The notes beneath the pieces are model-generated. The model had not been told where the DNA came from. It was given only the letters and a program-made list of their open reading frames with translations, and ran no database searches. From an uncultured Bacteriovoracaceae bacterium (lineage in GTDB: Bacteria; Desulfobacterota; Desulfomonilia; UBA1062): a stretch of 64,000 bases of DNA. A program made the translations under genes and the position numbers. The number at the start of each line of letters is the position of its first letter. Position 1 is the stretch's first letter. Below, one piece after another: positions 1 to 64,000 of this stretch. The stretch covers positions 2,234-66,233 of the forward strand of contig CAZUDI010000001.1 of NCBI GenBank assembly GCA_964618975.1, read 5' to 3'.

Positions 1-197
1 ATGCCATCGACATCGAGGCCCTCGGCCAGGTCTTGGACTGGTTGGTCCCGGAATTGGTCGAGGCCCTGCGTCCCGCCCTGGAAGCGGCACTGCCGGCACT
101 GGTGCAGGGCCTGTGCGAGCTGCTGGAGCAGCATCCGGAACCCGATGTGCTGGACCCCTTGAGGACGTTCTTGGCCAGCCAGGGAGGTGCCAGATGA
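1..197 (+). CDS. 3'-terminal fragment of an upstream gene (5' end outside the window); its TGA stop overlaps the ATG of the next gene (ATGA)
   Basis: Frame 0 is open from position 3 with high GC3 and reads ...LVEALRPALEAALPALVQGLCELLEQHPEPDVLDPLRTFLASQGGAR*. The stop at 195-197 overlaps the ATG at 194. Confidence 0.4.
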   Translation, partial: AIDIEALGQVLDWLVPELVEALRPALEAALPALVQGLCELLEQHPEPDVLDPLRTFLASQGGAR

Positions 198-1324
198 AAG
201 ACATTTTCCGTAAGACCGCCAGTACCCTTGCCAATGAGGCCGTGGCGCGTTTCAAGTCCGAGGGCCGTCCGGTCATCGGCTATCCCTGCACCTATGTGCC
301 CGAGGAGATCATCCATGCCCTGGGTGGTCTGCCATTCAGGCTGCGCGGGGTGGGCATCTCGTCTCTGTCCATCGGGGACACCTATTTCGGCCCCGTCATC
401 TGCAGCTTTCCCAAATGCGTCCTGCAGCTGGCCGGGGAAGGTCAATACGCCTTCCTCGACGGGGTCATCATGTCCAATGGCTGCGACTCCATGCGCCGTC
501 TGGACGAGTGCTGGCGCAAGGCCGATGACGACATCCCGGGCACGTCCCCGGGCTTTTTCCACTACTTCGGGGTACCCCACAAGGACACCACCTACAGCCG
601 CGACTGGTTCGCCGAGGAGATCCGGGGGCTCATCGAGGCCCTCGAGGGGCACTTCGGGCTCACCCTCACCAAAGAAGCCCTGGGGGAATCCATCCGCCTC
701 TACAACGAGGGCCGCATGCTGCTCAGGCGCCTGGATGCCCTGCGAGCCCGGGAGAAGGCGCCGCTCTCGGGGGAGGAGGCCCTGAGTGTGATCATCGCGG
801 GCAGCTCTCTTCCGCGCGAGGAATACAACCGCCTGCTCACGGAGCTTCTCGTCGAGATGGAAGCTGCACCTGACGGCATCGACGGCCGCAAGCGGCTTCT
901 GCTCGTGGGCAGCATCAACGACGACCTCGATTTCGTGCGGGTGATCGAGGAGTGCGGGGCCCTGGTGGCGGCGGACACCCTGTGTTTCGGCGCACGCGCC
1001 TACCGCGATCTCGTGCCCGCAGACGGCGATCCGATCGAGGCCCTGGCCGGACGATACCTCTCACACGCCTATTGCCCGCGCATGTTCGGCCACTACCGCG
1101 AGCGTCTGGCGCTTCTTATGGACACGGTGCGCGAGTTCCGGATCGATGGAGTGATTCTGCAGAACATCCGCTTCTGCGACCTGCATGGCTCGGAAAACGG
1201 CATCTTCCAGCGGGACCTGGAGCGGGAGGGCATCCCCTGCCTGCGCATGGAGCGCGAATACGGTCCGCTGGTGGAATCCGGAAGGATCCGAATGCGCGTG
1301 GATGCCTTTCTGGAAAAGCTCTGA
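194..1324 (+). CDS. 2-hydroxyacyl-CoA dehydratase / benzoyl-CoA reductase family subunit, HgdB/BcrB-like (beta-type, 376 aa)
   Basis: Read from ORF 113..1324; the start is moved to MKDIFRK, which has an AGGGAGG SD. The YPCTYVPEEIIHALG motif and overall HgdB/BadE-family features are present. Confidence 0.8.
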   Translation: MKDIFRKTASTLANEAVARFKSEGRPVIGYPCTYVPEEIIHALGGLPFRLRGVGISSLSIGDTYFGPVICSFPKCVLQLAGEGQYAFLDGVIMSNGCDSMRRLDECWRKADDDIPGTSPGFFHYFGVPHKDTTYSRDWFAEEIRGLIEALEGHFGLTLTKEALGESIRLYNEGRMLLRRLDALRAREKAPLSGEEALSVIIAGSSLPREEYNRLLTELLVEMEAAPDGIDGRKRLLLVGSINDDLDFVRVIEECGALVAADTLCFGARAYRDLVPADGDPIEALAGRYLSHAYCPRMFGHYRERLALLMDTVREFRIDGVILQNIRFCDLHGSENGIFQRDLEREGIPCLRMEREYGPLVESGRIRMRVDAFLEKL

Positions 1325-1396
1325 TTCATGGGCATGAACCCCAGGGCAAACCCTGGATCCGCCTTGACGCCGCAAGCAGTGGTGAATGCTATGCCT
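1322..1396. repeat. MITE/REP-like dispersed repeat, copy A (TGATTCATGGGCATGAACCCCAGGGCAAACCC...)
   Basis: It shares the ATGGG..ATGAACCCCAGGGCAAGCC left arm with copies E, H and D. Its first TGA is the stop codon of the gene ending at 1324. Confidence 0.75.
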
Positions 1397-1429
1397 AGCG
1401 CTTCAAGGCAGAAATGACAAAGGGGGTAT

Positions 1430-1663
1430 GTGATGACCAACGAATCCATCGCCATCGAGGTCCTCACGGGCATGGCCCTGGACGACGCGCGGGTGCTCGC
1501 CGAGCGCCAGCGGGCTATCGACGCCCTGACGCTCTTCCACGAGGAGGCGCTCAAGGCCCTGCAGATGATCGAGAAGAAGGTGCACAACCAGGTGCTCAAG
1601 GAGCGTTCCCGCCTCTATCAGGACCGCATCCGGCAGGGGGCCAGCATCAGCATGACGCTGTAG
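1430..1663 (+). CDS. small hypothetical protein (77 aa) embedded between dehydratase subunit genes
   Basis: The ORF has an AAGGGGG SD upstream of its ATG and ends 11 nt before the next gene's SD. I recognise no family for it. Confidence 0.45.
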   Translation: MMTNESIAIEVLTGMALDDARVLAERQRAIDALTLFHEEALKALQMIEKKVHNQVLKERSRLYQDRIRQGASISMTL

Positions 1664-1674
1664 GGGAGAAACAC

Positions 1675-3150
1675 ATGAAAAAGGAAACTCGCGAATACGC
1701 CTATGACTGGAATCTCTGGACCATCATCGCCAATGCCTCCCGCAGCTACGACGGCTCGCCCAAGGAATATGCCGCCCTGCTCGAGTATGTCCCGCACTTC
1801 CGGGATTGCCTCGACGCCCTCATCCGGCACGGGCAACCGGGCATCCTGCTGCTCAAGCTGCTGGAAGGCTACCTGAGCGACTGCCTGCAGGCCCGCGACC
1901 GCGGGCAGAAGACCGCCTTCACCACCTTCTGTTTCGCGAGCCCCATCCTGTATGCCTTCGATGTGGTCCCCATCTGCACCGAGCCCATGTCGGTCCTGGG
2001 GACCTTCATCCACAAACGCGGCACGGCCGAATTCCTCGATTTCTGCTGCGAGGCGGGCTTCACCGAGACCTCCTGCTCCGCCCAGCGCGGCGCCCTGGGG
2101 GCCTACCTGGCGGGCCTCGGGGTGCGGCCGGACTTCGTGGTCTGCGATTCCCCCGGCATCTGCGATACCAACGCCAATTCCTTCGCCTTCGCCGCGGCCT
2201 GGCTCGATGTCCCCTTCTTCCAGCTCGATCACCCCCCGACCCTGACCGACGAACGCGCGCGCCGCTACTACCGACAGGATTTCCGCCGGCTGATCGCCTT
2301 CCTCGAGGAGCAGACCGGGAAAACCCTCGACCATGAGAGGCTTCGCGCCGTGATCGAGGAAATCCGGCGCCAGGACGAGCTGATCTGCGAGATTCAGGAA
2401 CTGCAGACGCTTCAACCCAATCCCGTGCCCGGGATCTACACCCTCTTTCTGTATGCCGGCAACTTTCTCCGGGGCGGCCGTCCCGAATATACCCGTCTGC
2501 TGGAGGCCATGCTCGCAGGCCTGCGCCCGGGTAGCGCCCCCCTCATCGCTTCTCCGCCGGAGCGGGCGCGGGGGATCTTTGCCTATATCGACCACTACAC
2601 CACGGACCTGCGTTTCTGGAACTGGCTGGAGACCCAGGGGGTCAGCCACCTGGGGTGCATCCTCAGTGCCTTCTGGCAGAAGGAAGCCTCCTACGCCTCC
2701 GACCGCCAGGAGGAAACCTATGATGCCATCGACTGCACGAGCCTCGATGGCATGCTGGACACCCTGGCCGACCAGATGTCGCGCATGCCCATGGTGAAAT
2801 CGATCCGAGGCCCCTACGACGCCCCCCATATGTGGCTCGAGGATACCCTGGGCATGGCGCGCCACTACCGGGCCGATTTCGTGGCCTACATCGGCACCAT
2901 GGGGTGCCGCAACACCTGGGGCATGGTCAAGCTTCTGGCGCGCGACCTCGAGCGGCAGGGCTACCCTACCCTGGTCCTCTACGGCGATGCCTTCGATGAC
3001 CGGGTGATGTCGTGGGAGTCCATCACGGACAAGCTGGAGGAATTCCTCAGCCTCAGGAACATCGGGCGACAGCCCCTCCCGGACGGCACAGCGTCTCCCT
3101 TACGAACCGGGGATCGACACCCCCTCTCCTCGCGGCCGGGAGGGGTTTAA
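1675..3150 (+). CDS. 2-hydroxyacyl-CoA dehydratase / BCR family subunit, HgdA/BcrC-like (alpha-type copy 1, 491 aa)
   Basis: This is an in-frame internal start (MKKETREY..) of ORF 1414..3150, with a GGGGAG SD. It shows strong HgdA-family features and is a paralog of the next gene. Confidence 0.8.
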   Translation: MKKETREYAYDWNLWTIIANASRSYDGSPKEYAALLEYVPHFRDCLDALIRHGQPGILLLKLLEGYLSDCLQARDRGQKTAFTTFCFASPILYAFDVVPICTEPMSVLGTFIHKRGTAEFLDFCCEAGFTETSCSAQRGALGAYLAGLGVRPDFVVCDSPGICDTNANSFAFAAAWLDVPFFQLDHPPTLTDERARRYYRQDFRRLIAFLEEQTGKTLDHERLRAVIEEIRRQDELICEIQELQTLQPNPVPGIYTLFLYAGNFLRGGRPEYTRLLEAMLAGLRPGSAPLIASPPERARGIFAYIDHYTTDLRFWNWLETQGVSHLGCILSAFWQKEASYASDRQEETYDAIDCTSLDGMLDTLADQMSRMPMVKSIRGPYDAPHMWLEDTLGMARHYRADFVAYIGTMGCRNTWGMVKLLARDLERQGYPTLVLYGDAFDDRVMSWESITDKLEEFLSLRNIGRQPLPDGTASPLRTGDRHPLSSRPGGV

Positions 3151-3240
3151 TCGCTATGGGACAAATTCCCCGTTGCTTGCAGCGGCAAGGAGGGGCAAAA
3201 GCTTGCCCCGGGGTTCACACCTATCTTTTCGCATGATCAG
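3147..3240. repeat. MITE/REP-like dispersed repeat, copy B (TTAATCGCTATGGGACAAATTCCCCG...GCTTGCCCCGGGGTTCACACC...CATGATCAGG)
   Basis: This is a full-length, inverted-orientation copy. Its initial TTAA provides the TAA stop of the alpha-1 dehydratase gene. Confidence 0.8.
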
Positions 3241-3258
3241 GGACGACAGGAGGTCAGG

Positions 3259-4662
3259 ATGAAGCGAGAGACACGTGAGTACCGTTTTGACTGGAATCTC
3301 TGGACGATCCTCGAGTGTGCCTCCAAGACCCAGGACGGATTCCGCAAGGAGTATGCGCACCTGCTCGACTATGTCCCGCACTATGCCGGGGTGCTGGAAG
3401 AATTCATGCGCCACGGTGAACCGGGACAGCGCTTTCTGAAGCTCCTGGCCGAATACATGGACATGTGCGTCCATGCCAAGCAGCGCGGCCAGACCACGGC
3501 TCTGACCACCTTCTGCCTCGCGCCGCCGATCCTGTACGCCTTCGATGTCGTGCCGCTGAGCCTGGAGGCATGGACGGTGCTCGGCACGATCGTGCTTGAA
3601 CGCGGCACGGCCGAGTTCTTGGACCACTGCTGCGAACTGGGCTTCACCGAGACCTCCTGCTCGGCCCAGCGCGGGGCGCTGGGCGCCTGGCTGGCCGGCT
3701 TGTGCACCGAGATGGATTTCATCGTCTTCGACTCCCCGGGCATCTGCGACACCAATGCCAATTCCTTTGCCTTCGCCTCGGCCTGGCTCGACAAACCCCT
3801 CTTTCAGCTCAACAGCCCCCCGACCCTCACAGACGATCGCGCGCTGCGCTATCACCGCGAGGACTTCAGGGCCCTGATCCATTTCCTCGAAGAGCAGACC
3901 GGGAGGGCCCTGAACGAGGGACGGCTCAGGGAGGTGCTCGAGGAGATCGCCCTCCAGGACGAGCTCGCCTGCGAACTCTTCGACCTGGCCGCCCTGAGGC
4001 CCTCCCCCGTGCCCCCGGTCTATGACCTGCTGCTCTACGGGGGCAAATTCATGATGGGGGGGCTGCCGACCTACACCCGCCTCCTGGAATCCATGGTGAG
4101 AACGGCCAGCGAGAACGCCCGCCGCGGGGCGGCCGGCACGACGACGGGCCGCGAAAGGGCGCGCGCCTTCTTCTGCTATATCGATCATTACACGACCGAT
4201 GCCCGCTTCTGGAACTGGTTTGACCGGCAGGAGATCAGCCTGCTGGGCTCCATGCTCTTCACCTTCTGGCAGAAGGACGCCGTCTACGCGAAGGGCAAGG
4301 AGGATCAGGGGTATAGCATCAGGACCGACAACCTGGAGGGCATGCTCGACTCCCTGACGGCCCAGATGTCCCGCATGCCCATGGTCAAGCAGATCCGGGG
4401 ACCCTACGACGCACCGGGCATGATGCTGGACGACGCCCTGGGGGCCGCCCGGGCGCTTAATGCCGATTTCGTCGTCTATTTCGGCACCATGGGGTGCCGC
4501 AACACCTGGGGCATGATCAAGCTCATCGCCCGCGACCTGGAACGCGAAGGCTACCCCACCCTGATCATGTACGCCGACGGCTTCGACGACCGGGTGATGT
4601 CCTGGGATTCGATAACGGACAAAATGACTGAATTTCTAAACTTAAGGAGGATAGTGGCATGA
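3259..4662 (+). CDS. 2-hydroxyacyl-CoA dehydratase / BCR family subunit, HgdA/BcrC-like (alpha-type copy 2, tandem paralog)
   Basis: The 467-aa protein starts MKRETREYRFDWNLW and has an AGGAGG SD. It is collinear with the preceding gene at roughly 55-60% identity. Confidence 0.85.
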   Translation: MKRETREYRFDWNLWTILECASKTQDGFRKEYAHLLDYVPHYAGVLEEFMRHGEPGQRFLKLLAEYMDMCVHAKQRGQTTALTTFCLAPPILYAFDVVPLSLEAWTVLGTIVLERGTAEFLDHCCELGFTETSCSAQRGALGAWLAGLCTEMDFIVFDSPGICDTNANSFAFASAWLDKPLFQLNSPPTLTDDRALRYHREDFRALIHFLEEQTGRALNEGRLREVLEEIALQDELACELFDLAALRPSPVPPVYDLLLYGGKFMMGGLPTYTRLLESMVRTASENARRGAAGTTTGRERARAFFCYIDHYTTDARFWNWFDRQEISLLGSMLFTFWQKDAVYAKGKEDQGYSIRTDNLEGMLDSLTAQMSRMPMVKQIRGPYDAPGMMLDDALGAARALNADFVVYFGTMGCRNTWGMIKLIARDLEREGYPTLIMYADGFDDRVMSWDSITDKMTEFLNLRRIVA

Positions 4663-5450
4663 TCACAGCCGGATGTGACGTCGGTTCCCTTACCGCCAAG
4701 GCGGTGGTCCTCAACCGCAGAACCATCCTCGGACAGGCCGTCATCAAGGCCTCCTCCCATCCCGAGGAGGCGGCCGACGAGGTGATGTCCCGGGCGCTGG
4801 CGCAGGCCGGGATCCCCCGCAGCGAGGTACGCTGCTGCGTGGGCACGGGCTACGGCCGCAACAAGATCCCCTTTCTGGACCACGCCGTCTCCGAGATCAC
4901 CTGCCACGGCAGGGGGGCCCAGTGGCTGCTGCCCAGCGCGCGCACGGTGATCGACATCGGCGGCCAGGACTGCAAGGCCCTCCGGCTCGACCGGGACGGC
5001 ACGGTGCTGAAATTCACCACCAACGACAAGTGCGCCGCCGGAACGGGGCGTTTCCTGGAGGTCATGGCACGCCTGCTGGGACTGAGCCTGGACGAACTGG
5101 GTACCATGGGTGGCACCCCCTCGGGTGAGCCCCTGTCACTCTCCTCCACCTGCACCGTGTGGGTGCAGGCCGAGGTCATCCGTCACCTCAACTGCCGCAG
5201 GCCCATCGACGAGATCAGCGACGCCATCAACCGGGCCATGGCCGGCCGCGTGGCCATCCTGGCCAACAGCGTGGGGGTGGACAAGGACGTCTGCATGACC
5301 GGCGGGGTGGCCAAGAACCAGGGTGTGGTCAGGCACCTGGAACGGCTCCTGGGGGTGAGGATCAAGCGCCTGCGGATCGACCCCCAGCTCACCGGCGCCC
5401 TGGGCGCGGCCCTCGTGGCCCGGCAGCACCTGGAAGGGGGTGCGGCATGA
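4659..5450 (+). CDS. CoA-substrate-specific enzyme activase (HgdC/BcrAD/BadFG ATPase family), copy 1
   Basis: The 263-aa ORF has GCDVGSLTAKAVV ... GTGYGR ... IDIGGQD ... TGGVAKN motifs typical of the acetate/sugar-kinase-fold [4Fe-4S] activases. Its ATG overlaps the upstream stop (ATGA). Confidence 0.85.
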   Translation: MITAGCDVGSLTAKAVVLNRRTILGQAVIKASSHPEEAADEVMSRALAQAGIPRSEVRCCVGTGYGRNKIPFLDHAVSEITCHGRGAQWLLPSARTVIDIGGQDCKALRLDRDGTVLKFTTNDKCAAGTGRFLEVMARLLGLSLDELGTMGGTPSGEPLSLSSTCTVWVQAEVIRHLNCRRPIDEISDAINRAMAGRVAILANSVGVDKDVCMTGGVAKNQGVVRHLERLLGVRIKRLRIDPQLTGALGAALVARQHLEGGAA

Positions 5451-6223
5451 TCGTGGCAGGAATCGACGTGGGCTCGCTCACCGCCAAGGCGGTGATCCTG
5501 GACGACAACCGCATCCTGGCCGCGCAGATCATCCGGGATCTGCCCGATCCGGTCGAGTCCGCCCGCCGCGTGATTGCGGCGGCCCTGGACCAGGCGGGCC
5601 TGGGCCTGGCTGATCTCGCCTGCTGTGTGGGCACGGGCTACGGCCGGGAACAGATCCCCTTCGCGCATTCCACCTGCTCCGAGATCGCCTGTCACGGCAA
5701 GGGGGCCCAGTGGCACGACCCCGATATCCGCATGGTGATCGACATCGGGGGCCAGGACGCCAAGGCCATCCGCCTCGATTCAGAGGGCAATATCGTGCGC
5801 TACGCCTACAACGACAAGTGCGCCTCGGGCACCGGGCGCTTTCTGGAGATCATGGCCGAGGCCCTGGGCGTGCCCCTGGACGAGATGGGGGCGCTGTCGC
5901 TGAGTGCGCGCGAGGTCCTTTCGATCTCGAATCAGTGTGTCATCTTCGCCGAGACGGAGATCGTCTCCCTGGTCAACGAGGGCGCCGCGCTCCCGGCGGT
6001 CGTCAAGGGCCTGCACCGGGCCCTGGCACATCGCGTGGCGGCCCTGGCCAAGGGCATCGAGCTGGAGACCGGCATCGCCTTTACCGGAGGCGTGGCCAAA
6101 AACCCGGGCATGTTCGCCGAATTGGAAAGCGCTTTAGGGATCGAACTTCGACACATCGATCCCGACCCGCAGATTACCGGCGCCCTGGGAGCGGCGCTCT
6201 TCGCCGCCCAGCAGGCGGCCTGA
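5447..6223 (+). CDS. CoA-substrate-specific enzyme activase (HgdC/BcrAD family), copy 2
   Basis: The in-frame start MIVAGIDVGSLTAKAVIL lies within ORF 5159..6223. It carries the same motif set as copy 1 and is ATGA-coupled to it. Confidence 0.85.
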   Translation: MIVAGIDVGSLTAKAVILDDNRILAAQIIRDLPDPVESARRVIAAALDQAGLGLADLACCVGTGYGREQIPFAHSTCSEIACHGKGAQWHDPDIRMVIDIGGQDAKAIRLDSEGNIVRYAYNDKCASGTGRFLEIMAEALGVPLDEMGALSLSAREVLSISNQCVIFAETEIVSLVNEGAALPAVVKGLHRALAHRVAALAKGIELETGIAFTGGVAKNPGMFAELESALGIELRHIDPDPQITGALGAALFAAQQAA

Positions 6224-6224
6224 G

Positions 6225-6980
6225 ATGGATCTCTTCGAGCCCTATATCGATGCCGTGCGCGCCTTTGCCGCACGCCGCCCGGAAAGGAGGAGCACCACGC
6301 TCCCCGAGCAGGTAGTCTGGCCCCGGGGAGGCCGCCGCAACATCGTGCTCGGCTCCGACATGGCCTTCGAACTGGGCAGCCCGCAGATGGAGTCGTTCTC
6401 CGTGCTGCTCTGGAGCGAGCAGGCGGATCGGGTGCGCGACCGCTCGCTGACCCTGATCGGGCCGGACATTTCCCGGGGTGTGCCCGGGCAGCTGCCCTTT
6501 GCCCGGGTGCTCCTGGTGGGGGTCCAGGGCTTCGACGAACAGAACACCTATGCCCGCTACCGGGAGATGGAGCAGTCCCGCTACGATCTCGATCTGAGAG
6601 GCTACATGCTGCGGGCCGTTTCCCAGTACCAGCGCGAGTGGTGCCGCCTCAGCCATGAAGCCCTCGCGGGCGGGTTCACCTTTGCCACCCTGGCCGCGCG
6701 CCACATGGACCTCCTGCACCGCCTGCCCTATGTAATCGCAACCGAGATGCTCATCGTGACCTCTGCAAGCGAAGACGTGCGCGAACTGCGTATGGTCCTC
6801 AAGGACACCGCGCGCATCATCGCCGCCATGAACACGATGTTTTCCGAGCTGGATCTCGACTGCGAGAGTTGTGAATATCAGGATGTGTGCACGGAGGCCA
6901 GTGAGCTCAGACGCATGCATACACGCATCGTGGAGTCCGCCGCGCGGGAGCGCCAGCGCGACGAGGGACCCGGCTGTTAA
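6225..6980 (+). CDS. hypothetical protein co-transcribed with the dehydratase/activase cluster (C-terminal CxxCxxxxxC motif)
   Basis: The 251-aa ORF starts 2 nt after the activase stop. I recognise no family; the C-terminal CESCEYQDVC cysteines are the only notable motif. Confidence 0.55.
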   Translation: MDLFEPYIDAVRAFAARRPERRSTTLPEQVVWPRGGRRNIVLGSDMAFELGSPQMESFSVLLWSEQADRVRDRSLTLIGPDISRGVPGQLPFARVLLVGVQGFDEQNTYARYREMEQSRYDLDLRGYMLRAVSQYQREWCRLSHEALAGGFTFATLAARHMDLLHRLPYVIATEMLIVTSASEDVRELRMVLKDTARIIAAMNTMFSELDLDCESCEYQDVCTEASELRRMHTRIVESAARERQRDEGPGC

Positions 6981-7024
6981 GGAAAGTCTTTTCTTGGCGC
7001 TGTCTTTGTTATACAGACAGGGTC

Positions 7025-7291
7025 ATGGAAGAAAACACCTCTAACTGCCCCTTAAGCGCCTGGATGGATCGTGAGAATGCCTGCCGCACCCGTCAGGGAT
7101 CCGATGGCAACACCTGGATCAAGGTCTACTTCGGCTCGGGGGCCCACTTCAGAAACTGGCACGCGCAGTACGTGGAGATCTACGGTGAGGAGAACATCGA
7201 GGTGGAACCGGTGGACATGAAGGGCCGGGCCTGCTTCGGCGAGGGCGACCACACGGCCTACCGCATCTGGGCACGCCAGCTCTCTTCCTAG
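7025..7291 (+). CDS. small hypothetical protein (88 aa)
   Basis: This ORF has a weak RBS and convergent orientation and no recognisable family. Confidence 0.3.
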   Translation: MEENTSNCPLSAWMDRENACRTRQGSDGNTWIKVYFGSGAHFRNWHAQYVEIYGEENIEVEPVDMKGRACFGEGDHTAYRIWARQLSS

Positions 7292-7310
7292 CCGCCACGC
7301 GTCCCCGGTG

Positions 7311-7955
7311 TCATCTACCGATGCGCCTTTGGTGTGAGAGGAACCAGGCGTAAAGTTCAGAGCTTGCGTAGGCCTTGGTCCAGGCGTCGTGGCCGGCATC
7401 CGGATAGACGGTGAAACGCACCTCGCCCCCCAGAGCCCGCAGCGAGAGCACCATGGCCTGTGATTCCTTAAGGGGCACCACCTCGTCTTGAGCCCCGTGG
7501 AAACACCACACCGGCAGCCTCTCGAGGGTTCCGGGCCTGAAGGGGACCCGCAGCCCGCATATCGGGGCGATGGCAGCAAAGCGTTCCGGAAAGGCCGCTG
7601 CCAACTGCCAGGTGCCCCACCCGCCCAGGGAGAGGCCCGTCAGATAGATACGTCCCCCATCGACAGGCTTATCTGCGATAATCGCATCGAGCAGCTCCAT
7701 GAGCGGGGCGTTTTCCCAGCGGTACCCCGCCGGGCACTGGGGGGCCAGAATGACGAAGGGCAGCTCCTCCCCCTGCAGCACCCGCTGGAGCGGTCCATGG
7801 CGTGTGACAAGCTCGAGGTCATCCCCACACTCGCCCGTCCCGTGCAGGAAGAGCATCAGCGGCCGGGGTCCGGGTCCGGCTACCTCGGGCAGATAGAGCA
7901 CATGGCCATAGCCCTGCGGGGAGCCGGTGGGCAGGCGGCGACGGTATTCGAGCAT
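7311..7955 (-). CDS. alpha/beta-hydrolase fold esterase (phospholipase/carboxylesterase family)
   Basis: The 214-aa protein carries the GLSLGG nucleophile-elbow motif and a conserved His near the C-terminus. Confidence 0.75.
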   Translation of the reverse strand: MLEYRRRLPTGSPQGYGHVLYLPEVAGPGPRPLMLFLHGTGECGDDLELVTRHGPLQRVLQGEELPFVILAPQCPAGYRWENAPLMELLDAIIADKPVDGGRIYLTGLSLGGWGTWQLAAAFPERFAAIAPICGLRVPFRPGTLERLPVWCFHGAQDEVVPLKESQAMVLSLRALGGEVRFTVYPDAGHDAWTKAYASSELYAWFLSHQRRIGR

Positions 7956-7964
7956 GCCGCCCCC

Positions 7965-8477
7965 TCACTCCTCGGCAGGGTGCGTCCATCGGACACTCTC
8001 CCCCCTGTCGCGGGGTGCCTCCGGCACCGGACCGAGCAGGCCCAGCACCTCCCGGGGGGAGATACTGCACCCCCGCGCCCGCAGGAGGGTCTGCATGCGG
8101 GCGCAGGCCACCAGCCGGCCCTGCCGCTCGAAGAACTGCTCCATGATGAACCAGCGTTCGTCCCAGGTGACGAGCTGGGTCTTCAGCTCGAAGGTCTCTC
8201 CCAGCCGGAGTCCCCGGTGATACTCGATCGAAAGGCCCTTCATGACCGGGAACCACCTGCGCCGCAGGGCCGGAACCAGCACGCCGATGGATCCCATGAA
8301 ATGCAGGCGCCCCAGGTCCATGAAGGACAGGTAGCGCCCGTTGTTCATGTGCCCGTTGAGATCGATGTCGGTGGGCCCCACCCTGAAATGCAGGCACGCC
8401 TCGTCCAGGGGCCGCAGGCACGAGCCCTCAAGGCCCATGCGCACAATCAAGCCCAGCAGTCTGAGGTACATGTTCAC
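7965..8477 (-). CDS. hotdog-fold acyl-CoA thioesterase family protein
   Basis: The 170-aa protein has a DIDLNGHMNNGRYLSFMDLGR motif typical of thioesterase-superfamily (YbgC/4HBT-like) proteins. Confidence 0.65.
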   Translation of the reverse strand: MNMYLRLLGLIVRMGLEGSCLRPLDEACLHFRVGPTDIDLNGHMNNGRYLSFMDLGRLHFMGSIGVLVPALRRRWFPVMKGLSIEYHRGLRLGETFELKTQLVTWDERWFIMEQFFERQGRLVACARMQTLLRARGCSISPREVLGLLGPVPEAPRDRGESVRWTHPAEE

Positions 8478-8584
8478 TGTATGGCTCCCATCTTCTCCAG
8501 GAAGGCAGCTTTATTCATTCGCACCCTGAATACGGCGAGGGCACGTCCCGCCATGTGGTTAGACATCCTGGCCTCCGCGGGGAC

Positions 8585-9481
8585 TCACCTGCCCCGGGGC
8601 GCCGAATCCAGGGGCTCCCGGGCCGCCAGCCACGCCGCGGGTATGCCCTCGAGCCCCGTGGAAAGGGCCACGATGCCTCCGACGATGGCGCAGGTGGTGT
8701 CCCGGTCACCCAGGCCCGCCACCGTGGTCCAGAGTGCCTCCTCATAGTTTCCCAGATGACGTGCCGCACACCACAGACAGAAGGGTACCGTATCGACCGT
8801 GGTGACCCGACTCCCGTTGCCCAGCCGGTGCACGGCTTCTTCCACCGGGGCACTCAGGGGCAATTCGAGCGCCTGCTGGATGCCGCGGCGCGTCTCTCCT
8901 GGCGGGGTATATGTAAGCGCGGCCTCGATGATCGTGCGCCCCTCGTCCATCTGCCCCCGCAGGCGACAGGCGCTGGCGGCGGCCACGGCCACGGCCATCG
9001 CCCCGCTGATGCCCTCGGGATGGGCATGGGTTACCGCGGCCGACAAGCCGGCCTGAGCGGCGGCCAGACTCAGATCGTGGCAGAAGAAGGCGCCGAGTGG
9101 CGCCACCCGCATGGCGCTCCCGTTGCCCAAGGAGCCCGCCCCCTCAAAGGCGGCACCGGAGACCTCGCGCCAGTCCTGCCCGCTGGCGATCTGGGACAGG
9201 ATGCGCTCGGCCATTGCGCCGTAGCCGCGCCAGGGCTCGCGCATGAACTTGCCAGCAAAGCTCTTAGCCAGTTCGTCCTGGTCGATGGTGCAGAAACGCT
9301 CCAGCACCTCCACGATGGAGCACGCCATGGCGGTATCGTCGGTATAGGGCCAGGGGGCTGGCGGCAGACGCCGCACAGCGATGTCGTCCGCGTGCCGGAA
9401 GAACTTTTCGCCGAAGGCGTCCCCCACGGAGAGGCCCGCGAGGGCCAGCCGGGCACGTTCCTGGGGGGTGGGCGCCGCCAT
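8585..9481 (-). CDS. ADP-ribosylglycohydrolase family protein
   Basis: The 298-aa protein has an N-terminal GDAFGEKFF motif, a YTDDTAMA motif and an overall DraG-like pattern. Confidence 0.75.
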   Translation of the reverse strand: MAAPTPQERARLALAGLSVGDAFGEKFFRHADDIAVRRLPPAPWPYTDDTAMACSIVEVLERFCTIDQDELAKSFAGKFMREPWRGYGAMAERILSQIASGQDWREVSGAAFEGAGSLGNGSAMRVAPLGAFFCHDLSLAAAQAGLSAAVTHAHPEGISGAMAVAVAAASACRLRGQMDEGRTIIEAALTYTPPGETRRGIQQALELPLSAPVEEAVHRLGNGSRVTTVDTVPFCLWCAARHLGNYEEALWTTVAGLGDRDTTCAIVGGIVALSTGLEGIPAAWLAAREPLDSAPRGR

Positions 9482-9501
9482 GCCTGATCCTCTTCAGGGG
9501 T

Positions 9502-10023
9502 TCATAGCGACCCGTCGAGGTCGTCGGACACATCCCGCTTGCAGACCCGGCAGCGCTGTGCGCCCCGGAAAAGCGGGCTGCCGCAGTCCGGGCAGTGGTA
9601 GCGTTCGCACTCCGCCCGGGCCCACTCCACGCTGCCCTCCTCATCGCCGTAGCGGGCGACCATCTCGCGCCAGAGCGGGATGGTGCGCTGCATCACCCGC
9701 AGCCCTGTGGCCAGTCCGAAATTCTCGACCATGGAGCAGGGCCATTCCTCGCACTGGTGGCAGGAGTAGAAGCCTTTTGTTCTGACACAGTCCCGGATGG
9801 CACACTGGGAACAGTAACCGTAGAGCATCTCGGGCGGATCGGGTTGCATGCACCCCCGGCAGCGCGTCTCATCCGGGCGGGTCCCGTAGAGGTTACCCAT
9901 GACCGCTTTGAACTTGTCGTTGTCATCGCGCGTGGCGATATACACCCCGCATACCCCGCAATACAGTCCGCAGGGTGCCATCAGGTCCCTGTCTCTGAGC
10001 TCTTCCTCCGACCATCCCTTCAT
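9502..10023 (-). CDS. DUF3795 domain-containing cysteine-rich protein
   Basis: The internal start MKGWSEE has a GGAGG SD. The protein has a CGLYCGVCGVY motif plus several further C-x2-C motifs. Confidence 0.65.
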   Translation of the reverse strand: MKGWSEEELRDRDLMAPCGLYCGVCGVYIATRDDNDKFKAVMGNLYGTRPDETRCRGCMQPDPPEMLYGYCSQCAIRDCVRTKGFYSCHQCEEWPCSMVENFGLATGLRVMQRTIPLWREMVARYGDEEGSVEWARAECERYHCPDCGSPLFRGAQRCRVCKRDVSDDLDGSL

Positions 10024-10298
10024 GCTCGGCCTCCTGTAATCGCTGAGGGTCGTATTCCCCGCCGCTGCCGTCTTCAACCTCAATCCAGGGCCGGCCCCTA
10101 ATTTCATACCCCGGGCTTGCCCCAGCTCGCCTGTCAAAATTTAGCGTTCAGGGCATGGGCACGGGTTGTCCCGATAATCTGTCATGCCGGGAAAAATGTC
10201 AAGCCGGGCACTTCCCCAAGTCAGACGCCCGCAAAGATAAGACACAAGTCCCGATCGGCACCGTGCAGCGGATCCAGGCCTCAAGGCCGCAATGTCTC

Positions 10299-10673
10299 CT
10301 AATCGTAGCCGAGCTCGGCCAGCTTCTCCTCGCTGATTCCGAAAAAGTGCGCGATCTCATGCACGACGGTGATCTCGATCTCTTCGGTGAGCTCCTCGGG
10401 GCTCTGACAGACCTCCTCGAGACAGGTCTGAAAGAGGATGATGGCATCGGGGTACAGGGGCGGCTCGGTCAGGGAGCGCTCCGTCAGGCTCACACCCTCG
10501 TAGACCCCCAGGAGAGGTTCCCCCGGAGGCAGGCCCATCTCCAGGAGCAGTCCGCGCGTGGGTCGGTCTTCGACCGAGATGACCACGTTTTTCAGGTGGC
10601 GTCGGATCTCCTCTGGGATGCGGGCGATGGATCGATCGACGATCTGCTCGAAGGCCCTGCGGCTCAGCCTCAT
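10299..10673 (-). CDS. zincin-like minimal metallopeptidase family protein (DUF1025/COG3824-like)
   Basis: The 124-aa protein has an HEIAHFFG (HExxH) motif near the C-terminus. Confidence 0.65.
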   Translation of the reverse strand: MRLSRRAFEQIVDRSIARIPEEIRRHLKNVVISVEDRPTRGLLLEMGLPPGEPLLGVYEGVSLTERSLTEPPLYPDAIILFQTCLEEVCQSPEELTEEIEITVVHEIAHFFGISEEKLAELGYD

Positions 10674-10709
10674 GGGCGCCCCCTTCTCGCCGCCATCGGG
10701 AGGACGCTC

Positions 10710-10973
10710 CTACCCCTGATCAAACCGGAAGCCTCCTGCCGTATCCGGGAAGAGCCCCCCGGCACAGGCATCGAAGCGCTCGCAGAAGAACGTCTGGCAT
10801 TGGGGGGGGCGCTGTGCATAGACCGTGCACCTCCCGGAGGCGTCCAGGTACTCGCAGGCCTGAAGCGTGCAGGTCTCATCCACCTGCAGACTCACCGAGG
10901 CCCCGGTGGGGGGGTATCGCCCGCAGCACTGATAGATCTTGTCGTAGAGGGAGCATTCGTCGCAGGGGTTCAT
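10710..10973 (-). CDS. putative YkgJ-like cysteine-cluster protein (CxxCx..CC)
   Basis: Start taken at internal MNPCDECSLYDKIYQCC; the start codon is uncertain (the ORF extends to 11033) and the SD is weak. Confidence 0.4.
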   Translation of the reverse strand: MNPCDECSLYDKIYQCCGRYPPTGASVSLQVDETCTLQACEYLDASGRCTVYAQRPPQCQTFFCERFDACAGGLFPDTAGGFRFDQG

Positions 10974-11213
10974 AGGGATGCCTGGCCCGGCTGATCCGAG
11001 CCTGAATCGGCCTTGAGAATGATGAACCTGCACATGACGGCAAAGAGCTGGGCCACCAAGCCAAAACCCGGGGTGAGGCAGGTGCTGCGGATGGCCCAGC
11101 GTCTGGGCAGAACATCCTTAAGGTACCAGTGACTGAAACCGCATCTCTTTTCCCGTTCCGGGTCGCCCATCATTTATCTCCCCGCGCAGCGGCAACCACA
11201 GCTTGGACGCGCC

Positions 11214-11606
11214 CTATTTCTTGTCCTTGAAAAGATCCGCGAGTGCGGCGAACGGCTGGTGCGTTGTCGTCGGCCTCCGCTCACGGCCCGTCGCCATTTC
11301 GTCCAGGCCCTGGGCGTCCGTATAGCGTGCGTGCTCATTGTCGTGGCAGTAGACGCACAGCAGTTCCCAGTTGCTGCCGTCCGGCGGATTGTTGTCGTGG
11401 TTGTGATCCCTGTGATGGACCGTGAGCTCACGCAGCTTCCTGCCGGAGAATTCCCGCCCGCAGCGCGCGCAGACCCATGGGAACATCCGCAGGGCCCGCT
11501 CGCGGTAGGTCTGCTCCTTCAATTCACGCTCGCGCCGCACCGTGGCCTTGAACTGCTCCAGTCCGTCGCTGTCCGGGGGTGTCTTTCCGTCCACCATCAT
11601 GCACAC
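11214..11606 (-). CDS. yajD: HNH nuclease YajD
   Basis: The 130-aa protein reads FPWVCARCGREF..LTVHHRDHNHDNNPPDGSNWELLCVYCHDNEH, which is highly similar to E. coli YajD. Confidence 0.8.
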   Translation of the reverse strand: MCMMVDGKTPPDSDGLEQFKATVRRERELKEQTYRERALRMFPWVCARCGREFSGRKLRELTVHHRDHNHDNNPPDGSNWELLCVYCHDNEHARYTDAQGLDEMATGRERRPTTTHQPFAALADLFKDKK

Positions 11607-11818
11607 TCCTTTAAGTGACGTTATACCAATCTCACCGATATGCTTTCAACCCCTATTCCGGCCGGACCTTGCGCGTTTATCCATCCTCCATGCCCCCTGG
11701 GGCCCTCGGATAACCGGCGCAAGCGGGCGTCAACGGTCCTCTGGTTCCACGCGACACCAGACGTCGGCAATGCACCCTCAAACATCCGCGCCTGTCGATC
11801 CCTTCTCCCACCTGTCAT

Positions 11819-12172
11819 TCAACCCATCAGTCTTGCCCGGAAAAGAAAAAAGACCGCTCCCAGCAGGCACAGCCCGGCCCACAGATAGTCATAAGTGAGT
11901 CTTTCCTTGAGAAAGAAGACCGAGAACGGCACGAAAACACTCAGGGTGATCACCTCCTGCAGGATCTTGAGCTGGCCGACATTCATCACCTGGTACCCGA
12001 TACGATTGGCCGGGACCTGAAGCAGGTATTCAAAAAGGGCGATCCCCCAGCTCACCAGGGCGGCGATGACCCACACCTGTTGCGAGAGGTTCTTCAGATG
12101 ACCATACCAGGCAAAGGTCATGAAGATGTTACTGCAGCACAGGAGGAGGACGGTAAAGGCGAATTGTTTCAT
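11819..12172 (-). CDS. DMT-superfamily small membrane protein (DUF486)
   Basis: The 117-aa protein has 4 predicted TM helices and a pattern typical of the DUF486 family. Confidence 0.6.
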   Translation of the reverse strand: MKQFAFTVLLLCCSNIFMTFAWYGHLKNLSQQVWVIAALVSWGIALFEYLLQVPANRIGYQVMNVGQLKILQEVITLSVFVPFSVFFLKERLTYDYLWAGLCLLGAVFFLFRARLMG

Positions 12173-12256
12173 ATAGGCATCATACTGTTACCCAGAAATC
12201 ATGGCTCTCCTGCTGAGACTCCTTCTTCACCTTTTGCAGGCCACAGTCAAGGGTAT

Positions 12257-12345
12257 TTTAATGGCCTGCGGGTCGAACTCCCCGTCGCCTGCAGCGGTAT
12301 AGAGGGTCCTTGGGCTTGCCCTGGTGTTCTTGCCCATGAGGTTCT
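12257..12345. repeat. MITE/REP-like repeat, copy K (degenerate)
   Basis: GGGTCGAACTCCCCGTCGCCTGCAGCGG...GGGCTTGCCCTGGTGTTCTTGCCCATGAGG aligns to copies I and B. Confidence 0.55.
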
Positions 12346-12472
12346 ACAGGGGGGAGCTTTGAGGGGCACAAGGCTCGGGTCCGTCACGATCCGGATGGCT
12401 TAAAGAGCGGCCCGCATCACGAGGCTCCGCGTCCATGAGCTTGCGGGGTTGCTCAGACCGGGCCTTCCGAGA

Positions 12473-13288
12473 CTACGGCCACTGAACGGGTCGGATACCC
12501 ACACATGCCGGCCGTGATTGCAGGATATCCTTCAAGCTGATCTCGGGGTGGTGATAGCGCGCATATCTTGCGGTCTTCCGGCCGTACTGGATCGCTTCCT
12601 TAGGGCACCACTGCAGGCAGGCAAAGCATTGCTGACAGCCGTGCATCCAGACCGGCCGCCCCTGATCGAGTACAATGTTGGAGGTCGGGCACACCTTCTG
12701 GCAGATCCCGCAGTGGTTGCAGCGCTCATCGGCCCAGAACCCCTTGTCCATCCCGGATACCTTCTCGAAGCTCAGCCGATAGATCGCGCTGAAGACGATC
12801 CTCTGCCAGAGGGGGCCCTTCTCGAGCGGCACAACCTGCCTGTCCCTGATCACGGGTACGATGGATGCAATCCTCTCCCGGGCGAGACCAAAACGACGCT
12901 CCTGCTCCTCCCGGGGCCCCGGACCACCCCAGGGGATATAGTTGGAGGGCATGGTGATGGCAAATCCCGCGCCCAGGTTCACACCACGGGTACGCATGAT
13001 CTCTCCCAGCTGCACCAGCGTGTTGGAAACCTGACCGGCATTGACCGCCACCGCGAAGACGTACGCCGGATGAGGCCCCTCCAGGGTTTCGACAAAGCGC
13101 ACAACCGCACCCGGCACCCCCCAGATATGGACCGGGAAGACCAGGCCGATCGTCTCAGCCGTCAGGTCCTGTGCCCCTGTACCTGCCGAGATCGAGACCG
13201 GACTCTCGGCCTCCAGGGCTGCGGCCAGTTCTCTGGCCACCCAGAACGAATTGCCAGTGCCCGTATAGTAGTAAATGCATGTGCCCAT
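12473..13288 (-). CDS. EFR1-family ferredoxin (flavodoxin-like domain + 2x[4Fe-4S] ferredoxin domain)
   Basis: Start MGTCIYYYTGTGNS follows a strong AAGGAGG SD. The C-terminal CNHCGICQKVCP and CQQCFACLQWCP motifs are present. Confidence 0.75.
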   Translation of the reverse strand: MGTCIYYYTGTGNSFWVARELAAALEAESPVSISAGTGAQDLTAETIGLVFPVHIWGVPGAVVRFVETLEGPHPAYVFAVAVNAGQVSNTLVQLGEIMRTRGVNLGAGFAITMPSNYIPWGGPGPREEQERRFGLARERIASIVPVIRDRQVVPLEKGPLWQRIVFSAIYRLSFEKVSGMDKGFWADERCNHCGICQKVCPTSNIVLDQGRPVWMHGCQQCFACLQWCPKEAIQYGRKTARYARYHHPEISLKDILQSRPACVGIRPVQWP

Positions 13289-13475
13289 GATCCCCTCCTT
13301 CATGCGATCCCCCACAAGGAGGACACTTCACCTCTCGTGAAGACCACGATCATAGCCCGTATCTCCTGAATAATACGACCGCGTTATCCCCCGCCACTCT
13401 CATGGTGAGCGATATGGAGAAGAAGGCGCTTGTTACCCCTTTATACACCAGACTCATCCCTCACGCCTACCTCGT

Positions 13476-15158
13476 TTAAAGGCGGGCCCCCTCCGTACAG
13501 GGGCTCACCTGACCTGATGGCGCACCGCCAATGCACACATGCAGGGAAGCCCCCGGCGGCACCATGGGCAGCGCCATGGCACCCTCGTCGACCGGGAGAA
13601 CGAAAATGAAGGGCCCGCGCGTCTGCAGGCAGGTGGCCAGGTCGTCATTCCGAGGCAGGGATCCGGCCGGCAGCCCGAAACTGCGTGCGATGGCCAGGTA
13701 GTCGGTGGGCTTCTCAAAGCGCGCGGCCGTGATGCGGCCGTGATGGAAGAGCGCCTGCTGCTGGCGCACGAGACCCAGATGACCGTTGTCTAGGATGAAG
13801 ACCTTGACGTTGCACCCAAGCTCGGCCAGCGTGGCGAGTTCCTGAATATTCATGAGCAGTGAGCCATCGCCGGTGAAACACAGGACGGTCTTGTCCGGGT
13901 GCATGAGGGCACAGCCGATGGCCGCCGGCAGGCCAAAACCCATGGTGCCGAAACCGCCCGAGGTGATCAGCTGGCCGGCATGCTGGAAGGGAAAGGCCTG
14001 GGTCGTCCACAGCTGATGCTGGCCCACATCGGTGGTCACGAGCGTATCCGTCCCGGCCGCCTCCCCGATGGCGGCGATGACACCCAGCGGCGCACGTTCG
14101 TCTAGCTGCGGGGGATGGGCCTGGCGGATGGTGGCGATCTCGCCTTGCCAGGAGGAGCGGCTGCGGGCAGAGACGCGCGGCACAAGCATGGCGAGCGCCG
14201 CGCGGGCGTCGGCCGTGATCGGGCAGCTCGATGGCCGAACCTTGTTGATCTCGGCCGGATCGATATCGATGTGGATCAGCTTGGCCTGGGGAGAGATCAG
14301 ATCGCTCGGGCTGGTAGCGCGATCATCGAAACGGGTGCCGATGGCAATGATGCAATCGGACCTGCCCAGGATCAGGTTGGTGGCATATTCCCCATGCATC
14401 CCGGGCAGACCGAGACAGGACCTGTCCGAGGACGGAAAGACCCCCTGGGCCATGAGGGTCACAACGGCCGGGATGCAGGCCTTGTGTGCAAGATCCCGTG
14501 CGAAGGCGGCGGCGCCTGCATGCCGAACCCCGCCGCCCACATAGAGCACCGGCCGGCGGGCGGCATCGATCATGGCCGCGGCCCGCGCAATACTCCCGGC
14601 ATGGGGCCTGGGGGGTGCGCCTCTTTCCCCGGGAGATGGCCACCGCTCAATGACTGTCGTCTCGAGCTGCACATCCCGGGGCACATCGATCAGCACCGGA
14701 CCCTGGCGGCCGGAGGCCGCCAGGGCAAAGGCATGCGGGATCAGGTCCGTCAGCTCACGGGCCTGGCGCACGCGCACGGCGTGTTTGGTGAAACCGGACA
14801 CCACCCCGCAGATATCGATCTCTTGGAAGGCATCCGTGCCGATGAGGGGGCGGGAGACCTGACCGGTGATGGCGATCAGGGGCACCGAGTCCCTGGAGGC
14901 GTCGGCAATGGCGGTCACGAGATTGGTGGCGCCCGGGCCCGAGGAGGCCAGGCAGACTGCCGGACACCCCGTCGAGCGTGCCATGCCCTGGGCGATAAAG
15001 GCCGCTCCCTGCTCATGGCGGGCCAGGATATGGCGGATGCCCCCCCGTGAGAGGGCGTCGTAGAGCGGCAGATTGGCCCCGCCGGGGATGCCGGCCACGA
15101 TGTGGATGCCCTGCCGCTCGAGGAGTTTCACAATAATTTCCGCGCCCGTCATTCGCAT
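13476..15158 (-). CDS. ilvB: thiamine-diphosphate enzyme, acetolactate synthase large-subunit type (IlvB/IlvG-like)
   Basis: The 560-aa protein begins MTGAEIIVKLLERQG and shows ALS-family conservation throughout. No ilvN follows, so the exact TPP-enzyme subfamily is uncertain. Confidence 0.7.
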   Translation of the reverse strand: MRMTGAEIIVKLLERQGIHIVAGIPGGANLPLYDALSRGGIRHILARHEQGAAFIAQGMARSTGCPAVCLASSGPGATNLVTAIADASRDSVPLIAITGQVSRPLIGTDAFQEIDICGVVSGFTKHAVRVRQARELTDLIPHAFALAASGRQGPVLIDVPRDVQLETTVIERWPSPGERGAPPRPHAGSIARAAAMIDAARRPVLYVGGGVRHAGAAAFARDLAHKACIPAVVTLMAQGVFPSSDRSCLGLPGMHGEYATNLILGRSDCIIAIGTRFDDRATSPSDLISPQAKLIHIDIDPAEINKVRPSSCPITADARAALAMLVPRVSARSRSSWQGEIATIRQAHPPQLDERAPLGVIAAIGEAAGTDTLVTTDVGQHQLWTTQAFPFQHAGQLITSGGFGTMGFGLPAAIGCALMHPDKTVLCFTGDGSLLMNIQELATLAELGCNVKVFILDNGHLGLVRQQQALFHHGRITAARFEKPTDYLAIARSFGLPAGSLPRNDDLATCLQTRGPFIFVLPVDEGAMALPMVPPGASLHVCIGGAPSGQVSPCTEGARL

Positions 15159-15184
15159 ACGATGCTCCTTCTTTAGGTACGAAA

Positions 15185-15226
15185 TAAAAAGGCCCCCGCC
15201 GGACTTGCCGGCGGGGGCCTTTTTGT
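15185..15226 (-). terminator. rho-independent terminator-like hairpin (GGCCCCCGCCGG-acttg-CCGGCGGGGGCC), A-run one side/T-run other (bidirectional); sits 27 nt upstream of ilvB
   Basis: This is a perfect 12-bp GC stem with flanking AAAAA and TTTTTG. It is a candidate attenuator for ilvB. Confidence 0.6.
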
Positions 15227-15242
15227 CTGTTTGACCCGGGCT

Positions 15243-15323
15243 TCAGCCGGCAGTCCGCATCCCCCTGAGAACGACCAGAAGCAGTGCTGCGCCAAGCTGA
15301 AGGTTGGGTACGTAATTATTCAT
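15243..15323 (-). CDS. putative leader peptide MNNYVPNLQLGAALLLVVLRGMRTAG (Leu/Val-rich) upstream of ilvB
   Basis: This 26-codon ORF is not in the track (under 60 aa). It is preceded by TTGACA-17-TATGGT and followed by the terminator hairpin. Confidence 0.25.
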   Translation of the reverse strand: MNNYVPNLQLGAALLLVVLRGMRTAG

Positions 15324-15330
15324 GCAATGC

Positions 15331-15359
15331 ACCATACGCAACGGTAGCGGATTTGTCAA
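15331..15359 (-). promoter_or_regulatory. sigma70-like promoter TTGACA-N17-TATGGT for putative ilv leader
   Basis: The -35 and -10 hexamers are spaced exactly 17 nt apart, 8 nt upstream of the leader ATG. Confidence 0.3.
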
Positions 15360-15372
15360 AGGTTTTGATTCT

Positions 15373-15527
15373 CAATCGCTTGCGGGGCAAATTCCCTTAG
15401 CACTTGCTGCGGCGGGGAGGGCCCGGCCTCTGTGTGGGTTCTTACCCATGATTCACCGGGGGTCGCCCCTGCTCCTTGCGATCTTAGGGGGTGCCAGGGC
15501 TTGCACCGGGGTTCATCCTCATGATTG
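15373..15527. repeat. MITE/REP-like repeat, copy C (composite, two tandem units)
   Basis: It reads AATCGCTTGCGGGGCAAATTCCC...CCCATGATTCA followed by GCCAGGGCTTGCACCGGGGTTCATCCTCATGATTGAAGG. Confidence 0.75.
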
Positions 15528-15552
15528 AAGGCCCTCTCGTTGAGCTTCCCCT

Positions 15553-16347
15553 TCAGACGGGCTCCCGCAGGTCCCTGGTGGTGAGTGTGCCCTGTTTGTA
15601 CGTAAGCTCCATCAGATCATGCGCCACGATGACGGGACCCCCGTACTCCATCGCACACAGGGAGCGCATATCATGCCCCTCGCAGTCCGGGTAGAGATGG
15701 GTCAGCACCACGGCCCGCACCCCGGCCAACGCGGCCACGCGCCCGGCCTCGGCGGCGCTGAGGTGTCCTGGAATTTCGCCCTGAGGAAATGAGGCCTCGA
15801 TTATGAGCAGTGAGGCCTCTCGGGCAACCTGCACGAGACCCTCGCAAAAGGCGGTGTCACCGGAAAAAACGTATGTCTTTCCCTCTGAAGCCAGTCGGTA
15901 GGCCACGGCAGGCAGATCGCGATGCTCCACGCCTGCCGCCTCGATCGTGAAGGCGCCCAGGGATAAGGTCTCCCGGGAAACTTCGGTGATCTCGAGAGGG
16001 TAACCCCGGGGTTCGATCCAGCGGTATACCTGTCCGAGCGCGGAAACAAAACGCTTAAGTCCGGCCGGTCCGACGATCACCAGAGGGGCCGTTCGCTGCC
16101 AGCCCGGGGTGTAGTTCAGGGCGAAGAGCAGGGCCACCAGGTCCAGGGAGTGATCGGGATGGATATGGGTGAGCAGCACGGCGTCGATCGCACGGTAGTC
16201 CACCCCGGCCATGGCCATGCGCTGCAGGGTGCCGCTGCCGCAGTCCACGAGGATGCGGGTCTCCCGGGCCTCGACAACGGCCCCAGAGGCTCCCCGTTCC
16301 TTTACCGGCACACAGGTACCCGTTCCCAGCAGAATGATCCTCGGCAT
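15553..16347 (-). CDS. MBL-fold metallo-hydrolase
   Basis: The 264-aa protein has an HIHPDH motif (HxHxDH) and a pattern like RNase Z or a beta-lactamase-like hydrolase. Confidence 0.75.
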   Translation of the reverse strand: MPRIILLGTGTCVPVKERGASGAVVEARETRILVDCGSGTLQRMAMAGVDYRAIDAVLLTHIHPDHSLDLVALLFALNYTPGWQRTAPLVIVGPAGLKRFVSALGQVYRWIEPRGYPLEITEVSRETLSLGAFTIEAAGVEHRDLPAVAYRLASEGKTYVFSGDTAFCEGLVQVAREASLLIIEASFPQGEIPGHLSAAEAGRVAALAGVRAVVLTHLYPDCEGHDMRSLCAMEYGGPVIVAHDLMELTYKQGTLTTRDLREPV

Positions 16348-16710
16348 ATGCGTCTTCCTCCCCGGAGTTCAAATATGCAACCACCTGAAGATGGTGCTCG
16401 CAGTATATGCGCCGGCCCGACGGTGCGCAACCGGGGGAATCGTCGCCCGGGGAAATACCACTTTCAGACCATTGATTTCACCATGCTTGTATCCCGGGGC
16501 TCCCACACGACAACGCTTATGGAAGATGCTTGGGCGTTACAGCGGCGACTTGACTTTCAGTGGACGAAACTTACATTCTTCTCTACCATACCGAGCTAAC
16601 GTCTCCGTCAGGGGACCCTGTTATGGAATGCAGCCTTCAGAGCCACATACCTCAGTGACACCGAATAAGCACATATTATTTATGGAATACATACAGATAG
16701 GGAGTGGGTT

Positions 16711-17295
16711 GTGATCAAGTCGTATATGCTGTTTCTGCTGGGCATGACATATTTCGTTGTAACCTTGCCCCCCCCGGGGGCTGCCTGTGTGATGCGGATG
16801 GTGCCGGGCATGCCAGTAGAAGCATCCCTTAAGCCTGGCCGGGCCGACACTGATCCCGCTAAGCAGGCTGTGGAGATCACTCCATCAATCCCATGGGCCT
16901 ACGACATCTCGCGGGATCATGGCGGATGTCTGTCCCAGGCATCAGTGTATCCCCGGCAGGTCCATCCCGACCTGTTTGCCCCTTCTACGTCCGGGAACCC
17001 GGCGCCGGCCTCGCACCCCCATCTCTACCCGGCTGCCCAATCGGCGGCCATCGTTCTGCTCGGTTCGGGTCTCATCGGTCTGTCGGGATTCATCCGGCGC
17101 CCGGTGCCATCCCCCTTGAACAACAGGGATCTCAAACGGTCGGCAGACGGCATCCTGACCCGTGCGAACACCGCCGGCGACCAAAGTCCCGTATATGTCG
17201 CAAGCGGGGAGGAGTGCACCCTCAACCACTTAGGGCCGCATCTCCGGCCGCTGGCGACCGAGAGGGAATTTATGGGGCGTCCCCGGGGAATATAA
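16711..17295 (+). CDS. hypothetical protein with N-terminal hydrophobic segment and internal PEP-CTERM-like segment (uncertain/possibly non-coding or degraded)
   Basis: The ORF is 194 aa and has no SD, and the flanking DNA is lower in GC. The internal segment PAAQSAAIVLLGSGLIGLSGFIRRP resembles a PEP-CTERM anchor but is not C-terminal. Confidence 0.2.
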   Translation: MIKSYMLFLLGMTYFVVTLPPPGAACVMRMVPGMPVEASLKPGRADTDPAKQAVEITPSIPWAYDISRDHGGCLSQASVYPRQVHPDLFAPSTSGNPAPASHPHLYPAAQSAAIVLLGSGLIGLSGFIRRPVPSPLNNRDLKRSADGILTRANTAGDQSPVYVASGEECTLNHLGPHLRPLATEREFMGRPRGI

Positions 17296-17390
17296 TCCTC
17301 ATTCCAACGCTTCCTGCTCACACAAAGGGAGGACCGGGACGGCACCCTGCAGGGTGCCGTCCCGGTCCTTAGGCAGTGGTGACTTCCTGT

Positions 17391-17831
17391 TTAGAGATAG
17401 CGACAATTACCGCCACGCCCCCCGCGATTGTTGTACACCTGCCGCGGCTGCCATTCGGGGGATACCTTCTTGGCCTTGAGGTCATGCTCGATCCTGGCCT
17501 CATCCATGCGGGCTCTGAGCTGGCTGATCTCCCTCTGCAGGGCCCTGGCCTGTTGGGCATCGGGCTCGGCGGAACGCATGACCTCGGCCAGGGCTCCGCG
17601 TTTCTCCCACAGCTGGTCCCTCAGGGCCGCGATTTCTTGCCGGAAGCTGGCGCTCAGTTCCCTGAGCTGACTTAGCTGCTCGTCCGTCAGGTTGCTGTCA
17701 GTAAGGGCCTGACAGCCCTGGCAGTACGTATACCCGGCCCTTTGCTCCCATCTTGGACCGTGGGCAAACAGCGGAACCGACATCAGCCCTACCATCAGCA
17801 GTATCCCGATCATCGCTCCTGTCTTCTTCAT
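17391..17831 (-). CDS. periplasmic Spy/CpxP/ZraP-family protein (LTxxQ-motif chaperone/stress protein)
   Basis: The protein has a signal peptide and LTDEQLSQLREL plus repeated LxxxQ-type motifs, preceded by an AAAGGAGAG SD. Confidence 0.65.
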   Translation of the reverse strand: MKKTGAMIGILLMVGLMSVPLFAHGPRWEQRAGYTYCQGCQALTDSNLTDEQLSQLRELSASFRQEIAALRDQLWEKRGALAEVMRSAEPDAQQARALQREISQLRARMDEARIEHDLKAKKVSPEWQPRQVYNNRGGRGGNCRYL

Positions 17832-18194
17832 GAATCTCTCCTTTCTCGCGTATTTTCATTTAGCATGGGAACGATCCCCCGCACCCGGCCCCGAAAACTC
17901 TTGAGACCTCAAGCGGCGGGGAAGGCATCCCTCTAAGCCTTTAGAGCAACCGGCATGCCATCATGGGCCATCAAGCCCCAGACTTGTCCATCAAATCGTT
18001 TTTCAAGAGGTTATTGTCTGAGATCCCTCACTGCCGCCCCTGGCCGTTACGGGCGCATGTACAGAATATATGCAGAGGTGCTGCCCAGGCTGTATGAATA
18101 ATAGCCAGGCGAGGTGCACCCGATGCCGGTTACAACCACGGATCCAAACATCCTCGGCGGGGGGGTGTCTGCCGCACAGGCTTAACGTCCTGCG

Positions 18195-18380
18195 GAATCA
18201 TCGACCCACAGGTCACGCTGCATGGGAATGAATCCCGGGGACAGCCCGCCCCCCTCCTGAAGGGCTTGATCGCTTGGAAACGTGGCATCAAACAAATCAT
18301 GGTATGAATCCCAAGGCAAGCCTAAGGCCCCGGCTTTTAGCTGCAAGTAGCGGGAAATTCTCCCCTCAGGTCATTAATGA
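18195..18380. repeat. MITE/REP-like repeat, copy D (composite, two units)
   Basis: It reads CATGGGAATGAATCCCGGGG... and AATCATGGTATGAATCCCAAGGCAAGCCTAAGGCCCCGGC...GCAAGTAGCGGGAAATTCTCCCC..CATTAATGATT. The second unit is about 85% identical to copy H. Confidence 0.8.
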
Positions 18381-18523
18381 TTCCAAGGTGTGCGGCCGAT
18401 AGCGAACATATATATAAACATGAAGCTATATGAAATCATTGATAAGCCCGACACTGAGCTGGCGGGGAAGGCCTCTTCCTCCCGGATGCCTCCCGTGCAG
18501 GCATCCCCGCCACGGGGGGGCGC

Positions 18524-19924
18524 ATGAACAACCTCGCCGTGCCGGTGGCGATGATGGCCAGTGTCACGGGCTTCGTGGGCACCTACCACCTGCTCATCTA
18601 CCTGCAGCGACCCCAGTTCCGCATACACCTGAGCTTCGCCCTGACCTGCCTCGGCATGCTCTGCTATGACATCTTCTGCGTGGGTCTGTACAACTCCACC
18701 TCGACCCTCCAGGGGGCCTTCTGGCAGCGCCTGCAGGTATCCTCCCTCTCTCTGACCGGGATTCTCTTCGTGTGGTTCATGTGCGAATACATCGCATTGA
18801 AATCTCGTAAATTCCTCATCCTGATCTCGATCTTTCTGGCCATCACGGCGGTCTTCGGGATCATCGACCGCAGCGGCCTGGCCTGGCGGGTCGATCTGCC
18901 GGCGGTCAAGCAGGTCAACCTGCCTTATGCGGGGTCAATCACCTACCATGAGGTATCGGCCGGCATCATCACGGAGCTGCAACATTTCGTCGGGGTGGCG
19001 CTCATCATCTATATGCTCCTTATCACCGTTAGATATTACCGGTCAGGCAACCGCAGGAGGGCCCGCCCTCTCTTCATCGCCCTGATCATCCTCTTTGCCG
19101 GCATAGTAAACGACGCCTGCGTCAACGGCCAGATGCTGCAGTCCGTGTACGCCGTCGAATACGCCTATCTGGGCATCATGCTTGTCATGACCCATACCCT
19201 CTCCCAGGAGGTGGTGGAGGCCGCCCTCATGAAGGAGACCCTCAGCGAGCGGGAGGAAGAAATCCGTGCCCTCAACGCGCGGCTCGAACTGCGTGTCAAG
19301 GAACGCACCGACGAGCTCCAGCAGACCCTGGAAAAACTCTTCGAGGCCAATCAGGTGCTTGAAACCCTCAGTACGGTGGATGGACTTACCGGCGTCAAGA
19401 ACCGTCGCTATTTCGACGAGAAGTATGCCGTGGAATGGAAACGTGCCCGGAGGGATCGCCAAAGCCTGTCGATTGTCATGATCGATATCGATCATTTCAA
19501 GAAGATCAACGACCGCTACGGACATCTGGCCGGAGACGACTATCTGCGGGCCATGGCCCGGACCATCAAGGGCATTGTGAAGCGGCCGGCGGATGCCGTC
19601 GCACGCTATGGGGGTGAGGAATTTTCCGTAATCCTGCCCAACACCGCATCCGAGGGCGCCACCCATGTGGCCGAATCCCTGCGCCAGGCGATCGAGAAAA
19701 TGCACATCTCACACGAGGGACACTCCGTGCAGGCCACCGTGAGCATCGGCGTGGCGGCCCTTGTCCCCACCGTGAACCTTCCGCCCGACATCATCATCTC
19801 CTGTGCCGACCACGCCATGTACGAGGCCAAACGCAAGGGTCGCAACCGTGTGTGCACCTATGCGGACCAGACCACCCGGCAGGCCTCCGGCCACCCCGGG
19901 CATGATCGCACCCCCCGGAAATGA
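18524..19924 (+). CDS. diguanylate cyclase (GGDEF) with N-terminal multi-pass membrane sensor domain
   Basis: The C-terminal domain carries the GGEEF active-site motif, an RxxD I-site-like KRPAD, and a coiled-coil linker. Confidence 0.8.
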   Translation: MNNLAVPVAMMASVTGFVGTYHLLIYLQRPQFRIHLSFALTCLGMLCYDIFCVGLYNSTSTLQGAFWQRLQVSSLSLTGILFVWFMCEYIALKSRKFLILISIFLAITAVFGIIDRSGLAWRVDLPAVKQVNLPYAGSITYHEVSAGIITELQHFVGVALIIYMLLITVRYYRSGNRRRARPLFIALIILFAGIVNDACVNGQMLQSVYAVEYAYLGIMLVMTHTLSQEVVEAALMKETLSEREEEIRALNARLELRVKERTDELQQTLEKLFEANQVLETLSTVDGLTGVKNRRYFDEKYAVEWKRARRDRQSLSIVMIDIDHFKKINDRYGHLAGDDYLRAMARTIKGIVKRPADAVARYGGEEFSVILPNTASEGATHVAESLRQAIEKMHISHEGHSVQATVSIGVAALVPTVNLPPDIIISCADHAMYEAKRKGRNRVCTYADQTTRQASGHPGHDRTPRK

Positions 19925-20289
19925 GACCGTGCACGCCCCCCCTCGGGCACCAGGCCAAGGCAGGGTCCCCGCAGACAGTCAGGCCCCAGATGGGAAACGT
20001 GCGCCTTAGGGGCTGAGGCCCACCGCATGAAGGGTGCCCCGGCCTTCGACATTCCAAGAAGCGCGCACCTTGGCGTCTTGATGAACCTCAACATTCCTGC
20101 AGCATAATTTAAAATGTCCTGGATACCCGTTGGGTGGCTCTTGATGCAGACCAGCGGTCACTTGTTCCTGATGTGCCTGGATTTGACGGGGTGCAGCCAC
20201 TTGTCCTTGTTGCTTCAGCGTGTACTTGGACGGCTGATCATGCAGACGGATTCCTGAAAACTGTCTGCCCCCGTTGAAGATCGGGCCAT

Positions 20290-20688
20290 TCAGTGAAAGG
20301 TGGGCTGCTTGTCATCCTTCAGGGAGCGGGTCCCGATCCGGGTGCGTTGAACGGTCCGGGGGGTTTGCACCAGGGGGAAGAGTCCCACCGGGTCGAATCC
20401 CAGGGCGGTCATGAAATTCGCCAGTTTGAATTGGCAGGCAAGACAAAGCGCTGTCTTGTAGTTGAATTCGGTGCTGTTGGGGTCGATGTTTCCATCACAG
20501 AAGTAGCACCCCCGGCGCGCCTCATCGAACAGGGCCGCGATCTTTTCAAATACCGTCAACTCGGTGTCGTGGTCCATCTGCTCGGGCATCTCTTCCAGCA
20601 TGAGGCCCCAGCGGATCTCCTGCAGGATGGCTTCCAGTTGTTCCTCGCCTATAACCAGAGGGTTGGGTTGGGTTCCTTTGCTACACAT
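20290..20688 (-). CDS. hypothetical protein (132 aa)
   Basis: The internal start MCSKGTQ has a GGAGG SD, and the protein contains CYFCDGN and CLAC motifs. I recognise no family. Confidence 0.45.
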   Translation of the reverse strand: MCSKGTQPNPLVIGEEQLEAILQEIRWGLMLEEMPEQMDHDTELTVFEKIAALFDEARRGCYFCDGNIDPNSTEFNYKTALCLACQFKLANFMTALGFDPVGLFPLVQTPRTVQRTRIGTRSLKDDKQPTFH

Positions 20689-20850
20689 GTCATGACCTCC
20701 TCTCCCATCTGCATGCATGGCAATCGACGTCCGTTCCTGCCACAGGCCCATGAGCGTCACAGTTATTGTTTATAATACATTGCATTCTCACAATGCCAAT
20801 ATGTGACGCTGCACTTTCTTGTCTCCAGCCCACATAATGACCCGTCAGGC

Positions 20851-21924
20851 TTAACGACACTCGGGTGGATGCAGCAGCACCACATGCGAGATACCCCAGA
20901 TGCTGCGATCGACGAAGAAGTCGTCCAGACAGGCCAGCATGAACCCGCCCCGTGGCGACTGCCCGTCCATCTCGGTCAGGATGAGCATGTTGTCACCGCC
21001 TTTGGTCCCAAAGATCTCGCGGGCCGAAAACAGGCTGCGATAGCCGTCGCAGGACACGAAGAGCACATAGTCGTCGAGGCCTACCTGCGGAAAATTTTTG
21101 CGGATGAAGGGGCCCAGCCCGTAGCCCTTTACCTTTGAGATGCTGTCGAATCCGTGACCGTGCCCCAGGCGCACCCAGTCGTTGGAGGTCCGCAGCGCAA
21201 TCCCCTCCAGATTCAGTTCCCGTTCGCGGTCGCCTTCGATCCCGATGAGCCTGTCTGCAGAACAGTCGAGACCCTTCTGGCGCTGCGGCAGGAGGGTCTC
21301 CGGGATGGACGGGATCCACAGCGTCATGCACACCACGTCGTCCAGGAAGCGCCCGGTATCCGCATCGCGCGGGGCGATCAGCTTCAGACCGCGCACCTCC
21401 CCCGTGCGGAGATTCTTGCGGTACGCATCGGGCCGCGTGCTGGGCAGCAGCGGTGACCCACTGTAGGCCAGGGTGACCGGGAGGCAGTCGTCGGTGTAGA
21501 TGAGCTCGTTGTAGGTGAAATGACTCTGAGCCCCGGATGTGTTGGTGAAGGTTACCATGAAGTCCGTGGGGTTGTTCATCTGGCGGCCCTCGGGATAGGC
21601 CGGGGCGATCCCTTCCAGGATATTGAAGACCGGGATGCCCACATAGATATAGGCCCCCTCGTAGCCACCCTCGGGGGCGAGTTCCCGCGTGCGGATCCTT
21701 GTGGTGGCAAAGGCGCGCAGGGCCGAACTTCCCAGATCACAGGACTTTTGCACCTGCCCGTCGATCGAGAGTTGGCAGCCCCGCGGGACCATCTGGGCCA
21801 GGGCAATGGGTGTGGCGCCGGTGACGGTTACGGCATTGTAGTAGTCCCGGTGGGCGGTGCGGTAACAGAGGAACAGCGCCACGGCCAGGGCCACAAGGTA
21901 GATGAGCACGGCTCGAAGCTTCAT
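20851..21924 (-). CDS. hypothetical exported/membrane-anchored protein (357 aa)
   Basis: The start MKLRAVLIYLVALAVALFL (signal/anchor) has an AAGGAG SD. I cannot assign a family from sequence alone. Confidence 0.55.
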   Translation of the reverse strand: MKLRAVLIYLVALAVALFLCYRTAHRDYYNAVTVTGATPIALAQMVPRGCQLSIDGQVQKSCDLGSSALRAFATTRIRTRELAPEGGYEGAYIYVGIPVFNILEGIAPAYPEGRQMNNPTDFMVTFTNTSGAQSHFTYNELIYTDDCLPVTLAYSGSPLLPSTRPDAYRKNLRTGEVRGLKLIAPRDADTGRFLDDVVCMTLWIPSIPETLLPQRQKGLDCSADRLIGIEGDRERELNLEGIALRTSNDWVRLGHGHGFDSISKVKGYGLGPFIRKNFPQVGLDDYVLFVSCDGYRSLFSAREIFGTKGGDNMLILTEMDGQSPRGGFMLACLDDFFVDRSIWGISHVVLLHPPECR

Positions 21925-22353
21925 GGTGATCTCCTTTCCGGTATCGGGGGCCTTCCGGCTTGTGCACCTCGATGCCCCAACGAGATTGTGTATAATCGTG
22001 TATATTATTCCCCTTGACGCACGCAACCGCAAAAGACCTGATCGCAGAAGGGTGCCGGCCGGACACCTTCTGTGCAAGCAGTCGTTTTCTGTGATTGCCT
22101 CGATTGCCAATGAGATGGCCATTCCCTCGGCAATTGAGGACTCAAGGAGGGTCCCGCGCCCTTCAGGTACATCCCCCTGATCCGGCAGGTAAATGTCTCC
22201 AGGTTGTTTCTGGCTTTGTGAACTTGGATGGAGCAACTGCACGTCTTGCCGACTCACAAGAAGCCTCTTTGTGGCGCCCGATACACATCCGATTGATATG
22301 TGCACTGCGATACATATCAAGCTTGCAATTCAGGCTGTGGATGTATTAGATGT

Positions 22354-22450
22354 TTAATCGTTATGGCTCGAATTCCCTCACAATGTGTACTGAATGCGCC
22401 GCCAAGGAAACACCGGGGTCTGTCCTTTAGCCTCATTCCCATACTAATGC
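22354..22450. repeat. MITE/REP-like repeat, copy J
   Basis: TTAATCGTTATGGCTCGAATTCCCTCAC... is similar to copy I unit 1 and to copies B and G. Confidence 0.6.
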
Positions 22451-22468
22451 ATCAAGGAGAACACCACG

Positions 22469-23521
22469 ATGGATAACAGCCGCATGTATTCGATGTATGC
22501 CAAGGCCCGGGAGTGGATTCAGGAAGGTCGCGAGGTGGCACTGGCCACCGTTATCGCGACCTGGGGATCATCCCCGCGCCAGGCGGGCAGCCAGTTGGTT
22601 ATCGATGCACAGGGCGCCTTCGAAGGCTCGGTTTCAGGCGGGTGCATCGAGGGCGCGGTGATCACCGAGGCCCTCGAGGTCATCGCCGACGGAATACCCA
22701 GGCGCCTCTTTTTCGGGGTCAGCACCGAGCAGGCCTGGGATGTAGGGCTGGCCTGCGGCGGTGAAGTCGAGATCTATCTCGAGAAGGTAAGCGGGGTGAG
22801 TCTCCTCGACGAGTTGGCCCTGCTGGACGGGGCCAGTCGCAGCGCCTGCGTGCTGACCGAGCTCTCAAGCGGATCCAAAACGATCGTTGCGCTGGACGAC
22901 AGCGGCGCCCTCGCGCAGCTCGATCCCGCCCTGAGCGAGGTTGTGACCAGGGCGGCGCTCAGCGAACGCAGCATGATTTCCCCGTTTCAGGGCACGGATA
23001 CTTTCGTGCACATCATCCACCCCCCGCTGACCATCATCATTATCGGGGCAGTGCACATCGCCCAGCCGCTGGTTAAGATGGCCCATATCGCCGGCTACCG
23101 GGTCATAGTGATCGACCCCCGCGCCTCCTTCGCTACAAACGAGCGCTTCCCGCAGACCGAACTCGTCTGCGGATGGCCCGATGAGGAACTCTCGCGCCTG
23201 CCTATCCATGCCCGTACGGCCATCGTAACCCTGGCACACGATCCCAAGCTGGACGATGCCGCCCTCAAGGTAGCTCTGCGCTCGCGGGCCTTCTACATCG
23301 GGGCCCTGGGGAGCACCATCACCCACGGCAAGCGTCTGGCGCGGCTTAAAGAGGCCGGCTTCACCGCGGACGAACGCGCGCGCATCCAGGCCCCGGTGGG
23401 GCTCGATATCGGGGCGCTTACCCCGGCCGAGATCGCCATCGCCACCATCGCCCAGGTGACCCTCTTCCGCCGCAAGCCGGACCTGGCCCTGCCGGCCAGG
23501 CACCGGCCCGACAGCGAGTGA
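22469..23521 (+). CDS. xdhC: XdhC/CoxI-family molybdenum cofactor insertion/sulfuration accessory protein
   Basis: The 350-aa protein has an N-terminal XdhC_CoxI domain (VIATWGSSPRQAGSQLVIDAQG...SGGCIEG) and a C-terminal Rossmann domain (IIIGAVHIAQPL). An AAGGAGA SD precedes it. Confidence 0.8.
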   Translation: MDNSRMYSMYAKAREWIQEGREVALATVIATWGSSPRQAGSQLVIDAQGAFEGSVSGGCIEGAVITEALEVIADGIPRRLFFGVSTEQAWDVGLACGGEVEIYLEKVSGVSLLDELALLDGASRSACVLTELSSGSKTIVALDDSGALAQLDPALSEVVTRAALSERSMISPFQGTDTFVHIIHPPLTIIIIGAVHIAQPLVKMAHIAGYRVIVIDPRASFATNERFPQTELVCGWPDEELSRLPIHARTAIVTLAHDPKLDDAALKVALRSRAFYIGALGSTITHGKRLARLKEAGFTADERARIQAPVGLDIGALTPAEIAIATIAQVTLFRRKPDLALPARHRPDSE

Positions 23522-23654
23522 GGAGCCAGCCAACAATAGCAACGCCGATGACGGGAAGACAATAAAACGGGTCAATCTCACGCAAGGCTCACCCGCCAGT
23601 CTTTGAGGGCTGGAGGTCACGCGGAGGAGGATGTCTGCATGCCCGGAGCAAACC

Positions 23655-24896
23655 ATGACCTATGATGTTTACGCCATAAGGCGCCAGTTTCCCATCCTCG
23701 AGCGCACCGTCGGTGATAAGGGCCTGCATTACCTTGACAACGCCGCCATGACGCAGACGCCCCGCAGGGTTACCCAGGCCATGGCCGATTTCGAGACCCA
23801 CTCCCGCGCCAACGCCAAGCGCTCCCTGCACACCCTGGCCGAGGAGAGCACCGCCTCCCTCGAGCTTTCACGCCAGACGGCCGCGAACTACCTGAATGCC
23901 GAGCCCGCGGAGATCATCTTCACCGGCAGCACCACCATGGGACTCAACATGCTCGCCTGGAGCCTTGGCAGCCGCCTCGGCCCGGGCGACGAAATCCTGC
24001 TGAGCCAGCTGGAACACCACAGCAATCTCGTCCCCTGGCAGATGCTATGCGCCCGTAGCGGGGCGCGTCTGGTCTTCCTGCCCATCGACGGTCACGGCCG
24101 CATCGAACTGGACCGCCTCGGGGACTACCTCTCCTTGCGCACGCGCATCGTTTCGCTCAGCCATGCCTCCAACGTGACGGCGGCCCTGACCGACATCGCC
24201 CCGGTATCCCAGGCGATCCATGCCGCCGGGGCACTCCTGGTGCTCGACGGCGCCCAGGCCGCCTCCCAAGGCCCCCTCGACCCGCGAGGCCTGGGGGCCG
24301 ACTTCTATGTCTTTTCGGCCCACAAGGTCTACGGACCCACCGGCATCGGGGTCCTCTGGGGCCGGCGGGAGATCTTGGAGGAGCTGCCCCCCGCCCTGGG
24401 CGGGGGCGAGATGATCGCCGAGGTCTCTCTTAAACGCTCCACCTATGCCGCCCTGCCCCATCGCTTCGAGGCCGGCACTCCGCCTCTGACCCAGGCCGTG
24501 GGCCTCGCAGCGGCCCTGACCTGGCTGACGTCCCAGGAGATGGCCGGGGTGCGCTCCCACCTGTGTGCCCTCACCACCGACATCATGTCGGGGCTCGAGG
24601 ATCTGGGCGTAAAAGACGAGCGTATCCGGATCCTGGGTCCGCCGCCAGCCGAGGTACGCCTGCCCCTGGTGTGCTTCGTGATCGAAGGCGCGCATCCCCA
24701 CGACATCTGTCAGGTGATGAACGACCGCCACGGGGTGGCGCTCAGGGGCGGACACCACTGTGCCCAGCCCCTGCACGACCTGTGGGGGCTCGACGGGAGC
24801 ACGCGGGTCAGTCTGGCGGCCTACAGCAGCGCCGAGGACATCGCGGCCTTCCTGGAAGGCATCGGGGACTGTCTGGGGCTGCTGTGCCGGTCGTGA
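23655..24896 (+). CDS. cysteine desulfurase / class-V aminotransferase-fold PLP enzyme (SufS/CsdA-like)
   Basis: It has an SAHKVYGPTG PLP-lysine motif and RGGHHCAQP near the C-terminus. The start is chosen at MTYDVYAIRRQFPIL (GGAG SD), with an alternative ATG at 23631. Confidence 0.8.
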   Translation: MTYDVYAIRRQFPILERTVGDKGLHYLDNAAMTQTPRRVTQAMADFETHSRANAKRSLHTLAEESTASLELSRQTAANYLNAEPAEIIFTGSTTMGLNMLAWSLGSRLGPGDEILLSQLEHHSNLVPWQMLCARSGARLVFLPIDGHGRIELDRLGDYLSLRTRIVSLSHASNVTAALTDIAPVSQAIHAAGALLVLDGAQAASQGPLDPRGLGADFYVFSAHKVYGPTGIGVLWGRREILEELPPALGGGEMIAEVSLKRSTYAALPHRFEAGTPPLTQAVGLAAALTWLTSQEMAGVRSHLCALTTDIMSGLEDLGVKDERIRILGPPPAEVRLPLVCFVIEGAHPHDICQVMNDRHGVALRGGHHCAQPLHDLWGLDGSTRVSLAAYSSAEDIAAFLEGIGDCLGLLCRS

Positions 24897-24984
24897 CCGG
24901 CACGCTGAGAGTCAAGGGGGCATGCGGTCTGGCGCCTGCCCCCGAGCCGGGAGGCGTCGTGCGGCCCGTCTTGAGGCCGCCGGG

Positions 24985-25013
24985 TTGACTTGTCACCTAA
25001 CTGCCTTTATCTT
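24985..25013 (+). promoter_or_regulatory. sigma70-like promoter TTGACT-N17-TATCTT upstream of rubredoxin gene
   Basis: The hexamers and 17-nt spacing are seen directly in the sequence. Confidence 0.4.
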
Positions 25014-25041
25014 GTGTACATTATGATGAGGAGGTAAGGGT

Positions 25042-25338
25042 ATGCCTCGGAAAGGTGCATCAGACCATCCCCTGAGCCGCCGGGAAGTTCTGGCCGGATC
25101 CCTGGGACTGGCCCTGGCCATAGCGGTCTTTCCCAAAAAACTGCGGGCAGCGCACCCGCGGGTGATGGCGGCCTCCAGCATGCGGATGTACGTGTGCACC
25201 ATGTGCGGCTACATCTACGACCCCCGTCAGGGCGATCCCTCCTCCCAGATCCGGTCGGGAACCCCTTTCGAGCGCCTCCCCACATCCTGGGTCTGCCCGG
25301 TGTGCGGGGCCGACAAATCGGCCTTCGAGGCCCTGTGA
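25042..25338 (+). CDS. rubredoxin with N-terminal twin-arginine (Tat) signal peptide
   Basis: The protein has an [18 protein letters not shown] Tat motif, then [10 protein letters not shown] and [12 protein letters not shown] rubredoxin knuckles, with a GAGGAGG SD. Confidence 0.8.
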
Positions 25339-25449
25339 CCCTCCGGCGGCCGGGCTGCAACCATTCAATGTCCTTGCATTATATGTATATATTCGATACA
25401 GGGAAATATATTATCGAGATACCATCCTATGATCGTGAGGGAGGTTAGG

Positions 25450-26250
25450 ATGCAGAAAACCGTAATCGCCATCATCCTGGTGATGCTGTTGGCCATACCT
25501 CTGTATGCGGGCCAGGCCGCCCCCAACAGCTGCGAGATCGGCCCCATCCTCGAATACTTCGATTACGACGAGGACCTCCAGCCCCCCCACAAGAGCTCGG
25601 AAAGTGGTCCCTTGGGCGGCGTTCATGCCGGGTATACCTATCAGGCCCCCCAGGATCTCTATGTACGGGTGTTTCTCGACCTGCTCGGGGGGCGCACCGA
25701 CTACGACGGCAGCACCCAGTCCGGACTGCCGGCCAGCGCCACCACGGACAACTTCCTGTCGCGCTTCGAGGTTGACTTCGGCTATACCTTCGGCGCCCCC
25801 GGGCTGTGGCTCACCCCTTATCTCGGCATCGGTTCGCGGGGGTGGCGGCGGGAGCTGGGCGGATATCTGCCCTTCGATGAGACCTATGCCTGGGGCTATA
25901 TTCCGCTCGGGCTCAGGGCCGGCTATGAAATCAATCCCTCCCTGCGAATCGAGGCGCATATGGCATTGCACCGGGCCTTCGGCGGCAGCCTATGCATTGA
26001 AGGCTCCTGGCTGACGGCCGACGACTCGGATCTCGAGGTTTCTGACGGACATCTTTTGGAGATCCCGGTCTGTTACGCCCTCAGCCCTGGCCTGGAGTTG
26101 AGCCTCGTTCCCTACTATCTCTTCAGCAGCATCCGCCTGAGCGACCCCTTCCTCATGTACATGTACACCGGCAGCACTACGCTCGCCTACGAGCCGGGCA
26201 GCACCACCCACCAGAGCGGAGTGCAGCTACGCCTGGTCTATTACTTCTAG
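25450..26250 (+). CDS. outer-membrane beta-barrel protein (porin-like)
   Basis: The protein has a signal peptide (MQKTVIAIILVMLLAIPLYAGQA), alternating amphipathic strands and a C-terminal ...LVYYF aromatic terminus, with a GGGAGG SD. Confidence 0.65.
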   Translation: MQKTVIAIILVMLLAIPLYAGQAAPNSCEIGPILEYFDYDEDLQPPHKSSESGPLGGVHAGYTYQAPQDLYVRVFLDLLGGRTDYDGSTQSGLPASATTDNFLSRFEVDFGYTFGAPGLWLTPYLGIGSRGWRRELGGYLPFDETYAWGYIPLGLRAGYEINPSLRIEAHMALHRAFGGSLCIEGSWLTADDSDLEVSDGHLLEIPVCYALSPGLELSLVPYYLFSSIRLSDPFLMYMYTGSTTLAYEPGSTTHQSGVQLRLVYYF

Positions 26251-26765
26251 CCCTGATCGCTTCCCTGTTCCCGCAAGGACTTGCGGGAAGGGTCGCTCTC
26301 GATACGGTAGCGGTGGATGAAGAAGATCACCACCAGGGAAAAGGGCAGCAGGAGCACGGCCGGGGTATACGGCGGCCGGAAGGCGTTCACGAACCCTTCC
26401 CAGGTATTGAGCCAGCCCCCCTCTTCCCCGCCCGGGATGGAGGCCATCAGCAGTGCGAACAGATCCGTGGCGGCCACGATCCATTCGAGAATGCAGCCCA
26501 TCACCACCTTGGCAAACTGATGGATTTCGCCTGCATCGCGGATGCCTGCCAGGCACATGACCCCGGCGCCTGTCATGACCAGTCCGCCCCAGCCGCCCCG
26601 GAAGGCACCGGCGGGCAGCACGAGAGGCCCGGCCGCGAAGGGAGATCCGGCCAGGGCGAGGATCAGCTCGGCCATCCCGGAAGAGAGGAACATCGTCCCC
26701 AGCAGGGAAAAATATACCCCATACACCACCCCGGTCTCCTGGAAGGCCCGCGGCGTCTCCATCAC
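26247..26765 (-). CDS. small integral membrane protein, last gene of feo operon (unknown function)
   Basis: The 172-aa protein has 4-5 TM helices, and its start overlaps the stop of the FeoB permease gene. Confidence 0.5.
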   Translation of the reverse strand: MMETPRAFQETGVVYGVYFSLLGTMFLSSGMAELILALAGSPFAAGPLVLPAGAFRGGWGGLVMTGAGVMCLAGIRDAGEIHQFAKVVMGCILEWIVAATDLFALLMASIPGGEEGGWLNTWEGFVNAFRPPYTPAVLLLPFSLVVIFFIHRYRIESDPSRKSLREQGSDQG

Positions 26766-28000
26766 TGCACCCCCATCAGGATCCAGATCAGGTGCAGCAG
26801 TCCGCCATAGCTGAAGACCACGACGAGAAGCGCCGCCAGGCTGCCGAAGAACACCCTCCCGCCCTCGCGCAGCATCATCAGGAAGGTCGCCACACAGGGG
26901 AAATAGATGCTCACCAGCACCACGGCCGAGATCATCTGGTAATCACTCATCTCGATGGCGCTGAGCTGGGCGATGGCGAGATCCTTGCGCAGAAAGGCGG
27001 CCAGCAGGGGGCCGGCCGTCTCCCGGGGTACCCCGAACCAGCCCTCGAACACCGGGGCCATGAGCGTGGCCAGGCTATCGATTATACCGAGGCAATACAG
27101 AAAATTGACCAGCAGCACCCCGAGCATCACCAGCGGGATGGCCTCCTTGAGGAAGGAATTGGTGCGCATCCACACCTTCTTGGCGATGCTGCCCACGAGG
27201 GGTCGCTGGTAGGTGGGCACGTCCATCAGAATCTCGGGCGCCTTGCCCGGCACGAGCTTGTTGAGCAGAAATCCGTAGATGAAGTATCCGGCAAAGAGGT
27301 AGAGCATCACGAATCCGATGTATTCGGGGATCACGTCCTGCATGATCCCGATCTGCGCCCCGCACGGGATGAAGACCGCCAGCAGGGTCATCATCATAAA
27401 GCGCTGTTTTCTGGTCTCCAGGATGCGGGTCGCCTCCACCCCGGGAACATTGCAGCCCAGGCTGAGGATCGTGGGCACGATCGCGTATCCATGCAGTCCG
27501 ATCTTGTGGAGAAACGTGTCCATGAGCACCGCCAACCGGGGCATGTAGCCGATATCCTCGAGCAGGGCCAGCATGATGTAGAAGACGAACAGGGCGGGCA
27601 ACACGACGCCGATGGGTAGAAACAGACCCGAGGTGAGCACACCGAAGGACTCGAGACAGCTGGTGTTGGGCGTGTAGACCCCGTCTATGACCTGACCACC
27701 GTCAACCATAAGGGCGTAGAACCAGCTGCCCGGACCCCCGGGGAAGGCCGCCTGCAGCCAGGGCAGCCAGTGCTGGTCGAAGATCTTCACCATGAAACCG
27801 TCGGTGATGAACCCGGCAAAGGCGGTGAAGATGCTCCAGAAGGCATACAGGACGGCGATGGCAAAGGGGATGCCCGTGGCCGGTTTGACCGTGAAATCGC
27901 CGATGGCATCCTTGAGCGTATGCCGATAGAGTCCAAAACTCACGGTGCGGCCAGTGATGTCCTCGACCAGTTGCCATCTCTCTTCGGGCGTCAGCGTCAT
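26762..28000 (-). CDS. feoB: ferrous iron transporter FeoB, membrane (permease) domain encoded as separate gene
   Basis: The 412-aa protein is polytopic with a Gate/nucleoside-recognition-like pattern and matches the C-terminal two-thirds of FeoB. Confidence 0.8.
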   Translation of the reverse strand: MTLTPEERWQLVEDITGRTVSFGLYRHTLKDAIGDFTVKPATGIPFAIAVLYAFWSIFTAFAGFITDGFMVKIFDQHWLPWLQAAFPGGPGSWFYALMVDGGQVIDGVYTPNTSCLESFGVLTSGLFLPIGVVLPALFVFYIMLALLEDIGYMPRLAVLMDTFLHKIGLHGYAIVPTILSLGCNVPGVEATRILETRKQRFMMMTLLAVFIPCGAQIGIMQDVIPEYIGFVMLYLFAGYFIYGFLLNKLVPGKAPEILMDVPTYQRPLVGSIAKKVWMRTNSFLKEAIPLVMLGVLLVNFLYCLGIIDSLATLMAPVFEGWFGVPRETAGPLLAAFLRKDLAIAQLSAIEMSDYQMISAVVLVSIYFPCVATFLMMLREGGRVFFGSLAALLVVVFSYGGLLHLIWILMGVQ

Positions 28001-28031
28001 GTCTTCTCCCTGAGGCTCTTGAGGTCCGGGT

Positions 28032-28607
28032 CTAGTGCGCCAGGCACCGCCCGCAGCCGGAACACTCGGGGTGGGTCATGAGATCTCCGACCTTGAGACG
28101 CGTGAGGATCTCCGTCGGCGAGGCCGGCCCTGTCTCCATGAGGCGGGCCATGAGGGTGGAGACGCCCTCGCCGCTGATGGCCACCGTGGGCACCACGGGG
28201 ATACCGAGGATGTGCTCCAGTTTGCGGGCGTCGATGACCATGTTCTTGTCCTGGGCGATGTCCCACTGGTTGAGTGCCAGCACCATGGGAAAGCCCTGTT
28301 CCATGATCTCGAGCGCCAGGTAGAGGCCCCGCTCGAGCTTGGAGGCGTCGATGACGCAGATCACCCGCGCATCACGGTTTTCGCGCAGCATCTTCACCGC
28401 CACCTCTTCCGCCTTGTCCCGAGGCTCCAGCGAGAAGGTGCCCGGCACATCCACCAGCTGGATGTCCTGTCCGGACTGCCGCATATAGCCCTGAGTATAG
28501 TCCACGGTTGTCCCGGGATAGTTGGATGAGATGACATTGGCCCCGGTCAGCCGGTTGAAGATCACACTCTTGCCCACATTGGGGTGACCCATCAGCAGGA
28601 CCTTCAT
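28032..28607 (-). CDS. feoB: ferrous iron transporter FeoB, N-terminal GTPase (G-protein) domain encoded as separate gene
   Basis: It has G1 GHPNVGKS, G2 PGTT, G3 DVPG and NQWD motifs, and a C-terminal CSGCGRC motif. Confidence 0.8.
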   Translation of the reverse strand: MKVLLMGHPNVGKSVIFNRLTGANVISSNYPGTTVDYTQGYMRQSGQDIQLVDVPGTFSLEPRDKAEEVAVKMLRENRDARVICVIDASKLERGLYLALEIMEQGFPMVLALNQWDIAQDKNMVIDARKLEHILGIPVVPTVAISGEGVSTLMARLMETGPASPTEILTRLKVGDLMTHPECSGCGRCLAH

Positions 28608-28831
28608 TCGTCCACCTCCACACAGATCCTGTCGGCGATTCCGATCCCCAGCGAAACGCTGGCATGTTCCACCAGCACAACGACAGGGCCCCTGAGGGGT
28701 TCGCGGGTGATCATCCTGACCCGTTTGCCCACGCGTAGCCCAAGGGCGGCCAGCCGGGACCTGAGGTCTAAGGGGATATCCACCACCTCGCCCTCCTGCT
28801 CAAAGGCCATACGATCCAGGGGCTGCCGCAT
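28604..28831 (-). CDS. feoA: FeoA family protein
   Basis: The 75-aa SH3-like FeoA has a LRLAALGLRVGKRVRM pattern and is ATGA-coupled to feoB. Confidence 0.75.
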   Translation of the reverse strand: MRQPLDRMAFEQEGEVVDIPLDLRSRLAALGLRVGKRVRMITREPLRGPVVVLVEHASVSLGIGIADRICVEVDE

Positions 28832-28834
28832 CCC

Positions 28835-29059
28835 TCAACCCCTGACCGCGCTCACGCGGACCTTGGCCGCCATGCCCCTCCCGAGGGCAATGGTCGATCC
28901 GTTCAGCTCCAGGACCACCGGTCCGTTGCCGTTGCTTACGACCCTGAGCGTGCTGCCCTCGGATATGCCGCGCAGCATCAGGTTCTGCCGCAGCCCCTGT
29001 CCGCCCTCGATGGCCGTGATGCGTAGGCTCTGACCCTCCAGGCCCTCACTCAGTGTCAT
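28835..29059 (-). CDS. feoA: FeoA family protein (second copy)
   Basis: The internal start MTLSEGLEGQSLRITAI has a GAGGA SD, and the protein has the FeoA pattern. Confidence 0.65.
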   Translation of the reverse strand: MTLSEGLEGQSLRITAIEGGQGLRQNLMLRGISEGSTLRVVSNGNGPVVLELNGSTIALGRGMAAKVRVSAVRG

Positions 29060-29552
29060 ATGCATATTCCTCGCTTTCTGGTTGAGCTGCGTCCCGGGGG
29101 GGCTGCGATGTAGCAGTGAACCCCCTGGCAACGCAGTCCCGGCAGTATCCGCGCACGCCCAGACGGTGTTCTATGGCCACGAATCCGCTCTCAGCCGTGA
29201 TCTGTCGGATAAGCGCCTCCAGGCGCCCCTCGGCAAACTCGATCACCGCGCCACATGCGATACATACCATGTGATCGTGCCGGGAGCCTTCCTGCAGGCA
29301 TTCGTAGCTCACACGGCCCTGGCACCTGAGGGTCTCGGTAATGAGGCCCGCTTCCACCAGCAGCGGGATCACCCGGTAGATGGTTGCACGCGAGACCTTC
29401 TTGTTGTAGCGCTGGACGCGTTCGAAGAGTTGGTCGGCATCGAAGTGCCCCTCGGCCGCAAGCGCCTCGCCGAGCACCGCGAAACGCTCGGGGGTGAGCT
29501 TGAGCCCCTTACCCTTCAAAAACTCCTGAAACCTGGTTTTGCGCTCCTGCAT
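29046..29552 (-). CDS. fur: Fur-family transcriptional regulator
   Basis: The 168-aa protein has winged-helix YRVIPLL and HDHMVCIACGAVIEF / HRLGVRGYCRDC metal-site motifs. Confidence 0.8.
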   Translation of the reverse strand: MQERKTRFQEFLKGKGLKLTPERFAVLGEALAAEGHFDADQLFERVQRYNKKVSRATIYRVIPLLVEAGLITETLRCQGRVSYECLQEGSRHDHMVCIACGAVIEFAEGRLEALIRQITAESGFVAIEHRLGVRGYCRDCVARGFTATSQPPRDAAQPESEEYAYDTE

Positions 29553-29566
29553 CCCGCCTTCTTATT

Positions 29567-29585
29567 GAGATTGATTCTCAATCTC
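29567..29585. promoter_or_regulatory. Fur-box-like inverted repeat GAGATTGA-ttc-TCAATCTC upstream of fur-feo operon
   Basis: This is a perfect 8-bp inverted repeat 15-33 nt upstream of the fur start codon, with a GATTGATTCTCAATC core resembling Fur boxes. Confidence 0.5.
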
Positions 29586-29907
29586 ATCCGCTTCTATCCT
29601 ACTCGCTTGTCCCTGTCAACCGAAATCTCCTTCGACATACAGGGATTGTATCGGGGAGGCGGGCTCGGATGGACAGTTCCCGGCGGTGCCGTCAGGGCCT
29701 GATCGGTCTCCAGGACCGTTTCGTGGCATACAGCCAGCCGCTTGAAGGCAATCATTTTCCCTGCGGTTGGAAAACGGTTATCCCTTCAGCAGGTCTTCAC
29801 GACCATTCGTCCACATTTTACATGCTTTTTCAGCATATTGAAAACATTCTTTACGGGTATGCTTGTTGCATACTACCTCTTCGAGTATCTATCGAGCGGG
29901 AGGCCCC

Positions 29908-30303
29908 ATGGACAAACTGGTTGTACACTACCGCAAAGGCTACCTCACGAAAGGGCATGCCCTTGATTTCTCGGCCACCAAACCGAGCTTCCATTTCCTG
30001 CCCCTTAAGGGTGAACTCATCGAGGTCCACCTCAGCGAACTCAAGGCCGTCTTCTTCGTGCGGGACTTCAGAGGCGATCCATCCTGCCGGGAGTGCGCCG
30101 AATATCCGGCCGCCGCGCGAGCAGGCGAGGTGGCGGTCACCTTCAGCGATGGCGAGGTCATCCGGGGCGAGATCCCCGCTCCGCGTGCAAAAAAGCCCGG
30201 CTTCTTCCTCTTCCCCGCTGACCCTCGCAGCAACAACGTGGCCCTCTATGGGATCTATACCGCGGTACGTTCCATCGACCCCTTACGGCCCTCCCCGGTC
30301 TGA
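29908..30303 (+). CDS. hypothetical protein (131 aa), divergent from fur
   Basis: The start MDKLVVHYRKG has a GGGAGG SD. I recognise no family. Confidence 0.5.
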   Translation: MDKLVVHYRKGYLTKGHALDFSATKPSFHFLPLKGELIEVHLSELKAVFFVRDFRGDPSCRECAEYPAAARAGEVAVTFSDGEVIRGEIPAPRAKKPGFFLFPADPRSNNVALYGIYTAVRSIDPLRPSPV

Positions 30304-30389
30304 GACCACCGCATCCCCTGGGCCCCGAGCGTCACGGACAGGTAAGGGCACCGTTGCGTCCTGGTGCCCGCTCAGGGCAGCGAACAGCC

Positions 30390-30458
30390 TTAATCATGGG
30401 GATGAGAACCCCAGGGCAAGCCCTGTACCCTCCTTGACACCACCCGGGACGGGGCGTC
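30390..30458. repeat. MITE/REP-like repeat, copy E
   Basis: TTAATCATGGGGATGAGAACCCCAGGGCAAGCCCTG...CCTCCTTGACACCACCCGGGACGGGG is seen; the first 32 nt are the reverse complement of the end of copy I. Confidence 0.75.
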
Positions 30459-30487
30459 TATCCAGAGAGATTCAGCACAATCCGGAC

Positions 30488-31381
30488 TCAATGCGCATCG
30501 GGTGCAGAAGGCAACACCCGCACCCGGGACAGGGTACCGGCGTGCAGGACGACGAAGCTGCCCAGAGCCACACCGATCTCCCGGGATATCACCGGACACT
30601 TGGCTATGAGCAGGAAGAAGATGTCGCGGTCGGCCTGTGAGAGGGTCTCGAAATTGCCCTGCCCCTTCGAGATGACGAGATCCGCGCTGTGGTAGAGAGC
30701 GAGAAATTCCTCCGTACAGTGCTGTAGCGGCGTGCCTGGCGCGGGCGAGCCGCTGGAAATCACCCGACACAGGGTGTCCAGCCCGGCCTTATGGGCATCC
30801 GCAAGCGTGGCGTCATTGATCACCGGCTTGTCGCGTACGGCACAGATCACCTTCTCGGGCCCGATCACCTCGATAAAGATACGGTCGAGGACGATCTCGC
30901 CCGCATTGTCACAAAGGTACAGGACGCTGCGGGCCCGCTCGAGCCGCTCCCTTAAGGCATGGGTGTGATCGATGGACAGCTGCGCCTCAAGGGCCCTCCT
31001 GATCGTGGCCTCCACATCGAGACCGTCGCGCCCCCCGGCTCCGAAGTCGATGATGTTACCGGCCAGGGCGATGCGTAGGGCCGTATCAAAGGCATCCCCG
31101 GATTCCCGGGTGAGGGTCTTCAACTGCGGCAAGAACTGCACGGCCAGTTCGGTATAGTGGCGCTTGATCTCGGCATAGGGATCGAGGATCCCGCTGCGTT
31201 CACGGATCTGGGCATACATCTCCATGGCCATCAGCGGAGGGGCATGGCCGTAGTCGAAACGCGAGAGGTTCTCCAGCGTCTCCCGCACAAACCCCTCCTG
31301 TGCCTGGAGGGGAAGGTTCGATCTTGCGATATCCACGGCCTGTCGTACGAGACAGGCCACACATTCGAGACTGGTGTGCAC
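30488..31381 (-). CDS. DUF89 / ARMT1-like damage-control phosphatase family protein
   Basis: The 297-aa protein has an N-terminal CVACLVRQ motif and a pattern typical of DUF89 metal-dependent phosphatases. Confidence 0.65.
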   Translation of the reverse strand: MHTSLECVACLVRQAVDIARSNLPLQAQEGFVRETLENLSRFDYGHAPPLMAMEMYAQIRERSGILDPYAEIKRHYTELAVQFLPQLKTLTRESGDAFDTALRIALAGNIIDFGAGGRDGLDVEATIRRALEAQLSIDHTHALRERLERARSVLYLCDNAGEIVLDRIFIEVIGPEKVICAVRDKPVINDATLADAHKAGLDTLCRVISSGSPAPGTPLQHCTEEFLALYHSADLVISKGQGNFETLSQADRDIFFLLIAKCPVISREIGVALGSFVVLHAGTLSRVRVLPSAPDAH

Positions 31382-31383
31382 GC

Positions 31384-32247
31384 CTATAGGACCTTGAGCA
31401 CGTTTTCCACGATCATGTGAAAGGCCTTATTGGCAGCGGTGCGCTCGTCACCGGTGACAAAGGGCTTTCCGGCATCCGTCTGGAGAACGATATCCGCATC
31501 CAGGGGTACGGCACCGAGGAAGGGGACCTGCAACTCTAAGGCGGCCCTTTCCCCGCCGCCGATCTTGAAGAGATCGATCTTCTCTCCGCAATGGGGGCAG
31601 GCAAAACCGCTCATATTTTCGATGATTCCGAGCAGGTTCAACTCGAGGGCCTTGGCGAACTCCACACTCTTGCGCGAATCGAGCAGGGCCACATCCTGGG
31701 GTGTGGTAACCACGATGGCGTACGGGGCCTCGATGCCTTCGGCGCCCTTTATGATCTGGGCAATGGAGAGGGGCTCGTCGCCGGTTCCCGGAGGCAAATC
31801 CACCACCAGGTAATCCAGCTCGCCCCAGTTCACGTCCTTGATGAACTGGTTCATCACCGTGTGTTTCATGGGACCGCGCCAGATAACGGGCGTATCCTGG
31901 TTGTCCAGCAGGTAGCCCACCGAGATCACCTTGAGGTTTGCATGAGCCGCAACCGGTACGATGCTCCCCTCCTCGTCGGCGAAAAGCTTGCGGTTCTCCA
32001 CCCCGAGAATCTTGGGGATGTTCGGACCATGAATATCGCCGTCCAGGATGCCGACGCTGTAGCCCTCACGGGCAAGGCTCATGGCCAGATTGGCGGCCAC
32101 CGTGGATTTGCCCACCCCGCCCTTGCCGCTCATGACCATGATGGTGCGCTTGATGCGCTCCAGCCTCCGCCTTAGCTGCATTTCTTCCTTCTGCTTGCAC
32201 TGCGATTCGCAAGCCTCGCATGTTGTATTGCATGTCGGGTCAGCCAT
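31384..32247 (-). CDS. Mrp/NBP35/ApbC-family iron-sulfur cluster carrier ATPase
   Basis: It has a Walker A GKGGVGKST, a CPHCG motif and N-terminal extra cysteines (CNTTCEACESQC). Confidence 0.85.
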   Translation of the reverse strand: MADPTCNTTCEACESQCKQKEEMQLRRRLERIKRTIMVMSGKGGVGKSTVAANLAMSLAREGYSVGILDGDIHGPNIPKILGVENRKLFADEEGSIVPVAAHANLKVISVGYLLDNQDTPVIWRGPMKHTVMNQFIKDVNWGELDYLVVDLPPGTGDEPLSIAQIIKGAEGIEAPYAIVVTTPQDVALLDSRKSVEFAKALELNLLGIIENMSGFACPHCGEKIDLFKIGGGERAALELQVPFLGAVPLDADIVLQTDAGKPFVTGDERTAANKAFHMIVENVLKVL

Positions 32248-32507
32248 GAAAAACTCCTTAATGTCTGTGATCTACGCCTCAGTCTTGGCCATGAGAGGCC
32301 CCGTATGTCTGTGATCTGCTTCTTAGTCAGGGTGCCTAACACAGATTGGCACATAATTCAACTTACCTCCCCCGCAATCCACGAGACCACCGCAGAAAAT
32401 TTGCTCACAATTCCCGATCCGAGGAGACCCTGCCCCCCTGATTGACCTTGACAAACGCCAGCACACCCGTTAGTGAGTGAGTAATTACTCGCTAATGGGG
32501 CGCATGC

Positions 32508-33143
32508 ATGGCTAAGGCAACCTTTCACCGTATTTCGAAGGAAAAGCAGCGCAGAATCCTCGATGTCGCCGCCAGGGAATTCGCCACCCACGGCTTCCAC
32601 AAATCCAACATCAATACCATCGCCGAGAACGCGGGCATCTCCATTGGTGCCATGTACAAGTATTTCAGGAGCAAGGAAGAGCTCTTCAATGAGACTGTGG
32701 ACGACGGTATCCGCATGCTCGACGACTACTACACCGAGATCGTAAACCGCAGGGGCGACCCCCTGGAGAAGATCCGCAGTATCTTTACCGAGGTCATCTG
32801 TTCCATGGAGGATATGCACTTCTTTCCCCACCTCTATCTGGCGCTCATCTCTACCGGCATGGACGCCTTTGCCGATGAATACGCGGAGAAGATCGAGCAG
32901 GTGGGGAGACAGTACCTCACGCGCCTGATCCGGGAGGGCATCGAGGACGGCTACATCCGCAGGGACATCGACATCGAGATGGCCGTCTATTTCATCGACA
33001 ACCATCTCATGATGCTCCTTTTCGCGCGCGTTTCCCCCTTTCTGAAGATCCGCCAGCAGACCTTCCTGGGGGGAGAGACCGCCCCCGCACGCATCGTGGA
33101 AGAGACCGTGAACATCTGCCGCAGGATGTTCGTGCCCGATTGA
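32508..33143 (+). CDS. TetR/AcrR-family transcriptional regulator
   Basis: The 211-aa protein has an N-terminal HTH (RILDVAAREFATHGFHKSNINTIAENAGISIGAMYKYF). Confidence 0.8.
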   Translation: MAKATFHRISKEKQRRILDVAAREFATHGFHKSNINTIAENAGISIGAMYKYFRSKEELFNETVDDGIRMLDDYYTEIVNRRGDPLEKIRSIFTEVICSMEDMHFFPHLYLALISTGMDAFADEYAEKIEQVGRQYLTRLIREGIEDGYIRRDIDIEMAVYFIDNHLMMLLFARVSPFLKIRQQTFLGGETAPARIVEETVNICRRMFVPD

Positions 33144-33189
33144 GGCTGTACCCCCGCAAGGGGAGACCATAGTGGAGGAGGTTTGATCT

Positions 33190-34038
33190 ATGCCGCTTAC
33201 GCCTGAAGAAAACAGGGAGTTGATTGGCAAGGCGTGTGAGATCCGCAAGGAAATCGTCACGATCGCCTTTACCGCGGGTGGCGGGCACGTGGGGGGCTCG
33301 CTCTCCCAGACGGATGTCCTGGTGGCGCTGTACTACCGCTTTATGAACATCGATCCCACGCGCCCTGACTGGGAGGACCGCGACCGTTTCATCCTCTCCA
33401 AGGGCCACGGGGGGCTCGGATGGGCCGCCGTCCTGGGAGACAAGGGCTATTTCGACAAGAAGCTCCTGAAAAATTTCAACAAGACCGGCTCGCCCTTCGG
33501 CATGCACCTCGACAGCCTCAAGGTGCCCGGCTGCGACGCCTCCACCGGATCGCTGGGGCACGGCTTGGCGATCGCGGTGGGCATGGCCAAGGGCGCCCGG
33601 CTGCTAGGCAAGTCGTACCGCACCTATGTCATGATGGGCGACGGTGAGCTGTGTGAGGGCTCGGTGTGGGAGGCCGCTATCCTGGCCGGTCACCACAAGC
33701 TGGACAACCTCATCGCCTTTATCGACCGCAACCAGCTCATGATCGACGGCCCCACCGAGGAGATCACCACCCTCGAGCCACTGGTCGACAAATTCGTGGC
33801 CTTTGGCTGGGACACCCAGAGGATCGACGGCCACGACTTCGAACAGATCGTGGCCGCTATCGAAAAGGCCCACTCTGTCAAGGACAAGCCCTCGATAATC
33901 ATCTGCGACACGATCAAGGGTAAGGGGGTCTGCCAGTTCGAGGGCAACGCCCAGTGGCACTACGGGGGCATCGATTCCGACATCCGGGATCAGGCCTTCT
34001 CAGACATCGACAAGCTCCGCAAAGAGCTCTGCGGATAA
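33190..34038 (+). CDS. transketolase, N-terminal (TPP-binding) subunit of split transketolase
   Basis: The 282-aa protein has GGHVGGSLS and GDGELCEGSVWEA TPP motifs. Confidence 0.85.
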   Translation: MPLTPEENRELIGKACEIRKEIVTIAFTAGGGHVGGSLSQTDVLVALYYRFMNIDPTRPDWEDRDRFILSKGHGGLGWAAVLGDKGYFDKKLLKNFNKTGSPFGMHLDSLKVPGCDASTGSLGHGLAIAVGMAKGARLLGKSYRTYVMMGDGELCEGSVWEAAILAGHHKLDNLIAFIDRNQLMIDGPTEEITTLEPLVDKFVAFGWDTQRIDGHDFEQIVAAIEKAHSVKDKPSIIICDTIKGKGVCQFEGNAQWHYGGIDSDIRDQAFSDIDKLRKELCG

Positions 34039-34050
34039 AGGAGGCGCAAG

Positions 34051-35058
34051 ATGGCTGAAGGTATGACATGGTCGGTTACCGACGGTGACAAGCTGACCCA
34101 GGCGGAAATCTATGGCGAGGTCCTCTCGCAGATGGGCGAGAAATACCCCAACCTCGTCGCCATGACGGCCGACCTGGCCAAATCCACCAAGATCGGCCGG
34201 TTTGAAAAGAGGTATCCCGAGCGCTTCATCAATGTCGGCATCGCCGAGAACTCCCTCTTCGGCATGGCGGCAGGACTCGCCCAGTCGGGGCTCCTGCCGG
34301 TGGTCTCCACCTTTGCCGTGTTCGCTTCTCTTCGGTGCGCCGAACAGGTGCGCACCGACATCTGCTACCAGAACCTGAACGTGAAGATCATCGCCACCCA
34401 CGCCGGCATCTCGTTCGGCCAGGCCGGCTCCACCCATCACTGCACCGAGGACATCGCCGTGATGCGCTCTTTCGCCAACATGACCGTCATCGTGCCCGCC
34501 GACGGCATCGAGACCGGCAACGCCGTGAGCCAGGCCCTGGAATGGCCCGGCCCGGTCTATATCCGTATCGGCCGTGGTTTCGAGCCCCACGTGCACACCA
34601 CGCAGGACTATGGCTTCACCATCGGCAAGGCCGTGACCCTCAAAGACGGCCACGACGTCACCCTCATCGCCTGTGGCGTGGGTGTGCTCCAGGCCATGCG
34701 CGCCGCCGCGGTGCTTGGGGCCCAGGGCCTCTCCGTACGCGTCATCGATATGCACACCATCAAGCCCATCGACGCCGACATCATCATCAAGGCCGTGCGC
34801 GAGACGCGCCGTATCGTGACCATCGAGGAACACAACATCTTCGGGGGCCTGGGCTCGGCCGTGGCCGACGTGATTACCGCCAGCGGCAAGGCCTGCGCCT
34901 TCCGCAAACTCGGTGTGCCGGACGCATTCTCGATCGTGGGCTATCCCGAGGACCTCTACCACCACTACGGCTTCGATGCCGACGGCATCGTCGAGGCCGT
35001 GGGCGCGCTCATGAAGATGGAGATCGAAGAGGACGAAGACTGGGAAGACGAGGTGTAG
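34051..35058 (+). CDS. transketolase, C-terminal (pyrimidine-binding + C-terminal domain) subunit
   Basis: The 335-aa protein shows a typical split-TK C subunit pattern (FINVGIAENSLFGMAAGLA...). Confidence 0.85.
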   Translation: MAEGMTWSVTDGDKLTQAEIYGEVLSQMGEKYPNLVAMTADLAKSTKIGRFEKRYPERFINVGIAENSLFGMAAGLAQSGLLPVVSTFAVFASLRCAEQVRTDICYQNLNVKIIATHAGISFGQAGSTHHCTEDIAVMRSFANMTVIVPADGIETGNAVSQALEWPGPVYIRIGRGFEPHVHTTQDYGFTIGKAVTLKDGHDVTLIACGVGVLQAMRAAAVLGAQGLSVRVIDMHTIKPIDADIIIKAVRETRRIVTIEEHNIFGGLGSAVADVITASGKACAFRKLGVPDAFSIVGYPEDLYHHYGFDADGIVEAVGALMKMEIEEDEDWEDEV

Positions 35059-35061
35059 GCC

Positions 35062-35844
35062 ATGGCTGACACGGTTAAGCTTACCAACCGGATAATCCTG
35101 CGGTCGATCTTTCCGCTCTTCAAGGTCATCTACGAGGCCGACTGCAGTAAGGCCAAGGACATCTTGGGGCGCTTCGACGGTGTGATCCAGTTTGCCGTCC
35201 ACCATAGTGACACCGGCGCCTACCTCGAGTTCAAAGACGGGGGGCTCGAGGTGCTCCAGGGCATCCACCCGCGGCCGGATATCTATATCGGCTTTCGCGA
35301 CATGGCCGCCATGAACGCCATGTTCACCGGCGGCAAGCCCTCCGAGATCGGCCTGCCCCGCCTCAGGGGCCTCTGGCGCCTGGGGCTGCTCGTGCGCCTG
35401 GGCCTGCTCTTCCCGGGCCTGCTGATGCTCATGCCCGACAACCACCCCAGTGACCCCTCCAAGCGTGCCCTCAAGGTGCGTATGACCATGTACATGGTCA
35501 CCAACGCGCTCAGCCAGCTCAACAAGGGCGGCGACGAGGACATGCAGACCTGGACGGCCAAACAGCCCGACCGCATCTACCAGCTCTCGGTGGACCCCGA
35601 CGGCGACGCGGCCTACCTGCGCGTCAAGGCCGGCAAGACCAAGGCCGGCCGGGGGCGCTACGCCCGCAAGGCCCCCTTCATTCACATGCGCTTCAATTCG
35701 CTGGATTCAGCCTATGCCGTGCTCTGTGAAGGCAAGGACACCCTCACGGCCATCTCCGATGGCGACCTCAATCTCGAGGGTTCCCCGGAGTACGGCGGCG
35801 CCTTCGGCGGCTTCATGCTCAAGATCCAGGACCTCGTTACCTGA
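35062..35844 (+). CDS. hypothetical protein co-transcribed with split transketolase (260 aa)
   Basis: It starts 4 nt after the TK-C stop and is followed by a rho-independent terminator. I recognise no family. Confidence 0.5.
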   Translation: MADTVKLTNRIILRSIFPLFKVIYEADCSKAKDILGRFDGVIQFAVHHSDTGAYLEFKDGGLEVLQGIHPRPDIYIGFRDMAAMNAMFTGGKPSEIGLPRLRGLWRLGLLVRLGLLFPGLLMLMPDNHPSDPSKRALKVRMTMYMVTNALSQLNKGGDEDMQTWTAKQPDRIYQLSVDPDGDAAYLRVKAGKTKAGRGRYARKAPFIHMRFNSLDSAYAVLCEGKDTLTAISDGDLNLEGSPEYGGAFGGFMLKIQDLVT

Positions 35845-35849
35845 ATCCC

Positions 35850-35888
35850 AGCCGGGCCCCCTGTTCCCTGAAGGGGGCCCGGCTTTTA
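35850..35888 (+). terminator. rho-independent terminator (AGCCGGGCCCCCT..AGGGGGCCCGGCT + TTTT)
   Basis: A GC-rich hairpin followed by a T-run lies immediately after the stop at 35844. Confidence 0.7.
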
Positions 35889-35906
35889 AGAGAAAAGAAC
35901 AAACCT

Positions 35907-35957
35907 GACCGACCTCCCCATCCCCCTCATGGAAGGCGGGGGATGGGGAGGTCGGTC
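35907..35957. terminator. long perfect 20-bp stem hairpin (GACCGACCTCCCCATCCCCC/GGGGGATGGGGAGGTCGGTC), probable terminator for convergent minus-strand gene
   Basis: This is a perfect 20-bp inverted repeat with an 11-nt loop. The minus-strand gene ends at 36101. Confidence 0.5.
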
Positions 35958-36100
35958 TTCAGCTCCCGGGCTGGGCACATGAAACAATCCCTTGAGCTTG
36001 ACTATCCTCGACTTAAGCGTCGGGGAGTTATGGTGATTGAATTCGACACCGGTGCGCAGGGTCGTGCGGTGCCTGCCCGGGATGGCGGCCGAGAAGCCGG

Positions 36101-37564
36101 CTAGTCCCAGACCACCTTGGATTCCGGTTGGATCCTGCCGAGGGCGCGGTAGGCGTACTCCCTGACATACCAGCAGTCATCGTCGTGCACGACACCTGTG
36201 AGGGCAGCCAGGGCCTCACCTCCCCCGATCCTACCCAGTGCCCAGCAGGCCTTGGTGCGCACATTCATGTTCGCATCCTCGAGGGCGTCCAGCAGAAGGG
36301 GCACCAGTGAGGCCTCTCCCCGCTGGCCGGCCACGATCAGGGCATTCAGACGCACCCGCGGGCTCTGATCCCGGGCATAGCGCTCCAGTTCGCGTGCGCT
36401 GAGCTCGTCGGGGGCGCTCAGGAGGGTCACGTAGCGTTGGGCCTCGTGTTCGGAAAGCACGTAGGCGTGGACCTTCTCCGGATGTGTCTGAAGTTGGTGT
36501 ATGAGGAAGACCTGGTAGCCGGCGGGCAGCCAGCCCGCAAGATAGATACCCAGCAGGAGTGTTGTCAGGGTCAGGCCTCTCCCGGCCAGCGCAAATCCGA
36601 GCCAGACAAGCGCCAGCAGGCCTACCAGCGGCAGGGCCTTGAGCGCGGTGCCGATACCGCGTCGCATCGGGCGGTTGCGGTCGAAGAGCCGAGATCCCGC
36701 GGTGATGATGCGATTCTGGGCATTCAGCGGCGAGGCATCCTCCACGCGCAGGGCCGTGCATGGCAGGTCCTGTGTGCCGGCCACCAGGCTGCTGCTGCCT
36801 GCAAGCCTGCAGGGGTCAACGCTGCGGATCCACAGCGTCCCGTGTGGCCGCGGACCGATCCTGGCCCGGCTGTGCGCCAGGGCGATCACGTTCTGCGAGC
36901 GCTGGGCAAGGGGCTTGATCACATCGGCCGCGATCAGGGTGTGCTGATAGTAGAAGGTGCTCACCTCTCTCAAACCGGGCAGCATCAGCATGCCATCCCG
37001 GATCTGGATAAAGGAGGAGGAAGAAAGCGTGAGCACCGGCAGCACGAGCACGAGCACGCAGAAACCCCATCTCTTCAGGGAGGGGCAGACCCTCTCGCGG
37101 CGCCGGCGCATCACCCCGGCAAAGGGGAGGAAAAAGGCACCCGGGGTCAGGGCGGCACAGCTTAACGCCAGAGCTGGCATCTCGCGGCTGTAGCACAGAC
37201 ACAGGCACACCGCGCCGTAGGGGACCAGCCAGATAAGATCCCCGCGCCTGAAGCGCCCCCTGAACCAGGGCCTCAGTGCGAGCAGGGACCCCATAAGGGC
37301 GAACAGGACTCCCAGGGTGCAGCCGAACAAGAGTGCGTTACCCAGTTGGTGGCGCGCGGCGGTGAGGTAGGCGTCATCGGGCCGGATCACCGTGGTCATG
37401 CCGTGGGCGGCGAAAAGCTGCATCTCCTGCTGAAGCTTGAGGGCATGGCTGCGCACGAAAAGGTAGCCATAGAGGCTCAAGAGGCTGGTGGTGCCGACCA
37501 TACCCAGGGTGCAGGCCTGAAAGAACCGCGACACGTCACGGGAGGCATCAGGGGCAGGCGGCAT
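36101..37564 (-). CDS. polytopic membrane protein with C-terminal HEAT/PBS-lyase repeats
   Basis: The 487-aa protein has about 8 TM segments, then LLDALEDANMNVRTKACWALGRIG and VVHDDDCWYVREYAYRALGRI HEAT-like repeats. Confidence 0.6.
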   Translation of the reverse strand: MPPAPDASRDVSRFFQACTLGMVGTTSLLSLYGYLFVRSHALKLQQEMQLFAAHGMTTVIRPDDAYLTAARHQLGNALLFGCTLGVLFALMGSLLALRPWFRGRFRRGDLIWLVPYGAVCLCLCYSREMPALALSCAALTPGAFFLPFAGVMRRRRERVCPSLKRWGFCVLVLVLPVLTLSSSSFIQIRDGMLMLPGLREVSTFYYQHTLIAADVIKPLAQRSQNVIALAHSRARIGPRPHGTLWIRSVDPCRLAGSSSLVAGTQDLPCTALRVEDASPLNAQNRIITAGSRLFDRNRPMRRGIGTALKALPLVGLLALVWLGFALAGRGLTLTTLLLGIYLAGWLPAGYQVFLIHQLQTHPEKVHAYVLSEHEAQRYVTLLSAPDELSARELERYARDQSPRVRLNALIVAGQRGEASLVPLLLDALEDANMNVRTKACWALGRIGGGEALAALTGVVHDDDCWYVREYAYRALGRIQPESKVVWD

Positions 37565-37569
37565 GGAGG

Positions 37570-38157
37570 TTACCGGGATCGGTTCTTGGTCTTCTTGGGC
37601 GCAACCTTCCTGGCGCTGACTTTTTTGGCAGGATCGGATCCCTGCCTGTGCTGGCCCTGTTTCTTGCCAAGGGTTTCGGCGCTCTTGTAGCCTTCGAGCA
37701 GGGAAAAGACTACCTGCCGCGTACCGGCGCTCTTCCTTCCCCGGACCGCCTCAACATCGGAGCGGGAAATCCACACGTTGCGCAGCTTCTTGACCTCCTT
37801 GGTGTACCTGATGAAATCGGCGAGGGCCTCGTCACAGACCTGGGTGAAGCGACGGGAATCGAGGAAGGCGATGTCACGCATGGTTTCCACGGTCTGTTTT
37901 TCGAGCTTCATGACATAGCGGATGCGTTTTTCCGTACAGGCGCTACGCGGACCGACATAGCGCTCGACGCTCCTGGCCGGCACCGGGCTACCGAGTTCCT
38001 GTTCGCGGGCAAAGATATAGGCCTTCATGGCGGCCTCGACAAAATCAACCATAGCCACGTTCAGCATGCGTGACAGGACCCTGAGTTCATTCAGGGTGGC
38101 GGACTTGAAATACATCATGAATCGAGCGGTTTCGTTTGTGATCTGTGCGGCACTCAT
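37570..38157 (-). CDS. hypothetical protein with Lys/Arg-rich C-terminal tail (possible nucleic-acid binding)
   Basis: The internal start MSAAQITNETARF has an AGGAGG SD, and the tail reads KKVSARKVAPKKTKNRSR. Confidence 0.45.
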   Translation of the reverse strand: MSAAQITNETARFMMYFKSATLNELRVLSRMLNVAMVDFVEAAMKAYIFAREQELGSPVPARSVERYVGPRSACTEKRIRYVMKLEKQTVETMRDIAFLDSRRFTQVCDEALADFIRYTKEVKKLRNVWISRSDVEAVRGRKSAGTRQVVFSLLEGYKSAETLGKKQGQHRQGSDPAKKVSARKVAPKKTKNRSR

Positions 38158-38289
38158 GCATGTTCCTCCTAGGCTGTTCTGGCCGTTTCCCTCATCATTG
38201 TCCTGTCTGTGCCCGGCCACCGCATACAGACTGTGACCACACACCTGCGCTTCCCCCATATCAACAAGCGCTCAATCACCCGGCCTTCT

Positions 38290-38372
38290 ATCGTGGCTAT
38301 GAAAACCCTCCGGCAAGCCCGGGCCACTCCTTGACGCCAGAAGCGGCGGGGAACCCGACCCATACCGATTAA
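38290..38372. repeat. MITE/REP-like repeat, copy F
   Basis: It reads ATCGTGGCTATGAAAACCCTCCGGCAAGCCCGGG..CCTTGACGCCAGAAGCGGCGGGGAACCCGACCCATACCGATTAA. Its terminal TTAA overlaps the frr stop codon. Confidence 0.7.
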
Positions 38373-38926
38373 ACTTCCAGAATCTCTTTTTCCTTTACGG
38401 ACAGGAGTTCATCCACCTTCTTGATACTCTCGTCCGTGACGGTCTGCACTTTGTCGAGCCCCTTCTGCATCTCATCCTTGTTGATCTCCTTGTCCTTCTC
38501 GAGATCCTTGAGCAGGGCATTGGCGTCCCGGCGATGGTTGCGCATCTCGATCTTATAGTCCTCCGCCATCTTCTTGACCATACGGACCAGTTCCTTGCGG
38601 CGTTCCTCGTTCAACGGGGGGATAGGCACCCGGATGATGTTCCCGTCATTATTGGGGGTCAGACCGAGCTCCGATTTCATAATGGCCTTTTCGATCGGCC
38701 CCAGGGCACCCTTATCCCAGGGCTGAATGGAAATCAGCCGAGCTTCGGGTACGGACAGGGTGGCCAGCTGGTTCAGCGGTGTCGGGCTGCCGTAGTAATC
38801 CACCAGGATCCCGTCCATAATGCCGATGGAGGCCCTGCCCGTGCGCACCTTGGCCAGGGCCTGCTTCATGGCCTCGAGGCTCTTGACCATGTCCTGCTTC
38901 ATTTCATTGAGTACATCATCAACCAT
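38369..38926 (-). CDS. frr: ribosome recycling factor
   Basis: The start MVDDVLNEMKQDM has a GGGAGGA SD, and the protein shows RRF-family conservation. Confidence 0.9.
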   Translation of the reverse strand: MVDDVLNEMKQDMVKSLEAMKQALAKVRTGRASIGIMDGILVDYYGSPTPLNQLATLSVPEARLISIQPWDKGALGPIEKAIMKSELGLTPNNDGNIIRVPIPPLNEERRKELVRMVKKMAEDYKIEMRNHRRDANALLKDLEKDKEINKDEMQKGLDKVQTVTDESIKKVDELLSVKEKEILEV

Positions 38927-38930
38927 AGGT

Positions 38931-39650
38931 TCATCCTCCCCCTGCCCATACACGGGATCCGATATCCTCGCCCATCAGGAGCCCCCGCAGCTTCTCCGGC
39001 ACATTGATGTTCATGACGCGGATTTCCAGGCCGTTATCACGGCACAACGCGATGGCTGAGGCATCCATCACCTTCAGGTTTCTGCTGAGCACCTCGTCAT
39101 AATCGAGTTCGGCAAAGAAGACGGCCTCCGGATACCGCACAGGGTCCCTGTCGTAGACACCGTCGACCTTGGTGGCCTTGATCAGGACGTCGGCCCCGAT
39201 CTCCAGCGCGCGCAGCGCGGCCGTAGTGTCGGTGGTGAAATACGGGCACCCCGTGCCCCCGGCAAAGAGTACCACCCGGTTGTGATCGAGGTGTTTGAGT
39301 GCCCGGGCCCGAACAAAGGTCTCGACCACCCGGGGAACCTCCAAGGCACTCATGATGCGGCTCTCCAGGCCCTGGCGGCCCATCTCTTCCGACAGCGCCA
39401 AGGCGTTCATGAGCGTCGCCAACATGCCCATGTGATCCGAACGCACACGGTCCGTGAAGATCCCGGTCTGGGCGCCGCGGTGAATGTTGCCACCGCCGAT
39501 GACGATGCCCACCTGCGCCCCGGTCTCCACGGCTACCCGCACACATGCGGTGATGCGGGCCAGGGCCTCGGGCTCGATCCCGAAGCCCTGCGCGCCGGCC
39601 AGGGCCTCACCGCTGAGTTTCAAGAGAATGCGGGAATACCGGATCGTCAC
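38931..39650 (-). CDS. pyrH: UMP kinase
   Basis: It has a YSRILLKLSGEAL motif and a GGGNIHRG motif. A GTG start is proposed (VTIRYSRILLK aligns to the E. coli PyrH N-terminus); the 5' end is uncertain (the ORF is open to 39710). Confidence 0.8.
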   Translation of the reverse strand: MTIRYSRILLKLSGEALAGAQGFGIEPEALARITACVRVAVETGAQVGIVIGGGNIHRGAQTGIFTDRVRSDHMGMLATLMNALALSEEMGRQGLESRIMSALEVPRVVETFVRARALKHLDHNRVVLFAGGTGCPYFTTDTTAALRALEIGADVLIKATKVDGVYDRDPVRYPEAVFFAELDYDEVLSRNLKVMDASAIALCRDNGLEIRVMNINVPEKLRGLLMGEDIGSRVWAGGG

Positions 39651-39654
39651 GGTT

Positions 39655-40254
39655 CTACAGCTCTTCTCCCAACTGATACCTGGCAAAACGCCGGATGAGA
39701 CATTTTTCACCGGTCTTGCCCATCAGCTGTTCCAGTAGCTGCCCCACGCTCACGTCCGAGTCCTTGACAAAGGGCTGCTCGAGCAGACAGCGCTCGGAAT
39801 AGAACTTCTTGAGTTTGCCCTCGACGATCTTGTCCAGGATCTTTTCGGGTTTGCCGGATTTGAGGGCCTGCTCCTTGAGGATCTCCTTTTCCTTGTCCAG
39901 CACCTCACCGGGCACCTCGTCGCAGCTGACCCATTCCGGGCCGGCGGCGGCGATATGCATAGCGACATCCTTGGCGAAACTGGTGAAATCATCCGACTTG
40001 GCCACGAAGTCACTCTCGCAGTTCACCTCGAGGAGCACGCCGATCTTGCCGCCCATATGGATGTAGGAGATCACGGTTCCCTGTAAGGTCGCCCGCCCCG
40101 AGCGCTTGCTGGCCACCTCCATGCCCTTCTTGCGAAGCAACTCGACGGCCTTATCGAAGTTACCCCCGGCCTCGGTGAGGGCCTTCTTGCAATCCATCAT
40201 GCCCACGCCGGTCTTATCTCTCAGTTTCTTGACGTCTTCTGCTGTTATCTGCAC
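39655..40254 (-). CDS. tsf: elongation factor Ts (short form)
   Basis: The 199-aa protein has the N-terminal UBA-like motif ITAEDVKKLRDKTGVGMMDCKKAL. Confidence 0.9.
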   Translation of the reverse strand: MQITAEDVKKLRDKTGVGMMDCKKALTEAGGNFDKAVELLRKKGMEVASKRSGRATLQGTVISYIHMGGKIGVLLEVNCESDFVAKSDDFTSFAKDVAMHIAAAGPEWVSCDEVPGEVLDKEKEILKEQALKSGKPEKILDKIVEGKLKKFYSERCLLEQPFVKDSDVSVGQLLEQLMGKTGEKCLIRRFARYQLGEEL

Positions 40255-40274
40255 GCTCTCCCTCCCCTCATGCT

Positions 40275-41150
40275 CTAGGCTGTTTCTTCATCCTCGAATT
40301 CATCGACCGTGCCGCTAGGGAGTTCATCATCACCGCCCTTGACGATGATCTCGATTTCACCCTCGAGTCCCTGACCGATCTGCTCCCTGGGACGACCCTC
40401 GGCCGCCGAAGGTGCACCTTCGACCTCTGAAGAGGCCTCCTTTATCTCGCTTTGCAGCTTTTCCTCGTAGAGGGAACGCCCCTCTATGACCGCCTCGGCG
40501 ATCTTCGAGGTGAAAAGCCGGATGGCCCGGATGGCGTCGTCATTGCCGGGAATGACATAATCGATAAGGGTAGGATCACAATTCGAATCCACGATGGCCA
40601 CAATGGGGATGCCCAGTTTGCGCGCCTCCTTGACAGCGATGTTCTCCCGTGTAGGATCGACCACATAGACGATATCCGGCAGGTGATCCATATCCTTGAT
40701 CCCGTTCAGGGCGCGATCGAGCTTCATCTTGTGGCGCTTCATGCTGAGCTGTTCCTTCTTGGGATAGTCCTCGATCGTGCCGTTATCGATGATATTCTCG
40801 AGCCACTTGAGCTTTTCGACGCTCAGCTTGATGGTCTCATAGTTGGTGAGCATGCCGCCCAGCCAGCGGTGATTGATATAGAAGGCCCCGGAGCGCTGCG
40901 CCTCTTCCTCGATGGCGTCCTGGGCCTGCTTCTTGGTCCCCACGAATAGAATGCGCCCCCCGCTGGCCGTGGTTTCCCTTATGAAATCACACGCCTGATC
41001 AAAGAGTTTCTCGGTCTTCTGCAGATCGATGATGTGGATACCGTTTCTGGCCCCGAAGATATAGGGTTTCATCTTGGGATTCCAACGCGGGGTTTGATGG
41101 CCGAAATGGACGCCTGCCTCCAGAAGCTGCTTCATGCTAACTACCGACAT
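40275..41150 (-). CDS. rpsB: 30S ribosomal protein S2
   Basis: The protein starts [27 protein letters not shown] and has an acidic C-terminal extension. Confidence 0.9.
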
Positions 41151-41338
41151 ACTTCCTCCTTCTCTGGGTTTTTATCCTCCGCCCCCTGCAGGCATCATCC
41201 TCCCATAGGACACCCGAAGCCTGCGTAAAAAAAGGGACGTGTGTATTGGTCAGCCCTTCTATCACACCCGGAACCGGCTTTCAAGGGGTAAGGCATGAAA
41301 TTTATCAGGGGAACAGTGCCATGTATGCCCGGGGACGC

Positions 41339-41902
41339 TCATGCCCCTTTGAACAGCGGTGCGACCTTCTTGAAGAGAGGCGTCCCCGCCCGCTCCAGGA
41401 GCATGAAGGCAATGGTCTCGGTGGTATACACGAGGGCTCCCGCATCCCGCAGGGTCTCGATGGCCGCTGTGCGGTCCTCGGCGTAACGCGAACAGACCGC
41501 ATCTGCGGCCACCACCACCTTGAAACCGGCCCGCAGGAGGTCGAGGGCGCTCTGCAGCACACACACATGCGTTTCGATCCCGGTAATTATCACGGACCTG
41601 CGGCCCGTCTCCACCAGTACCTGCTTCAGGTCCGGGTCTCTGAAGCAGCTGAAGGTCATCTTGGCATAGCGGGGGATGCCCTCGGTCAGGCGCCCGACCT
41701 CCAGCATGGTCTCTCCGAGGCCTTGCGGGTACTGCTCAGAGATCACAAGCGGCAGAGAGCACGCCTTGGCGCACTCGATCAGGATCAGACTGTTGTCGAG
41801 GAACGCCTGCCTGAATGGCACCTCCATGGCCTGATAGAGCCGCGGCTGAATATCGATCACCAGCAGGAGCGTCTCATTACTATAAATCATAAAATCCTTC
41901 AT
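41339..41902 (-). CDS. isochorismatase-family cysteine hydrolase
   Basis: The start MKDFMIYSN has a GAGGAAG SD, and the protein has a VVAADAVCS catalytic-Cys region. Confidence 0.7.
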   Translation of the reverse strand: MKDFMIYSNETLLLVIDIQPRLYQAMEVPFRQAFLDNSLILIECAKACSLPLVISEQYPQGLGETMLEVGRLTEGIPRYAKMTFSCFRDPDLKQVLVETGRRSVIITGIETHVCVLQSALDLLRAGFKVVVAADAVCSRYAEDRTAAIETLRDAGALVYTTETIAFMLLERAGTPLFKKVAPLFKGA

Positions 41903-41927
41903 CGTCTTCCTCATTCATTAATCGCTA

Positions 41928-41990
41928 TGGGGCGAATTCCCCCACCGTTTGCGTCGTCAAGGGCTTGCGCCGAGGTTCATGCCCCTGATG
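41928..41990. repeat. MITE/REP-like repeat, copy G (short)
   Basis: TTAATCGCTATGGGGCGAATTCCCCC...GGGCTTGCGCCGAGGTTCATGCCCCTGATG aligns to copy B. Confidence 0.7.
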
Positions 41991-42039
41991 TCAGATCCAT
42001 CGCTATCGCTCTGGCCGTCCCTTTGATGTGCGGTGCCGC

Positions 42040-42717
42040 TCAGAGGATCAGAGGATAGATCATGGCATACACGATGGCGGGGATCATATTGCCGACCTTG
42101 ATCTGCTTGAGCCCCAGCAGGTTAACACCGATCCCCACGATGATGATACCGCCGGTGGCCTCCACCGAACTCAGGACTAAGGGGTCCTGGAGGAAGGCCA
42201 GGGCGGATGCCAGCAGGGTGAACCCGCCCTGAACCACCAGCACGGACAGCGCCGAGAAGGCCACACCGATGCCCAGGGAGGAGGCCAGCGCCGTGGCAGC
42301 CACCCCGTCGAGCAGGGATTTCACGAAAAGCGTGCTGGAATCACCCACGGTTCCGTCCTGGATACAGCCCACGATCATCATGGCCCCCGTAAGGTAGAGC
42401 ACGGAGGCCGCTACAAACCCCTGCACAAAGGTCGACGACTCGGAGCGGAAGCGCCGTTTTAGTCGCTCGCCCAGAAGCTCGACCCCACGTTCGATGCGTA
42501 AAAGCTCACCGGTCACTGAGCCCAGCAGCAAACAGCTGATGGTGGCCACGGGGGTGTTCCCGACGAGCGCCATCTTGATCCCGATGAGTATCACGGCCAA
42601 TCCCAGGGCCTCCATGAGGATGGACTTGATCCCCGGAGAGATATGTCGTCCGGCGAACAGGCCCACCGCACTCCCCACCAGAATCGCCCCGGTATTCACG
42701 ATTGTTCCGGTCACGCC
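42040..42717 (-). CDS. DUF554-family membrane protein (YqgA-like)
   Basis: A GTG start (VTGTIVNTGAILVG) with an AAGGAG SD is proposed, but the ORF is open upstream to 42744, where an ATG lies inside a repeat element. Confidence 0.6.
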   Translation of the reverse strand, partial: GVTGTIVNTGAILVGSAVGLFAGRHISPGIKSILMEALGLAVILIGIKMALVGNTPVATISCLLLGSVTGELLRIERGVELLGERLKRRFRSESSTFVQGFVAASVLYLTGAMMIVGCIQDGTVGDSSTLFVKSLLDGVAATALASSLGIGVAFSALSVLVVQGGFTLLASALAFLQDPLVLSSVEATGGIIIVGIGVNLLGLKQIKVGNMIPAIVYAMIYPLIL

Positions 42718-42733
42718 CGGCTCCTTTGTCCCA

Positions 42734-42824
42734 CGTTCAATCATGGGTATGGACCCCAGGGCAAGCCTAAGGCCCCTGCTTGCCGCCGCAAGCGGCGGGG
42801 AATTTGACCCTCAGGCCATTAAAG
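42734..42824. repeat. MITE/REP-like repeat, copy H (full-length, near-consensus)
   Basis: It reads AATCATGGGTATGGACCCCAGGGCAAGCCTAAGGCCCCTGCTTGCCGCCGCAAGCGGCGGGGAATTTGACCCTCAGGCCATTAAAG, with a central GCTTGC-CGCC-GCAAGC hairpin. Confidence 0.85.
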
Positions 42825-42898
42825 ACTCCCTATCCAATGTTCACGGCCCCGGTCAATCAAATAATGGGGCCTTGGCCTGTGGGGCAGGAGGGATACCA

Positions 42899-42938
42899 TT
42901 GACAATTTGAACATGTGAACATATATTCATATGAATAT
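42899..42938 (+). promoter_or_regulatory. sigma70 promoter TTGACA-N17-TATATT overlapped by perfect 16-bp palindrome ATATTCATATGAATAT (ArsR/SmtB-type operator)
   Basis: The hexamers and palindrome are seen directly. Additional TGAACA direct repeats sit in the spacer. Confidence 0.6.
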
Positions 42939-42993
42939 GGAGCACACCTGTACGGTCATCCATGCGGAAGTAGTCGCCCGGGTAGGACAACGT

Positions 42994-43281
42994 ATGCCCC
43001 AGGACGAGGCCATGCTCAATGAACTGGCGGAGTTCTTCAAGGTTTTTGGAGATGCCACCCGGATCAGGATCCTCTTCGCCCTGGCTGCCGCCGAGATGTG
43101 CGTTTGCGACATCGCCGCCCTCCTGGGGATGAACCACTCGGCCATATCCCATCAGTTGAAGATCCTCAGTCGGTCGAAGCTCGTCCGGCAGCGCCGGGAA
43201 GGCAAACTCGTCTACTATTCCCTGAGCGATGCCCACGTCAAGAGGGTCCTGGCCCAGGGTTTCGAACACATCAGCGAATGA
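42994..43281 (+). CDS. ArsR/SmtB-family metalloregulatory transcriptional repressor
   Basis: It has an FKVFGDATRIRILFAL HTH region and the ELCVCDI alpha3 metal site. The start is chosen downstream of the promoter (MPQDEAML); the ORF is open from 42931. Confidence 0.75.
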   Translation: MPQDEAMLNELAEFFKVFGDATRIRILFALAAAEMCVCDIAALLGMNHSAISHQLKILSRSKLVRQRREGKLVYYSLSDAHVKRVLAQGFEHISE

Positions 43282-43316
43282 GCGCACCAAGTGTAACGCA
43301 CGATGAGGAGCTGAAA

Positions 43317-44252
43317 ATGCCGACACACCACCATCACCACCACAACGGCCAGCATCCCTCCCCGAGGGGTTCCCTCGGGCTCGTGATCCTCTTCAATGTC
43401 ATGATCACCGTGGTGGAGTATATCGGCGGCTTCCTCTCCGGCAGCCTGGCGCTTGTCTCGGATGCCACCCACAACCTCTCGGATGTCTTGGCGCTGATTC
43501 TCGGCTTCGTCGGGGAGCGGCTCATGCGGCGTGAGCCGGACCTGGATTTCTCCTTCGGCCTGCGGAGGATCGAGGTGGCCACGGCCCTTATCAACGCCCT
43601 GACCCTGGTCGCCATCGCCGCCTTCATCCTCATCGAGGCCCTCGATCGCTATCAGAATCCGCACCCGATCGCCATCGAGGTCATGCTGCCGGTGGCACTC
43701 GTGGGTCTTTTGGGCAACGTCTTCTCAATCGTGGCACTCAGGGGACAGCGCGACAGAAACCTGAACCTCAGGGCCGCCTTCCTCCATCTCTTCTACGATG
43801 CCCTTTCGTCAGGAGCCGTGATCGCCGTGGCCTTGATCCTCCTCTTCTGGCCCGCCTTCTGGCTCGATCCCCTCATAAGCCTCGTAATCGTCGTCATGAT
43901 CGCGTCCAGCGCGGTGGGCATTATCCGGGAGTCTCTGCGCATCTTCCTGCAGGTGGCGCCCGCCCATCTCGACACCGCCGCCATCCAGCGTTCCCTGGAG
44001 TCCGCCTCCGGCGGCGGCGTTCACGGGCTGCACATCTGGTCGGTGAATTCCACCGAGGTCTTTCTGTCCTGCCATATCTGCCTGGGAGAGGAGGCGGTCG
44101 TGAATACGGACCAGGTACTGCGCTCGGTGAATGCCGAGCTCGAGCGCCGCTACGGCATCACCCATACGGCCATTCAGGTGGAGCGCTCCGCGCACTGCCG
44201 TGATGGAGGGGGCCCCTGCTGCTCTCAGGAGAACCCTTCCGGGAGGTCTTGA
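43317..44252 (+). CDS. cation diffusion facilitator (CDF) family divalent-metal efflux transporter (CzcD/ZitB-like) with N-terminal His-rich tract
   Basis: The start MPTHHHHHHNGQHP has a GAGGAG SD, and the protein has 6 TM segments and HxxxD motifs (ATHNLSDV). The C-terminal domain ends HCRDGGGPCCSQ. Confidence 0.8.
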   Translation: MPTHHHHHHNGQHPSPRGSLGLVILFNVMITVVEYIGGFLSGSLALVSDATHNLSDVLALILGFVGERLMRREPDLDFSFGLRRIEVATALINALTLVAIAAFILIEALDRYQNPHPIAIEVMLPVALVGLLGNVFSIVALRGQRDRNLNLRAAFLHLFYDALSSGAVIAVALILLFWPAFWLDPLISLVIVVMIASSAVGIIRESLRIFLQVAPAHLDTAAIQRSLESASGGGVHGLHIWSVNSTEVFLSCHICLGEEAVVNTDQVLRSVNAELERRYGITHTAIQVERSAHCRDGGGPCCSQENPSGRS

Positions 44253-44253
44253 G

Positions 44254-46578
44254 ATGGACAATCCGCACCTCGGTCTGCTGATCAGTGTCGGTGAACTGGG
44301 CGCCATGATGGCGGGCAGCCCGGATATCCAGTCCTTTCTCGAGCAGGGCGTGCGCCTGGTGGCGCACCACATGCGCGCCCAGGTCAGCTCCATCTACCTG
44401 TACGACGAGGCCACCGAAGAGCTGGTGCTCCAGGCCACGCAGGGACTGAATCCCGCTTCCGTCGGCCGCGTGCGCCTGCACCGGGGCGAGGGGCTGGTGG
44501 GGCTGTGCCATGAGGAACGCCGACCCATCCATGTGGACCGAGCCAGTGAAAATCCGCATTACCGCTACTTTGCCGAGACCGGTGAGGCTGCCTTCGAGGC
44601 CTTTCTCGCGGTTCCCATCCTGCTGGGAACCGCGAGTATCGGTGTGCTCACCGTTCAGCGCCCGCTGAGCCAGGTGTTCCATGAACACGACATCCTGACC
44701 TTGAGGGCGGTGGCCTCCCAGCTGGCGAGTTCGATCGAACACGCCCGGGTGCTGATGCATCTGAGATCCGTCCCGGAGCGGGGCACGCCCCGCCCCCTGC
44801 CCCTGAGGCAGGGAGAGGAGGACCGGGACAGCCGGGTGCTTTCCCCCGGCAAAGACGTCCGGAGTCCCCGGTCCATCCTCGTCAAGGGCATACCGGCCTC
44901 GCCAGGCATCGCCTCCGGGCCGGCCCATATCTTTGCCCCCCACACACAGACACGCGCCCTTCTGCCCGAGCACCCCCGCGAGGACCTGGGGCCCTCAGAC
45001 CTCACCCGGGCGCTGGAGGCCACCCGCGCTCAGCTGGCCGAACTGCAGCGGCGCATGGAAAAGCGCCTGCCCGAGATGGTCTCGCTGATCTTCACCGCCC
45101 AGCAGATCATGCTCAAGGACAGCACCTTCATCGACAGAATCACGGAGCGCATCGAGAAGGGCTTGAATCCCCCGGAGGCACTCTATGAGGTGTGCACCTT
45201 CTACATGGATACCTTTGCCTCCAGCTCCCAGGCCTACCTCCGCGAGAAAGCCCACGATGTGGAAGACCTCATGCGGCGGGTCATGGGCAATCTGCTGCAG
45301 GATCAGTCGGATGGTCCCTGCGGGTGTCAAGGTGCGGTTGTGATCGCCAGTAACCTCTACCCCTCCGACATCATCAGCCTGGCCTTAGAAGGCATCGCCG
45401 GGATCGTACTGGTAAGCGGCGGGGTTACCTCGCATGTGTCCATCCTGGTGCGGAGCCTGGAGATCCCCCTGATCATCAGCACCGATGCCTGGCTCATGAA
45501 TCTGGCGCCGGGGACAGAGGTCCTGCTGGATGCCACGCAGGGCAATATCTATCTGGACCCCACGCCTAAAGTCCGGGAGCGCTTCCAGGAACGGGAGGAA
45601 ACCCATACCATGACCTCTTCCGCGGCTATGAACGAGGAAACCCGCACGCGGGATGGCATTCGCGTGAGCCTGCAGGCCAACATCAACCTGCTCAGCGAAC
45701 TGCCACTGGCCCGGCGGCTTAAGGCACAGGGCGTGGGGCTGTACCGTACGGAATTCCCCTTCATGATCCGCGCCACGCCGCCGTCGGAAGAGGAACAACT
45801 CGTCGTCTACCGCACGCTTGTACGCGAGATGGCCGCGCTCCCGGTCACCTTCAGGACCCTGGACGTGGGCGGCGACAAGCTCCTGGCATACTTTGACCAC
45901 GCAAGCGAACCCAATCCCGCCCTGGGGCTACGCTCGATCCGCTTCTCCCTGAAGCACACTGACCTCTTCGCGCAACAGCTACGGGCGATCCTGCGCGCCG
46001 GCGCAGGGGCGCCCGAACTGAGGATCATGTTTCCCCTGATCTCCTCCACCGAGGAATTCCTGCAGGCCGCTTCCATCGTCCATCAGGCCCGAGAGGACCT
46101 CACCCGGGAGGGGCTCGCGCACCACCCTTCCCCCGCCATCGGGATGATGATCGAGCTGCCTGCCGTAGTCGAAATCATGGACGAGCTCGTGCAGGTGGTC
46201 GATTTCTTCAGCATCGGCACCAATGACTTCATCCAGTACCTGCTGGGCGTGGATCGGACCAACGAACTGGTGGCGGATTTCTACCTGCCACACCACCCAG
46301 CCGTACTCCGATCACTCGCACGGGTGGTCGGTGTCGCCCGGGATGCGGGCAAGGAGATCAGCGTCTGCGGCGAGATGGCCCACGAGCCGGACCTGGTCGC
46401 CTTCCTCCTCGGCATCGGGGTACGCACCTTCAGCCTCGACCCCCGCTATCTGCCCCAGATTCAACGCACCATCCAGTCCCTGAGCCTGGACGAGGCCCAG
46501 GAGAGCGCCGGGAAGCTTTTGCGGTCCAGAACGGGCATCGGTTCTCATTGGGCAGACAAAGGGGCACCCGTCCTCTGA
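44254..46578 (+). CDS. ptsP: phosphoenolpyruvate-protein phosphotransferase PtsP (GAF domain + Enzyme I)
   Basis: It has an N-terminal GAF domain, then an EI pattern (GGVTSHVSILVRSLEIP with the phospho-His, and a PEP-utilizing C-terminus). A GGGAGG SD precedes it. Confidence 0.85.
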   Translation: MDNPHLGLLISVGELGAMMAGSPDIQSFLEQGVRLVAHHMRAQVSSIYLYDEATEELVLQATQGLNPASVGRVRLHRGEGLVGLCHEERRPIHVDRASENPHYRYFAETGEAAFEAFLAVPILLGTASIGVLTVQRPLSQVFHEHDILTLRAVASQLASSIEHARVLMHLRSVPERGTPRPLPLRQGEEDRDSRVLSPGKDVRSPRSILVKGIPASPGIASGPAHIFAPHTQTRALLPEHPREDLGPSDLTRALEATRAQLAELQRRMEKRLPEMVSLIFTAQQIMLKDSTFIDRITERIEKGLNPPEALYEVCTFYMDTFASSSQAYLREKAHDVEDLMRRVMGNLLQDQSDGPCGCQGAVVIASNLYPSDIISLALEGIAGIVLVSGGVTSHVSILVRSLEIPLIISTDAWLMNLAPGTEVLLDATQGNIYLDPTPKVRERFQEREETHTMTSSAAMNEETRTRDGIRVSLQANINLLSELPLARRLKAQGVGLYRTEFPFMIRATPPSEEEQLVVYRTLVREMAALPVTFRTLDVGGDKLLAYFDHASEPNPALGLRSIRFSLKHTDLFAQQLRAILRAGAGAPELRIMFPLISSTEEFLQAASIVHQAREDLTREGLAHHPSPAIGMMIELPAVVEIMDELVQVVDFFSIGTNDFIQYLLGVDRTNELVADFYLPHHPAVLRSLARVVGVARDAGKEISVCGEMAHEPDLVAFLLGIGVRTFSLDPRYLPQIQRTIQSLSLDEAQESAGKLLRSRTGIGSHWADKGAPVL

Positions 46579-46613
46579 AGCCCGGAGAAGGCCGGCGGGC
46601 AGAGAGGGCGCCC

Positions 46614-47267
46614 TCACCCGAAAAGTGCAAGCAGGTCCGCGGGGCAGCCCACAAGCAGGCGCGCCCCGCTGCCTACGAGCTCCTCCCTGCCCCGGAAGCC
46701 CCACAGCACGCCTACCGGCAGCATACCGGCATTCACGGCGGTGCACATGTCCACGTTCGTGTCCCCCACAAAGACCACCCGCCCCGGCTTGACCCCGAGG
46801 GCACGCGCGATCTGGAGGGCCCCGATCGGATCGGGCTTGCGCGGAAAACCGGGCCTGAGCCCGCAGACCCGCGTGAAACTCCAGCGACCCAGGAAGGCCT
46901 TCACCATCTCCTGCGTGAAGTCATGGGGCTTATTGGAGAGTACCGCCAGAGGCAGGCCGCGGGAGGTGAGTGCATCGAGCAGTTCCGGGATCCCTTTATA
47001 GGGTCTGGACTTGTGGGCCCAGCCCCTCCCGTATTCCGAGCGCATGGCCTCCATGAGGCCTTCGATCGTAGCCTCGTTGCGCTCATCCTCCGGCAGCACG
47101 CGCTCGCAGAGCACACGCATACCCTCCCCCACGAGCAAGCGATAGTCCGAGGAGGCACGGGGCGCAAAGCCCTGTCTGGCAAGGGCCGCATTCATGCTGT
47201 CGGCCAGATCTTCCAGGGTATCGAGAAGGGTCCCGTCGAGGTCAAAGATGACCGCATCCCAGGTCAT
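46614..47267 (-). CDS. HAD-superfamily hydrolase (phosphoglycolate phosphatase-like)
   Basis: The start MTWDAVIFDLDGTLLDT is HAD motif I, and SNK and GDTNVD motifs are also present. Confidence 0.7.
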   Translation of the reverse strand: MTWDAVIFDLDGTLLDTLEDLADSMNAALARQGFAPRASSDYRLLVGEGMRVLCERVLPEDERNEATIEGLMEAMRSEYGRGWAHKSRPYKGIPELLDALTSRGLPLAVLSNKPHDFTQEMVKAFLGRWSFTRVCGLRPGFPRKPDPIGALQIARALGVKPGRVVFVGDTNVDMCTAVNAGMLPVGVLWGFRGREELVGSGARLLVGCPADLLALFG

Positions 47268-47336
47268 GGTCGTGCTTGTCCTTTTCCCCGTGCACTCATG
47301 AAGGGCCAATCCCATCGGGGAACGGCGGTTAGCAAT

Positions 47337-47702
47337 CTAGTGGTCGTGGCCGTCACACCCGTCGTGAGCGTGGCACTCGATTCGGGAATCCTCAAGCGCC
47401 CCGCCCAGCCAAGCCTCCAGGACCACCTGAACCTCGCCACTGCACCCGCGTACCACCTCGATCCCGTGAGAGGACAGCACGTTGACCGCACCCGCCCCCA
47501 TGTTCCCGGCCAGCATCACCGTGACGCCCATGGCCGAGAGGGTATCCACGATCCCGGTCTTGCACCCGCATCCCGCAGGGGGTTGCACAACCTCCCTGCC
47601 CGTGATCCGTTTCTGGTCATCGACCTCGAAGACCGTAAAGTGCTCGCAATGTCCGAAATGCTCATCAACCCTGTTTCCCGTCGACGGAAGTGCAATCTTC
47701 AT
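47337..47702 (-). CDS. NifB/NifX-family (dinitrogenase FeMo-cofactor-binding domain) protein
   Basis: The 121-aa protein begins MKIALPSTGNRVDEHFGHCEHFTVFEV and has a His/Cys-rich C-terminus. Confidence 0.7.
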   Translation of the reverse strand: MKIALPSTGNRVDEHFGHCEHFTVFEVDDQKRITGREVVQPPAGCGCKTGIVDTLSAMGVTVMLAGNMGAGAVNVLSSHGIEVVRGCSGEVQVVLEAWLGGALEDSRIECHAHDGCDGHDH

Positions 47703-48007
47703 TTCATCCTCCCTGTAGCGCTGTTTTCTGAACCTTCCTTGCTGTCGGTCCTCCGCCGGATCGTGCCGGGGGAAACCCTGCCAATGCGGGAATGCAGCTT
47801 AAATCGGGTATGTGTCATCTTTCCTCCCCATATCCTTAAATCGTACGCTCATCAAGCCTCAATTCCCTTTGTGGGGGGGCTGCCGGCCACGGTTGCAGGC
47901 CTGCCTTTGGCGCACAAGCCTGCTCTCCCCTATGGGTGATCTTATCTACGGGAAGGTTGTCTGCTTCCCGGGCAGGAAGCTACTGGGCCTTACCGCCCGG
48001 TAAGTGC

Positions 48008-49405
48008 CTAGGTCGGGATACTGGCCGATGCCACCGCGGTGCCCTTACGATACAGTTTGAGCGCCTGAGCCATATGCACGGCCCCTTCGATGCTGTGGGC
48101 CACGGGAACGCCGTTGATCTCGAAGCCCTCGATGAGCATGCGGTATTTCTCGAGGCGCGGGATATAGGCCACCATCGGTTTGCCGACTTTGGTCTGGACA
48201 CGGGCGAGCATGCCGCCAAGGTCCGGGGAAATGCCCGGAAAATAAGGCAGGAGCAGCATGATGAGGCAGTCGATATCCTCCATCATGGCGAGTTCGGTGG
48301 CGGCCTGGATGAAATCCTCGTCGGTGGAGCTGCCGGTGAGGTCGATGGGATTGGAACAGGTGGCGATCGATTTCACGGTGGGCGAGAGCTGACTGCGTAC
48401 CCTTTCCTGGTCGCTGCTGCCCAGATCAGGCACGCTGAGGCCATACAGGCTGCAAAGGTCCGTGGCCAGGGCCCCGTGACCGCCGCTGCCGGTGATGATA
48501 CCTACCCGGCCGGGAATGGAGCGGGGGTGATTGCTGAGGGCCTCGCTGAAATAGAGCAGTTCGGCCAGACTCCTGGCCTCGACGATGCCGTACTGGGAAA
48601 GCACGGAGGAGAAGACCTTGTAATCGCCGGCCAACGAGGCGGTATGACTGGATACCGCCCGGCTCCCCCCGGGCGTCTTGCCCGATTTGAGGACGATGAT
48701 AGGCTTGTTGCAGCGGCGCGAGGCCTCGAGGAACTCACGGCCCTCTTTCTCGGTGAAGCCCTCCACATAGAAGGAGATCACCCGCGTCTCGGGATCGTGT
48801 TCCAGGTAGTCGAGGAGATGGATCTCGCGAATCAGGGCCTTGTTTCCGATGCTGAGCCCCAGCGACATCCCCACCCCCTCGCCCAGGAAGCGGATCATCT
48901 GGTCCACGAGCACACCACCGGATTGGGAGATGAGGGCCACATTACCCTTCTGGGGAGTGACCATGCGTTCGGTGGGGAAGAAGAAGGTATCCACATGTCC
49001 CGGGGAGTAGATCCCCAGACAGTTGGGGCCGATGAAGGGGAAATCCGCCTCACGGGCCATGGCCACGATGCGTTCCTGAAGCCCGGTCGCCCCCACCTCG
49101 GCAAAACCGCCCGATATGATCGCCGCGCCGCCTACCCCGACCCGGATGCATTCCTCAAGGATACTGGGTACGCGCTCGGCCCGCGACGCGATCACGGCCA
49201 GATCTACCTTGTGCGGGAGATCAAGGATGCTCGCATACGCCATCTGCCCCTTGAACAGGCCGGCCTTGGGATTCACCGCATAGGTTTCAACGGGATAGCG
49301 CAACAGGTTCTTATAGTAGATCACGTTTGCGGGGTGAAGCTCGTTGTGGGAGGAAACGCCGACAACGGCCAAGGATTCCGGTTCAAACAAGGCCTTGAGA
49401 TTCAT
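48008..49405 (-). CDS. acyl-CoA synthetase (NDP/ADP-forming) alpha-domain protein; CoA-binding + succinyl-CoA-synthetase-like
   Basis: The start MNLKALFEPESLAVVGVS has an AAAGGAG SD, and the protein has a phospho-His loop region. There is no ATP-grasp domain in this gene. Confidence 0.7.
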   Translation of the reverse strand: MNLKALFEPESLAVVGVSSHNELHPANVIYYKNLLRYPVETYAVNPKAGLFKGQMAYASILDLPHKVDLAVIASRAERVPSILEECIRVGVGGAAIISGGFAEVGATGLQERIVAMAREADFPFIGPNCLGIYSPGHVDTFFFPTERMVTPQKGNVALISQSGGVLVDQMIRFLGEGVGMSLGLSIGNKALIREIHLLDYLEHDPETRVISFYVEGFTEKEGREFLEASRRCNKPIIVLKSGKTPGGSRAVSSHTASLAGDYKVFSSVLSQYGIVEARSLAELLYFSEALSNHPRSIPGRVGIITGSGGHGALATDLCSLYGLSVPDLGSSDQERVRSQLSPTVKSIATCSNPIDLTGSSTDEDFIQAATELAMMEDIDCLIMLLLPYFPGISPDLGGMLARVQTKVGKPMVAYIPRLEKYRMLIEGFEINGVPVAHSIEGAVHMAQALKLYRKGTAVASASIPT

Positions 49406-49683
49406 ACATGCTCCTTTCTGCCGTGCTTCTTCTAGGTGAATATAATGGAGGTCTGTAAAAAGACAACCGGGCCGGGCTAGAGGCAACTATCCTGTTTTTG
49501 CGAACGTTTCAATCCAGAAATACTGCTTATGGCATCCCTGCTCGTAACGCTGCAGGGCCTGTCTGGCCCCCTTTTCATCCCTGCAGGTGCCAACAAGGAA
49601 GCGGTGTCCATTATCGTCCTGGCGCCACAGGAGCCACACCTGTCTGCGCGGGGTGTCACCTGCCATGGCCGGGCCCTCCCTGA

Positions 49684-50175
49684 TCAGCGCGATGGATCGA
49701 AGCGCGTGTCGGAGCGCAGGCTACCGGCAGCGCGGACACCACCCTCGAGCCAGCCGATAAGGGCGCCGGGGCGATGATCGAAATCGGGTATATAGGGCTT
49801 GATATCCAGCAGCGGTGTGCCGTCGAGAATGTCCACGTCTTCGATGGTAAGGGTGGGGCCATCGATACCCAAAAGACGTACTACGGACAGCCCGATCGCA
49901 TTGGGTCTCCGCGGTGCGCGGGTGGCCAACACCCCGTGGGAGACCGTATCCAGAAAGGGTACCACATGCAGCTCATATCCGACCGAGCGATGGAAATGGT
50001 AGATCAGGATGATATGTGAGAAGCCTTCCAGGTCCTTGAGTCCCGGGGCATACTCATGTGCGAGGTGAACCCTGCCCTTGACACCGCGCGCTCCGGCCGG
50101 CTGGATGGGCATGCCCTCGAGTTCTATAAAGGGGCTGTGGATAACACCGATGGGGGTATACTGCAGCGACTCCAT
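49684..50175 (-). CDS. trmO: tRNA (N6-threonylcarbamoyladenosine(37)-N6)-methyltransferase TrmO / TsaA-family
   Basis: The 163-aa protein begins IGVIHSPF...GFSHIILIY and has the YaeB/TsaA-family pattern. Confidence 0.75.
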   Translation of the reverse strand: MESLQYTPIGVIHSPFIELEGMPIQPAGARGVKGRVHLAHEYAPGLKDLEGFSHIILIYHFHRSVGYELHVVPFLDTVSHGVLATRAPRRPNAIGLSVVRLLGIDGPTLTIEDVDILDGTPLLDIKPYIPDFDHRPGALIGWLEGGVRAAGSLRSDTRFDPSR

Positions 50176-50181
50176 TAGGTC

Positions 50182-50655
50182 CTATCCCTTTTCGAGGATC
50201 TGGTTGATTGCCCGCAGGTACCCGTGAAAACTCGCATCCATGGCCTCGAAGATCTCCTCCCTGGTGTACAGGCGCCCTTTGCCGATCCCCGGACACCCCA
50301 GGCAGACCTCGTCCCAGGCTTCCATCGTGCCGAGATTCTGGAACCAGAAGGGAAAGGTCCGACACTGCACCGGCCTGACGGGGTAGATAGCGCATCCGTT
50401 CTCATAGAAGATGCATCGTCCGTCCTCATCCTCACGGATGCTGAAGCCGTCCTGGAACGGGTACAGACAGTGCTCGATCATGACCTGGCGTGGGATGGTG
50501 AGATAACGGGCGATGGGCTCGAGCTCTTCGACGCTCACGAAGACAATACCGGGTTCGCCCGTACAGCAGGAACCACACTGCGTACATTCGAAACGCAGTC
50601 CCCCGTCGAAAAAGTAGGACCGGTCCTTCAGGGCCATCACCATCTCTTTCAGCAT
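50182..50655 (-). CDS. YkgJ-family cysteine-cluster protein (UPF0153)
   Basis: It has a CTQCGSCC motif plus downstream C..C pairs. Confidence 0.7.
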   Translation of the reverse strand: MLKEMVMALKDRSYFFDGGLRFECTQCGSCCTGEPGIVFVSVEELEPIARYLTIPRQVMIEHCLYPFQDGFSIREDEDGRCIFYENGCAIYPVRPVQCRTFPFWFQNLGTMEAWDEVCLGCPGIGKGRLYTREEIFEAMDASFHGYLRAINQILEKG

Positions 50656-50972
50656 ATGTAATCATCCCGCTGCGGGCAAAAGACATCAATGATCACGCAA
50701 TCTTCAAGCGAGCGCCCCGCATGTACGGTATCCGGTGGTATCAGGACCACCGCCCCGGGACCGAGTATCTGCGCATGGCCATCCACAAGCATCTCGAAGC
50801 GCCCTGTGATGATGTTAGTCACCTGCTCGTGTGGATGGGCATGTTCAGGCAAGACCTTCCCGGCTGAAACCTCCCAGTAGGCCACGGTCATGTTCCCGGT
50901 GTGCAGAAATCGGCCCCGGTAGCCAGGTACCATTTCGCGAGGTTCGATTTCCGTCCACCAGAGGGCTCTCAT
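50649..50972 (-). CDS. cupin-domain protein
   Basis: The start MRALWW has an AAGGA SD, and the protein has a HAHPHEQ metal-binding cupin motif. The ORF is open to 50996 via GTG. Confidence 0.6.
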   Translation of the reverse strand: MRALWWTEIEPREMVPGYRGRFLHTGNMTVAYWEVSAGKVLPEHAHPHEQVTNIITGRFEMLVDGHAQILGPGAVVLIPPDTVHAGRSLEDCVIIDVFCPQRDDYIC

Positions 50973-51388
50973 GCCTGATCCTTCAGTTTCAATCACGATG
51001 ATTTAGAATTCCCCATCGCTGGCAGCGCCAAGGGGGGCCCAGGGTTTTTCATACCTGTTATGACGAGGTCCCCTTTCGTACAACCAGTCATTCCGAGGAC
51101 TGAAGATCCCCCCCGAAAAGCAGGTCCCTTCAGCTCAGATAAGGGTCCCTTTTCATACATCTTGGTCCCCGACAGGTCAAGCCCTCATTCGGCGCCCCCG
51201 ACGGGAACGACGCAGCCCCCCCACATGCCACACCGCCAGCAAAGAGCTGCCGGTTCGATACGCGCCCCCCCATGAAACTATGGTTGTCCTTGCCGGGGCA
51301 GACGTCTTTCTGATCTATCAAGATTGGTCTTTCATTATAAATCATATGATAGTCTTGGGTTGCGTAGGCGTCTTTTCAATGGTGCATT

Positions 51389-51470
51389 AAAACTTGCCAT
51401 TTCAGTGCAAATATCGTCAAGCAATCAATTGAGAAGGAGGATTCAATCGTTAAAAAAAACTTGCCATTTC
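51389..51470 (+). promoter_or_regulatory. two direct repeats AAAACTTGCCATTTC (67 bp apart) in AT-rich region upstream of ferredoxin gene; candidate regulator binding sites
   Basis: Exact 15-mer copies start at 51389 and 51456. Confidence 0.3.
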
Positions 51471-51526
51471 GATATGATTCCTATACCACCCTGTTATAAA
51501 AACCACATACAGTAAGGAGAGCGGTT

Positions 51527-51700
51527 ATGGCATATGTTATCAATGACGAATGCATCTGCTGTGGGACCTGCATCGACGAGTGTCCCGTGAGTGCTATCAG
51601 TGAGGGAGACGAGAAATACAGCATCGATCCGGACACCTGCACCGATTGCGGGGCCTGTGCCGATGTGTGCCCCACGGACGCAATCGAACCCGGCGACTGA
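51527..51700 (+). CDS. 2x[4Fe-4S] ferredoxin (57 aa), not in ORF track (<60 aa)
   Basis: The gene (MAYVINDECICCGTCIDECPVSAISEGDEKYSIDPDTCTDCGACADVCPTDAIEPGD) has two CxxCxxCxxxCP motifs and an AAGGAG SD. Confidence 0.8.
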   Translation: MAYVINDECICCGTCIDECPVSAISEGDEKYSIDPDTCTDCGACADVCPTDAIEPGD

Positions 51701-51722
51701 TTGCCCCAGGTTAGACCAATCA

Positions 51723-51751
51723 CGGCATCACCGCCAAAGGTGGTGATGCCG
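51723..51751 (+). terminator. hairpin CGGCATCACC-gccaaa-GGTGGTGATGCCG downstream of ferredoxin (no T-tract; weak terminator or structured element)
   Basis: An inverted repeat is seen, with no U-run following. Confidence 0.25.
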
Positions 51752-51853
51752 GACACCCTGTTCCCCCCGATATCCTGAACCGTGAGTGCTTCTTTAAATC
51801 AAAGATTGTGCGGAACCGGGGTACGGGGTCGTTCTATGAGCCTGCATGCTTAC

Positions 51854-51892
51854 AAAAAAACACGCCCCTGGCCGGGAAACTTCCCGGCCAGG
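51854..51892 (-). terminator. rho-independent terminator for HU/IHF gene (CCTGGCCGGGAA-gtt-TCCCGGCCAGG + U7 on minus strand)
   Basis: A hairpin plus an AAAAAAA run (U-run on the minus strand) sits 55 nt downstream of the stop. Confidence 0.7.
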
Positions 51893-51945
51893 ATGTGTTT
51901 GCCTGGTCTTGATACCTTGTCTGACAGTGGGCTGGGTGAGGTGCG

Positions 51946-52233
51946 CTAGCCGTTACTGAGCTTGGACCTCAGGACATTCGACAAGGAAAAGGTCACCACC
52001 CGGCGCGGGGTGATGGTGATCTCCTCGCCGCTCTGGGGATTGCGCCCCCGACGGGCGGCTTTGTCCCTCACCTTCCACTTGCCGAAGCCGGAAATGCTCA
52101 CCGGATCACCCTTCTCCAGGGTCGCCTTGATGATCTCAATGAAAAGCTCGACGGAATCGCTGGCCTCTTTGCGGGACAAACCGGAGTTCAGCACTATCTC
52201 GTCAATGATACCACTCTTTGTCAGCGTGCCCAT
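51946..52233 (-). CDS. HU/IHF-family DNA-binding protein
   Basis: The 95-aa protein begins MGTLTKSGIIDEIV and has a GFGKWKVRDKAARRGRNPQSGEEITI beta-arm. Confidence 0.85.
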   Translation of the reverse strand: MGTLTKSGIIDEIVLNSGLSRKEASDSVELFIEIIKATLEKGDPVSISGFGKWKVRDKAARRGRNPQSGEEITITPRRVVTFSLSNVLRSKLSNG

Positions 52234-52288
52234 ACATTCCTCCTTACTTATAACTACATAGAATTATTAATTCCGCATCCTGCGTATG

Positions 52289-52636
52289 TCAATAGCCGAA
52301 TGGTTTTAAAGTGTTTTTTGCCAGGTGGGTGAATCCCAGATCACGGGCCATGATGGCCCGCAGGCCTGCAATCGAGAGGATGCGCACATCATGATTGACG
52401 CCGCAGGTGAAGGAAAAAACGTGCATTTTACCAAAAATATCTTCATATTCTATCGGTTCTATCTTCACCTTCCATCCCTGCTTGCGTGCGAAGGGCAGCA
52501 CCTTTTTCAGGTCCTCCCAGGCAAAGCATTCGGCCCAGTAATCTTCCCGCTGGATCCCGGTTGGACGTGAATGATCCTTGATGAGCTCATAGCGTCCCGA
52601 CAGGGGAATGGATAGATAGATGTTGTATTTATGCAT
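52289..52636 (-). CDS. hypothetical protein (115 aa) in AT-rich island
   Basis: The local GC is roughly 50% against roughly 65% in flanking DNA. I recognise no family. Confidence 0.45.
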   Translation of the reverse strand: MHKYNIYLSIPLSGRYELIKDHSRPTGIQREDYWAECFAWEDLKKVLPFARKQGWKVKIEPIEYEDIFGKMHVFSFTCGVNHDVRILSIAGLRAIMARDLGFTHLAKNTLKPFGY

Positions 52637-52724
52637 GGTCCTCTCTTATGCACTCTATCGTCAACGACCGCACACAACTTGAGAGACTCCGCTCCATCAT
52701 CCCGGAATACATAACCTTTATTCT

Positions 52725-52964
52725 CTATGGCTCGAATTCTATGCCGTTTCAGGACTTGCCGCGGGTTTTCATGCCCCAGCTTCGCTCTGGGCCACATTTA
52801 CCGCCATTTGTGGTAAAGGGGAGGTCAAGACCTGCCCCGGGATTAAGACATGATTCCCCCGCCCGTCCCGCCTTTCCTTTTAGTGGACAGAGGGTCAAAT
52901 TCCCCGCCGCTTACGGTGGCCAGGAGGGTCAGAAGCTTGCCCTGGGGTTCATCCCCCTGATTAA
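52725..52964. repeat. MITE/REP-like repeat, copy I (cluster of 2-3 units)
   Basis: It reads TCTATGGCTCGAATTC...GGACTTGCCGCGGGTTTTCATGCCCCAGC, then CCCCGGGATTAAGACATGATTCCCCCG, then GTCAAATTCCCCGCCGC...GAAGCTTGCCCTGGGGTTCATCCCCCTGATTAA. Confidence 0.8.
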
Positions 52965-52991
52965 CGGGTCCTCCCCTGCCCCCTTGTCGCT

Positions 52992-54350
52992 TCAGGCCAG
53001 CACACTCAGGGCATTACCGATCAGCACGAACGGCCTCAGGGTGAAATCCCTCCGGGGCGGGGCCAGGGATTCGGATCCCGCCTTGGGGATCACGGCCTGT
53101 GTGAAACCCATGCGGGAGGCCTCCCTGAGTCGGGCCTCCATGTTTCCCACAGGCCGCAACTCACCCGCCAGACCGATCTCGCCGATGCACACCGTGCCCC
53201 GGGGCACGACCCGATCCAGGGTCCCGGAGGCCACGGCCATAGCCACGGCCAGATCGCAGGCAGGCTCGATCACCTTCATCCCACCGGCCACATTCACGAC
53301 CACATCCGAGGCGGACAAGAAAACCCCGGCGCGCTTCTCCAATACCGCGAGCAGCACGTTCAGACGGGAGGTGTCGATCCCCATGGCAATACGGCGGGGT
53401 TGACTGAAGGCGGTAGAACTCACCAGCGACTGCACCTCGGCCACGATCGCTCGACTTCCCTCGAGGGTGGCCATCACGGCCGAGCCCGGCACATCCCCGC
53501 CCAGCCCGTGCACGAAGATGCTGGAGGGGTCTTGCACCTCTCTCAGTCCGGTGTCCTGCATCTCGAATACACCGATCTCGCCTGTGGGGCCGAAGCGGTT
53601 CTTGACGGCGCGCAGGATGCGGAAGGCACCGCTGTGCTCGCCCTCGAAATAGAGCACGGTATCCACCATGTGTTCGAGCATCTTGGGGCCTGCGATCCAG
53701 CCGTCCTTGGTGACGTGACCTATAACGAAAATCGTGACGCCCTCGCCCTTGGCGATCTCCATGCATACGCCCGCCGTGTGCCGGATCTGGGACATGCTTC
53801 CCGGGGGGGAATCCTGTACCGCGGAAAAGACCGCCTGGATGGAATCGATGATCACGAGGTCCGGCCTTATCAGGCCGATCTGGCGGCGGATGGACTCGAT
53901 CGTCACCTCGGAATAGACCAGGATATTATCCGACTTCACCCCCAGACGCTCGCCGCGCAACTTCAGCTGGGTAGGCGACTCTTCGCCGCTCACGTAGAGG
54001 ATGCGCTGGCCCCTGGCGGCGAGGCTCTGGGACACCTGAAGCATGAGCGTCGATTTGCCCACGCCAGGATCGCCGCCGATGAGCACCAGCGAACCCGGCA
54101 CCACGCCTCCGCCCAGGACCCGATCGACCTCGGGCAGTCCGCATTCACACCGGGCCAGGCCAGCAGTGGCAATAGCCGTGATGGGAACGGGGGCCTCACG
54201 TTCGGGCCTGATCCCGGTGTGGACCCTGGCCGAAGGGGCCCGGTCCTCCTCCAGGGTGTTCCATTCCCCGCAACGGGGACAGCGTCCCATCCACTGGGCG
54301 AAGTCGGCGCCGCAGGCCGAGCAGCTAAAGACCTTGCGGGGCTTTGACAT
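52992..54350 (-). CDS. radA: DNA repair protein RadA/Sms
   Basis: It has an N-terminal C4 zinc finger CSACGADFAQWMGRCPRCGEW, a Walker A GDPGVGKST, a KNRFG motif and a Lon-like C-terminus. Confidence 0.9.
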   Translation of the reverse strand: MSKPRKVFSCSACGADFAQWMGRCPRCGEWNTLEEDRAPSARVHTGIRPEREAPVPITAIATAGLARCECGLPEVDRVLGGGVVPGSLVLIGGDPGVGKSTLMLQVSQSLAARGQRILYVSGEESPTQLKLRGERLGVKSDNILVYSEVTIESIRRQIGLIRPDLVIIDSIQAVFSAVQDSPPGSMSQIRHTAGVCMEIAKGEGVTIFVIGHVTKDGWIAGPKMLEHMVDTVLYFEGEHSGAFRILRAVKNRFGPTGEIGVFEMQDTGLREVQDPSSIFVHGLGGDVPGSAVMATLEGSRAIVAEVQSLVSSTAFSQPRRIAMGIDTSRLNVLLAVLEKRAGVFLSASDVVVNVAGGMKVIEPACDLAVAMAVASGTLDRVVPRGTVCIGEIGLAGELRPVGNMEARLREASRMGFTQAVIPKAGSESLAPPRRDFTLRPFVLIGNALSVLA

Positions 54351-56047
54351 TACTGCTGGGTCACCCTGAGTACCTCCTCAATGGTGGTGATGCCGGCCTC
54401 CACCTTGCGGGCCCCATCCTCACGCAGGGTATGCAGGCCTTCGCGGATGCCCTGCTGCTTGATCTGATTGGAGTCCGAGGTCTTCAGGATGGTGGACTTG
54501 ATCGTATCCGTCATGGTGAGGATCTCGTAGATGCCGGTGCGTCCCTTGTATCCGGTGTCCAGACACTCGGGACAGCCGGCGCCACGGTAGAGGAAGCCGT
54601 CCTTGTCGAGCATCTCCTTGGACAGCCCGATCTCCAGCAGGCTCTCATCCTCGGGGAAGTAGGCCTGCCGGCACTTGTTGCAGATACGGCGCACCAACCG
54701 CTGCGCCATGATGGCGTTCACCGAGGAGGTCACCAGGAAGGGCTCGATACCCATGTCGATCAGCCGTGTGATGGCGCTGGAGGCATCGTTGGTATGCAGG
54801 GTGGAGAAGACCAGGTGGCCGGTGAGCGCCGCCTGGATGGCGATCTCGGCCGTCTCCAGATCACGTATCTCGCCCACCAGGATGACATCCGGGTCCTGAC
54901 GCACGATGGAGCGCAGGCCCGAGGCAAAGGTCAGGCCCACCTTGGCATTCACCGGAATCTGGCCTATTCCCTTGAGCTGGTATTCGATGGGGTCTTCAAT
55001 GGTGAGGATGTTCTTATCCGGCGAATTGATGCGATTGAGCATGGAATAGAGCGAGGTGGTCTTACCCGAACCGGTAGGGCCGGTGACAAGGACGATGCCG
55101 TGCTCCTGCCGGCTGAGCCGCTCCACGATGGCCAGGTCGTCGGGGTAGAAACCGAGCTCCTCGAGCCCGAGCAGCACCGAGGACTTGTCAAGGATACGCA
55201 TGACCACCCGCTCGCCGTTGACCGTGGGCACCACCGAGATCCGCAGATCCACGGAGTGGTCGCCGAGCTTGATGCCGATTCTCCCGTCCTGGGGCAGGCG
55301 CTTCTCCGCGATGTTCAGCGTGGCCATAACCTTGACGCGCGAGACCACCGCCGATTGCACCCGTTTGGGCAGGCTGAGCACGTCGTGCAGGATGCCATCC
55401 ACGCGAAAGCGTACCTTGACGTCGGTCTCGTAGGGTTCCACGTGGATATCGCTGGCACGTTCACGAAAGGCCTGCACCATGATGCGGTTCACGAGGCGAA
55501 TTATGGGCGCCTCGGTCTCCATCACGGTGATATCCTGGATGTTCTCGAGGTCCTTCAGGAGGGCATCCTCTTCCTCCTCGATGTCCGCCATGATCTCCTT
55601 GGCGCTTTCGTCCTTGAGTTCGTTGAGCCGGTTGATGGCGGCATATATCTCCTGCCGGGAGGCGAGCACGCGCCGCACGTGCTTGACACCGAGGGCACGC
55701 GAGATATCGAAGAGGGGTTCCTGCTCGTGGGGGTCGTGCACCGCCACCACCATATCATCCCCCTTCCACTTCAGGGGCACCATGGTGTAGCGCCTCAAAA
55801 AGCTCACCGGAAGCTTGTCCAGCAGCGCCGGGTCCACCTCGGGTTCACCGATCAGGGGCAGATATTCGATGTTCCACTGCAAGGAAAGGGCCTGCAGCAG
55901 GTCATGATCGCCGAGTTCACCGCTGGAAAGCAGGGCCTCTGCAAGACTCAGCCCCCTTTCCTGCTGCAGGGAGCGGGCCCGCTCCAGGGCATCCTCGTCG
56001 AGGATCTTCCCGGCGCGCAGCACATCTTCAAGGCTCTGGATTCGCAT
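54350..56047 (-). CDS. gspE: type II secretion / type IV pilus assembly ATPase GspE(PulE)-family
   Basis: It has an N-terminal T2SSE_N-like domain, a Walker A GPTGSGKT, a tetracysteine CNKC...CPEC motif and Asp/His boxes. Confidence 0.85.
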   Translation of the reverse strand: MRIQSLEDVLRAGKILDEDALERARSLQQERGLSLAEALLSSGELGDHDLLQALSLQWNIEYLPLIGEPEVDPALLDKLPVSFLRRYTMVPLKWKGDDMVVAVHDPHEQEPLFDISRALGVKHVRRVLASRQEIYAAINRLNELKDESAKEIMADIEEEEDALLKDLENIQDITVMETEAPIIRLVNRIMVQAFRERASDIHVEPYETDVKVRFRVDGILHDVLSLPKRVQSAVVSRVKVMATLNIAEKRLPQDGRIGIKLGDHSVDLRISVVPTVNGERVVMRILDKSSVLLGLEELGFYPDDLAIVERLSRQEHGIVLVTGPTGSGKTTSLYSMLNRINSPDKNILTIEDPIEYQLKGIGQIPVNAKVGLTFASGLRSIVRQDPDVILVGEIRDLETAEIAIQAALTGHLVFSTLHTNDASSAITRLIDMGIEPFLVTSSVNAIMAQRLVRRICNKCRQAYFPEDESLLEIGLSKEMLDKDGFLYRGAGCPECLDTGYKGRTGIYEILTMTDTIKSTILKTSDSNQIKQQGIREGLHTLREDGARKVEAGITTIEEVLRVTQQ

Positions 56048-58298
56048 CTTGCTTTTCCTTCTTCCCCTGTTGGAAAATCCCCTCCAGGGACTTGACCTCC
56101 CCGTATTTCTGCCGGTAGAGTTCGTCGACCTTCTCGTCCGAGTCGATGATGGCCGGGGTTACAAATATGAAGAGATTGGTCTTCTCGCTCGTGCGCGTCT
56201 TGGACTTGAAAAGCCAACCGAGCACCGGGATCCTCCCCAGAAGCGGCACGCGCGTCTCGCCCAGGGTGAGGGTATCCCCGATCAGCCCACCGATAACCAG
56301 GGTGGTGCCGTCCTTCACGGTCACCGTGGTGGTGGCCGAGCGTTTCAGGGTGGTGGGGGCGTACTCCTGCTCGCCGGTGCCCTCCACCAACGTGGTGATC
56401 TCCTGGAAGATGTCCATGCGGATGGTGCCCTGCTGGTTGATCTGGGGCGTCATGCGCAGGGTCACCCCCACGTCGCGATAATCAAAGGTGCGCACCGTGT
56501 TGGAGATGTTGGTGGAATCGGTCGTCTCGCGGGTGACATAGGGCACATTGGCGCCGACCACGATCTCGGCCTCCTTGTTGTCCATGGTGATGATCTGTGG
56601 GGTGGAGATGATGTTGACGTCCGTGTCCTCGGCCATGGCGTTGATGAAGGAGGTCAAGTTGGGGAAGGTGATGGCACTGTCCCCGCTACCGATGGTGATG
56701 GCCTCGCCCACCACGCCCAGCAGCGCCCCGGCGGGCAGATTGGAGGCGCTCGTGAAGCTGGAGCCGGTCCTGGCAATCACGCCACCCAGGCGATTCGTCG
56801 GACCCCAGGTGTCCGAATCGCTGTCGTAGCTCCAGCTGTGACGGTCGTACTCGAAATCCTCGAAGGCGGTCCACTCTACGCCCACCTTGAAGTCCTTGTC
56901 GGTCTTGACCTCCATGATAAGCGCCTTCACATAGACCTGTTTGCGCGGGATGTCGAGGTACTTGATGGTCTCGACGATACTGCGGTAGGTGTGCGGGTCG
57001 GCATAGATGATCAGCGAGTTGGTTTCCTTGTCGGGCGAAATCTTGAACGACTGCTTACCGCTGCTGGTGGTGGACTTGGCCTTGGCGGCCGCCGTGGCCT
57101 CCGGGCTCTCCGGGGTGGGGATGTCGCTCAGGACCGTGGACAGATCCTCGGCGTTGGCATACTGCAGATAGTAGACATGGACGTCTTCCTTGCCGGTAGG
57201 GGTGGGGATGTCGATGCGTTCGATGAGACCTTCGATCTCCTTCATGTCCAGGGCCGAGGCCAGGACGATAAGGGCGTTGGTCCGCTCGTCCGGGATGATC
57301 TTGGCCTCGGCCCGCCCGGCGAGCGTTCCGGGCTGGACACGCGTGCGCACGGTGCGCTGGGCCGTGCCGGTTTCCTGGGCCAGGATCTGTGTGAGCTTGG
57401 CGCTCAGGTCCGTGGCCGTGGCATAGCTGAGCGGAAAGATCCGGACCTCCTGGGCGAATCCGGGTACGTCCACCACCTTGAGGATGTCGAGGATCTTCTT
57501 GATATTGGAGAGTACATCGGTGACGATGAGCACGTTGCTCTGCGGGTAGGCCAACATCTGTGAGGTTCCCTTGGACATGAGCGGCGAGAGCAGCGTGCGC
57601 ATGTCGTTGGAGTCGGCATAGGTCAGCGGGATGATCTGGGTCACCATGCGGTCCTGATGGGAGGAAGGCACCGACTGGGTGGTCTCCAGACTCTTGGTGA
57701 TCGCGTCCGCGGATTTAACCACCTTGATGACGCTGCCCGCCGGCACGGTGCCGTAGCCGTTGACCTCGAGCACACTCAGAAAGACCTGATAGGCCTCGTC
57801 CAGGGTCATCTTGCGCGGGGAGATCACGGTGACCTTGCCGGTCACCTTGTCGTCGATGATGAAGTTTCTGGCCGTGATATCGGCGATGAATTTGATGAAA
57901 ACCTTAATATCAACGCCGTCAAAATCCATAGTGACATACTGGTCTTCTTCCGCACCCTGCTCCGGAGGCGCCGCCGTCCGGGCAGGCGTGGCCTGTGTGG
58001 GCAGGGCACCCGGGGCCGCGGGCCCTCGTCTGGTCTCGCGCGGCTCCGCCTGAGTTGTGCGCCCGGAAGGTGCCACCTGGATCTCCGGACTGGCCACGCG
58101 CGGCGGAGCGTTCTCGGGCTCCGGTGTTTTCCCTGGTGCGGTGTCTGTCCCCTTCTGTGCCGCTTCCTGTTTCACGGGCGCACCCTGTTCCTGCATGAGC
58201 TTGACCGCCCACACCGGGCCTGAGCCCAGGGACATGATCATAATCACCATCAGGAACACCCTGCATCTATTCACCATCTCTCCCCCTTCATCCTTCAT
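56028..58298 (-). CDS. gspD: secretin GspD/PulD-family outer-membrane channel
   Basis: The 756-aa protein has a signal peptide, a low-complexity Pro/Ala linker, N domains and a C-terminal secretin domain (NALIVLAS...VPLLGRIPVLGWLF). Confidence 0.85.
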   Translation of the reverse strand: MKDEGGEMVNRCRVFLMVIMIMSLGSGPVWAVKLMQEQGAPVKQEAAQKGTDTAPGKTPEPENAPPRVASPEIQVAPSGRTTQAEPRETRRGPAAPGALPTQATPARTAAPPEQGAEEDQYVTMDFDGVDIKVFIKFIADITARNFIIDDKVTGKVTVISPRKMTLDEAYQVFLSVLEVNGYGTVPAGSVIKVVKSADAITKSLETTQSVPSSHQDRMVTQIIPLTYADSNDMRTLLSPLMSKGTSQMLAYPQSNVLIVTDVLSNIKKILDILKVVDVPGFAQEVRIFPLSYATATDLSAKLTQILAQETGTAQRTVRTRVQPGTLAGRAEAKIIPDERTNALIVLASALDMKEIEGLIERIDIPTPTGKEDVHVYYLQYANAEDLSTVLSDIPTPESPEATAAAKAKSTTSSGKQSFKISPDKETNSLIIYADPHTYRSIVETIKYLDIPRKQVYVKALIMEVKTDKDFKVGVEWTAFEDFEYDRHSWSYDSDSDTWGPTNRLGGVIARTGSSFTSASNLPAGALLGVVGEAITIGSGDSAITFPNLTSFINAMAEDTDVNIISTPQIITMDNKEAEIVVGANVPYVTRETTDSTNISNTVRTFDYRDVGVTLRMTPQINQQGTIRMDIFQEITTLVEGTGEQEYAPTTLKRSATTTVTVKDGTTLVIGGLIGDTLTLGETRVPLLGRIPVLGWLFKSKTRTSEKTNLFIFVTPAIIDSDEKVDELYRQKYGEVKSLEGIFQQGKKEKQDANPEP

Positions 58299-59020
58299 TC
58301 CCGGCCGATCAGGGCCCGGTACGCCGCCTCATCCTCGAGAGACTCGAGGTCGGGATCCCCGGCGGCCCACTGTCTGACTGCGTCATGCATGGCAGATGCC
58401 CGTTCCAGATAGGCGAGGGCCTGCGGCCGGTCACCCTTCTGGGCATACGCACACGCCAGATTATATATCGGTTCGACAAAATCTGCGTTGTCCCTTAAGG
58501 CCTTGTGAAAATAGTCGATGGCGCGCTCCGTCTCCCCCATGGCGAGCAGGACGCTACCCGTGTTGTTGAGCACCCGGGCGTCATGACGGAAATATTTCAG
58601 GGCTCGGGTGTAGGTGATGAGCGCCTGATTGTATTCCCCGTGGCTGAAATAGAGACCTCCCAGCTGGAGATAGGCCTCCACCCTGTCAGGGGTGAGTTTC
58701 AATACATCCTCATATGCCCTGATGGCCTCGTAGGCCTGTCCGGATTTACGCAGGGCCTCGGCCTCAAGGAACATCTCGGGCGCGCTTAAGGGGGCGGCCT
58801 GCGGGAGGGACTCTTCGGCCTGCACGGCAAGGCCCTCCCGACCCTTGTCGCCGCCAAGGGTCAGAAATACCAGGGAGGTCACGGCAAAGGTGATCAGTAC
58901 GGCGGCCAGCACAAACCCCATCCGGGGCACCCTGCCCCCCCCCGTGGCGATCTCAGCGCCCTGAGACATACCCGTGTCTGTCGCCTGGGCCTTGTTGAGG
59001 GCATCATAGATCGAGCTCAC
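58295..59020 (-). CDS. membrane-anchored TPR-repeat protein
   Basis: It has an N-terminal TM (FVLAAVLITFAVTSLVFLTL) and at least 4 TPR repeats, and is ATGA-coupled to gspD. Confidence 0.65.
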   Translation of the reverse strand: MSSIYDALNKAQATDTGMSQGAEIATGGGRVPRMGFVLAAVLITFAVTSLVFLTLGGDKGREGLAVQAEESLPQAAPLSAPEMFLEAEALRKSGQAYEAIRAYEDVLKLTPDRVEAYLQLGGLYFSHGEYNQALITYTRALKYFRHDARVLNNTGSVLLAMGETERAIDYFHKALRDNADFVEPIYNLACAYAQKGDRPQALAYLERASAMHDAVRQWAAGDPDLESLEDEAAYRALIGRE

Positions 59021-60558
59021 GGCCTTTCCCTCCCGAGCATGCCCATGAGGGCCAGGGTCTCGGGTCCGACGATGCCATCCCGGCGCAGGCCGTAGTCCTC
59101 CTGCAGCCTTTCCACCCCGGCCGCGGTTTCCACGCCATAGACCCCGTCCGGCTCGATCGTGAGGTAGCCCTTCTTGGCGAGTACGACCTGGATCAGACGC
59201 ACCTCATCGCCCTCATCGGCCAGACGCAAAATTCTCGTCTCAAGGGAGCGGGTATAGCTCACCATGATATTCCACTTGTAGAGCTGGACAAACACATCCA
59301 TGGGGATTTCGAAAACGCCCCGGGAGGGTCCCACCACGCGCACGTAATCGCCCTCGCAGACCGAGACCACGCCGTAGCCTCCGGCCACCGAGGCGATGAA
59401 GGGCCGGTCCATGTGACGGAGGCTCTCGGGTGTGGGGTGCAGATTCAGATCGTCCGGACCCCGAAGCCCCTCAGGAATCTGGTACAGCAGTTCCAGGGCC
59501 GTCTGGTATCCGGGAACGATCCAGTCGCGCCTGATAGGGACGTTCTCCCCTTGCGCCGCAGGGGAGACACCACCCGTGGTGGTCGCCGTCTGCGTGAGGA
59601 TCGCGGCAGGGGATATCGTTTCCGCAACCGGGGTCACCCTTGAGGGGATGATACCTGTCGGCAGCATAGGCCACAGGAAGGCCACGGCGATCATGGCCAC
59701 TGCCAGGACCCCGGCGGGCATGAGAATGGCGCGCCAGAAGGCCGGGGACGCATATTCGCCCCTGAGCTCGCGCACGGCCGTCTGGATGATGGGGGCATCG
59801 ATTTTACGGGTTCCCTTGAGGTAGGCGATCAGCAGCGCCCTCTCGCATACGGCGTTGATCCGTCGCGGGAGTCCCGAGGAAAAGCCCATGATGCGCCTCA
59901 GGGCGCTACGGGTGAAGCGGATGTCGCCATGCGAGCCCGAAACCATGAGCCGATGCGCGATGTAGTCCCGGGTCTCGTCTCTGCTCAGCGGCCCGATGGC
60001 ATATCGCAGCACGATACGATCATTGATCTGTTTGAGGGAGGAGGACGCAAGCATCCCGGCAAGTTCGGGTTGTCCCACCATGATGATCTGCAGCAGTTTT
60101 TCCTTCTCCGTCTCCAGATTCGAGAGCATGCGCACCTGCTCGAGGACGTGCGCGTCCATGTTCTGGCATTCGTCGATGATCAGCACAGCGTTGCCGCCTG
60201 TGAATTTGACCTCGAGCAGGAAGGCATTGAGCTCGTCGAGCAGGGCCTTCTTCGAGCTCAGTTCGGCCTGCAGGCCGAACTCCTGGTTGATGGACTGGAG
60301 CAGTTCCAGGTCAGACAGGGAGGGGTTCAGGATCAGGGCTGTCTTGGTGTTGCTCCCCAGCATGCCGAGAAGCGCCCGGCACAGGGTGGTCTTCCCGGTG
60401 CCCACCTCTCCGGTGACGAGCACGAAGCCCTTCTTCTGCTCGATCCCGTAGCGCAGATGTGAAAGGGCCTCCTTGTGCACGTCGGAGAGGAAGAGGTACT
60501 GCGGATCCGGCGTCAGATTGAAGGGGTTTTCCTTGAGCCCGAAGTATCTCTCAAACAC
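59017..60558 (-). CDS. ExeA/GspA-family AAA ATPase with C-terminal peptidoglycan-binding domain
   Basis: It has a Walker A GEVGTGKTT and a C-terminal PG_binding_1-like LAKKGYLTIEPDGVYGVETAAGVERLQEDYGLRRDGIVGPETL. Confidence 0.75.
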   Translation of the reverse strand: MFERYFGLKENPFNLTPDPQYLFLSDVHKEALSHLRYGIEQKKGFVLVTGEVGTGKTTLCRALLGMLGSNTKTALILNPSLSDLELLQSINQEFGLQAELSSKKALLDELNAFLLEVKFTGGNAVLIIDECQNMDAHVLEQVRMLSNLETEKEKLLQIIMVGQPELAGMLASSSLKQINDRIVLRYAIGPLSRDETRDYIAHRLMVSGSHGDIRFTRSALRRIMGFSSGLPRRINAVCERALLIAYLKGTRKIDAPIIQTAVRELRGEYASPAFWRAILMPAGVLAVAMIAVAFLWPMLPTGIIPSRVTPVAETISPAAILTQTATTTGGVSPAAQGENVPIRRDWIVPGYQTALELLYQIPEGLRGPDDLNLHPTPESLRHMDRPFIASVAGGYGVVSVCEGDYVRVVGPSRGVFEIPMDVFVQLYKWNIMVSYTRSLETRILRLADEGDEVRLIQVVLAKKGYLTIEPDGVYGVETAAGVERLQEDYGLRRDGIVGPETLALMGMLGRERP

Positions 60559-60584
60559 GGCGACTCGTCCTCAAATTCACCTAG

Positions 60585-61433
60585 CTATTGCAGCGGAACC
60601 GTGAGATTGATGGATGAACCCCTGCGTTCCAGCTCCACCTCAACCGCGGTCTCGTTCTGCATCTCCTGGTACAGCTTGAAGGCGTCCTCGGGCGTTCGGA
60701 TGGGCTGCCCGTTGACCGCGCGGATGACATCCCCGGAGCGCACCCCGAGATCATAGATCATGGACTCCCTCTCCACATTGCTCACCCTGAATCCATAGGC
60801 CTCGCCACCCTTGAAATACGGTACCACCCGCGCCTTGCCGATATATTCGTCGAGGTTCTGCATGATATTGCTCAACCCGGAAAGGTCCCCGGGCTCCGGA
60901 CCGGACAGGGTCGGCGCACCGGGTGCGGCGGCCCTGGGTCGTGCAGCACTCGGGGTGGATCCCTTGGCCTCCTCCACGACGAGCATCTGCTCTTGCCCCC
61001 CTACATCCATGATGACCTTGTTGCGGTATATGGCCAGAAGTTCGGCCCCCTTGATGCGGTCGCCCACCTGGTAGATCTCCTGCTGGCGCTTCTCCTCGAT
61101 AATGGCCCGGGCGATCTCCTTGGAACCGGTAATGGTGCCCTTCAGGGTCAGGCCCATCTCGGCCAGCGGCCTGACGATGTCCTCCTCCACGGGGGCCCTG
61201 TCGCTCTTGGGTCCGCTGCGGGCCACCTTCAGAAGGTCGCGCTGCATGATCACGTCGTAGTAGCCCCTGGTCTTGGAGGCCTGTTTCTGGGTAGGGAGCG
61301 CCTGGGGGGCCGCGGCGGGCCGCGGCGGCTCGTAGAGTAGATGCCCGGCGATGGTTGTGATGATACCGGAAAGCACCCAGAGGGTCAGGGTCAGGATCCC
61401 GAGGTCGATCAACCACCTATACCGCCTGGGCAC
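60585..61433 (-). CDS. gspC: type II secretion system protein GspC-like (N-terminal TM + C-terminal PDZ domain)
   Basis: It has a TM anchor (IDLGILTLTLWVLSGIITTIAG) and a PDZ domain (GFRVSNVERESMIYDLGVRSGDVIRAVNGQPI). Confidence 0.65.
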   Translation of the reverse strand: MPRRYRWLIDLGILTLTLWVLSGIITTIAGHLLYEPPRPAAAPQALPTQKQASKTRGYYDVIMQRDLLKVARSGPKSDRAPVEEDIVRPLAEMGLTLKGTITGSKEIARAIIEEKRQQEIYQVGDRIKGAELLAIYRNKVIMDVGGQEQMLVVEEAKGSTPSAARPRAAAPGAPTLSGPEPGDLSGLSNIMQNLDEYIGKARVVPYFKGGEAYGFRVSNVERESMIYDLGVRSGDVIRAVNGQPIRTPEDAFKLYQEMQNETAVEVELERRGSSINLTVPLQ

Positions 61434-61576
61434 GCTTCACCTCACCCTTCTTGTACATATGCATCTGACGGACGCTTCCCTGTTCATAACCGCACCCTGC
61501 CGGTCAGCCGGTTGTCCGCTCGGGTCCTGCTCGGCACCTCTGACCTGCGCCCTTTTCTTCACTTGGCAGCCCCCCT

Positions 61577-63595
61577 TCATCGATTGTCGAACCCCGCAAA
61601 ACGCATATTGAAGCTCCCCCTGCCCCTGGTCAGAGACCTGAGCTGCGTGGAATAGCCGAAGGTCTGTGACAGGGGTATAAAGGCCTTGACCGAGTGGTAC
61701 TTACCCTTGATGGTCACACCCTCCACACTGGACTTGCGGGCACTCAGGTCCCCCACCACGTCGCCGACGTGCTCCTCCGGCACAAGCGCATCCAGTTCCA
61801 TGATGGGTTCAAGCCTGACCATCTCGGCCCGGCGCAGGGCATCATGCAGCGCCATCTGAGATGCGATCTTGATTCCCTGCGGGGTGGTCTTGTCGTTGAC
61901 GAGCAGCTTGCTCACCCGCACCGCGGTATCCACCACCTCGAATCCGAAGACCGGGTCGGCCAGGCAGGCCTCTTTCAGCCCCGCCAGCAGATTCTCACGC
62001 AACTCATCGACATTCCCGTCCGGCAATTCAAATACATTGCCCTCGCCGCGCTTGACGGGGGCCACATTCACCACCACATGGCCGTGGTGCTCAACCTCGC
62101 CGATCTTTTTATCGAAAACCACCTCGGCCTGGGAGGCGTTTGAAACCGTGCTGCAGTAGAGGACCTGGGGTTTACCCACATTGATATCCACCCCATAGGT
62201 GGTACGAAAACGGTCCAGGGCGATCTCCAGATGCAGTTCGCCCATACCCTCGAGGATGACCTGACCCGTATCCGGGTCCTCCTCCACCTTGATGGTGGGG
62301 TCCTCCTCCATCATCTTGCGCATGGAGAGGGAGAGCCTTTCGGCCGCATCCGAGCTCTTGGGCTCGATGGCCACCGCGATCACGGGCTTGAGCACGTCGA
62401 TGGGTTCCAGGACGAGCTGCGCACCGTCCGTGGACAGGGTATCACCGGTAATGGCATCCTTCAGTCCCATCACAGCCACGAGGTCGCCGGCCGAGGCGCT
62501 CTCGATACGCTGCTTGTGGTGGGCGTGCATCTGGAAGATGCGCGAGATCTTCTCCTTGCTATCGCGGGTTGTATTGAAGACCTCCTGACCCACCGCGAGG
62601 GTTCCCGCGTAGATCCGCAGGTACACCAGCCGGCGGCCTTCGTCCATATAGACCTTGAATACATAGGCCACCAGGGGAGGCTCCGGGTTAGCCTCGATCA
62701 TGACCTTCTCACCGGTGAGCTTGTCATGGCCGATCACGGGGTGCACCTCGTGGGGGGAGGGCAGGTAATCGATGACGGCATCGATGAGTGGCTGAATGCC
62801 CTTGTTCTTGAGCGCCGAGCCGCAGAGCACCGGCACCACCTGATTGGCGATCGTGGCTCGCCGGATGGCGGTCCTGATATCCTCGGGGGCAATCTCCTCG
62901 GCCGCCAGATAACGCTCCATGATGGCGTCATCGTAATCCGCGAGGATCTCCAGCATGCGCTCCCTGGCCCGGTGTGCCTCTTCGCGGATGTCTTCCGGGA
63001 GGGGATGCACCTCGTATTCCATGCCCTGGCTGTCCCGTGACCATACCAGCAGTCGCATGCCGATCAGGTCCGCCACGGCCCTGAATTCGTCTCCCGCATA
63101 ATACGGTATCTGCAGGGGCAGGGAGCGGACCTCGAGACGCTCGTCCATCTGGCTGAGCACGGAGGTGAAATCGGCCCCTATGCGGTCAAGTTTGTTAACG
63201 AAGGCCATCAGCGGAACCCTGTTCTTGCGCGCCTGGAGGCAAACGGTCTCGGTCTGGGCCTCAACCCCACCCACTGCACACAGGATCATAACCGCCCCGT
63301 CCAGGACCTTGAGACTGCGCTCCACCTCGATGGTGAAATCCACATGCCCCGGGGTATCGATGATATGAATCTCGTGATCGTTCCACTGGCAGGTAGTCAC
63401 GGCCGAGGTGATGGTGATGCCCCGCTGCTGTTCCTGGGGCATCCAGTCCATGGTGGCCTGTCCATCATGCACCTCGCCCATACGGTGGATCTTGCCGGTA
63501 TAGAAGAGCACGCGTTCGGTGACCGTGGTCTTGCCCGCATCGATGTGCGCAACAAATCCGATATTCCGTACTCGTGAAAGTTTGCCTGGTTTCAT
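61577..63595 (-). CDS. fusA: elongation factor G (EF-G2-type paralog, 672 aa)
   Basis: It has G motifs AHIDAGKTT, DTPGHVDF and NKLD, and five-domain EF-G architecture. Confidence 0.85.
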   Translation of the reverse strand: MKPGKLSRVRNIGFVAHIDAGKTTVTERVLFYTGKIHRMGEVHDGQATMDWMPQEQQRGITITSAVTTCQWNDHEIHIIDTPGHVDFTIEVERSLKVLDGAVMILCAVGGVEAQTETVCLQARKNRVPLMAFVNKLDRIGADFTSVLSQMDERLEVRSLPLQIPYYAGDEFRAVADLIGMRLLVWSRDSQGMEYEVHPLPEDIREEAHRARERMLEILADYDDAIMERYLAAEEIAPEDIRTAIRRATIANQVVPVLCGSALKNKGIQPLIDAVIDYLPSPHEVHPVIGHDKLTGEKVMIEANPEPPLVAYVFKVYMDEGRRLVYLRIYAGTLAVGQEVFNTTRDSKEKISRIFQMHAHHKQRIESASAGDLVAVMGLKDAITGDTLSTDGAQLVLEPIDVLKPVIAVAIEPKSSDAAERLSLSMRKMMEEDPTIKVEEDPDTGQVILEGMGELHLEIALDRFRTTYGVDINVGKPQVLYCSTVSNASQAEVVFDKKIGEVEHHGHVVVNVAPVKRGEGNVFELPDGNVDELRENLLAGLKEACLADPVFGFEVVDTAVRVSKLLVNDKTTPQGIKIASQMALHDALRRAEMVRLEPIMELDALVPEEHVGDVVGDLSARKSSVEGVTIKGKYHSVKAFIPLSQTFGYSTQLRSLTRGRGSFNMRFAGFDNR

Positions 63596-63617
63596 GCATT
63601 CTTACCCGTTCGTGGCA

Positions 63618-64000
63618 TTATATCTCAAGATCGACCTCATATACATACTTCATTTCATGCCCGAGAAACAGCTCCCCGAGCTCGATGAAGCGCGGTGCGG
63701 TGTCCGTCAGGTAATATAGCACATCCCCTTTCCCGGTGCATGCCCGATCTTGGCCGAACAACTGTGTAACCTCCAAGGCGGTTGACAGGGCCGAGTCCAC
63801 GATCTCGACCTTCGGCCCCAGGACCGTGGACAGGGTGTCTTTCAGCAGAGGGTAGTGGGTGCAGCCCAGAAGCAGGGTATCGATTCCCACCTCCCTCAGG
63901 CCGGCCAGATAGCGCCGGGCAACCTCCTGCGTGATGGCATCCTCGCACCAGCCCTCTTCCACCAGGGGCACAAAGAGCGGACAGGCCTGCACAAAGACGT
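63618..64000 (-). CDS. murI: glutamate racemase, C-terminal part (gene continues beyond window end)
   Basis: It has a LLLGCTHYPLL motif, and the ORF is open at the window edge. Confidence 0.7.
   Translation of the reverse strand, partial: VFVQACPLFVPLVEEGWCEDAITQEVARRYLAGLREVGIDTLLLGCTHYPLLKDTLSTVLGPKVEIVDSALSTALEVTQLFGQDRACTGKGDVLYYLTDTAPRFIELGELFLGHEMKYVYEVDLEI

Follow-up and report, generated by a model that had tools for sequence, protein, structure and literature searches.

The window analyzed here, a 64,000-nucleotide stretch of DNA from an uncultured Bacteriovoracaceae bacterium, carries near its 5' end seven intact genes encoding a beta subunit, a 76-aa protein, two alpha subunits, two ATPase subunits, and a 251-aa protein (Table 1). 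All seven ORFs have the coordinates and lengths reported in the initial annotation, which is therefore confirmed in part; its values for the identity of the two alphas, the overlap at 6225, and the start of the cluster had to be revised. As it had anticipated, a Pfam search assigned HGD-D to beta and both alphas, and BcrAD_BadFG to both ATPases. The ATGA overlaps proposed at 4659 and 5447 are present, and a further ATGA joins the stop codon of the upstream gene to the start codon of beta, which points to translational coupling; the third proposed overlap, at 6225, is the non-overlapping junction TGA-g-ATG. The alpha1-alpha2 spacer contains a hairpin (GGGGCAA-AAGC-TTGCCCC, at about 3193–3210) that the consensus scan did not call as a terminator, and no excess of promoter- or terminator-like signals was found by scanning within the cluster.

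Table 1. Features of the reductase cluster and its flanks, in window coordinates
Feature	Position	Strand	Evidence or remark
u418, 3' end (last 65 codons)	1..197	+	full gene on L003:2708-3964 and L005:1487-2743
beta, 376 aa, BzdN/DCCP-like	194..1324	+	ORF; HGD-D E=1e-87
Small protein, 76 aa (77 aa from GTG at 1430)	1433..1663	+	ORF; RBS-like GGGGG upstream
alpha1, 491 aa, catalytic-type subunit	1675..3150	+	HGD-D E=2e-50
alpha1-alpha2 intergenic spacer	3151..3258	+	hairpin and alpha2 RBS, read directly from sequence
alpha2, 467 aa, paralogous catalytic-type subunit	3259..4662	+	64% identity with alpha1
ATPase subunit 1, 263 aa, HgdC/BcrAD family	4659..5450	+	BcrAD_BadFG E=7e-57
ATPase subunit 2, 258 aa, paralogue of subunit 1	5447..6223	+	47% identity with subunit 1
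Stand-alone ACS middle (A2) domain protein, 251 aa, C213-x2-C216-x5-C222 near C-terminus	6225..6980	+	
88-aa ORF, cassette membership doubtful	7025..7291	+	predicted as a gene on L001 and L002

The cluster had been taken as positions 194–6980, but this region is the downstream portion of a longer operon that is cut by the start of the window. The gene directly 5' of beta encodes a 418-aa protein (u418), which has no Pfam or NCBIfam match; its AF2 model (pLDDT 68) is all-alpha and yielded no fold match. On scaffold L005, which matches the window except for 2 mismatches in 5,879 bases, and on its near-identical relative L003, u418 is preceded by genes for a TetR protein, a pair of small helical proteins, and a protein resembling acyl-CoA dehydrogenases. 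The complete operon would run in the order acyl-CoA dehydrogenase-like protein, two small helical proteins, TetR, u418, beta, 76-aa protein, alpha1, alpha2, ATPase 1, ATPase 2, and ACS-A2-domain protein. The window's cluster is devoid of genes for a ferredoxin, a CoA ligase, or a CoA transferase. The 88-aa ORF has neither a Pfam match nor a homologue in related loci; it sits where related loci have a CooC-type ATPase.

Among proteins of known structure, beta best matches HadC, BzdN, and DCCP, with HadC as the best single match. Six of its cysteines (C32, C70, C97, C264, C294, and C328) are invariant across 58 homologues and align with Cys36, Cys73, Cys100, Cys263, Cys293, and Cys327 of BzdN, which are the listed ligands of the BzdN [8Fe-9S] double-cubane cluster (PMC11971306). 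Beta is therefore predicted to carry an [8Fe-9S] double-cubane cluster. In the alignment, HadC has no counterpart of beta C32. The NCBIfam scores of beta stay below the cut-offs for BzdN (129, cut-off 454), BcrC (143, cut-off 421), and the HadC equivalog (149.2 bits, cut-off 700).

The two alphas, previously put at 55–60% identity, are 64% identical. Both keep three cysteines (C134, C163, and C411) that are invariant in 70 homologues and align with BzdO Cys95, Cys128, and Cys380 as well as with HadB cysteines. An invariant glutamate (E103) aligns with BzdO Glu65, and an invariant asparagine (N166) replaces the BzdO proton donor His131; the chemistry is thus probably not a BCR-like Birch-type ring reduction. 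Scores against equivalogs are low, at 26.7 bits for alpha1 against BzdO (cut-off 449) and 38.5 bits for alpha against HadB (cut-off 750). The paralogues fall into separate clades (alpha1 in clade I, alpha2 in clade II), both of which are also paired in another genome, at locus L038, in line with the two kinds of alpha that had been proposed. Eight positions discriminate the clades, including M105/W105, two residues past the catalytic-type glutamate.

ATPase 1 best matches MbdQ and HadI in the PDB. The cluster cysteines of both ATPases (C125/C165 in subunit 1 and C125/C164 in subunit 2) are all invariant, and those of subunit 1 correspond to HgdC Cys127/Cys166. The two proteins belong to distinct orthologue groups, and both groups occur in every complete related locus; solely on the basis of this conserved paralogy, a heterodimer is proposed. 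Each scores equally high against HadI and MbdQ; both are Q-like and do not form a P/Q pair, so that the pair would have arisen by independent duplication; scores against the BzdQ equivalog are 196–199 (cut-off 380). It is extremely unlikely that the second alpha and the second ATPase are decaying duplicates without a function of their own, as the duplication itself and the non-conserved 24-aa tail at the alpha1 C-terminus might suggest: both alphas keep 75 of the 75 invariant columns of family alignment A3, both ATPases keep their cluster cysteines, and both the ATPase groups and the alpha clades recur elsewhere as pairs. The pseudogenes that the initial annotation had allowed for were not encountered either; no gene is disrupted, and all cluster ligands are conserved.

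Comparison with class I benzoyl-CoA reductases (BCRs) of the Bzd/Mbd type (BzdNOPQ; MbdONQP; PDB 8s02, 9g87/9gai) revealed the same four-subunit composition. The chains are of similar size (388, 445, 273, and 269 aa in Mbd; 376, 467–491, 263, and 258 aa here). The predicted sites also correspond: (i) the N-like subunit has the putative six-cysteine [8Fe-9S] site; (ii) the O-like subunit has the putative three-cysteine [4Fe-4S] site and the conserved glutamate; and (iii) there are two different HgdC-type ATPases of about 270 aa with two cluster cysteines each. The gene order of bzdNOPQ, beta(N)-alpha(O)-ATPase-ATPase, is that of the window's cassette. The cassette differs from these BCRs in that (i) the relationship of alpha to BzdO is remote, with Glu65 kept and His131 exchanged for Asn; (ii) both ATPases are Q-like; (iii) genes for a ferredoxin and the dienoyl-CoA pathway are absent; and (iv) u418, the 76-aa protein, the ACS-A2-domain protein and, in most genomes, a CooC are added. 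Because the core matches this BCR type, the two small ATPases are not odd. The non-canonical architecture initially claimed for the cluster thus largely disappears; it had presumed that class I BCRs have one ATPase of about 440 aa, which is wrong for the Bzd/Mbd type, whose solved chains MbdQ and MbdP have 269 and 273 aa.

The 2-hydroxyacyl-CoA dehydratases (HadBC+HadI, HgdAB+HgdC, FldBC+FldI) belong to the same superfamily and share the three-cysteine catalytic cluster and the glutamate with the cassette, which has no CoA transferase gene. HadB is the closest solved relative of alpha by profile (1e-17, compared with 2e-13 for DCCP and 2e-9 for BzdO). Together with HadC as the best single match of beta, the equal strength of the ATPase matches to HadI and MbdQ, and the missing BCR histidine, this profile would be consistent with a redox-neutral dehydratase-type enzyme in which one activating electron, injected by the ATPases, is recycled over many turnovers while alpha dehydrates or isomerizes an acyl-CoA. 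We regard such an enzyme as unlikely. Known dehydratases have a single homodimeric activator (HgdC, HadI, or FldI), whereas the operon has two conserved and distinct ATPase paralogues. Beta also has the complete six-cysteine double-cubane ligand set, and the [8Fe-9S] cluster has been lost from the dehydratases (PMC11971306).

The six ligand cysteines of beta have a DCCP-like spacing, and DCCP/DCCP-R (PDB 6eno, 7yyl) likewise uses ATP-dependent electron injection through an HgdC-type ATPase. The double-cubane family NF040772 is the best NCBIfam match of beta, but its 172.8 bits are far under the cut-off of 350; the alphas reach 28–34 bits and have three ligand cysteines only. A DCCP-like reductase whose substrates are small and free of CoA, for instance unsaturated or nitrogenous compounds, would agree with this top match and with the lack of known physiological substrates for DCCPs (PMC11971306; bioRxiv 10.1101/2022.07.06.499078). 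However, DCCP works as a homodimer with the double cubane for its active site, whereas the cassette beta would pair with a three-cysteine alpha in a heteromeric enzyme resembling the CoA-ester enzymes HadB and BzdO. Genes for crotonase and acyl-CoA dehydrogenase-like proteins are, moreover, conserved neighbors in related loci, and we consider a non-CoA substrate quite improbable.

The 251-aa protein, described as unknown in the initial annotation, has the fold of the middle (A2) domain of acetyl-CoA synthase (ACS). The C-terminal CESCEYQDVC motif that had been pointed out is real, and its three cysteines do not vary among 32 homologues. About 30 residues past this CxxCx5C motif the protein ends, and ACS homology stops at residue 482; the ACS features missing from it are the A3 domain, the four-cysteine [4Fe-4S] site, and the nickel site Cys-Gly-Cys. 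It is thus A2 only, a short CxxCx5C tail replacing A3, in contrast to ACS (AcsB/CdhC) with AcsF/CooC, and its score against cdhC is 30.6 (cut-off 356). There are no CODH or corrinoid protein genes nearby. The ACS-like gene comes after ATPase 2 in all 54 alpha-seeded loci, and in 92 of 96 related loci it is adjoined by the gene for a CooC-type ATPase, whose best PDB match is CooC1 and whose CYC sequence aligns with the CxC metal motif. One natural fusion (P0036) combines the ACS-like protein with a 2x[4Fe-4S] ferredoxin domain. For this reductase family, the ACS-derived domain protein is both an obligate partner and the most unusual part.

By analogy with RACo, which serves a corrinoid protein, and with the MCR activation complex, an ACS-derived nickel/iron-sulfur site might be the true catalytic center, and the BCR-like module might use ATP to activate it reductively or to pump electrons into it. 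The invariable coupling to the reductase, the frequent presence of a nickel-insertase homologue, and the ferredoxin fusion argue for this arrangement, which is nevertheless distinctly unlikely: the A2 domain stands without A3 and the Cys-Gly-Cys nickel site, and the complete catalytic-type cluster site of alpha would be left without a role. No CooC gene lies directly downstream of the window's ACS-like gene in the ORF listing, nor in the 2 kb that follow it in L089, the closest relative.

Judged by the directly observed identities of the domains, conserved ligands, order of genes, and co-occurrence statistics, the cassette is rather likely to encode an iron-sulfur reductase that is driven by ATP, works at very low potential, and belongs to the BCR/HAD radical-enzyme family, with a Bzd/Mbd-like construction. 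The reductase probably acts on an acyl-CoA. None of its proteins reaches any NCBIfam equivalog cut-off; function is therefore not transferable by homology, and by these cut-offs none falls inside a characterized subfamily, a placement that, according to the initial annotation, would have refuted its reading. Its core proposal, a putative ATP-dependent, electron-activated enzyme of this family with a heterodimeric ATPase and alternative alphas, survived the tests run, whereas its views on non-canonical character, cluster extent, and the ACS-like protein did not.

In the proposed reductase, a low-potential donor would pass electrons to an ATPase heterodimer with one bridging [4Fe-4S] cluster held by two cysteines per subunit, and ATP hydrolysis would push an electron onto the [8Fe-9S] cluster of beta. 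From there, it would move to the three-cysteine [4Fe-4S] cluster of an alpha, where the substrate, most likely an acyl-CoA thioester, would undergo radical reduction at the free iron site or close to it. The single beta may pair with either alpha1 or alpha2 as its catalytic partner, and the substrate pockets of the two probably differ. The ACS-middle-domain protein would act as an obligate accessory subunit, its three-cysteine motif probably binding a metal cluster that helps to supply electrons or to handle the substrate; in most genomes, the adjacent CooC-type ATPase probably matures this cluster. A bolder and improbable version is that the operon represents a new class of the BCR/HAD family, in which an ATP-driven double-cubane pump is coupled to a mini, CooC-matured nickel/iron-sulfur ACS-derived protein. 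This protein would then use nickel for C-C or C-S chemistry on an acyl-CoA, such as a reductive carbonylation or a decarbonylation, or would serve as a novel type of dedicated redox partner with an ultra-low potential.

At least 106 loci of uncultured anaerobes, from Desulfobacterota, Spirochaetota, and a few Bacillota, carry the full-core cassette. A published description of it was not found in the literature; the operon is widely conserved and so far uncharacterized, with an enzyme function predicted from sequence. Most relatives have a CooC gene and a second HGD-D module, both of which the window locus lacks. Two or three alpha copies occur in 21 of the 106 loci, and u418 in 102. An upstream gene for an acyl-CoA dehydrogenase-like protein or a GMC flavoprotein was found in 49 of 54 loci. 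The 76-aa protein, which contains no cysteine and was predicted by gene callers in four metagenome scaffolds, has homologues in 47 of the 106 loci, encoded either between beta and alpha or between the alphas.

The cluster belongs to the family of benzoyl-CoA reductases (BCRs) and 2-hydroxyacyl-CoA dehydratases (HADs); this kind of enzyme is known, and within it the system constitutes an uncharacterized subfamily whose fixed accessory components are new. All seven ORFs proposed in the initial annotation are present on the plus strand at the positions given there, and the ATGA overlaps that it placed at 4659 and 5447 are borne out by the sequence; the one claimed at 6225 reads TGA-g-ATG, i.e., a 1-nt spacer. 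Pfam matched HGD-D to the 376-aa beta subunit (E=1e-87), the 491-aa alpha1 (E=2e-50), and the 467-aa alpha2 (E=4e-43), and BcrAD_BadFG to the 263-aa (7e-57) and 258-aa (5e-54) ATPases. No cluster protein reached an NCBIfam equivalog cut-off, and membership in the bcr, bzd, mbd, had, or double-cubane cluster protein (DCCP) subfamilies was ruled out by scores under the curated cut-offs. The scores (cut-offs in parentheses) were 172.8 (350) for double_cubane, 149 (700) for HadC, 143 (421) for BcrC, and 129 (454) for BzdN with the beta subunit; 38.5 (750) for HadB and 26.7 (449) for BzdO with alpha1; and 196-199 (380) for BzdQ with the ATPases. No gene of the cluster is a pseudogene, and the cofactor ligands are conserved throughout.

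Coordinates of the cluster and of other features in the window
Feature	Position	Strand	Remark
u418 gene, 3' end	1-197		418-aa helical protein
Beta subunit	194-1324	plus	376 aa
76-aa protein	1433-1663	plus	
Alpha1	1675-3150	plus	491 aa
Hairpin	3193-3210		in the alpha1/alpha2 spacer
Alpha2	3259-4662	plus	467 aa
ATPase 1	4659-5450	plus	263 aa
ATPase 2	5447-6223	plus	258 aa
ACS-like protein	6225-6980	plus	251 aa
Small ORF	7025-7291		88 aa
Dienelactone-hydrolase-type esterase	7311-7955	minus	Pfam
4HBT-family thioesterase	7965-8477	minus	Pfam
ADP-ribosylglycohydrolase	8585-9481	minus	Pfam
Cys-rich DUF3795 protein	9502-10137	minus	Pfam
Thiamine-diphosphate-dependent enzyme and adjoining gene	12502-15158	minus	enzyme: 560-aa ORF, 13476-15158
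Housekeeping block	38369-41150	minus	apparently rpsB, tsf, pyrH, frr (ORF translations)

Carriers of the cassette number at least 140 among the species representatives of GTDB; they include syntrophs and sulfate reducers from digesters, sediments, and hydrocarbon-rich sites. With the 251-aa protein (ACS-like protein, see below) as seed, a search of these representatives gave 140 relatives, and 80 loci were taken, from Smithella, other Syntrophales, Desulfomonilia, Desulfosudaceae (including Desulfosudis oleivorans), Desulfobacterales, Spirochaetota, and a few Bacillota. An independent search of metagenome contigs with alpha as seed gave 369 relatives and 77 loci, and the ACS-like gene directly follows ATPase 2 in all 54 of these loci with enough downstream sequence. 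In the consensus layout, the upstream part takes one of two forms: a pair of acyl-CoA dehydrogenase-like genes accompanied by two or three small helical proteins, or a crotonase plus a GMC-type flavoprotein. A TetR or GntR regulator comes next, then u418, beta, an optional 76-aa protein, and one to three alphas; these are followed by the two ATPases (1, then 2), the ACS-like protein, and finally a CooC-like ATPase. Optional genes farther downstream encode a flavodoxin-ferredoxin protein and a second, distantly related HGD-D pair, which comes with one activase and a 436-aa ferredoxin-domain protein. Features were counted in 106 loci with a complete core, some of whose contigs are common to both seed sets: u418 is present in 102 of 106, the 76-aa protein in 47 of 106, and one, two, or three alpha copies in 85, 20, and 1, respectively. 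The CooC-like ATPase was found in 92/96 loci, the second HGD-D module in 51/73, and an upstream acyl-CoA dehydrogenase-like or GMC gene in 49/54. L089, whose alpha is 75% identical, is the closest relative of the window and is arranged in the same way as the window. The second HGD-D pair (~377 + 505 aa) lies downstream of CooC (e.g., scaffolds L036:11567-16451, L025, and L037), with one activase and often the 436-aa protein, which carries a 2x[4Fe-4S] domain; the module scores below all NCBIfam equivalog cut-offs in the relatives and was not found in a search of all window ORFs.

The [8Fe-9S] double cubane of BzdN is ligated by Cys36, Cys73, Cys100, Cys263, Cys293, and Cys327 (PMC11971306). 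In a HMMER alignment, all six ligands are matched by beta C32, C70, C97, C264, C294, and C328, which are invariant among 58 homologs, and beta R268 and H331 occupy the positions of BzdN Arg267 and His330. By contrast, HadC has no counterpart of beta C32, and the double cubane has been lost in HADs (PMC11971306). In BzdO, the catalytic [4Fe-4S]-OH2 cluster is bound by Cys95, Cys128, and Cys380, and the acid/base pair is Glu65 and His131 (PMC11971306). A profile of 26 alphas matched HadB (1e-17), DCCP (2e-13), and BzdO (2e-9). The three BzdO/HadB ligands are matched by alpha C134, C163, and C411 (alpha1 numbering), invariant in 70 sequences; the invariant E103 aligns with Glu65, and an invariant Asn occupies the His131 position. 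The presence of Asn in place of this His speaks against classical benzoyl-CoA chemistry.

The two ATPases are 47% identical. C125 is present in both, as is the second cluster cysteine (C165 in ATPase 1, C164 in ATPase 2); these residues are invariant in 62 and 70 sequences and correspond to HgdC Cys127 and Cys166 by their offset in the alignment with 1hux. The two conserved cluster cysteines ruled out the second ATPase as a pseudogene. ATPases 1 and 2 scored 212 and 204 bits with MbdQ, 211 and 198 with HadI, and only 133 and 132 with MbdP; as both are far nearer to MbdQ/HadI than to MbdP, the pair arose through a duplication separate from the one that gave P and Q. The contrast drawn earlier with a BCR ATPase of ~440 aa holds for the Thauera type only: the chains of the solved 3-methylbenzoyl-CoA reductase comprise 445 (MbdO), 388 (MbdN), 269 (MbdQ), and 273 (MbdP) aa, so a BCR with two ~270-aa ATPases was already known. 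The order beta-alpha-ATPase-ATPase is that of bzdNOPQ, and the window shares it.

We favor the view that the cassette encodes an ATP-driven reductase, because its predicted ligand pattern matches that of Bzd/Mbd-type BCRs: beta would hold a double cubane and alpha an open-site cluster bound by three Cys, with a pair of paralogous ATPases. Electrons would pass from the ATPase heterodimer to the [8Fe-9S] cluster of beta and then to the [4Fe-4S] cluster of alpha with its bound substrate. The rival readings are a redox-neutral dehydratase-type enzyme and a DCCP-like small-molecule reductase; the ligand pattern is unlike that of dehydratases or DCCP. For the putative reductase, the conserved acyl-CoA dehydrogenase-like and crotonase neighbors and the HadB/BzdO-like alpha suggest an acyl-CoA substrate. 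These neighbors lie far below the equivalog cut-offs, the best match being cyclohexane-1-carbonyl-CoA dehydrogenase (105, cut-off 650).

Alpha1 and alpha2 are 64% identical and both retain every invariant column of the family alignment, which, together with the conserved ligands, ruled out the second alpha as a pseudogene. In a neighbor-joining tree of 68 alphas, calculated without support values, alpha1 and alpha2 of the window belong to separate clades, locus L038 likewise has one alpha in each of these two clades, and the Smithella alpha pairs represent a separate duplication within the alpha2-like clade. Locus L101 has three copies. Eight positions tell the two clades apart, one of which (M105/W105) lies two residues past the catalytic-type Glu; these positions lend weak support to the idea that the two alphas may differ in the substrate pocket. 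Alpha1 has a Pro/Gly/Arg-rich C-terminal tail of 24 aa (residues 468-491), absent from 69 of 70 homologs, which looks like a lineage-specific read-through beyond the ancestral stop; in the sister scaffold L004, the predicted alpha1 product has 494 aa. A hairpin with a perfect 7-bp stem (GGGGCAA-AAGC-TTGCCCC) lies in the 108-nt spacer that separates the alpha1 and alpha2 genes; it may serve in mRNA processing or stability, or act as a partial attenuator setting the alpha1:alpha2 ratio.

The 251-aa protein, previously described as unknown, matched Pfam CdhC (PF03598, 6e-8) and corresponds to a stand-alone middle (A2) domain of acetyl-CoA synthase (ACS); this sub-domain is known to occur alone (PMC4443539). 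It has neither the A3 domain nor the A-cluster ligands. Beyond the A2 fold, two helices bear C213-x2-C216-x5-C222, the sole invariant cysteines in 32 homologs. We regard the likeness of the CxxCx5C motif to A-cluster Cys506/509 as no more than positional, because the profile alignment to ACS stops at residue 482. The family is a small one, with 242 clusters at E<=1e-30 in an exhaustive profile search that covered 1.84 billion representative proteins; nearly all of the best 150 of the 242 comprise 230-260 aa. In a metagenome protein of 308 aa (P0036), an ACS-A2-like domain is naturally fused to a 2x[4Fe-4S] ferredoxin domain at the C-terminus; by the Rosetta-stone argument, this hints at a role of the family in electron transfer. 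The CooC-like protein of the relatives has CooC1 as its best PDB match (8.6e-15); its CYC metal motif aligns with that of CooC1, and both cysteines are invariant in 67 sequences. The obligate reductase linkage, the Cys3 motif, the ferredoxin fusion, and the CooC neighbor all point to the ACS-like protein as a metal-cluster-bearing accessory subunit that would act in electron supply or substrate handling. A rival reading exchanges the roles, with a nickel center as the core and the BCR-like module as its activator; the CooC-like neighbor speaks for it and the missing A-cluster ligands against it. Nickel in the ACS-like protein, if true, would join two ancient metalloenzyme systems for which we know of no cooperation.

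Some arrangements depart from the consensus. In the Spirochaetota loci L007, L060, and L063, the ACS-like gene occurs with a second-type HGD-D module only; a GMC flavoprotein and a protein of 155 aa are encoded there as well, and CooC follows the ACS-like gene in L007 and L060; in L059, a solitary ACS-like gene adjoins recBCD. The ACS-like protein is thus not strictly tied to alpha and beta subunits of the window type. No CooC gene was found downstream of the ACS-like gene in the window, nor within 2 kb downstream in L089. An 88-aa ORF with three Cys and several His sits where the relatives encode CooC; it was predicted by gene callers in two other scaffolds and has no homologs in the related loci.

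The reactions of BCR/HAD enzymes are among the most strongly reducing in biology, and to our knowledge substrates have been established for only a few members. The branch delimited here is coherent, widespread, and apparently unstudied, and its most striking fixed partner is the stand-alone ACS domain, usually with a CooC-type maturase. The cassette definition is sufficient for heterologous expression, and its substrate, once known, would close a gap in our picture of carbon metabolism in Smithella, Syntrophales, and Desulfomonilia. No account of the cassette was found in the literature covered, which lay mostly outside subscription journals, and an earlier report is possible. The SAO/double-cubane locus of Haft proved to be a different system, and no link to the cassette family was established for the ketone-induced "BCR/HGD" proteins of Desulfosarcina cetonica.

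The window start truncates the cluster. The beta gene is identical on scaffolds of the same metagenome project (over 5,879 bases, L005 and the window show 2 mismatches), and these sister scaffolds identify the first bases of the window as the 3' end of the u418 gene, whose stop overlaps the beta start as ATGA and which is preceded by a TetR gene. Farther upstream, the close relative L003 has genes for small helical proteins of 144 and 209 aa, as well as the part of an acyl-CoA dehydrogenase-like gene that encodes the C-terminus. The all-helical, nearly Cys-free u418 has no Pfam or NCBIfam match; its AF2 model is of low confidence (pLDDT 68), and Foldseek against the PDB returned nothing below E=1.8. 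A promoter/terminator scan of bases 1-8000 gave no promoter-like site and 2 terminator-like sites, fewer than in shuffled sequence, with none above chance within the cluster, and no Rfam family matched anywhere in the window.

The host is an uncultured member of Desulfobacterota. The rpsB product, ribosomal protein S2, is 76-79% identical to proteins of Desulfomonilia and "Deltaproteobacteria" MAGs, which marks the window as chromosomal DNA from an uncultured lineage of Desulfobacterota. Four minus-strand genes (7311-10137) converge on the cluster, among which the 4HBT thioesterase might work on acyl-CoA products. Farther along, the thiamine-diphosphate-dependent enzyme adjoins a 261-aa ferredoxin-domain protein; on scaffold L001, the enzyme was split into two genes by the gene caller.

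Follow-up and report, generated by a model that had tools for sequence, protein, structure and literature searches.

Palindrome-associated transposable elements (PATEs) of the IS200/IS605 family were described in Haloquadratum walsbyi (PMC3119063), and similar elements in Halanaerobium (PMC7290912) and Geobacillus stearothermophilus (PMC10055086). The mini element analysed here was noticed as a repeat in a window of 64,000 nucleotides, the whole stretch of DNA under study. Like PATEs, it is too short for a protein and lacks a target duplication, has hairpins near both termini and IS200/IS605-derived ends, and is presumed to be mobilised in trans by TnpA. Unlike PATEs, it is far more compact, its basic form measuring about 80-85 nt where the Halanaerobium example has about 270 nt, stems from a tnpA-only IS200 clade, is recognisably the same in sequence across several bacterial phyla, and carries a guide-like ATACC motif 3' and not 5' of the right-end hairpin.

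The mechanistic paradigm of the family is IS608/ISDra2 (PMC3201880, PMC5027513). As in these elements, a conserved target motif outside the left end precedes the left hairpin foot by about 12-19 nt, a terminal motif belonging to the right end follows the right hairpin foot at about 11-17 nt, and short motifs stand immediately 5' of the hairpins, with a variable base that covaries with the terminal motif. However, the motifs here are hexamer-like (TTTAAT, TTGATT) instead of TTAC/TCAA or TTGAT, and sequence similarity to IS608 itself is absent. REP/BIME/REPIN elements with their RAYT are likewise high-copy, intergenic, hairpin-forming and IS200-related, whereas the mini element is not an inverted doublet, shows no RAYT association and has distinct left and right ends.

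Results

A dispersed repeat family had been proposed by a sequence-only reading of the window, and it proved to be real. The 19-nt core motif GGCTTGCCCTGGGGTTCAT matched 9 times with up to 3 mismatches, against 0.03 matches expected from shuffles. Covariance model R1, built from 27 copies of other organisms and zero window sequences, independently recovered 10 window copies at E<0.01, with an orientation split of 5:5. A nhmmer profile derived from 8 window copies gave 15 matches in the window at E<0.001, adding about 5 degenerate copies to the R1 set (Table 1). Ten of the 11 loci originally listed were confirmed, including one placed at 41928 whose true start is 41918; the other, 22354-22450, is a decayed remnant undetected by any profile. 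Missing from that list were 10037-10112(+), 17863-17935(-) and 51004-51059(+), all found by nhmmer. Three loci are composite: 15373-15527 comprises two copies head-to-tail, 18195-18380 one copy plus a fragment, and 52725-52964 a good copy accompanied by one or two degenerate ones. Old and in decay, the window copies average 58% pairwise identity and probably no longer move. Two further assemblies of the same species, 99.9% identical, showed zero presence/absence polymorphism of copies and offered no empty site.

Table 1. Copies and remnants of the mini element in the window.
Feature	Position	Strand	Detection	Remarks
Mini-element copy	1323..1398	-	CM R1 1325-1396, 41.5 bits, E 5.5e-13; nhmmer E 9e-19	5' part diverged; 3' end overlaps TGA stop of HGD-D gene 113-1324
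Mini-element copy	3147..3229	+	CM R1 3158-3227, 51.5 bits, E 5.6e-17	TAA stop of gene 1414-3150 falls inside TTTAAT at 3146-3151
Degenerate copy	10037..10112	+	nhmmer E 1.3e-5; D16 and I7 repeat matches	Right-end hairpin decayed; left-end part still recognisable
Mini-element copy, TTAATG-GCCTG subfamily	12258..12341	+	CM R1 12270-12340, 42.7 bits, E 1.8e-13	
Diverged copy, first of head-to-tail pair	15374..15454	+	nhmmer E 6.6e-6	Terminal sequence ...CCCATGATT
Second copy of pair	15455..15528	+	nhmmer 15467-15528 E 1.4e-6; CM R1 15435-15525 E 0.0076	Begins immediately past ATGATT terminus of copy 15374..15454
Degenerate copy	17863..17935	-	nhmmer E 6.6e-4; D10 repeat match	
Right-end-like fragment, weak evidence	18221..18259	-	nhmmer E 0.029	Adjoins copy 18297-18377
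Mini-element copy	18297..18377	-	CM R1 18295-18365, 40.1 bits, E 2e-12	
Strongly decayed remnant	22354..22450	+	D16 match; no profile detection (nhmmer, CM R1)	Clear relation in first 25 nt only (left-end-like), 80% identity to 3147 copy
5'-truncated copy	30390..30459	-	CM R1 30393-30464, 30.7 bits, E 1.2e-8	Between convergent genes 29863-30303 and 30488-31381 (both with Pfam matches)
Mini-element copy	38287..38372	-	CM R1 38290-38361 E 0.0033; nhmmer E 9e-17	TTTAAT overlaps stop codon of frr (38369-38953; Pfam RRF)
Mini-element copy, middle shortened	41918..41991	+	CM R1 41930-41989 E 0.0012; nhmmer E 1.3e-14	Just upstream of isochorismatase gene start (41914)
Best-preserved window copy	42737..42822	-	CM R1 42740-42810, 61 bits, E 8.5e-21	
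Short degenerate copy	51004..51059	+	nhmmer E 2.2e-7	
Degenerate copy	52785..52846	+	nhmmer E 6.3e-5	Composite region downstream of radA
Mini-element copy	52880..52963	+	CM R1 52892-52961, 50.2 bits, E 1.7e-16	Directly downstream of radA (52992-54350, minus strand)

The element proved to be a pair of neighbouring hairpins formed by a single strand, with short complementary ends, and not the overall imperfect palindrome initially described. On the active (top) strand, a flanking TTTAAT is followed by a variable linker, the guide-like motif GGGT-nAAATTCC, the left-end hairpin CCGNNN-CTTG-NNNCGG, AAnnnGGGT, the right-end hairpin CCAGGG-CTTG-CCCTGG, GGTTCATACC and, as terminal hexamer, TTGATT or TTTATT, for which window copies have ATGATT. 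The basic form is about 80-85 nt long, and the element measures 85-140 nt across phyla, with no coding capacity. Both hairpins are maintained through compensatory changes. Pairing in the left-end hairpin reached 95.7%; double changes affected 3 of its positions, and one position had 6 pair types. The right-end hairpin showed an A-U to G-C exchange, and the observed covariation score was reached by none of 500 shuffles. The GCTTGC-N4-GCAAGC hairpin reported earlier is present in the window subfamily but confined to it, and competes with CCGNNN-CTTG-NNNCGG, the hairpin backed by the cross-phylum covariation.

The supposed termini TTAATC...GATTAA make better sense as a combination of the flanking target TTTAAT and the terminal hexamer of the element. 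In the edge analysis of 84 copies, TTTAAT stood exactly at the 5' edge in 63, and the edges were sharp, with background composition in the flanks outside both of them. At the metagenomic locus L103, the right end ...TTCATT directly adjoins the following left end CGAGAGAATTCC; these abutting ends therefore place TTTAAT outside the element, where it would also lie by analogy with the IS608 paradigm. No target duplication was found at the copy flanks. Four of the six occurrences of TTTAAT in the window are at element edges. This hexamer is almost restricted to TAA stops and spacers in the 61% G+C genome, which would explain why copies are located in intergenic DNA at gene 3' ends, and the similarity of the element terminus to the target would explain the head-to-tail pairs. 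The family is, as first proposed, non-coding, dispersed, intergenic, of mobile-element origin and invisible to ORF annotation: the overlapping long ORFs 29669-30640 and 41246-42058 had no Pfam match, the flanking genes had Pfam matches, and ORF 15322..15528, flagged as spurious, exists (68 aa) and lies wholly within repeat DNA. The top strand was the G-rich strand in 49 of 78 copies (p=0.03), only a weak form of the orientation bias that lagging-strand targeting should produce, and the split was 14/27 in the MAG with the recent burst.

The same element was detected in Bacteroidota, Desulfobacterota, Omnitrophota, Marinimicrobia and proteobacterial MAGs; its presence in at least five phyla contradicts the suggested lineage specificity. 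A single Bacteroidales MAG harbors more than 26 near-identical copies, 26 of them showing 97% identity at unrelated insertion sites, which is evidence of mobility. Piscirickettsia plasmids, from an isolate, carry a mini element of the same family, with a left end and a right end but no tnpA.

A search for an autonomous partner IS, recommended at the outset, turned out to be the decisive test: the partner belongs to the IS200 group, having hairpin ends and encoding a Y1 (HUH) transposase. The canonical copy L042 matched PLSDB plasmids in its 5' half only (nt 1-47, 85-88% identity). The annotated relatives are tnpA-only elements of Pseudanabaena sp. PCC 7367 (pPSE7367.01), in which only 10 nt separate the left-end match from the annotated IS200/IS605 tnpA downstream, and of Pantoea stewartii (pDSJ05), in which a methylase gene and tnpA come after the match. 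Their left end, TTTAAT / C...GGGTCTAATTCC-hairpin, shows this identity to the mini-element 5' half, and their right ends (AATACC, a hairpin with a CTTG-type loop, GGGGTT..ATTGAG) have the layout of its 3' half, including a T-rich terminal hexamer; the mini element differs in having no tnpA.

A metagenome scan for the right-end hairpin beside TnpA C-terminal codons revealed IS200-type tnpA in 36 of 120 loci, at 40-64% amino-acid identity. Three representative transposases matched Pfam Y1_Tnp (E 1e-34 to 1e-39) and the IS200 equivalog NCBIfam NF033573 (126-137 bits, cutoff 55), and scored below the REP-associated model NF047646 (22-30 bits, cutoff 80). At these loci tnpA is followed after 10-40 nt by a GCTTGCCCYGGGG hairpin and is often preceded by a second one. 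The mini-element right-end hairpin (CCAGGGCTTGCCCTGG) is closest to another subclade, present on metagenome contigs only (L177, L132, L183, L125); L177 and L132 carry CATACC-CCAGGGCTTGCCCTGG-GGTTCTTGATT, which differs from the mini-element hairpin and tail by 6 nt. The mini-element-based model R1 matched left and right ends flanking tnpA, and the window-only profile matched the left ends of L095, L094, L096 and L093 (E 2e-7 to 1.5e-4) as well as the right ends of L183 and L177. Both ends of the element are homologous to ends of tnpA-carrying IS elements. The exact mini-element right end (GGGT-hairpin-GGTTCATACCATTGATT) occurred in none of the 36 metagenomic autonomous elements, and the guide-like ATACC, which precedes the right-end hairpin in the autonomous relatives, follows it on the 3' side in the mini element.

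Discussion

The family is very probably a PATE-like, non-autonomous IS200 derivative, presumably mobilised in trans by TnpA via single-strand "peel and paste" transposition. Mobilisation in trans is something we can only infer, because tnpA was found neither within the window nor in the 89 genomic blocks bearing copies. Also counting against this reading are the failure to find the exact mini-element right end among the 36 autonomous elements, the shifted ATACC, the weak orientation bias and the lack of an empty site.

RAYTs are relatives of IS200 TnpA (PMC3333891, PMC6006769), and REP/REPIN-type elements kept by a domesticated single-copy RAYT (TnpA_REP), not true IS derivatives, would also be intergenic, hairpin-forming and high-copy with no transposase nearby and no strong orientation bias. 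Such an origin is nevertheless very unlikely: the element has an asymmetric left and right end and is neither a 20-40 nt palindrome nor an inverted REP doublet, its ends are homologous to those of tnpA-carrying IS elements at many different sites, and the transposases pass NF033573 and fail NF047646. The REP/BIME label of the sequence-only reading was consequently dropped, the partner being an IS200-group element whose transposases score as IS200 equivalogs and not as REP-associated. A classical MITE, with short TIRs (TTAATC/GATTAA), a DDE transposase and a TA or TTAA target duplication, was implied by the same reading and appears extremely improbable. Ends complementary over 4-6 nt do occur in the window copies and some others, but many subfamilies lack this complementarity, such as TTTAATCC...CCATTTATT of the Bacteroidales MAG, the flanks show no duplication, no DDE transposase is linked, and the element ends match those of IS200, where TIRs and duplications are both lacking (PMC7290912, PMC3119063).

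It is highly improbable that the family is a structured small RNA, as also suggested, or a cis-acting RNA (terminator, mRNA stabiliser or ribozyme) whose function explains the cross-phylum conservation. The 5' end of Salmonella IS200 is known to give rise to a structured regulatory RNA (PMC5435999, PMC12594629), and an RNA would suit the two compensatorily maintained hairpins beside highly conserved unpaired stretches, the variable-length hairpin modules inserted at one fixed site, and the excess of G-U over A-C on the top strand (12 vs 6). However, single-strand DNA transposition equally predicts strand-specific hairpins, no family in Rfam matched even at E up to 10, and the four orientations relative to neighbouring genes were nearly equal (21, 19, 17, 14). 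The upstream flanks are unconserved, and therefore no promoter is shared; moreover, the window copies decay freely, with broken right-end stems.

For the favoured IS200 derivative, a mechanism can be proposed by analogy with IS608/ISDra2 (PMC3201880, PMC5027513). A Y1 HUH transposase (TnpA) encoded elsewhere would bind both hairpins in single-stranded DNA, cleaving after TTTAAT at the left end and at the right end just past the terminal hexamer, and the single-stranded circle thus released would be reinserted 3' of another TTTAAT. The type of element is already known; the present family spans several bacterial phyla and not one lineage.

Dispersed intergenic repeats in the window

When up to 3 mismatches were allowed, the core motif GGCTTGCCCTGGGGTTCAT was found 9 times in the window against 0.03 expected from dinucleotide shuffles, and repeat finding within the window joined the loci listed in the sequence-only reading in both orientations. 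A profile made from eight window copies returned 15 matches at E < 0.001, among them three copies that had been missed by that reading. Ten window copies were also recovered (E 8.5e-21 to 0.008) by a covariance model, CM R1, which was trained on 27 copies, all from other organisms, with no window sequence included. The excess of core motifs over shuffles and the recovery by an independent model establish that the dispersed family is real.

Mini-element copies missed by the sequence-only reading
Position in the window	Feature	Detected with
10037-10112	mini-element copy	window-copy profile
17863-17935	mini-element copy	window-copy profile
51004-51059	mini-element copy	window-copy profile

The locus at 22354-22450, which had been listed as a further copy, is related to the family, as repeat finding matched its first 25 nt to the copy at 3147 with 80% identity; it is strongly decayed and represents a remnant only, not a proper copy. 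The mini element is about 70-95 nt long in the window and 85-140 nt elsewhere. Window copies share a mean pairwise identity of 58% and occur at a density of about 16 per 64 kb, roughly 1 per 4 kb, in DNA of 58-66% G+C with negative GC skew throughout. ORFs overlapping copies had no Pfam match and the adjacent genes did, confirming the intergenic location, and the ORFs spanning copies were all judged spurious, as had been suspected. The window repeats are copies, now in decay, of a compact element that derives from an IS200 clade and resembles palindrome-associated transposable elements (PATEs).

A paralogous gene cluster including three HGD-D (2-hydroxyglutaryl-CoA dehydratase D-component) genes was observed at 113-6223. 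The genes at 1414-3150 and 3259-4662 share 71-77% DNA identity, a second pair at about 4659-5450 and 5444-6223 is 73-81% identical, and the spacers of the cluster hold the copies at 1323-1398 and 3147-3229.

Anatomy and folding of the mini element

In the common orientation, the mini element reads TTTAAT|C, followed by a variable linker in one of three forms: short, with an additional UUCG hairpin, or with a long CCCCTCCCC/GGGGAGGGG hairpin. The linker is followed by GG(G)T-nAAATTCC, hairpin 1 (CCGNNN-CTTG-NNNCGG), the spacer AAnnnGGGT, hairpin 2 (CCAGGG-CTTG-CCCTGG) and a 3′ tail of GGTTCATACC-A-TTGATT or TTTATT. Both hairpins lie near the termini, on the same strand and with CTTG loops. Misalignment of the variable hairpin left RNAalifold, when run on a mixed alignment, with no more than a 5-bp CCCC/GGGG helix, and covariation was computed on a curated alignment in its place. 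Pairing was 95.7% in hairpin 1, where three positions had double changes and one position had six pair types; hairpin 2 was also 95.7% paired, with an A-U to G-C exchange. The covariation score was reached by 0 of 500 shuffles, and shifting the 3′ partners by at least one column lowered pairing from 89% to 32-60%. G-U outnumbered A-C on the top strand, the strand carrying both hairpins (12 versus 6), which hints weakly that this is the folding strand. The four orientations relative to neighbouring genes were about equally frequent. Complementarity of 4-6 nt between TTAATC and GATTAA was found in the window copies and some others and was absent in other subfamilies; under the IS608 model its 5′ partner would be flanking target outside the mini element.

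Homology to the ends of autonomous IS200-type elements

In a BLASTN comparison with PLSDB plasmids, a canonical copy had matches over its 5′ half only (85-88% identity). The decisive matches came only from this short variant, and a 114-nt Bacteroidales variant gave no PLSDB match. In Pseudanabaena sp. PCC 7367, an annotated IS200/IS605 tnpA follows 10 nt after the left-end match; in Pantoea stewartii, the match is followed by a methylase gene and then by tnpA. Both elements share the mini-element left end, TTTAATCACTATAGGGTCTAATTCC-CCGCCGCTTGCGGCG, and their right ends, AATACC-CCGCTGCTTGCGGCGGGG-TTTTTTATTGAG, are laid out as the mini-element 3′ half. Piscirickettsia plasmids carry a left and a right end with no tnpA. 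The Pantoea stewartii element (L094, plasmid pDSJ05, 3001-4665) has an apparent passenger DNA adenine methylase gene between left end and tnpA, and both genes lie between the CM R1 match to its left end (3013-3067) and that to its right end (4610-4665).

In a further scan, of metagenome contigs, the right-hand hairpin motif had to lie 55-85 nt from Tyr/Gln codons of the kind found at the C-terminus of TnpA. Of 120 loci, 36 encode a TnpA that shares 40-64% identity with the Pseudanabaena protein. Three representative TnpAs, from Pseudanabaena and the contig loci L107 and L177, matched Pfam Y1_Tnp (E 1e-34 to 1e-39) and NCBIfam NF033573 (126-137 bits, cutoff 55). A GCTTGCCCYGGGG hairpin follows tnpA after a short distance, and often another precedes the gene. 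In L177 and L132, CATACC-CCAGGGCTTGCCCTGG-GGTTCTTGATT equals mini-element hairpin 2 plus tail, less six bases. CM R1 matched both ends of the tnpA-carrying elements, and a profile built from window copies only matched the left ends of four loci (L095, L094, L096 and L093; E 2e-7 to 1.5e-4) and the right ends of L183 and L177. The search for an autonomous partner yielded IS200-type elements with homologous left and right ends. No autonomous IS with exactly the mini-element right end was found among the 36; unlike autonomous right ends, the mini element has ATACC 3′ and GGGT 5′ of hairpin 2.

Edges and target motif

TTTAAT was exact at the 5′ edge in 63 of 84 copies and the mini element terminates in a TTNAYT hexamer, both motif positions being partly imposed by the search patterns. 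Composition beyond both edges was background, and no target-site duplication or repeated flank was found in 63-72 insertions. The two strands of the window together have only 6 TTTAAT, 4 of them at mini-element edges, and 18 TTAAT, 7 of them at such edges. Two of the four edge TTTAATs include the TAA stop of the upstream gene (3148-3150; frr, 38369-38371). The reported placement of copies mostly at gene 3′ ends would be explained by the rarity of TTTAAT in this G+C-rich window and its overlap with TAA stops.

In the locus L103 (3990-4075), a right end (...TTCATT) directly abuts the next left end (CGAGAGAATTCC...); this junction without TTTAAT argues that TTTAAT is a flanking target and not element sequence. 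In IS608, TTAC likewise remains outside the IS (PMC3201880). Head-to-tail pairs in the window (15454/15455 and 18296/18297) have no spacer, which fits insertion beside a resident target-like terminus. In these junctions and in that of L103, the right-end terminus (TTCATT or ATGATT) runs straight into the left end that follows, which suggests that the element can insert next to its own terminus, this mimicking the target. A general preference for palindromes or terminators as insertion sites was rejected, as the complementarity of flanks did not exceed that of the control (mean -9.3 versus -8.5 kcal/mol) apart from few outliers. One of these is L028 (6830-6980), where a 14-bp inverted repeat (GTGCGCCTCCGTGG ... 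CCACAGAGGCGCAC) has a copy in its loop and from which no general rule follows.

Distribution across organisms

Scanning one genome per species for the pattern AATTCCCC-N20-45-GCTTGCCCYGGGGT gave at least 89 stretches, and a full mini element was present in 85 of the 89 listed; the matches in Novosphingobium (L021) and Verrucomicrobiales (L005) were rejected as chance. Among the matches listed, Bacteroidota MAGs were the majority of carriers, together with Desulfobacteraceae, Syntrophales and other 'delta' MAGs, one alphaproteobacterial and one gammaproteobacterial MAG, Omnitrophota and Neomarinimicrobiota. The proposed lineage specificity does not hold, as the same family extends over several phyla. 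Bacteroidales MAG2 (JAIVHO01) carries at least 26 copies, 97% identical and at unrelated sites (L038 2740-2865 and 25 more loci), a recent burst that is indirect evidence of mobilisation in one MAG. The burst copies are a 115-nt variant with the extra UUCG-loop hairpin between TTTAATC and the left-end guide; the long hairpin of another Bacteroidota variant occupies the same site. No mini-element match was found in viral contigs, and the exact sequence was not found in the literature search. Clustering of 580 ORFs from the 89 listed loci gave no linked neighbour protein family, a regex screen gave no HUH/Tyr protein near copies, and tnpA was absent from the window and from the 89 listed blocks.

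RadA comparison groups the host with Desulfomonilia-like Desulfobacterota (one record at 100% identity, next relatives at most 67%). Three further assemblies of the host species are 99.8-100% identical; assemblies of this species cover 43-64 kb of the window at 99.9% identity, and the two that span repeat copies showed no insertion polymorphism. A short colinearity break was observed between window 43410-43449 and 19360-19447 of L090, from a same-species assembly whose DNA is otherwise 99.9% identical.

Guide-like motifs and proposed mobilisation

In the autonomous relatives, ATTCC occurs with ..AAT, ATACC with ..ATT and ATGCC with ..ACT. The third base of AT-N-CC 5′ of each hairpin and the penultimate one of the terminal hexamer covary (T-A, A-T, G-C; nine loci: L107, L115, L141, L177, L179, L180, L183, L188 and L204), which looks like what guide/cleavage-site pairing predicts. 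The left end of the mini element conforms to this pattern; at the right end, GGGT stands 5′ and ATACC 3′ of the hairpin.

IS608 and ISDra2 are the mechanistic models for Y1 HUH TnpA (PMC3201880, PMC5027513). By analogy to them, we infer that the mini element is mobilised in trans via single-stranded DNA: TnpA would bind both top-strand hairpins, cleave on the 3′ side of both TTTAAT and the terminal hexamer, and excise the element as a single-stranded circle that would be inserted 3′ of another TTTAAT. Such elements would be expected to show an orientation bias relative to replication, with the top strand on the lagging-strand template. The top strand was on the G-rich strand of the 8-kb block in 49 of 78 copies (p = 0.03), a weak bias; orientation was split 14/27 in the MAG with the burst and evenly (5:5) in the window, where GC skew is uniform.

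That the mini element is more than a passive end-to-end deletion product, serving as a composite TnpA substrate of both ends or for a secondary RNA use, appears quite improbable. The second GGGT, the ATACC displaced to the 3′ side of hairpin 2 and the modular hairpins at one fixed site could point to a distinct TnpA recognition in which the two ends fold together, and this three-way arrangement is nearly unchanged from Bacteroidota to Desulfobacterota; an RNA use would parallel the 5′ tnpA RNA of Salmonella IS200.

Discussion

By definition, PATEs of the IS200/IS605 family have palindromes close to their ends, lack both terminal inverted repeats and target duplications, and are too short for a transposase (PMC3119063; see also PMC7290912 and PMC10055086). 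The mini element fits this definition in most respects: it is too short for a transposase gene, its hairpins lie close to both termini on one strand with compensatory changes, and its flanks show no target-site duplication. In addition, its ends share homology with both ends, left and right, of elements encoding Y1 (HUH) TnpA. The sequence-only reading was right in outline in proposing a mobile element, and wrong in its type, a terminal-inverted-repeat (TIR) MITE or BIME. A classical TIR MITE is rejected by the missing duplication, the missing linked DDE partner and the match to IS200 ends. REP/REPIN sequences, 20-40 nt palindromes typically in inverted doublets and served by a single-copy REP-associated tyrosine transposase (RAYT), are rejected by the asymmetric halves of the mini element and by the linked transposases, which pass NF033573 and fail the REP-associated model NF047646 (22-30 bits for the three representatives, cutoff 80).

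The alternative of a structured small-RNA family was not upheld, as Rfam gave no window match at the gathering threshold; six loci searched at E up to 1 also gave none, and further Rfam searches at E up to 10 gave only noise. Hammerhead, twister and tRNA-like readings were discarded for want of core motifs in the sequence, and a small-ORF reading because no reading frame is conserved. The family is a further example of the known PATE-like kind, of an IS200 clade widespread across phyla, and reveals no new kind of system.

The copies escape gene callers, create spurious ORFs and occupy stop codons and operon spacers, and masking them improves gene models in this Desulfomonilia-like MAG and in many carrier Bacteroidota MAGs. 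As the family shows, spread and persistence across phyla are possible for an IS200 substrate of minimal size, about 80 nt. The natural variant series of the family, in which left-end stems vary freely in sequence, hairpins are inserted and terminal hexamers covary with guide-like motifs, could define the requirements of IS200-clade TnpA.

Follow-up and report, generated by a model that had tools for sequence, protein, structure and literature searches.

Introduction

Palindrome-associated transposable elements (PATEs) are terminal-only derivatives of the IS200/IS605 family and have been described in Haloquadratum walsbyi, Halanaerobium hydrogeniformans, and Geobacillus stearothermophilus (PMC3119063, PMC7290912, PMC10055086). 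IS200 elements themselves do not make target duplications (PMC7290912). Some TnpB elements of the IS200/IS605 family, which carry tnpB and guide RNAs, have TTTAA as their transposon-adjacent motif (TAM), immediately 5' of the left end (LE). Mycobacterial MIRUs are intergenic repeats with ends that overlap flanking stop and start codons; they are tandem, co-oriented with transcription, and carry small ORFs.

We analyzed a repeat found throughout a 64 kb stretch of DNA (the window) from an uncultured Desulfomonilia-like bacterium. In our assessment the repeat is probably a non-autonomous, terminal-only derivative of the IS200 group (IS200/IS605 family), that is, a PATE of ~80 nt in which an LE is fused to a right end (RE) without any gene. 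Like described PATEs, it is too short for a protein, appears to consist of fused IS200/IS605-type ends with near-terminal palindromes that look hairpin-like by eye, has a conserved short boundary oligonucleotide, gives no evidence of target duplication, and occurs in many diverged copies. It differs from them in its probable origin from the tnpA-only IS200 group rather than from tnpB-bearing IS1341/IS605 elements, in its very short length and very high density (approximately one per 4 kb), in its host, and in an RE that is not detectably similar to those of the sampled autonomous elements. The repeat shares TTTAA 5' of the LE with the TnpB elements but has no TnpB or guide-RNA scaffold. As in MIRUs, its ends overlap the stops and starts of neighboring genes, but it lies in both orientations and its reading frames are broken. 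Like REP/REPIN sequences with their RAYT, it is dense, intergenic, and presumably acted on by an IS200 TnpA-related Y1 HUH enzyme.

Repeat census and structure

Profile searches (nhmmer, E < 0.01) recovered no fewer than 16 full or fragmentary copies in the 64 kb, all outside coding interiors:

1322–1401, minus strand: copy A, diverged; target-like TTCAA (plus strand; reverse complement of TTGAA) at 1402–1406
3151–3235, plus strand: copy B; LE right after TTTAA (3146–3150); right boundary uncertain, 3232–3239
10040–10122, plus strand: copy C; TGTAA (10035–10039) before the LE; Shine-Dalgarno (SD) sequence and ATG (10024) of a minus-strand DUF3795 gene directly adjacent
12262–12343, plus strand: copy D; TTTAA (12257–12261) before the LE; between Fer4 and DMT_6 genes
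15376–15455, plus strand: copy L; CTCAA before the LE; terminus ATTCA
15457–15528, plus strand: copy M; LE truncated; head-to-tail 1–2 nt after copy L; terminus ATTGA
17880–17952, minus strand: copy E, degenerate
18293–18373, minus strand: copy E2; ATTAA before the LE (plus strand TTAAT, 18374–18378)
22358–22445, plus strand: copy O, degenerate with an internal insertion; TTTAA (22353–22357) before the LE
30390–30470, minus strand: copy F; RE intact (…CCCCATGATTAA), LE half degenerate; between convergent genes
38287–38368, minus strand: the copy called F in the first-pass annotation (here the frr copy); LE abuts TTTAA (plus strand TTAAA, 38369–38373)
41922–41993, plus strand: copy J; ATTAA (41917–41921) before the LE; between DUF554 and isochorismatase genes
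42737–42818, minus strand: the copy called H in the first-pass annotation; RE terminus …CCCATGATTGA (minus strand); TTTAA before the LE (plus strand TTAAA, 42819–42823)
50993–51063, plus strand: copy K, internally deleted; TTCAA before the LE
52785–52862, plus strand: copy N, degenerate; ~20 nt from copy I
52884–52964, plus strand: copy I; TTTAG (52879–52883) before the LE; terminus ATTAA; 27 nt from a radA-like stop

Copies measured 72–88 nt, too short for any transposase gene. Neither the window nor an additional ~16 kb belonging to this organism contains a tnpA, and every metagenome contig of the organism has these same copies. Median pairwise identity among copies was ~60%, and judged by this divergence the copies are old. 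Ten lie on the plus strand and six on the minus strand, with a uniformly negative GC skew on the plus strand; a replication-strand bias placing the active strand on the lagging-strand template was absent in this small sample of old copies. Syntenic relatives, which were located via RRF (ribosome recycling factor; 77% identity) and BcrC (64–66% identity), keep the gene order, and 104 kb of their DNA contain no element, LE-like sequence, or tnpA.

The repeat consists of two halves, an LE half reading TCGCTGAGGGTCGAATTCCCCGCCGCTTGCGGCG and a second hairpin-like block ending in ATT(A/G/C)A; the consensus starts with TTAATC… and finishes with …GATTAA. Two hairpins can be drawn by eye, CGCCG-CTTG-CGGCG and CCAGGG-CTTG-CCCTGG, with a few compensatory changes (copy B, L012) and energies not beyond those of shuffled sequences. 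A structured RNA element was rejected as the identity of the repeat: covariance-model searches of the window against Rfam gave no match at the gathering score (best relaxed hit, E = 7), no copy folded better than its own shuffles, and alifold produced no consensus structure.

Left and right ends

When one copy was searched against plasmids (blastn), matches were confined to its LE half and came from many phyla, including cyanobacterial, enterobacterial, and Rickettsiales plasmids. Several lie directly upstream of an IS200/IS605 tnpA: Pseudanabaena pPSE7367.01, Pantoea stewartii pDSJ05, Chroococcidiopsis pB, an Edwardsiella plasmid, and a Ca. Megaera plasmid. The transposases next to these external LEs belong to the Pfam family Y1_Tnp (E = 7e-39 and 7e-36), and an HMM built from five external LEs only detected seven window copies at E < 1e-3 and nine at E < 0.05. 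From these matches, the LE half is evidently homologous to the LE that, in IS200-group elements from several phyla, lies just ahead of tnpA, the Y1 transposase gene. TTTAA stands 5' of the LE in five of six external elements, and a Trichlorobacter lovleyi plasmid has a similar LE+RE-only element of ~95 nt after GTTTAA.

Compared with the autonomous IS200 elements of pPSE7367.01 and pDSJ05, which encode a Y1 HUH TnpA, the repeat has a homologous left end (TTTAA followed, across the boundary, by TC..GGGTC.AATTCCCCGCCGCTTGCGGCG) and the same RE layout of a CTTG-loop hairpin, then GGGGTT…, then an ATTGA end. It lacks their tnpA, and its RE stem is CCAGGG/CCCTGG instead of CCCCGCTGC/GCGGCGGGG. Similarity to external IS200 REs was statistically undetectable, with no detection of the window RE half by an HMM of external REs. 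The RE assignment therefore rests on the shared architecture: a CTTG-loop hairpin, then GGGGTT…, and a terminus of ATTGA or ATTAA.

The same family could be viewed as REP/REPIN-like and host-resident, kept for a long time by a single-copy domesticated IS200-like (RAYT-like) transposase rather than parasitizing an active IS200, with copies that may serve as terminators, mRNA stabilizers, or protein-binding sites. Its density (16 copies in 64 kb), the age suggested by ~60% identity, its restriction to this lineage and absence from the 104 kb of relatives, and the lack of a full-length IS200 nearby would all suit such a family. We nevertheless judge it improbable, since the LE matches true IS200 ends and not REP sequences, the conserved GTAG head is absent, and the repeat is neither a simple palindrome nor an inverted REP doublet. 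Regular inverted pairs or doublets were likewise absent among the copies, and neither a conserved fold nor an orientation rule with respect to transcription was found.

Target motif

For an IS200-derived PATE we assume a mobilizing TnpA encoded elsewhere in the genome, which would cut a single strand of the element out and insert it 3' of the TAM TTTAA without duplication; these single-strand steps are inferred from established IS200/IS605 biology (PMC7290912, PMC10055086, PMC3119063). The motif 5' of the LE is TTTAA in five and ATTAA in two of 14 window copies, and the others have variants differing by 1–2 nt, in agreement with the TTAA-targeted insertion proposed in the first-pass annotation. 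The separate TGA targeting proposed alongside it is unneeded, as the TGA at copy A is formed by the last bases of the element's RE.

The genome has a G+C content of 62%, and the density of TTTAA is 0.09 per kb within coding interiors vs 2.05 per kb elsewhere. Because the pentanucleotide is almost absent from coding interiors, the usable targets are intergenic A/T spots and TAA stops; its TAA and its ~23 times higher density outside coding interiors would suffice to account for copies abutting stop codons. An LE occupies five of 23 TTTAA sites, and occupied and unoccupied sites overlap stops alike (Fisher p = 0.53), which makes the suggested selection for elements abutting ORF ends superfluous.

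A target-site duplication of TTAA, raised in the first-pass annotation as a point to check, would belong to a model in which the repeat is a classical MITE with terminal inverted repeats, moved by a DDE transposase (IS630/Tc1-mariner-like, IS5-like, or piggyBac-like) and duplicating TTAA or TA. The TTAATC… and …GATTAA extremities of the consensus and a weak, gapped inverted similarity between the ends (TTAATC, GGGT, GAA, CCCC) are what this model would draw on. The same tetramer or pentamer was, however, present at both ends in none of the nine copies readable at both, and the two sides are not equivalent, with a 5-nt motif (TTTAA) on the left and ATT(A/G/C)A on the right. The homology of one half to the left end of IS200 elements with tnpA also counts against the model, since such elements are non-duplicating (PMC7290912), and no DDE-type parent IS was found, the sole external matches (blastn, plasmids) being IS200 left ends. 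The MITE model is accordingly very improbable. On the IS200 reading, TTTAA on one side is the host target and ATT(A/G/C)A on the other would be the element's own terminus; the two ends would mimic a duplication because the terminus and the TAM have a TTAA core in common. We infer precise boundaries and the absence of target duplication.

Gene junctions

The genes at the junctions are:

194–1324, plus strand: BcrC/BzdN-like HGD-D subunit (376 aa), one residue short of its orthologues
1675–3150, plus strand: alpha-1 HGD-D paralogue (491 aa), whose 24-codon read-through tail stops at the TAA within the TTTAA that precedes copy B
38369–38926, minus strand: frr, ribosome recycling factor (185 aa), native C-terminus …KEKEILEV
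42040–42714, minus strand: DUF554 gene with corrected start, GTG at 42714–42712 (224 aa)

The first-pass annotation held that the repeat termini supply stop or start codons of these genes, and the overlaps it described are present in the sequence. The TTAA at 3147–3150 holds the alpha-1 stop (TAA, 3148–3150), GATTAA at 38367–38372 holds the frr stop (TTA at 38369–38371, TAA on the minus strand), and the TGA at 1322–1324, with which copy A begins, is the stop of the BcrC-like gene. With copies placed at random in the intergenic DNA as it stood before insertion (~7.5 kb), about 0.06 co-oriented abutments of an element end exactly on a stop were expected and two were seen on the LE side (P ~0.002); the third abutment is on the element's other end.

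On the IS200 reading, the stops differ in origin. At frr, where …GTT TAA is co-oriented with the element, the LE begins directly after the stop and the stop is host DNA. Among homologues P0001–P0029, for which C-termini were read, RRF has 185 aa and an unchanged C-terminus. The alpha-1 gene has lost its own stop on this reading and runs on to the TAA in the TAM of copy B. At bcrC, where TAA is on the opposite strand (T TAA A), insertion would have taken place just before the TAA, and the reverse complement of the RE terminus (TTAAT, TGAAT, or TGATT) would act as a replacement stop. The terminus of copy A, which reads TGATTCATGGG on the plus strand, gives the present TGA. Orthologues of BcrC end in …ERIA*, one residue beyond the window protein. 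The L021 orthologue reads GCT TAA AGG and window positions 1400–1408 read GCTTCAAGG; from this alignment the ancestral bcrC TAA appears to survive, decayed, ~80 nt downstream. The original junction of copy A is reconstructable only by assuming a 2-nt change.

The frr, DUF554/isochorismatase, and bcrC junctions are all empty in the syntenic relatives, which are too distant for base-exact empty sites. Spacers are correspondingly shorter there: 89–130 nt vs 212 in the window from frr to the next gene, 0–14 vs 137 between DUF554 and isochorismatase (the site of copy J), and 13–17 vs 105 from bcrC to the next gene.

DUF554 concerns a start codon. The CAT at 42742–42744, part of the ATCATGGG terminus in the copy spanning 42737–42818, is the first in-frame ATG of the minus-strand ORF 42040–42744. 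That the N-terminus had been mis-called, and that a GTG preceded by AAGGAG is the better start, was correctly recognized earlier, but the position given (42717) was wrong: 42717–42715 reads GGC, and the GTG is at 42714. This GTG is the orthologous start, used also by relatives and by the metagenome gene caller. The ATG at 42744 is a spurious start and an annotation trap, merely the ATG within the RE consensus CCCATGATT. Because all intact RE termini carry this sequence, its being in frame is no more than chance; about one-third of copies facing a gene are expected to put the terminus ATG in frame.

We give almost no credence to a functional intergenic cassette selected at ORF ends, either as a MIRU-like small ORF for translational coupling or as a stop/start supplier: copies A, C, D, and H each have one open frame, the differences between D and H in …GEFDPQAIK look synonymous, and an SD-like AAGGAGG lies at the element center, but copies may run with or against the genes beside them, in-frame stops or frameshifts interrupt E2, F, G, and I, stops are no commoner at occupied than at unoccupied TTTAA (p = 0.53), and orthologues of DUF554 do not start at the ATG of position 42744.

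Biological implications

A bolder interpretation, which we consider rather unlikely, is that the family has adapted to TAA stops as places where it can insert safely despite a high genomic G+C content. Since TTTAA and the terminus ATTAA both have a palindromic TTAA core, insertion of the PATE at a stop codon of either strand would then leave or rebuild an in-frame stop, nearly without a scar, and the family could persist at REP-like density under one domesticated IS200-type transposase. Overall, the repeat appears to be a known kind of mobile element that behaves as expected.

Repeat copies and their likeness to IS200 ends

A profile built from eight copies and run over the 64-kb window recovered 16 copies or fragments of 72-88 nt, with 16/16 lying outside coding interiors. 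Those referred to individually are:

1322-1401 (-), copy A, at the end of the bcrC-like gene
3151-3235 (+), copy B, after the alpha-1 gene
10040-10122 (+), copy C, beside the DUF3795 gene
12262-12343 (+), copy D
15376-15455 (+), copy L
15457-15528 (+), copy M
38287-38368 (-), frr copy
41922-41993 (+), copy J, beside the isochorismatase gene
42737-42818 (-), copy H, at the start of the DUF554 gene
52884-52964 (+), copy I

The copies are old, with pairwise identities reaching 0.83 at most (median about 0.6). Ten are on the forward and six on the reverse strand, and no replication bias was seen, although GC skew is uniform across the window. Copies L and M (15376-15528) stand head-to-tail. M begins 1-2 nt beyond the ATTCA in which L terminates, as if this right-end (RE) terminus had been the target of a second insertion. 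In IS orientation, the centre of most copies holds a Shine-Dalgarno (SD)-like (C)AAGGAGGG between two hairpin blocks (e.g. 3186-3194; a second example, 52921-52929, reads CCAGGAGGG), which may be a remnant of the ribosome-binding site of the parent transposase gene (tnpA) and could seed spurious gene starts.

When one copy was compared with plasmids by blastn, only one half of the element matched, across many phyla. The match lay directly upstream of an IS200/IS605 tnpA in five plasmids (Pseudanabaena pPSE7367.01, Pantoea stewartii pDSJ05, Chroococcidiopsis pB, an Edwardsiella plasmid and a Ca. Megaera plasmid), and two of these transposases were Pfam Y1_Tnp (E = 7e-39 and 7e-36). On the tnpA strand the external left ends (LEs) read TTTAA followed by TC(A/T)C…GGGTCTAATTCCCCGCCGCTTGCGGCG, and the window LE consensus is TTTAA followed by TCGCTGAGGGTCGAATTCCCCGCCGCTTGCGGCG. 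A profile made from the five external LEs alone found seven window copies at E < 1e-3 and nine at E < 0.05. In the other half of the window element a further hairpin-like block, again with a CTTG loop, is followed by GGGGTTCATACCCATGATT(A/G/C)A; external REs carry CCCCGCTGCTTGCGGCGGGG…TTATTGA. This RE resemblance is architectural only, because a profile of external REs had no match in the window RE half. Neither the window nor about 16 kb more DNA of the same organism contained a tnpA.

Comparable ends-only elements were found elsewhere. Trichlorobacter lovleyi plasmid pIAE1 (NZ_CP058410.1, L012 ~1440-1540) has an unannotated one of ~95 nt after GTTTAA; this IS200-type element sits directly past the T-run of a terminator-like hairpin (…GGGGTTTTTTTTGTTTAA, then TCTCTGAGGGT…). 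Its flanks matched only themselves in a near search against plasmids, and a filled/empty pair sought for a related IS200 in E. coli genomes yielded unrelated matches or none. In an Acidobacteriales MAG (JAATFE010000358.1, L008 2176-2271), the LE of a related ~95-nt element abuts ATTAA, and ORF 2266-2904 stops at the TAA of this motif (2266-2268, minus strand). The arrangement of LE and stop is that of the window frr copy, here in a different phylum. A two-block pattern scan of a genome collection gave three matches, of which one in Lysobacterales was a chance match, and those in the Acidobacteriales MAG and an uncultured MAG look truly related to the window element. In JGI metagenomes this pattern had no match; neither collection includes the source organism.

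Palindrome-associated transposable elements (PATEs) are defined as fused ends of an IS200/IS605-type transposon with near-terminal palindromes, no target duplication and a length too short for a transposase (PMC3119063; PMC7290912). From LE homology, RE architecture and the comparable ends-only elements, the window repeat probably fits this published definition, as an IS200-group PATE; that it is instead a REP/RAYT-like domesticated system we consider improbable. Several copies have stops in every frame, and copies occur in both orientations relative to neighbouring genes, making a translated or MIRU-like cassette unlikely. A small-ORF reading, raised by third-codon-position differences between copies D and H, was rejected on the stops or frameshifts in many copies. 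A structured-RNA reading was dropped: Rfam had no family at gathering score across the window (best relaxed-threshold match E = 7), no single copy folded better than its own shuffles (z from -1.6 to +0.8), which leaves the hairpins statistically unsupported, and RNAalifold detected no structure common to copies. ARAGORN predicted no tRNA or tmRNA in the window.

Lineage distribution

The window DNA belongs to an uncultured bacterium of the MUDA16-1 metagenomes whose nearest relatives are MAGs labelled as Desulfomonilia, Deltaproteobacteria or Syntrophaceae. Syntenic DNA of six relatives, 104 kb in total, contained no copy, no LE-like sequence and no tnpA, which argues that the family expanded in this lineage. 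All ENA and Logan contigs of the organism were >99% identical to the window and carried the same copies. Separately, genes for a TetR regulator, for a transketolase split into N and C parts and for an SCP2-domain protein (32500-35850) separate a ParA-like gene from a HEAT-repeat gene. The latter two are neighbours in three relatives (L014, L016, L018). This lineage seems to have gained ~3.8 kb here by insertion.

Insertion target

In the IS200/IS605 family, a Y1 HUH transposase mobilises the element in single-stranded form and reads both the LE-adjacent and the RE-terminal motif; insertion takes place 3' of a motif of 4-5 nt, with no duplication of it (PMC7290912; PMC10055086). The first-pass annotation had proposed TTAA-targeted insertion, and this was borne out: window LEs are preceded by TTTAA (n = 5), ATTAA (n = 2) or the variants TTTAG, TGTAA, TTCAA, CTCAA, TTGAA or CTGAA, and TTTAA precedes the LE in 5/6 external elements. 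Its suggestion of target-site duplication was not supported. Window REs finish in ATTAA, ATTGA, ATTCA or a decayed form, and because no window copy shows one motif at both of its ends, we infer that TTAA at both ends is not a duplication; it would be the host target on one side and the element's own terminus on the other.

Why copies adjoin stop codons

All four gene junctions reported earlier are present in the sequence. TTAA at 3147-3150 includes TAA 3148-3150, the end of ORF 1675-3150 (alpha-1); GATTAA at 38367-38372 includes the frr stop (TTA 38369-38371, TAA on the minus strand); TGA 1322-1324 is both the end of the BcrC-like gene and the opening of copy A; and CAT 42742-42744 gives the DUF554 ORF its first in-frame ATG. 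Exact LE-to-stop abutments numbered two against about 0.06 expected under random intergenic placement (P about 0.002).

This pattern is explained by target choice without extra selection. In the window (61.6% G+C), the 23 TTTAA sites on both strands comprise 5 coding-interior, 14 intergenic and 4 over stop codons, a density of 0.09 per kb in coding interiors, which make up 86% of the sequence, versus 2.05 per kb elsewhere. LEs occupy five sites, two of them at stops, and occupied sites overlapped stops no more often than free ones (Fisher p = 0.53). Given the motif, target choice therefore suffices, and the proposed selection for elements at ORF ends found no support. Accessible targets are not all filled: several unoccupied TTTAA/TTAAA sites lie in the A/T-rich intergenic stretch at 51380-51800 upstream of the HU gene.

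The three genes whose stops adjoin a copy are not alike. The frr product is 185 aa with the C-terminus …KEKEI(L/M)E(V/I), both here and in each of the 28 next-best homologues that were read. In three syntenic relatives (77% identity) frr ends in TGA without an element, and the spacing to the next gene is 89-130 nt versus 212 nt in the window. The window frr stop (GTT TAA) is probably host target DNA, with the LE beginning on the next base.

At alpha-1, the single gene of relatives encodes 467 aa, and its stop and the start of the gene after it overlap as ATGA. The window gene, one of a tandem pair, has lost this stop and reads 24 codons further to its first in-frame stop, the TAA of the TTTAA before copy B. 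The tandem duplicate (1675-4662) comprises alpha-1 (491 aa) and alpha-2 (467 aa), at 71-77% DNA identity and single-copy (467 aa) in the relatives L020 and L021; the duplicated segment reaches ~30 nt into the BcrAD gene that follows, and copy B is placed at the paralogue junction. The population variant L023 comes from a different sample within the same series of metagenomes; its alpha-1 (5438-6922) differs from 1675-3150 by small indels and is 494 aa rather than 491 aa.

Orthologues of bcrC end …ERIA*, and the window protein is one residue shorter. In L021 the end reads GCT TAA AGG, with TTAAA, the reverse complement of the target, over the stop; window 1400-1408, on the far side of copy A, is GCTTCAAGG. 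The window gene now stops at a TGA made by the last bases of the RE of copy A, so that its working stop is supplied by the element. Rebuilding the exact original junction requires an assumed 2-nt change.

Gene starts and annotation

The suspicion that DUF554 is mis-called at ATG 42744 was correct, with the start at GTG 42714-42712 rather than at 42717. Relatives' proteins (225-226 aa) start V(I/V)GT… and align with window GTG 42714 (VTGTIVNT…), which a metagenome gene caller likewise chose (224 aa). ATG 42744 is the ATG within the RE consensus CCCATGATT and is in the DUF554 frame by chance. Over the DUF3795 gene, the longest ORF (9502-10137, minus strand; 211 aa, TTG start) passes in frame through copy C, and its Pfam domain begins at residue 53. 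ATG 10024, which has AGGAGG ahead of it, is the likelier start, and the 211-aa ORF is a second over-extension caused by the repeat. Isochorismatase starts at ATG 41902 (MKDF…; MNAF… and MSAF… in relatives); the upstream in-frame ATG 41914, beside the target motif of copy J, is not the start.

Right where genes begin or end, the family introduces TAA/TGA triplets, an SD-like AAGGAGG and the ATG of CCCATGATT, leading to over-long ORF calls such as those at ATG 42744 and over copy C, and it can also shift real stops, as in bcrC and alpha-1. It also records an uncultured Desulfomonilia-like lineage in which a probable IS200-group PATE is unusually dense. The repeat family opens no long-standing question and is of value chiefly as an annotation warning and a stop-codon insertion example. 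It shows the IS200/IS605 target rule channelling insertions into stops and very short operon spacers of a G+C-rich genome, a clean case of stop-codon insertion driven by the target motif.
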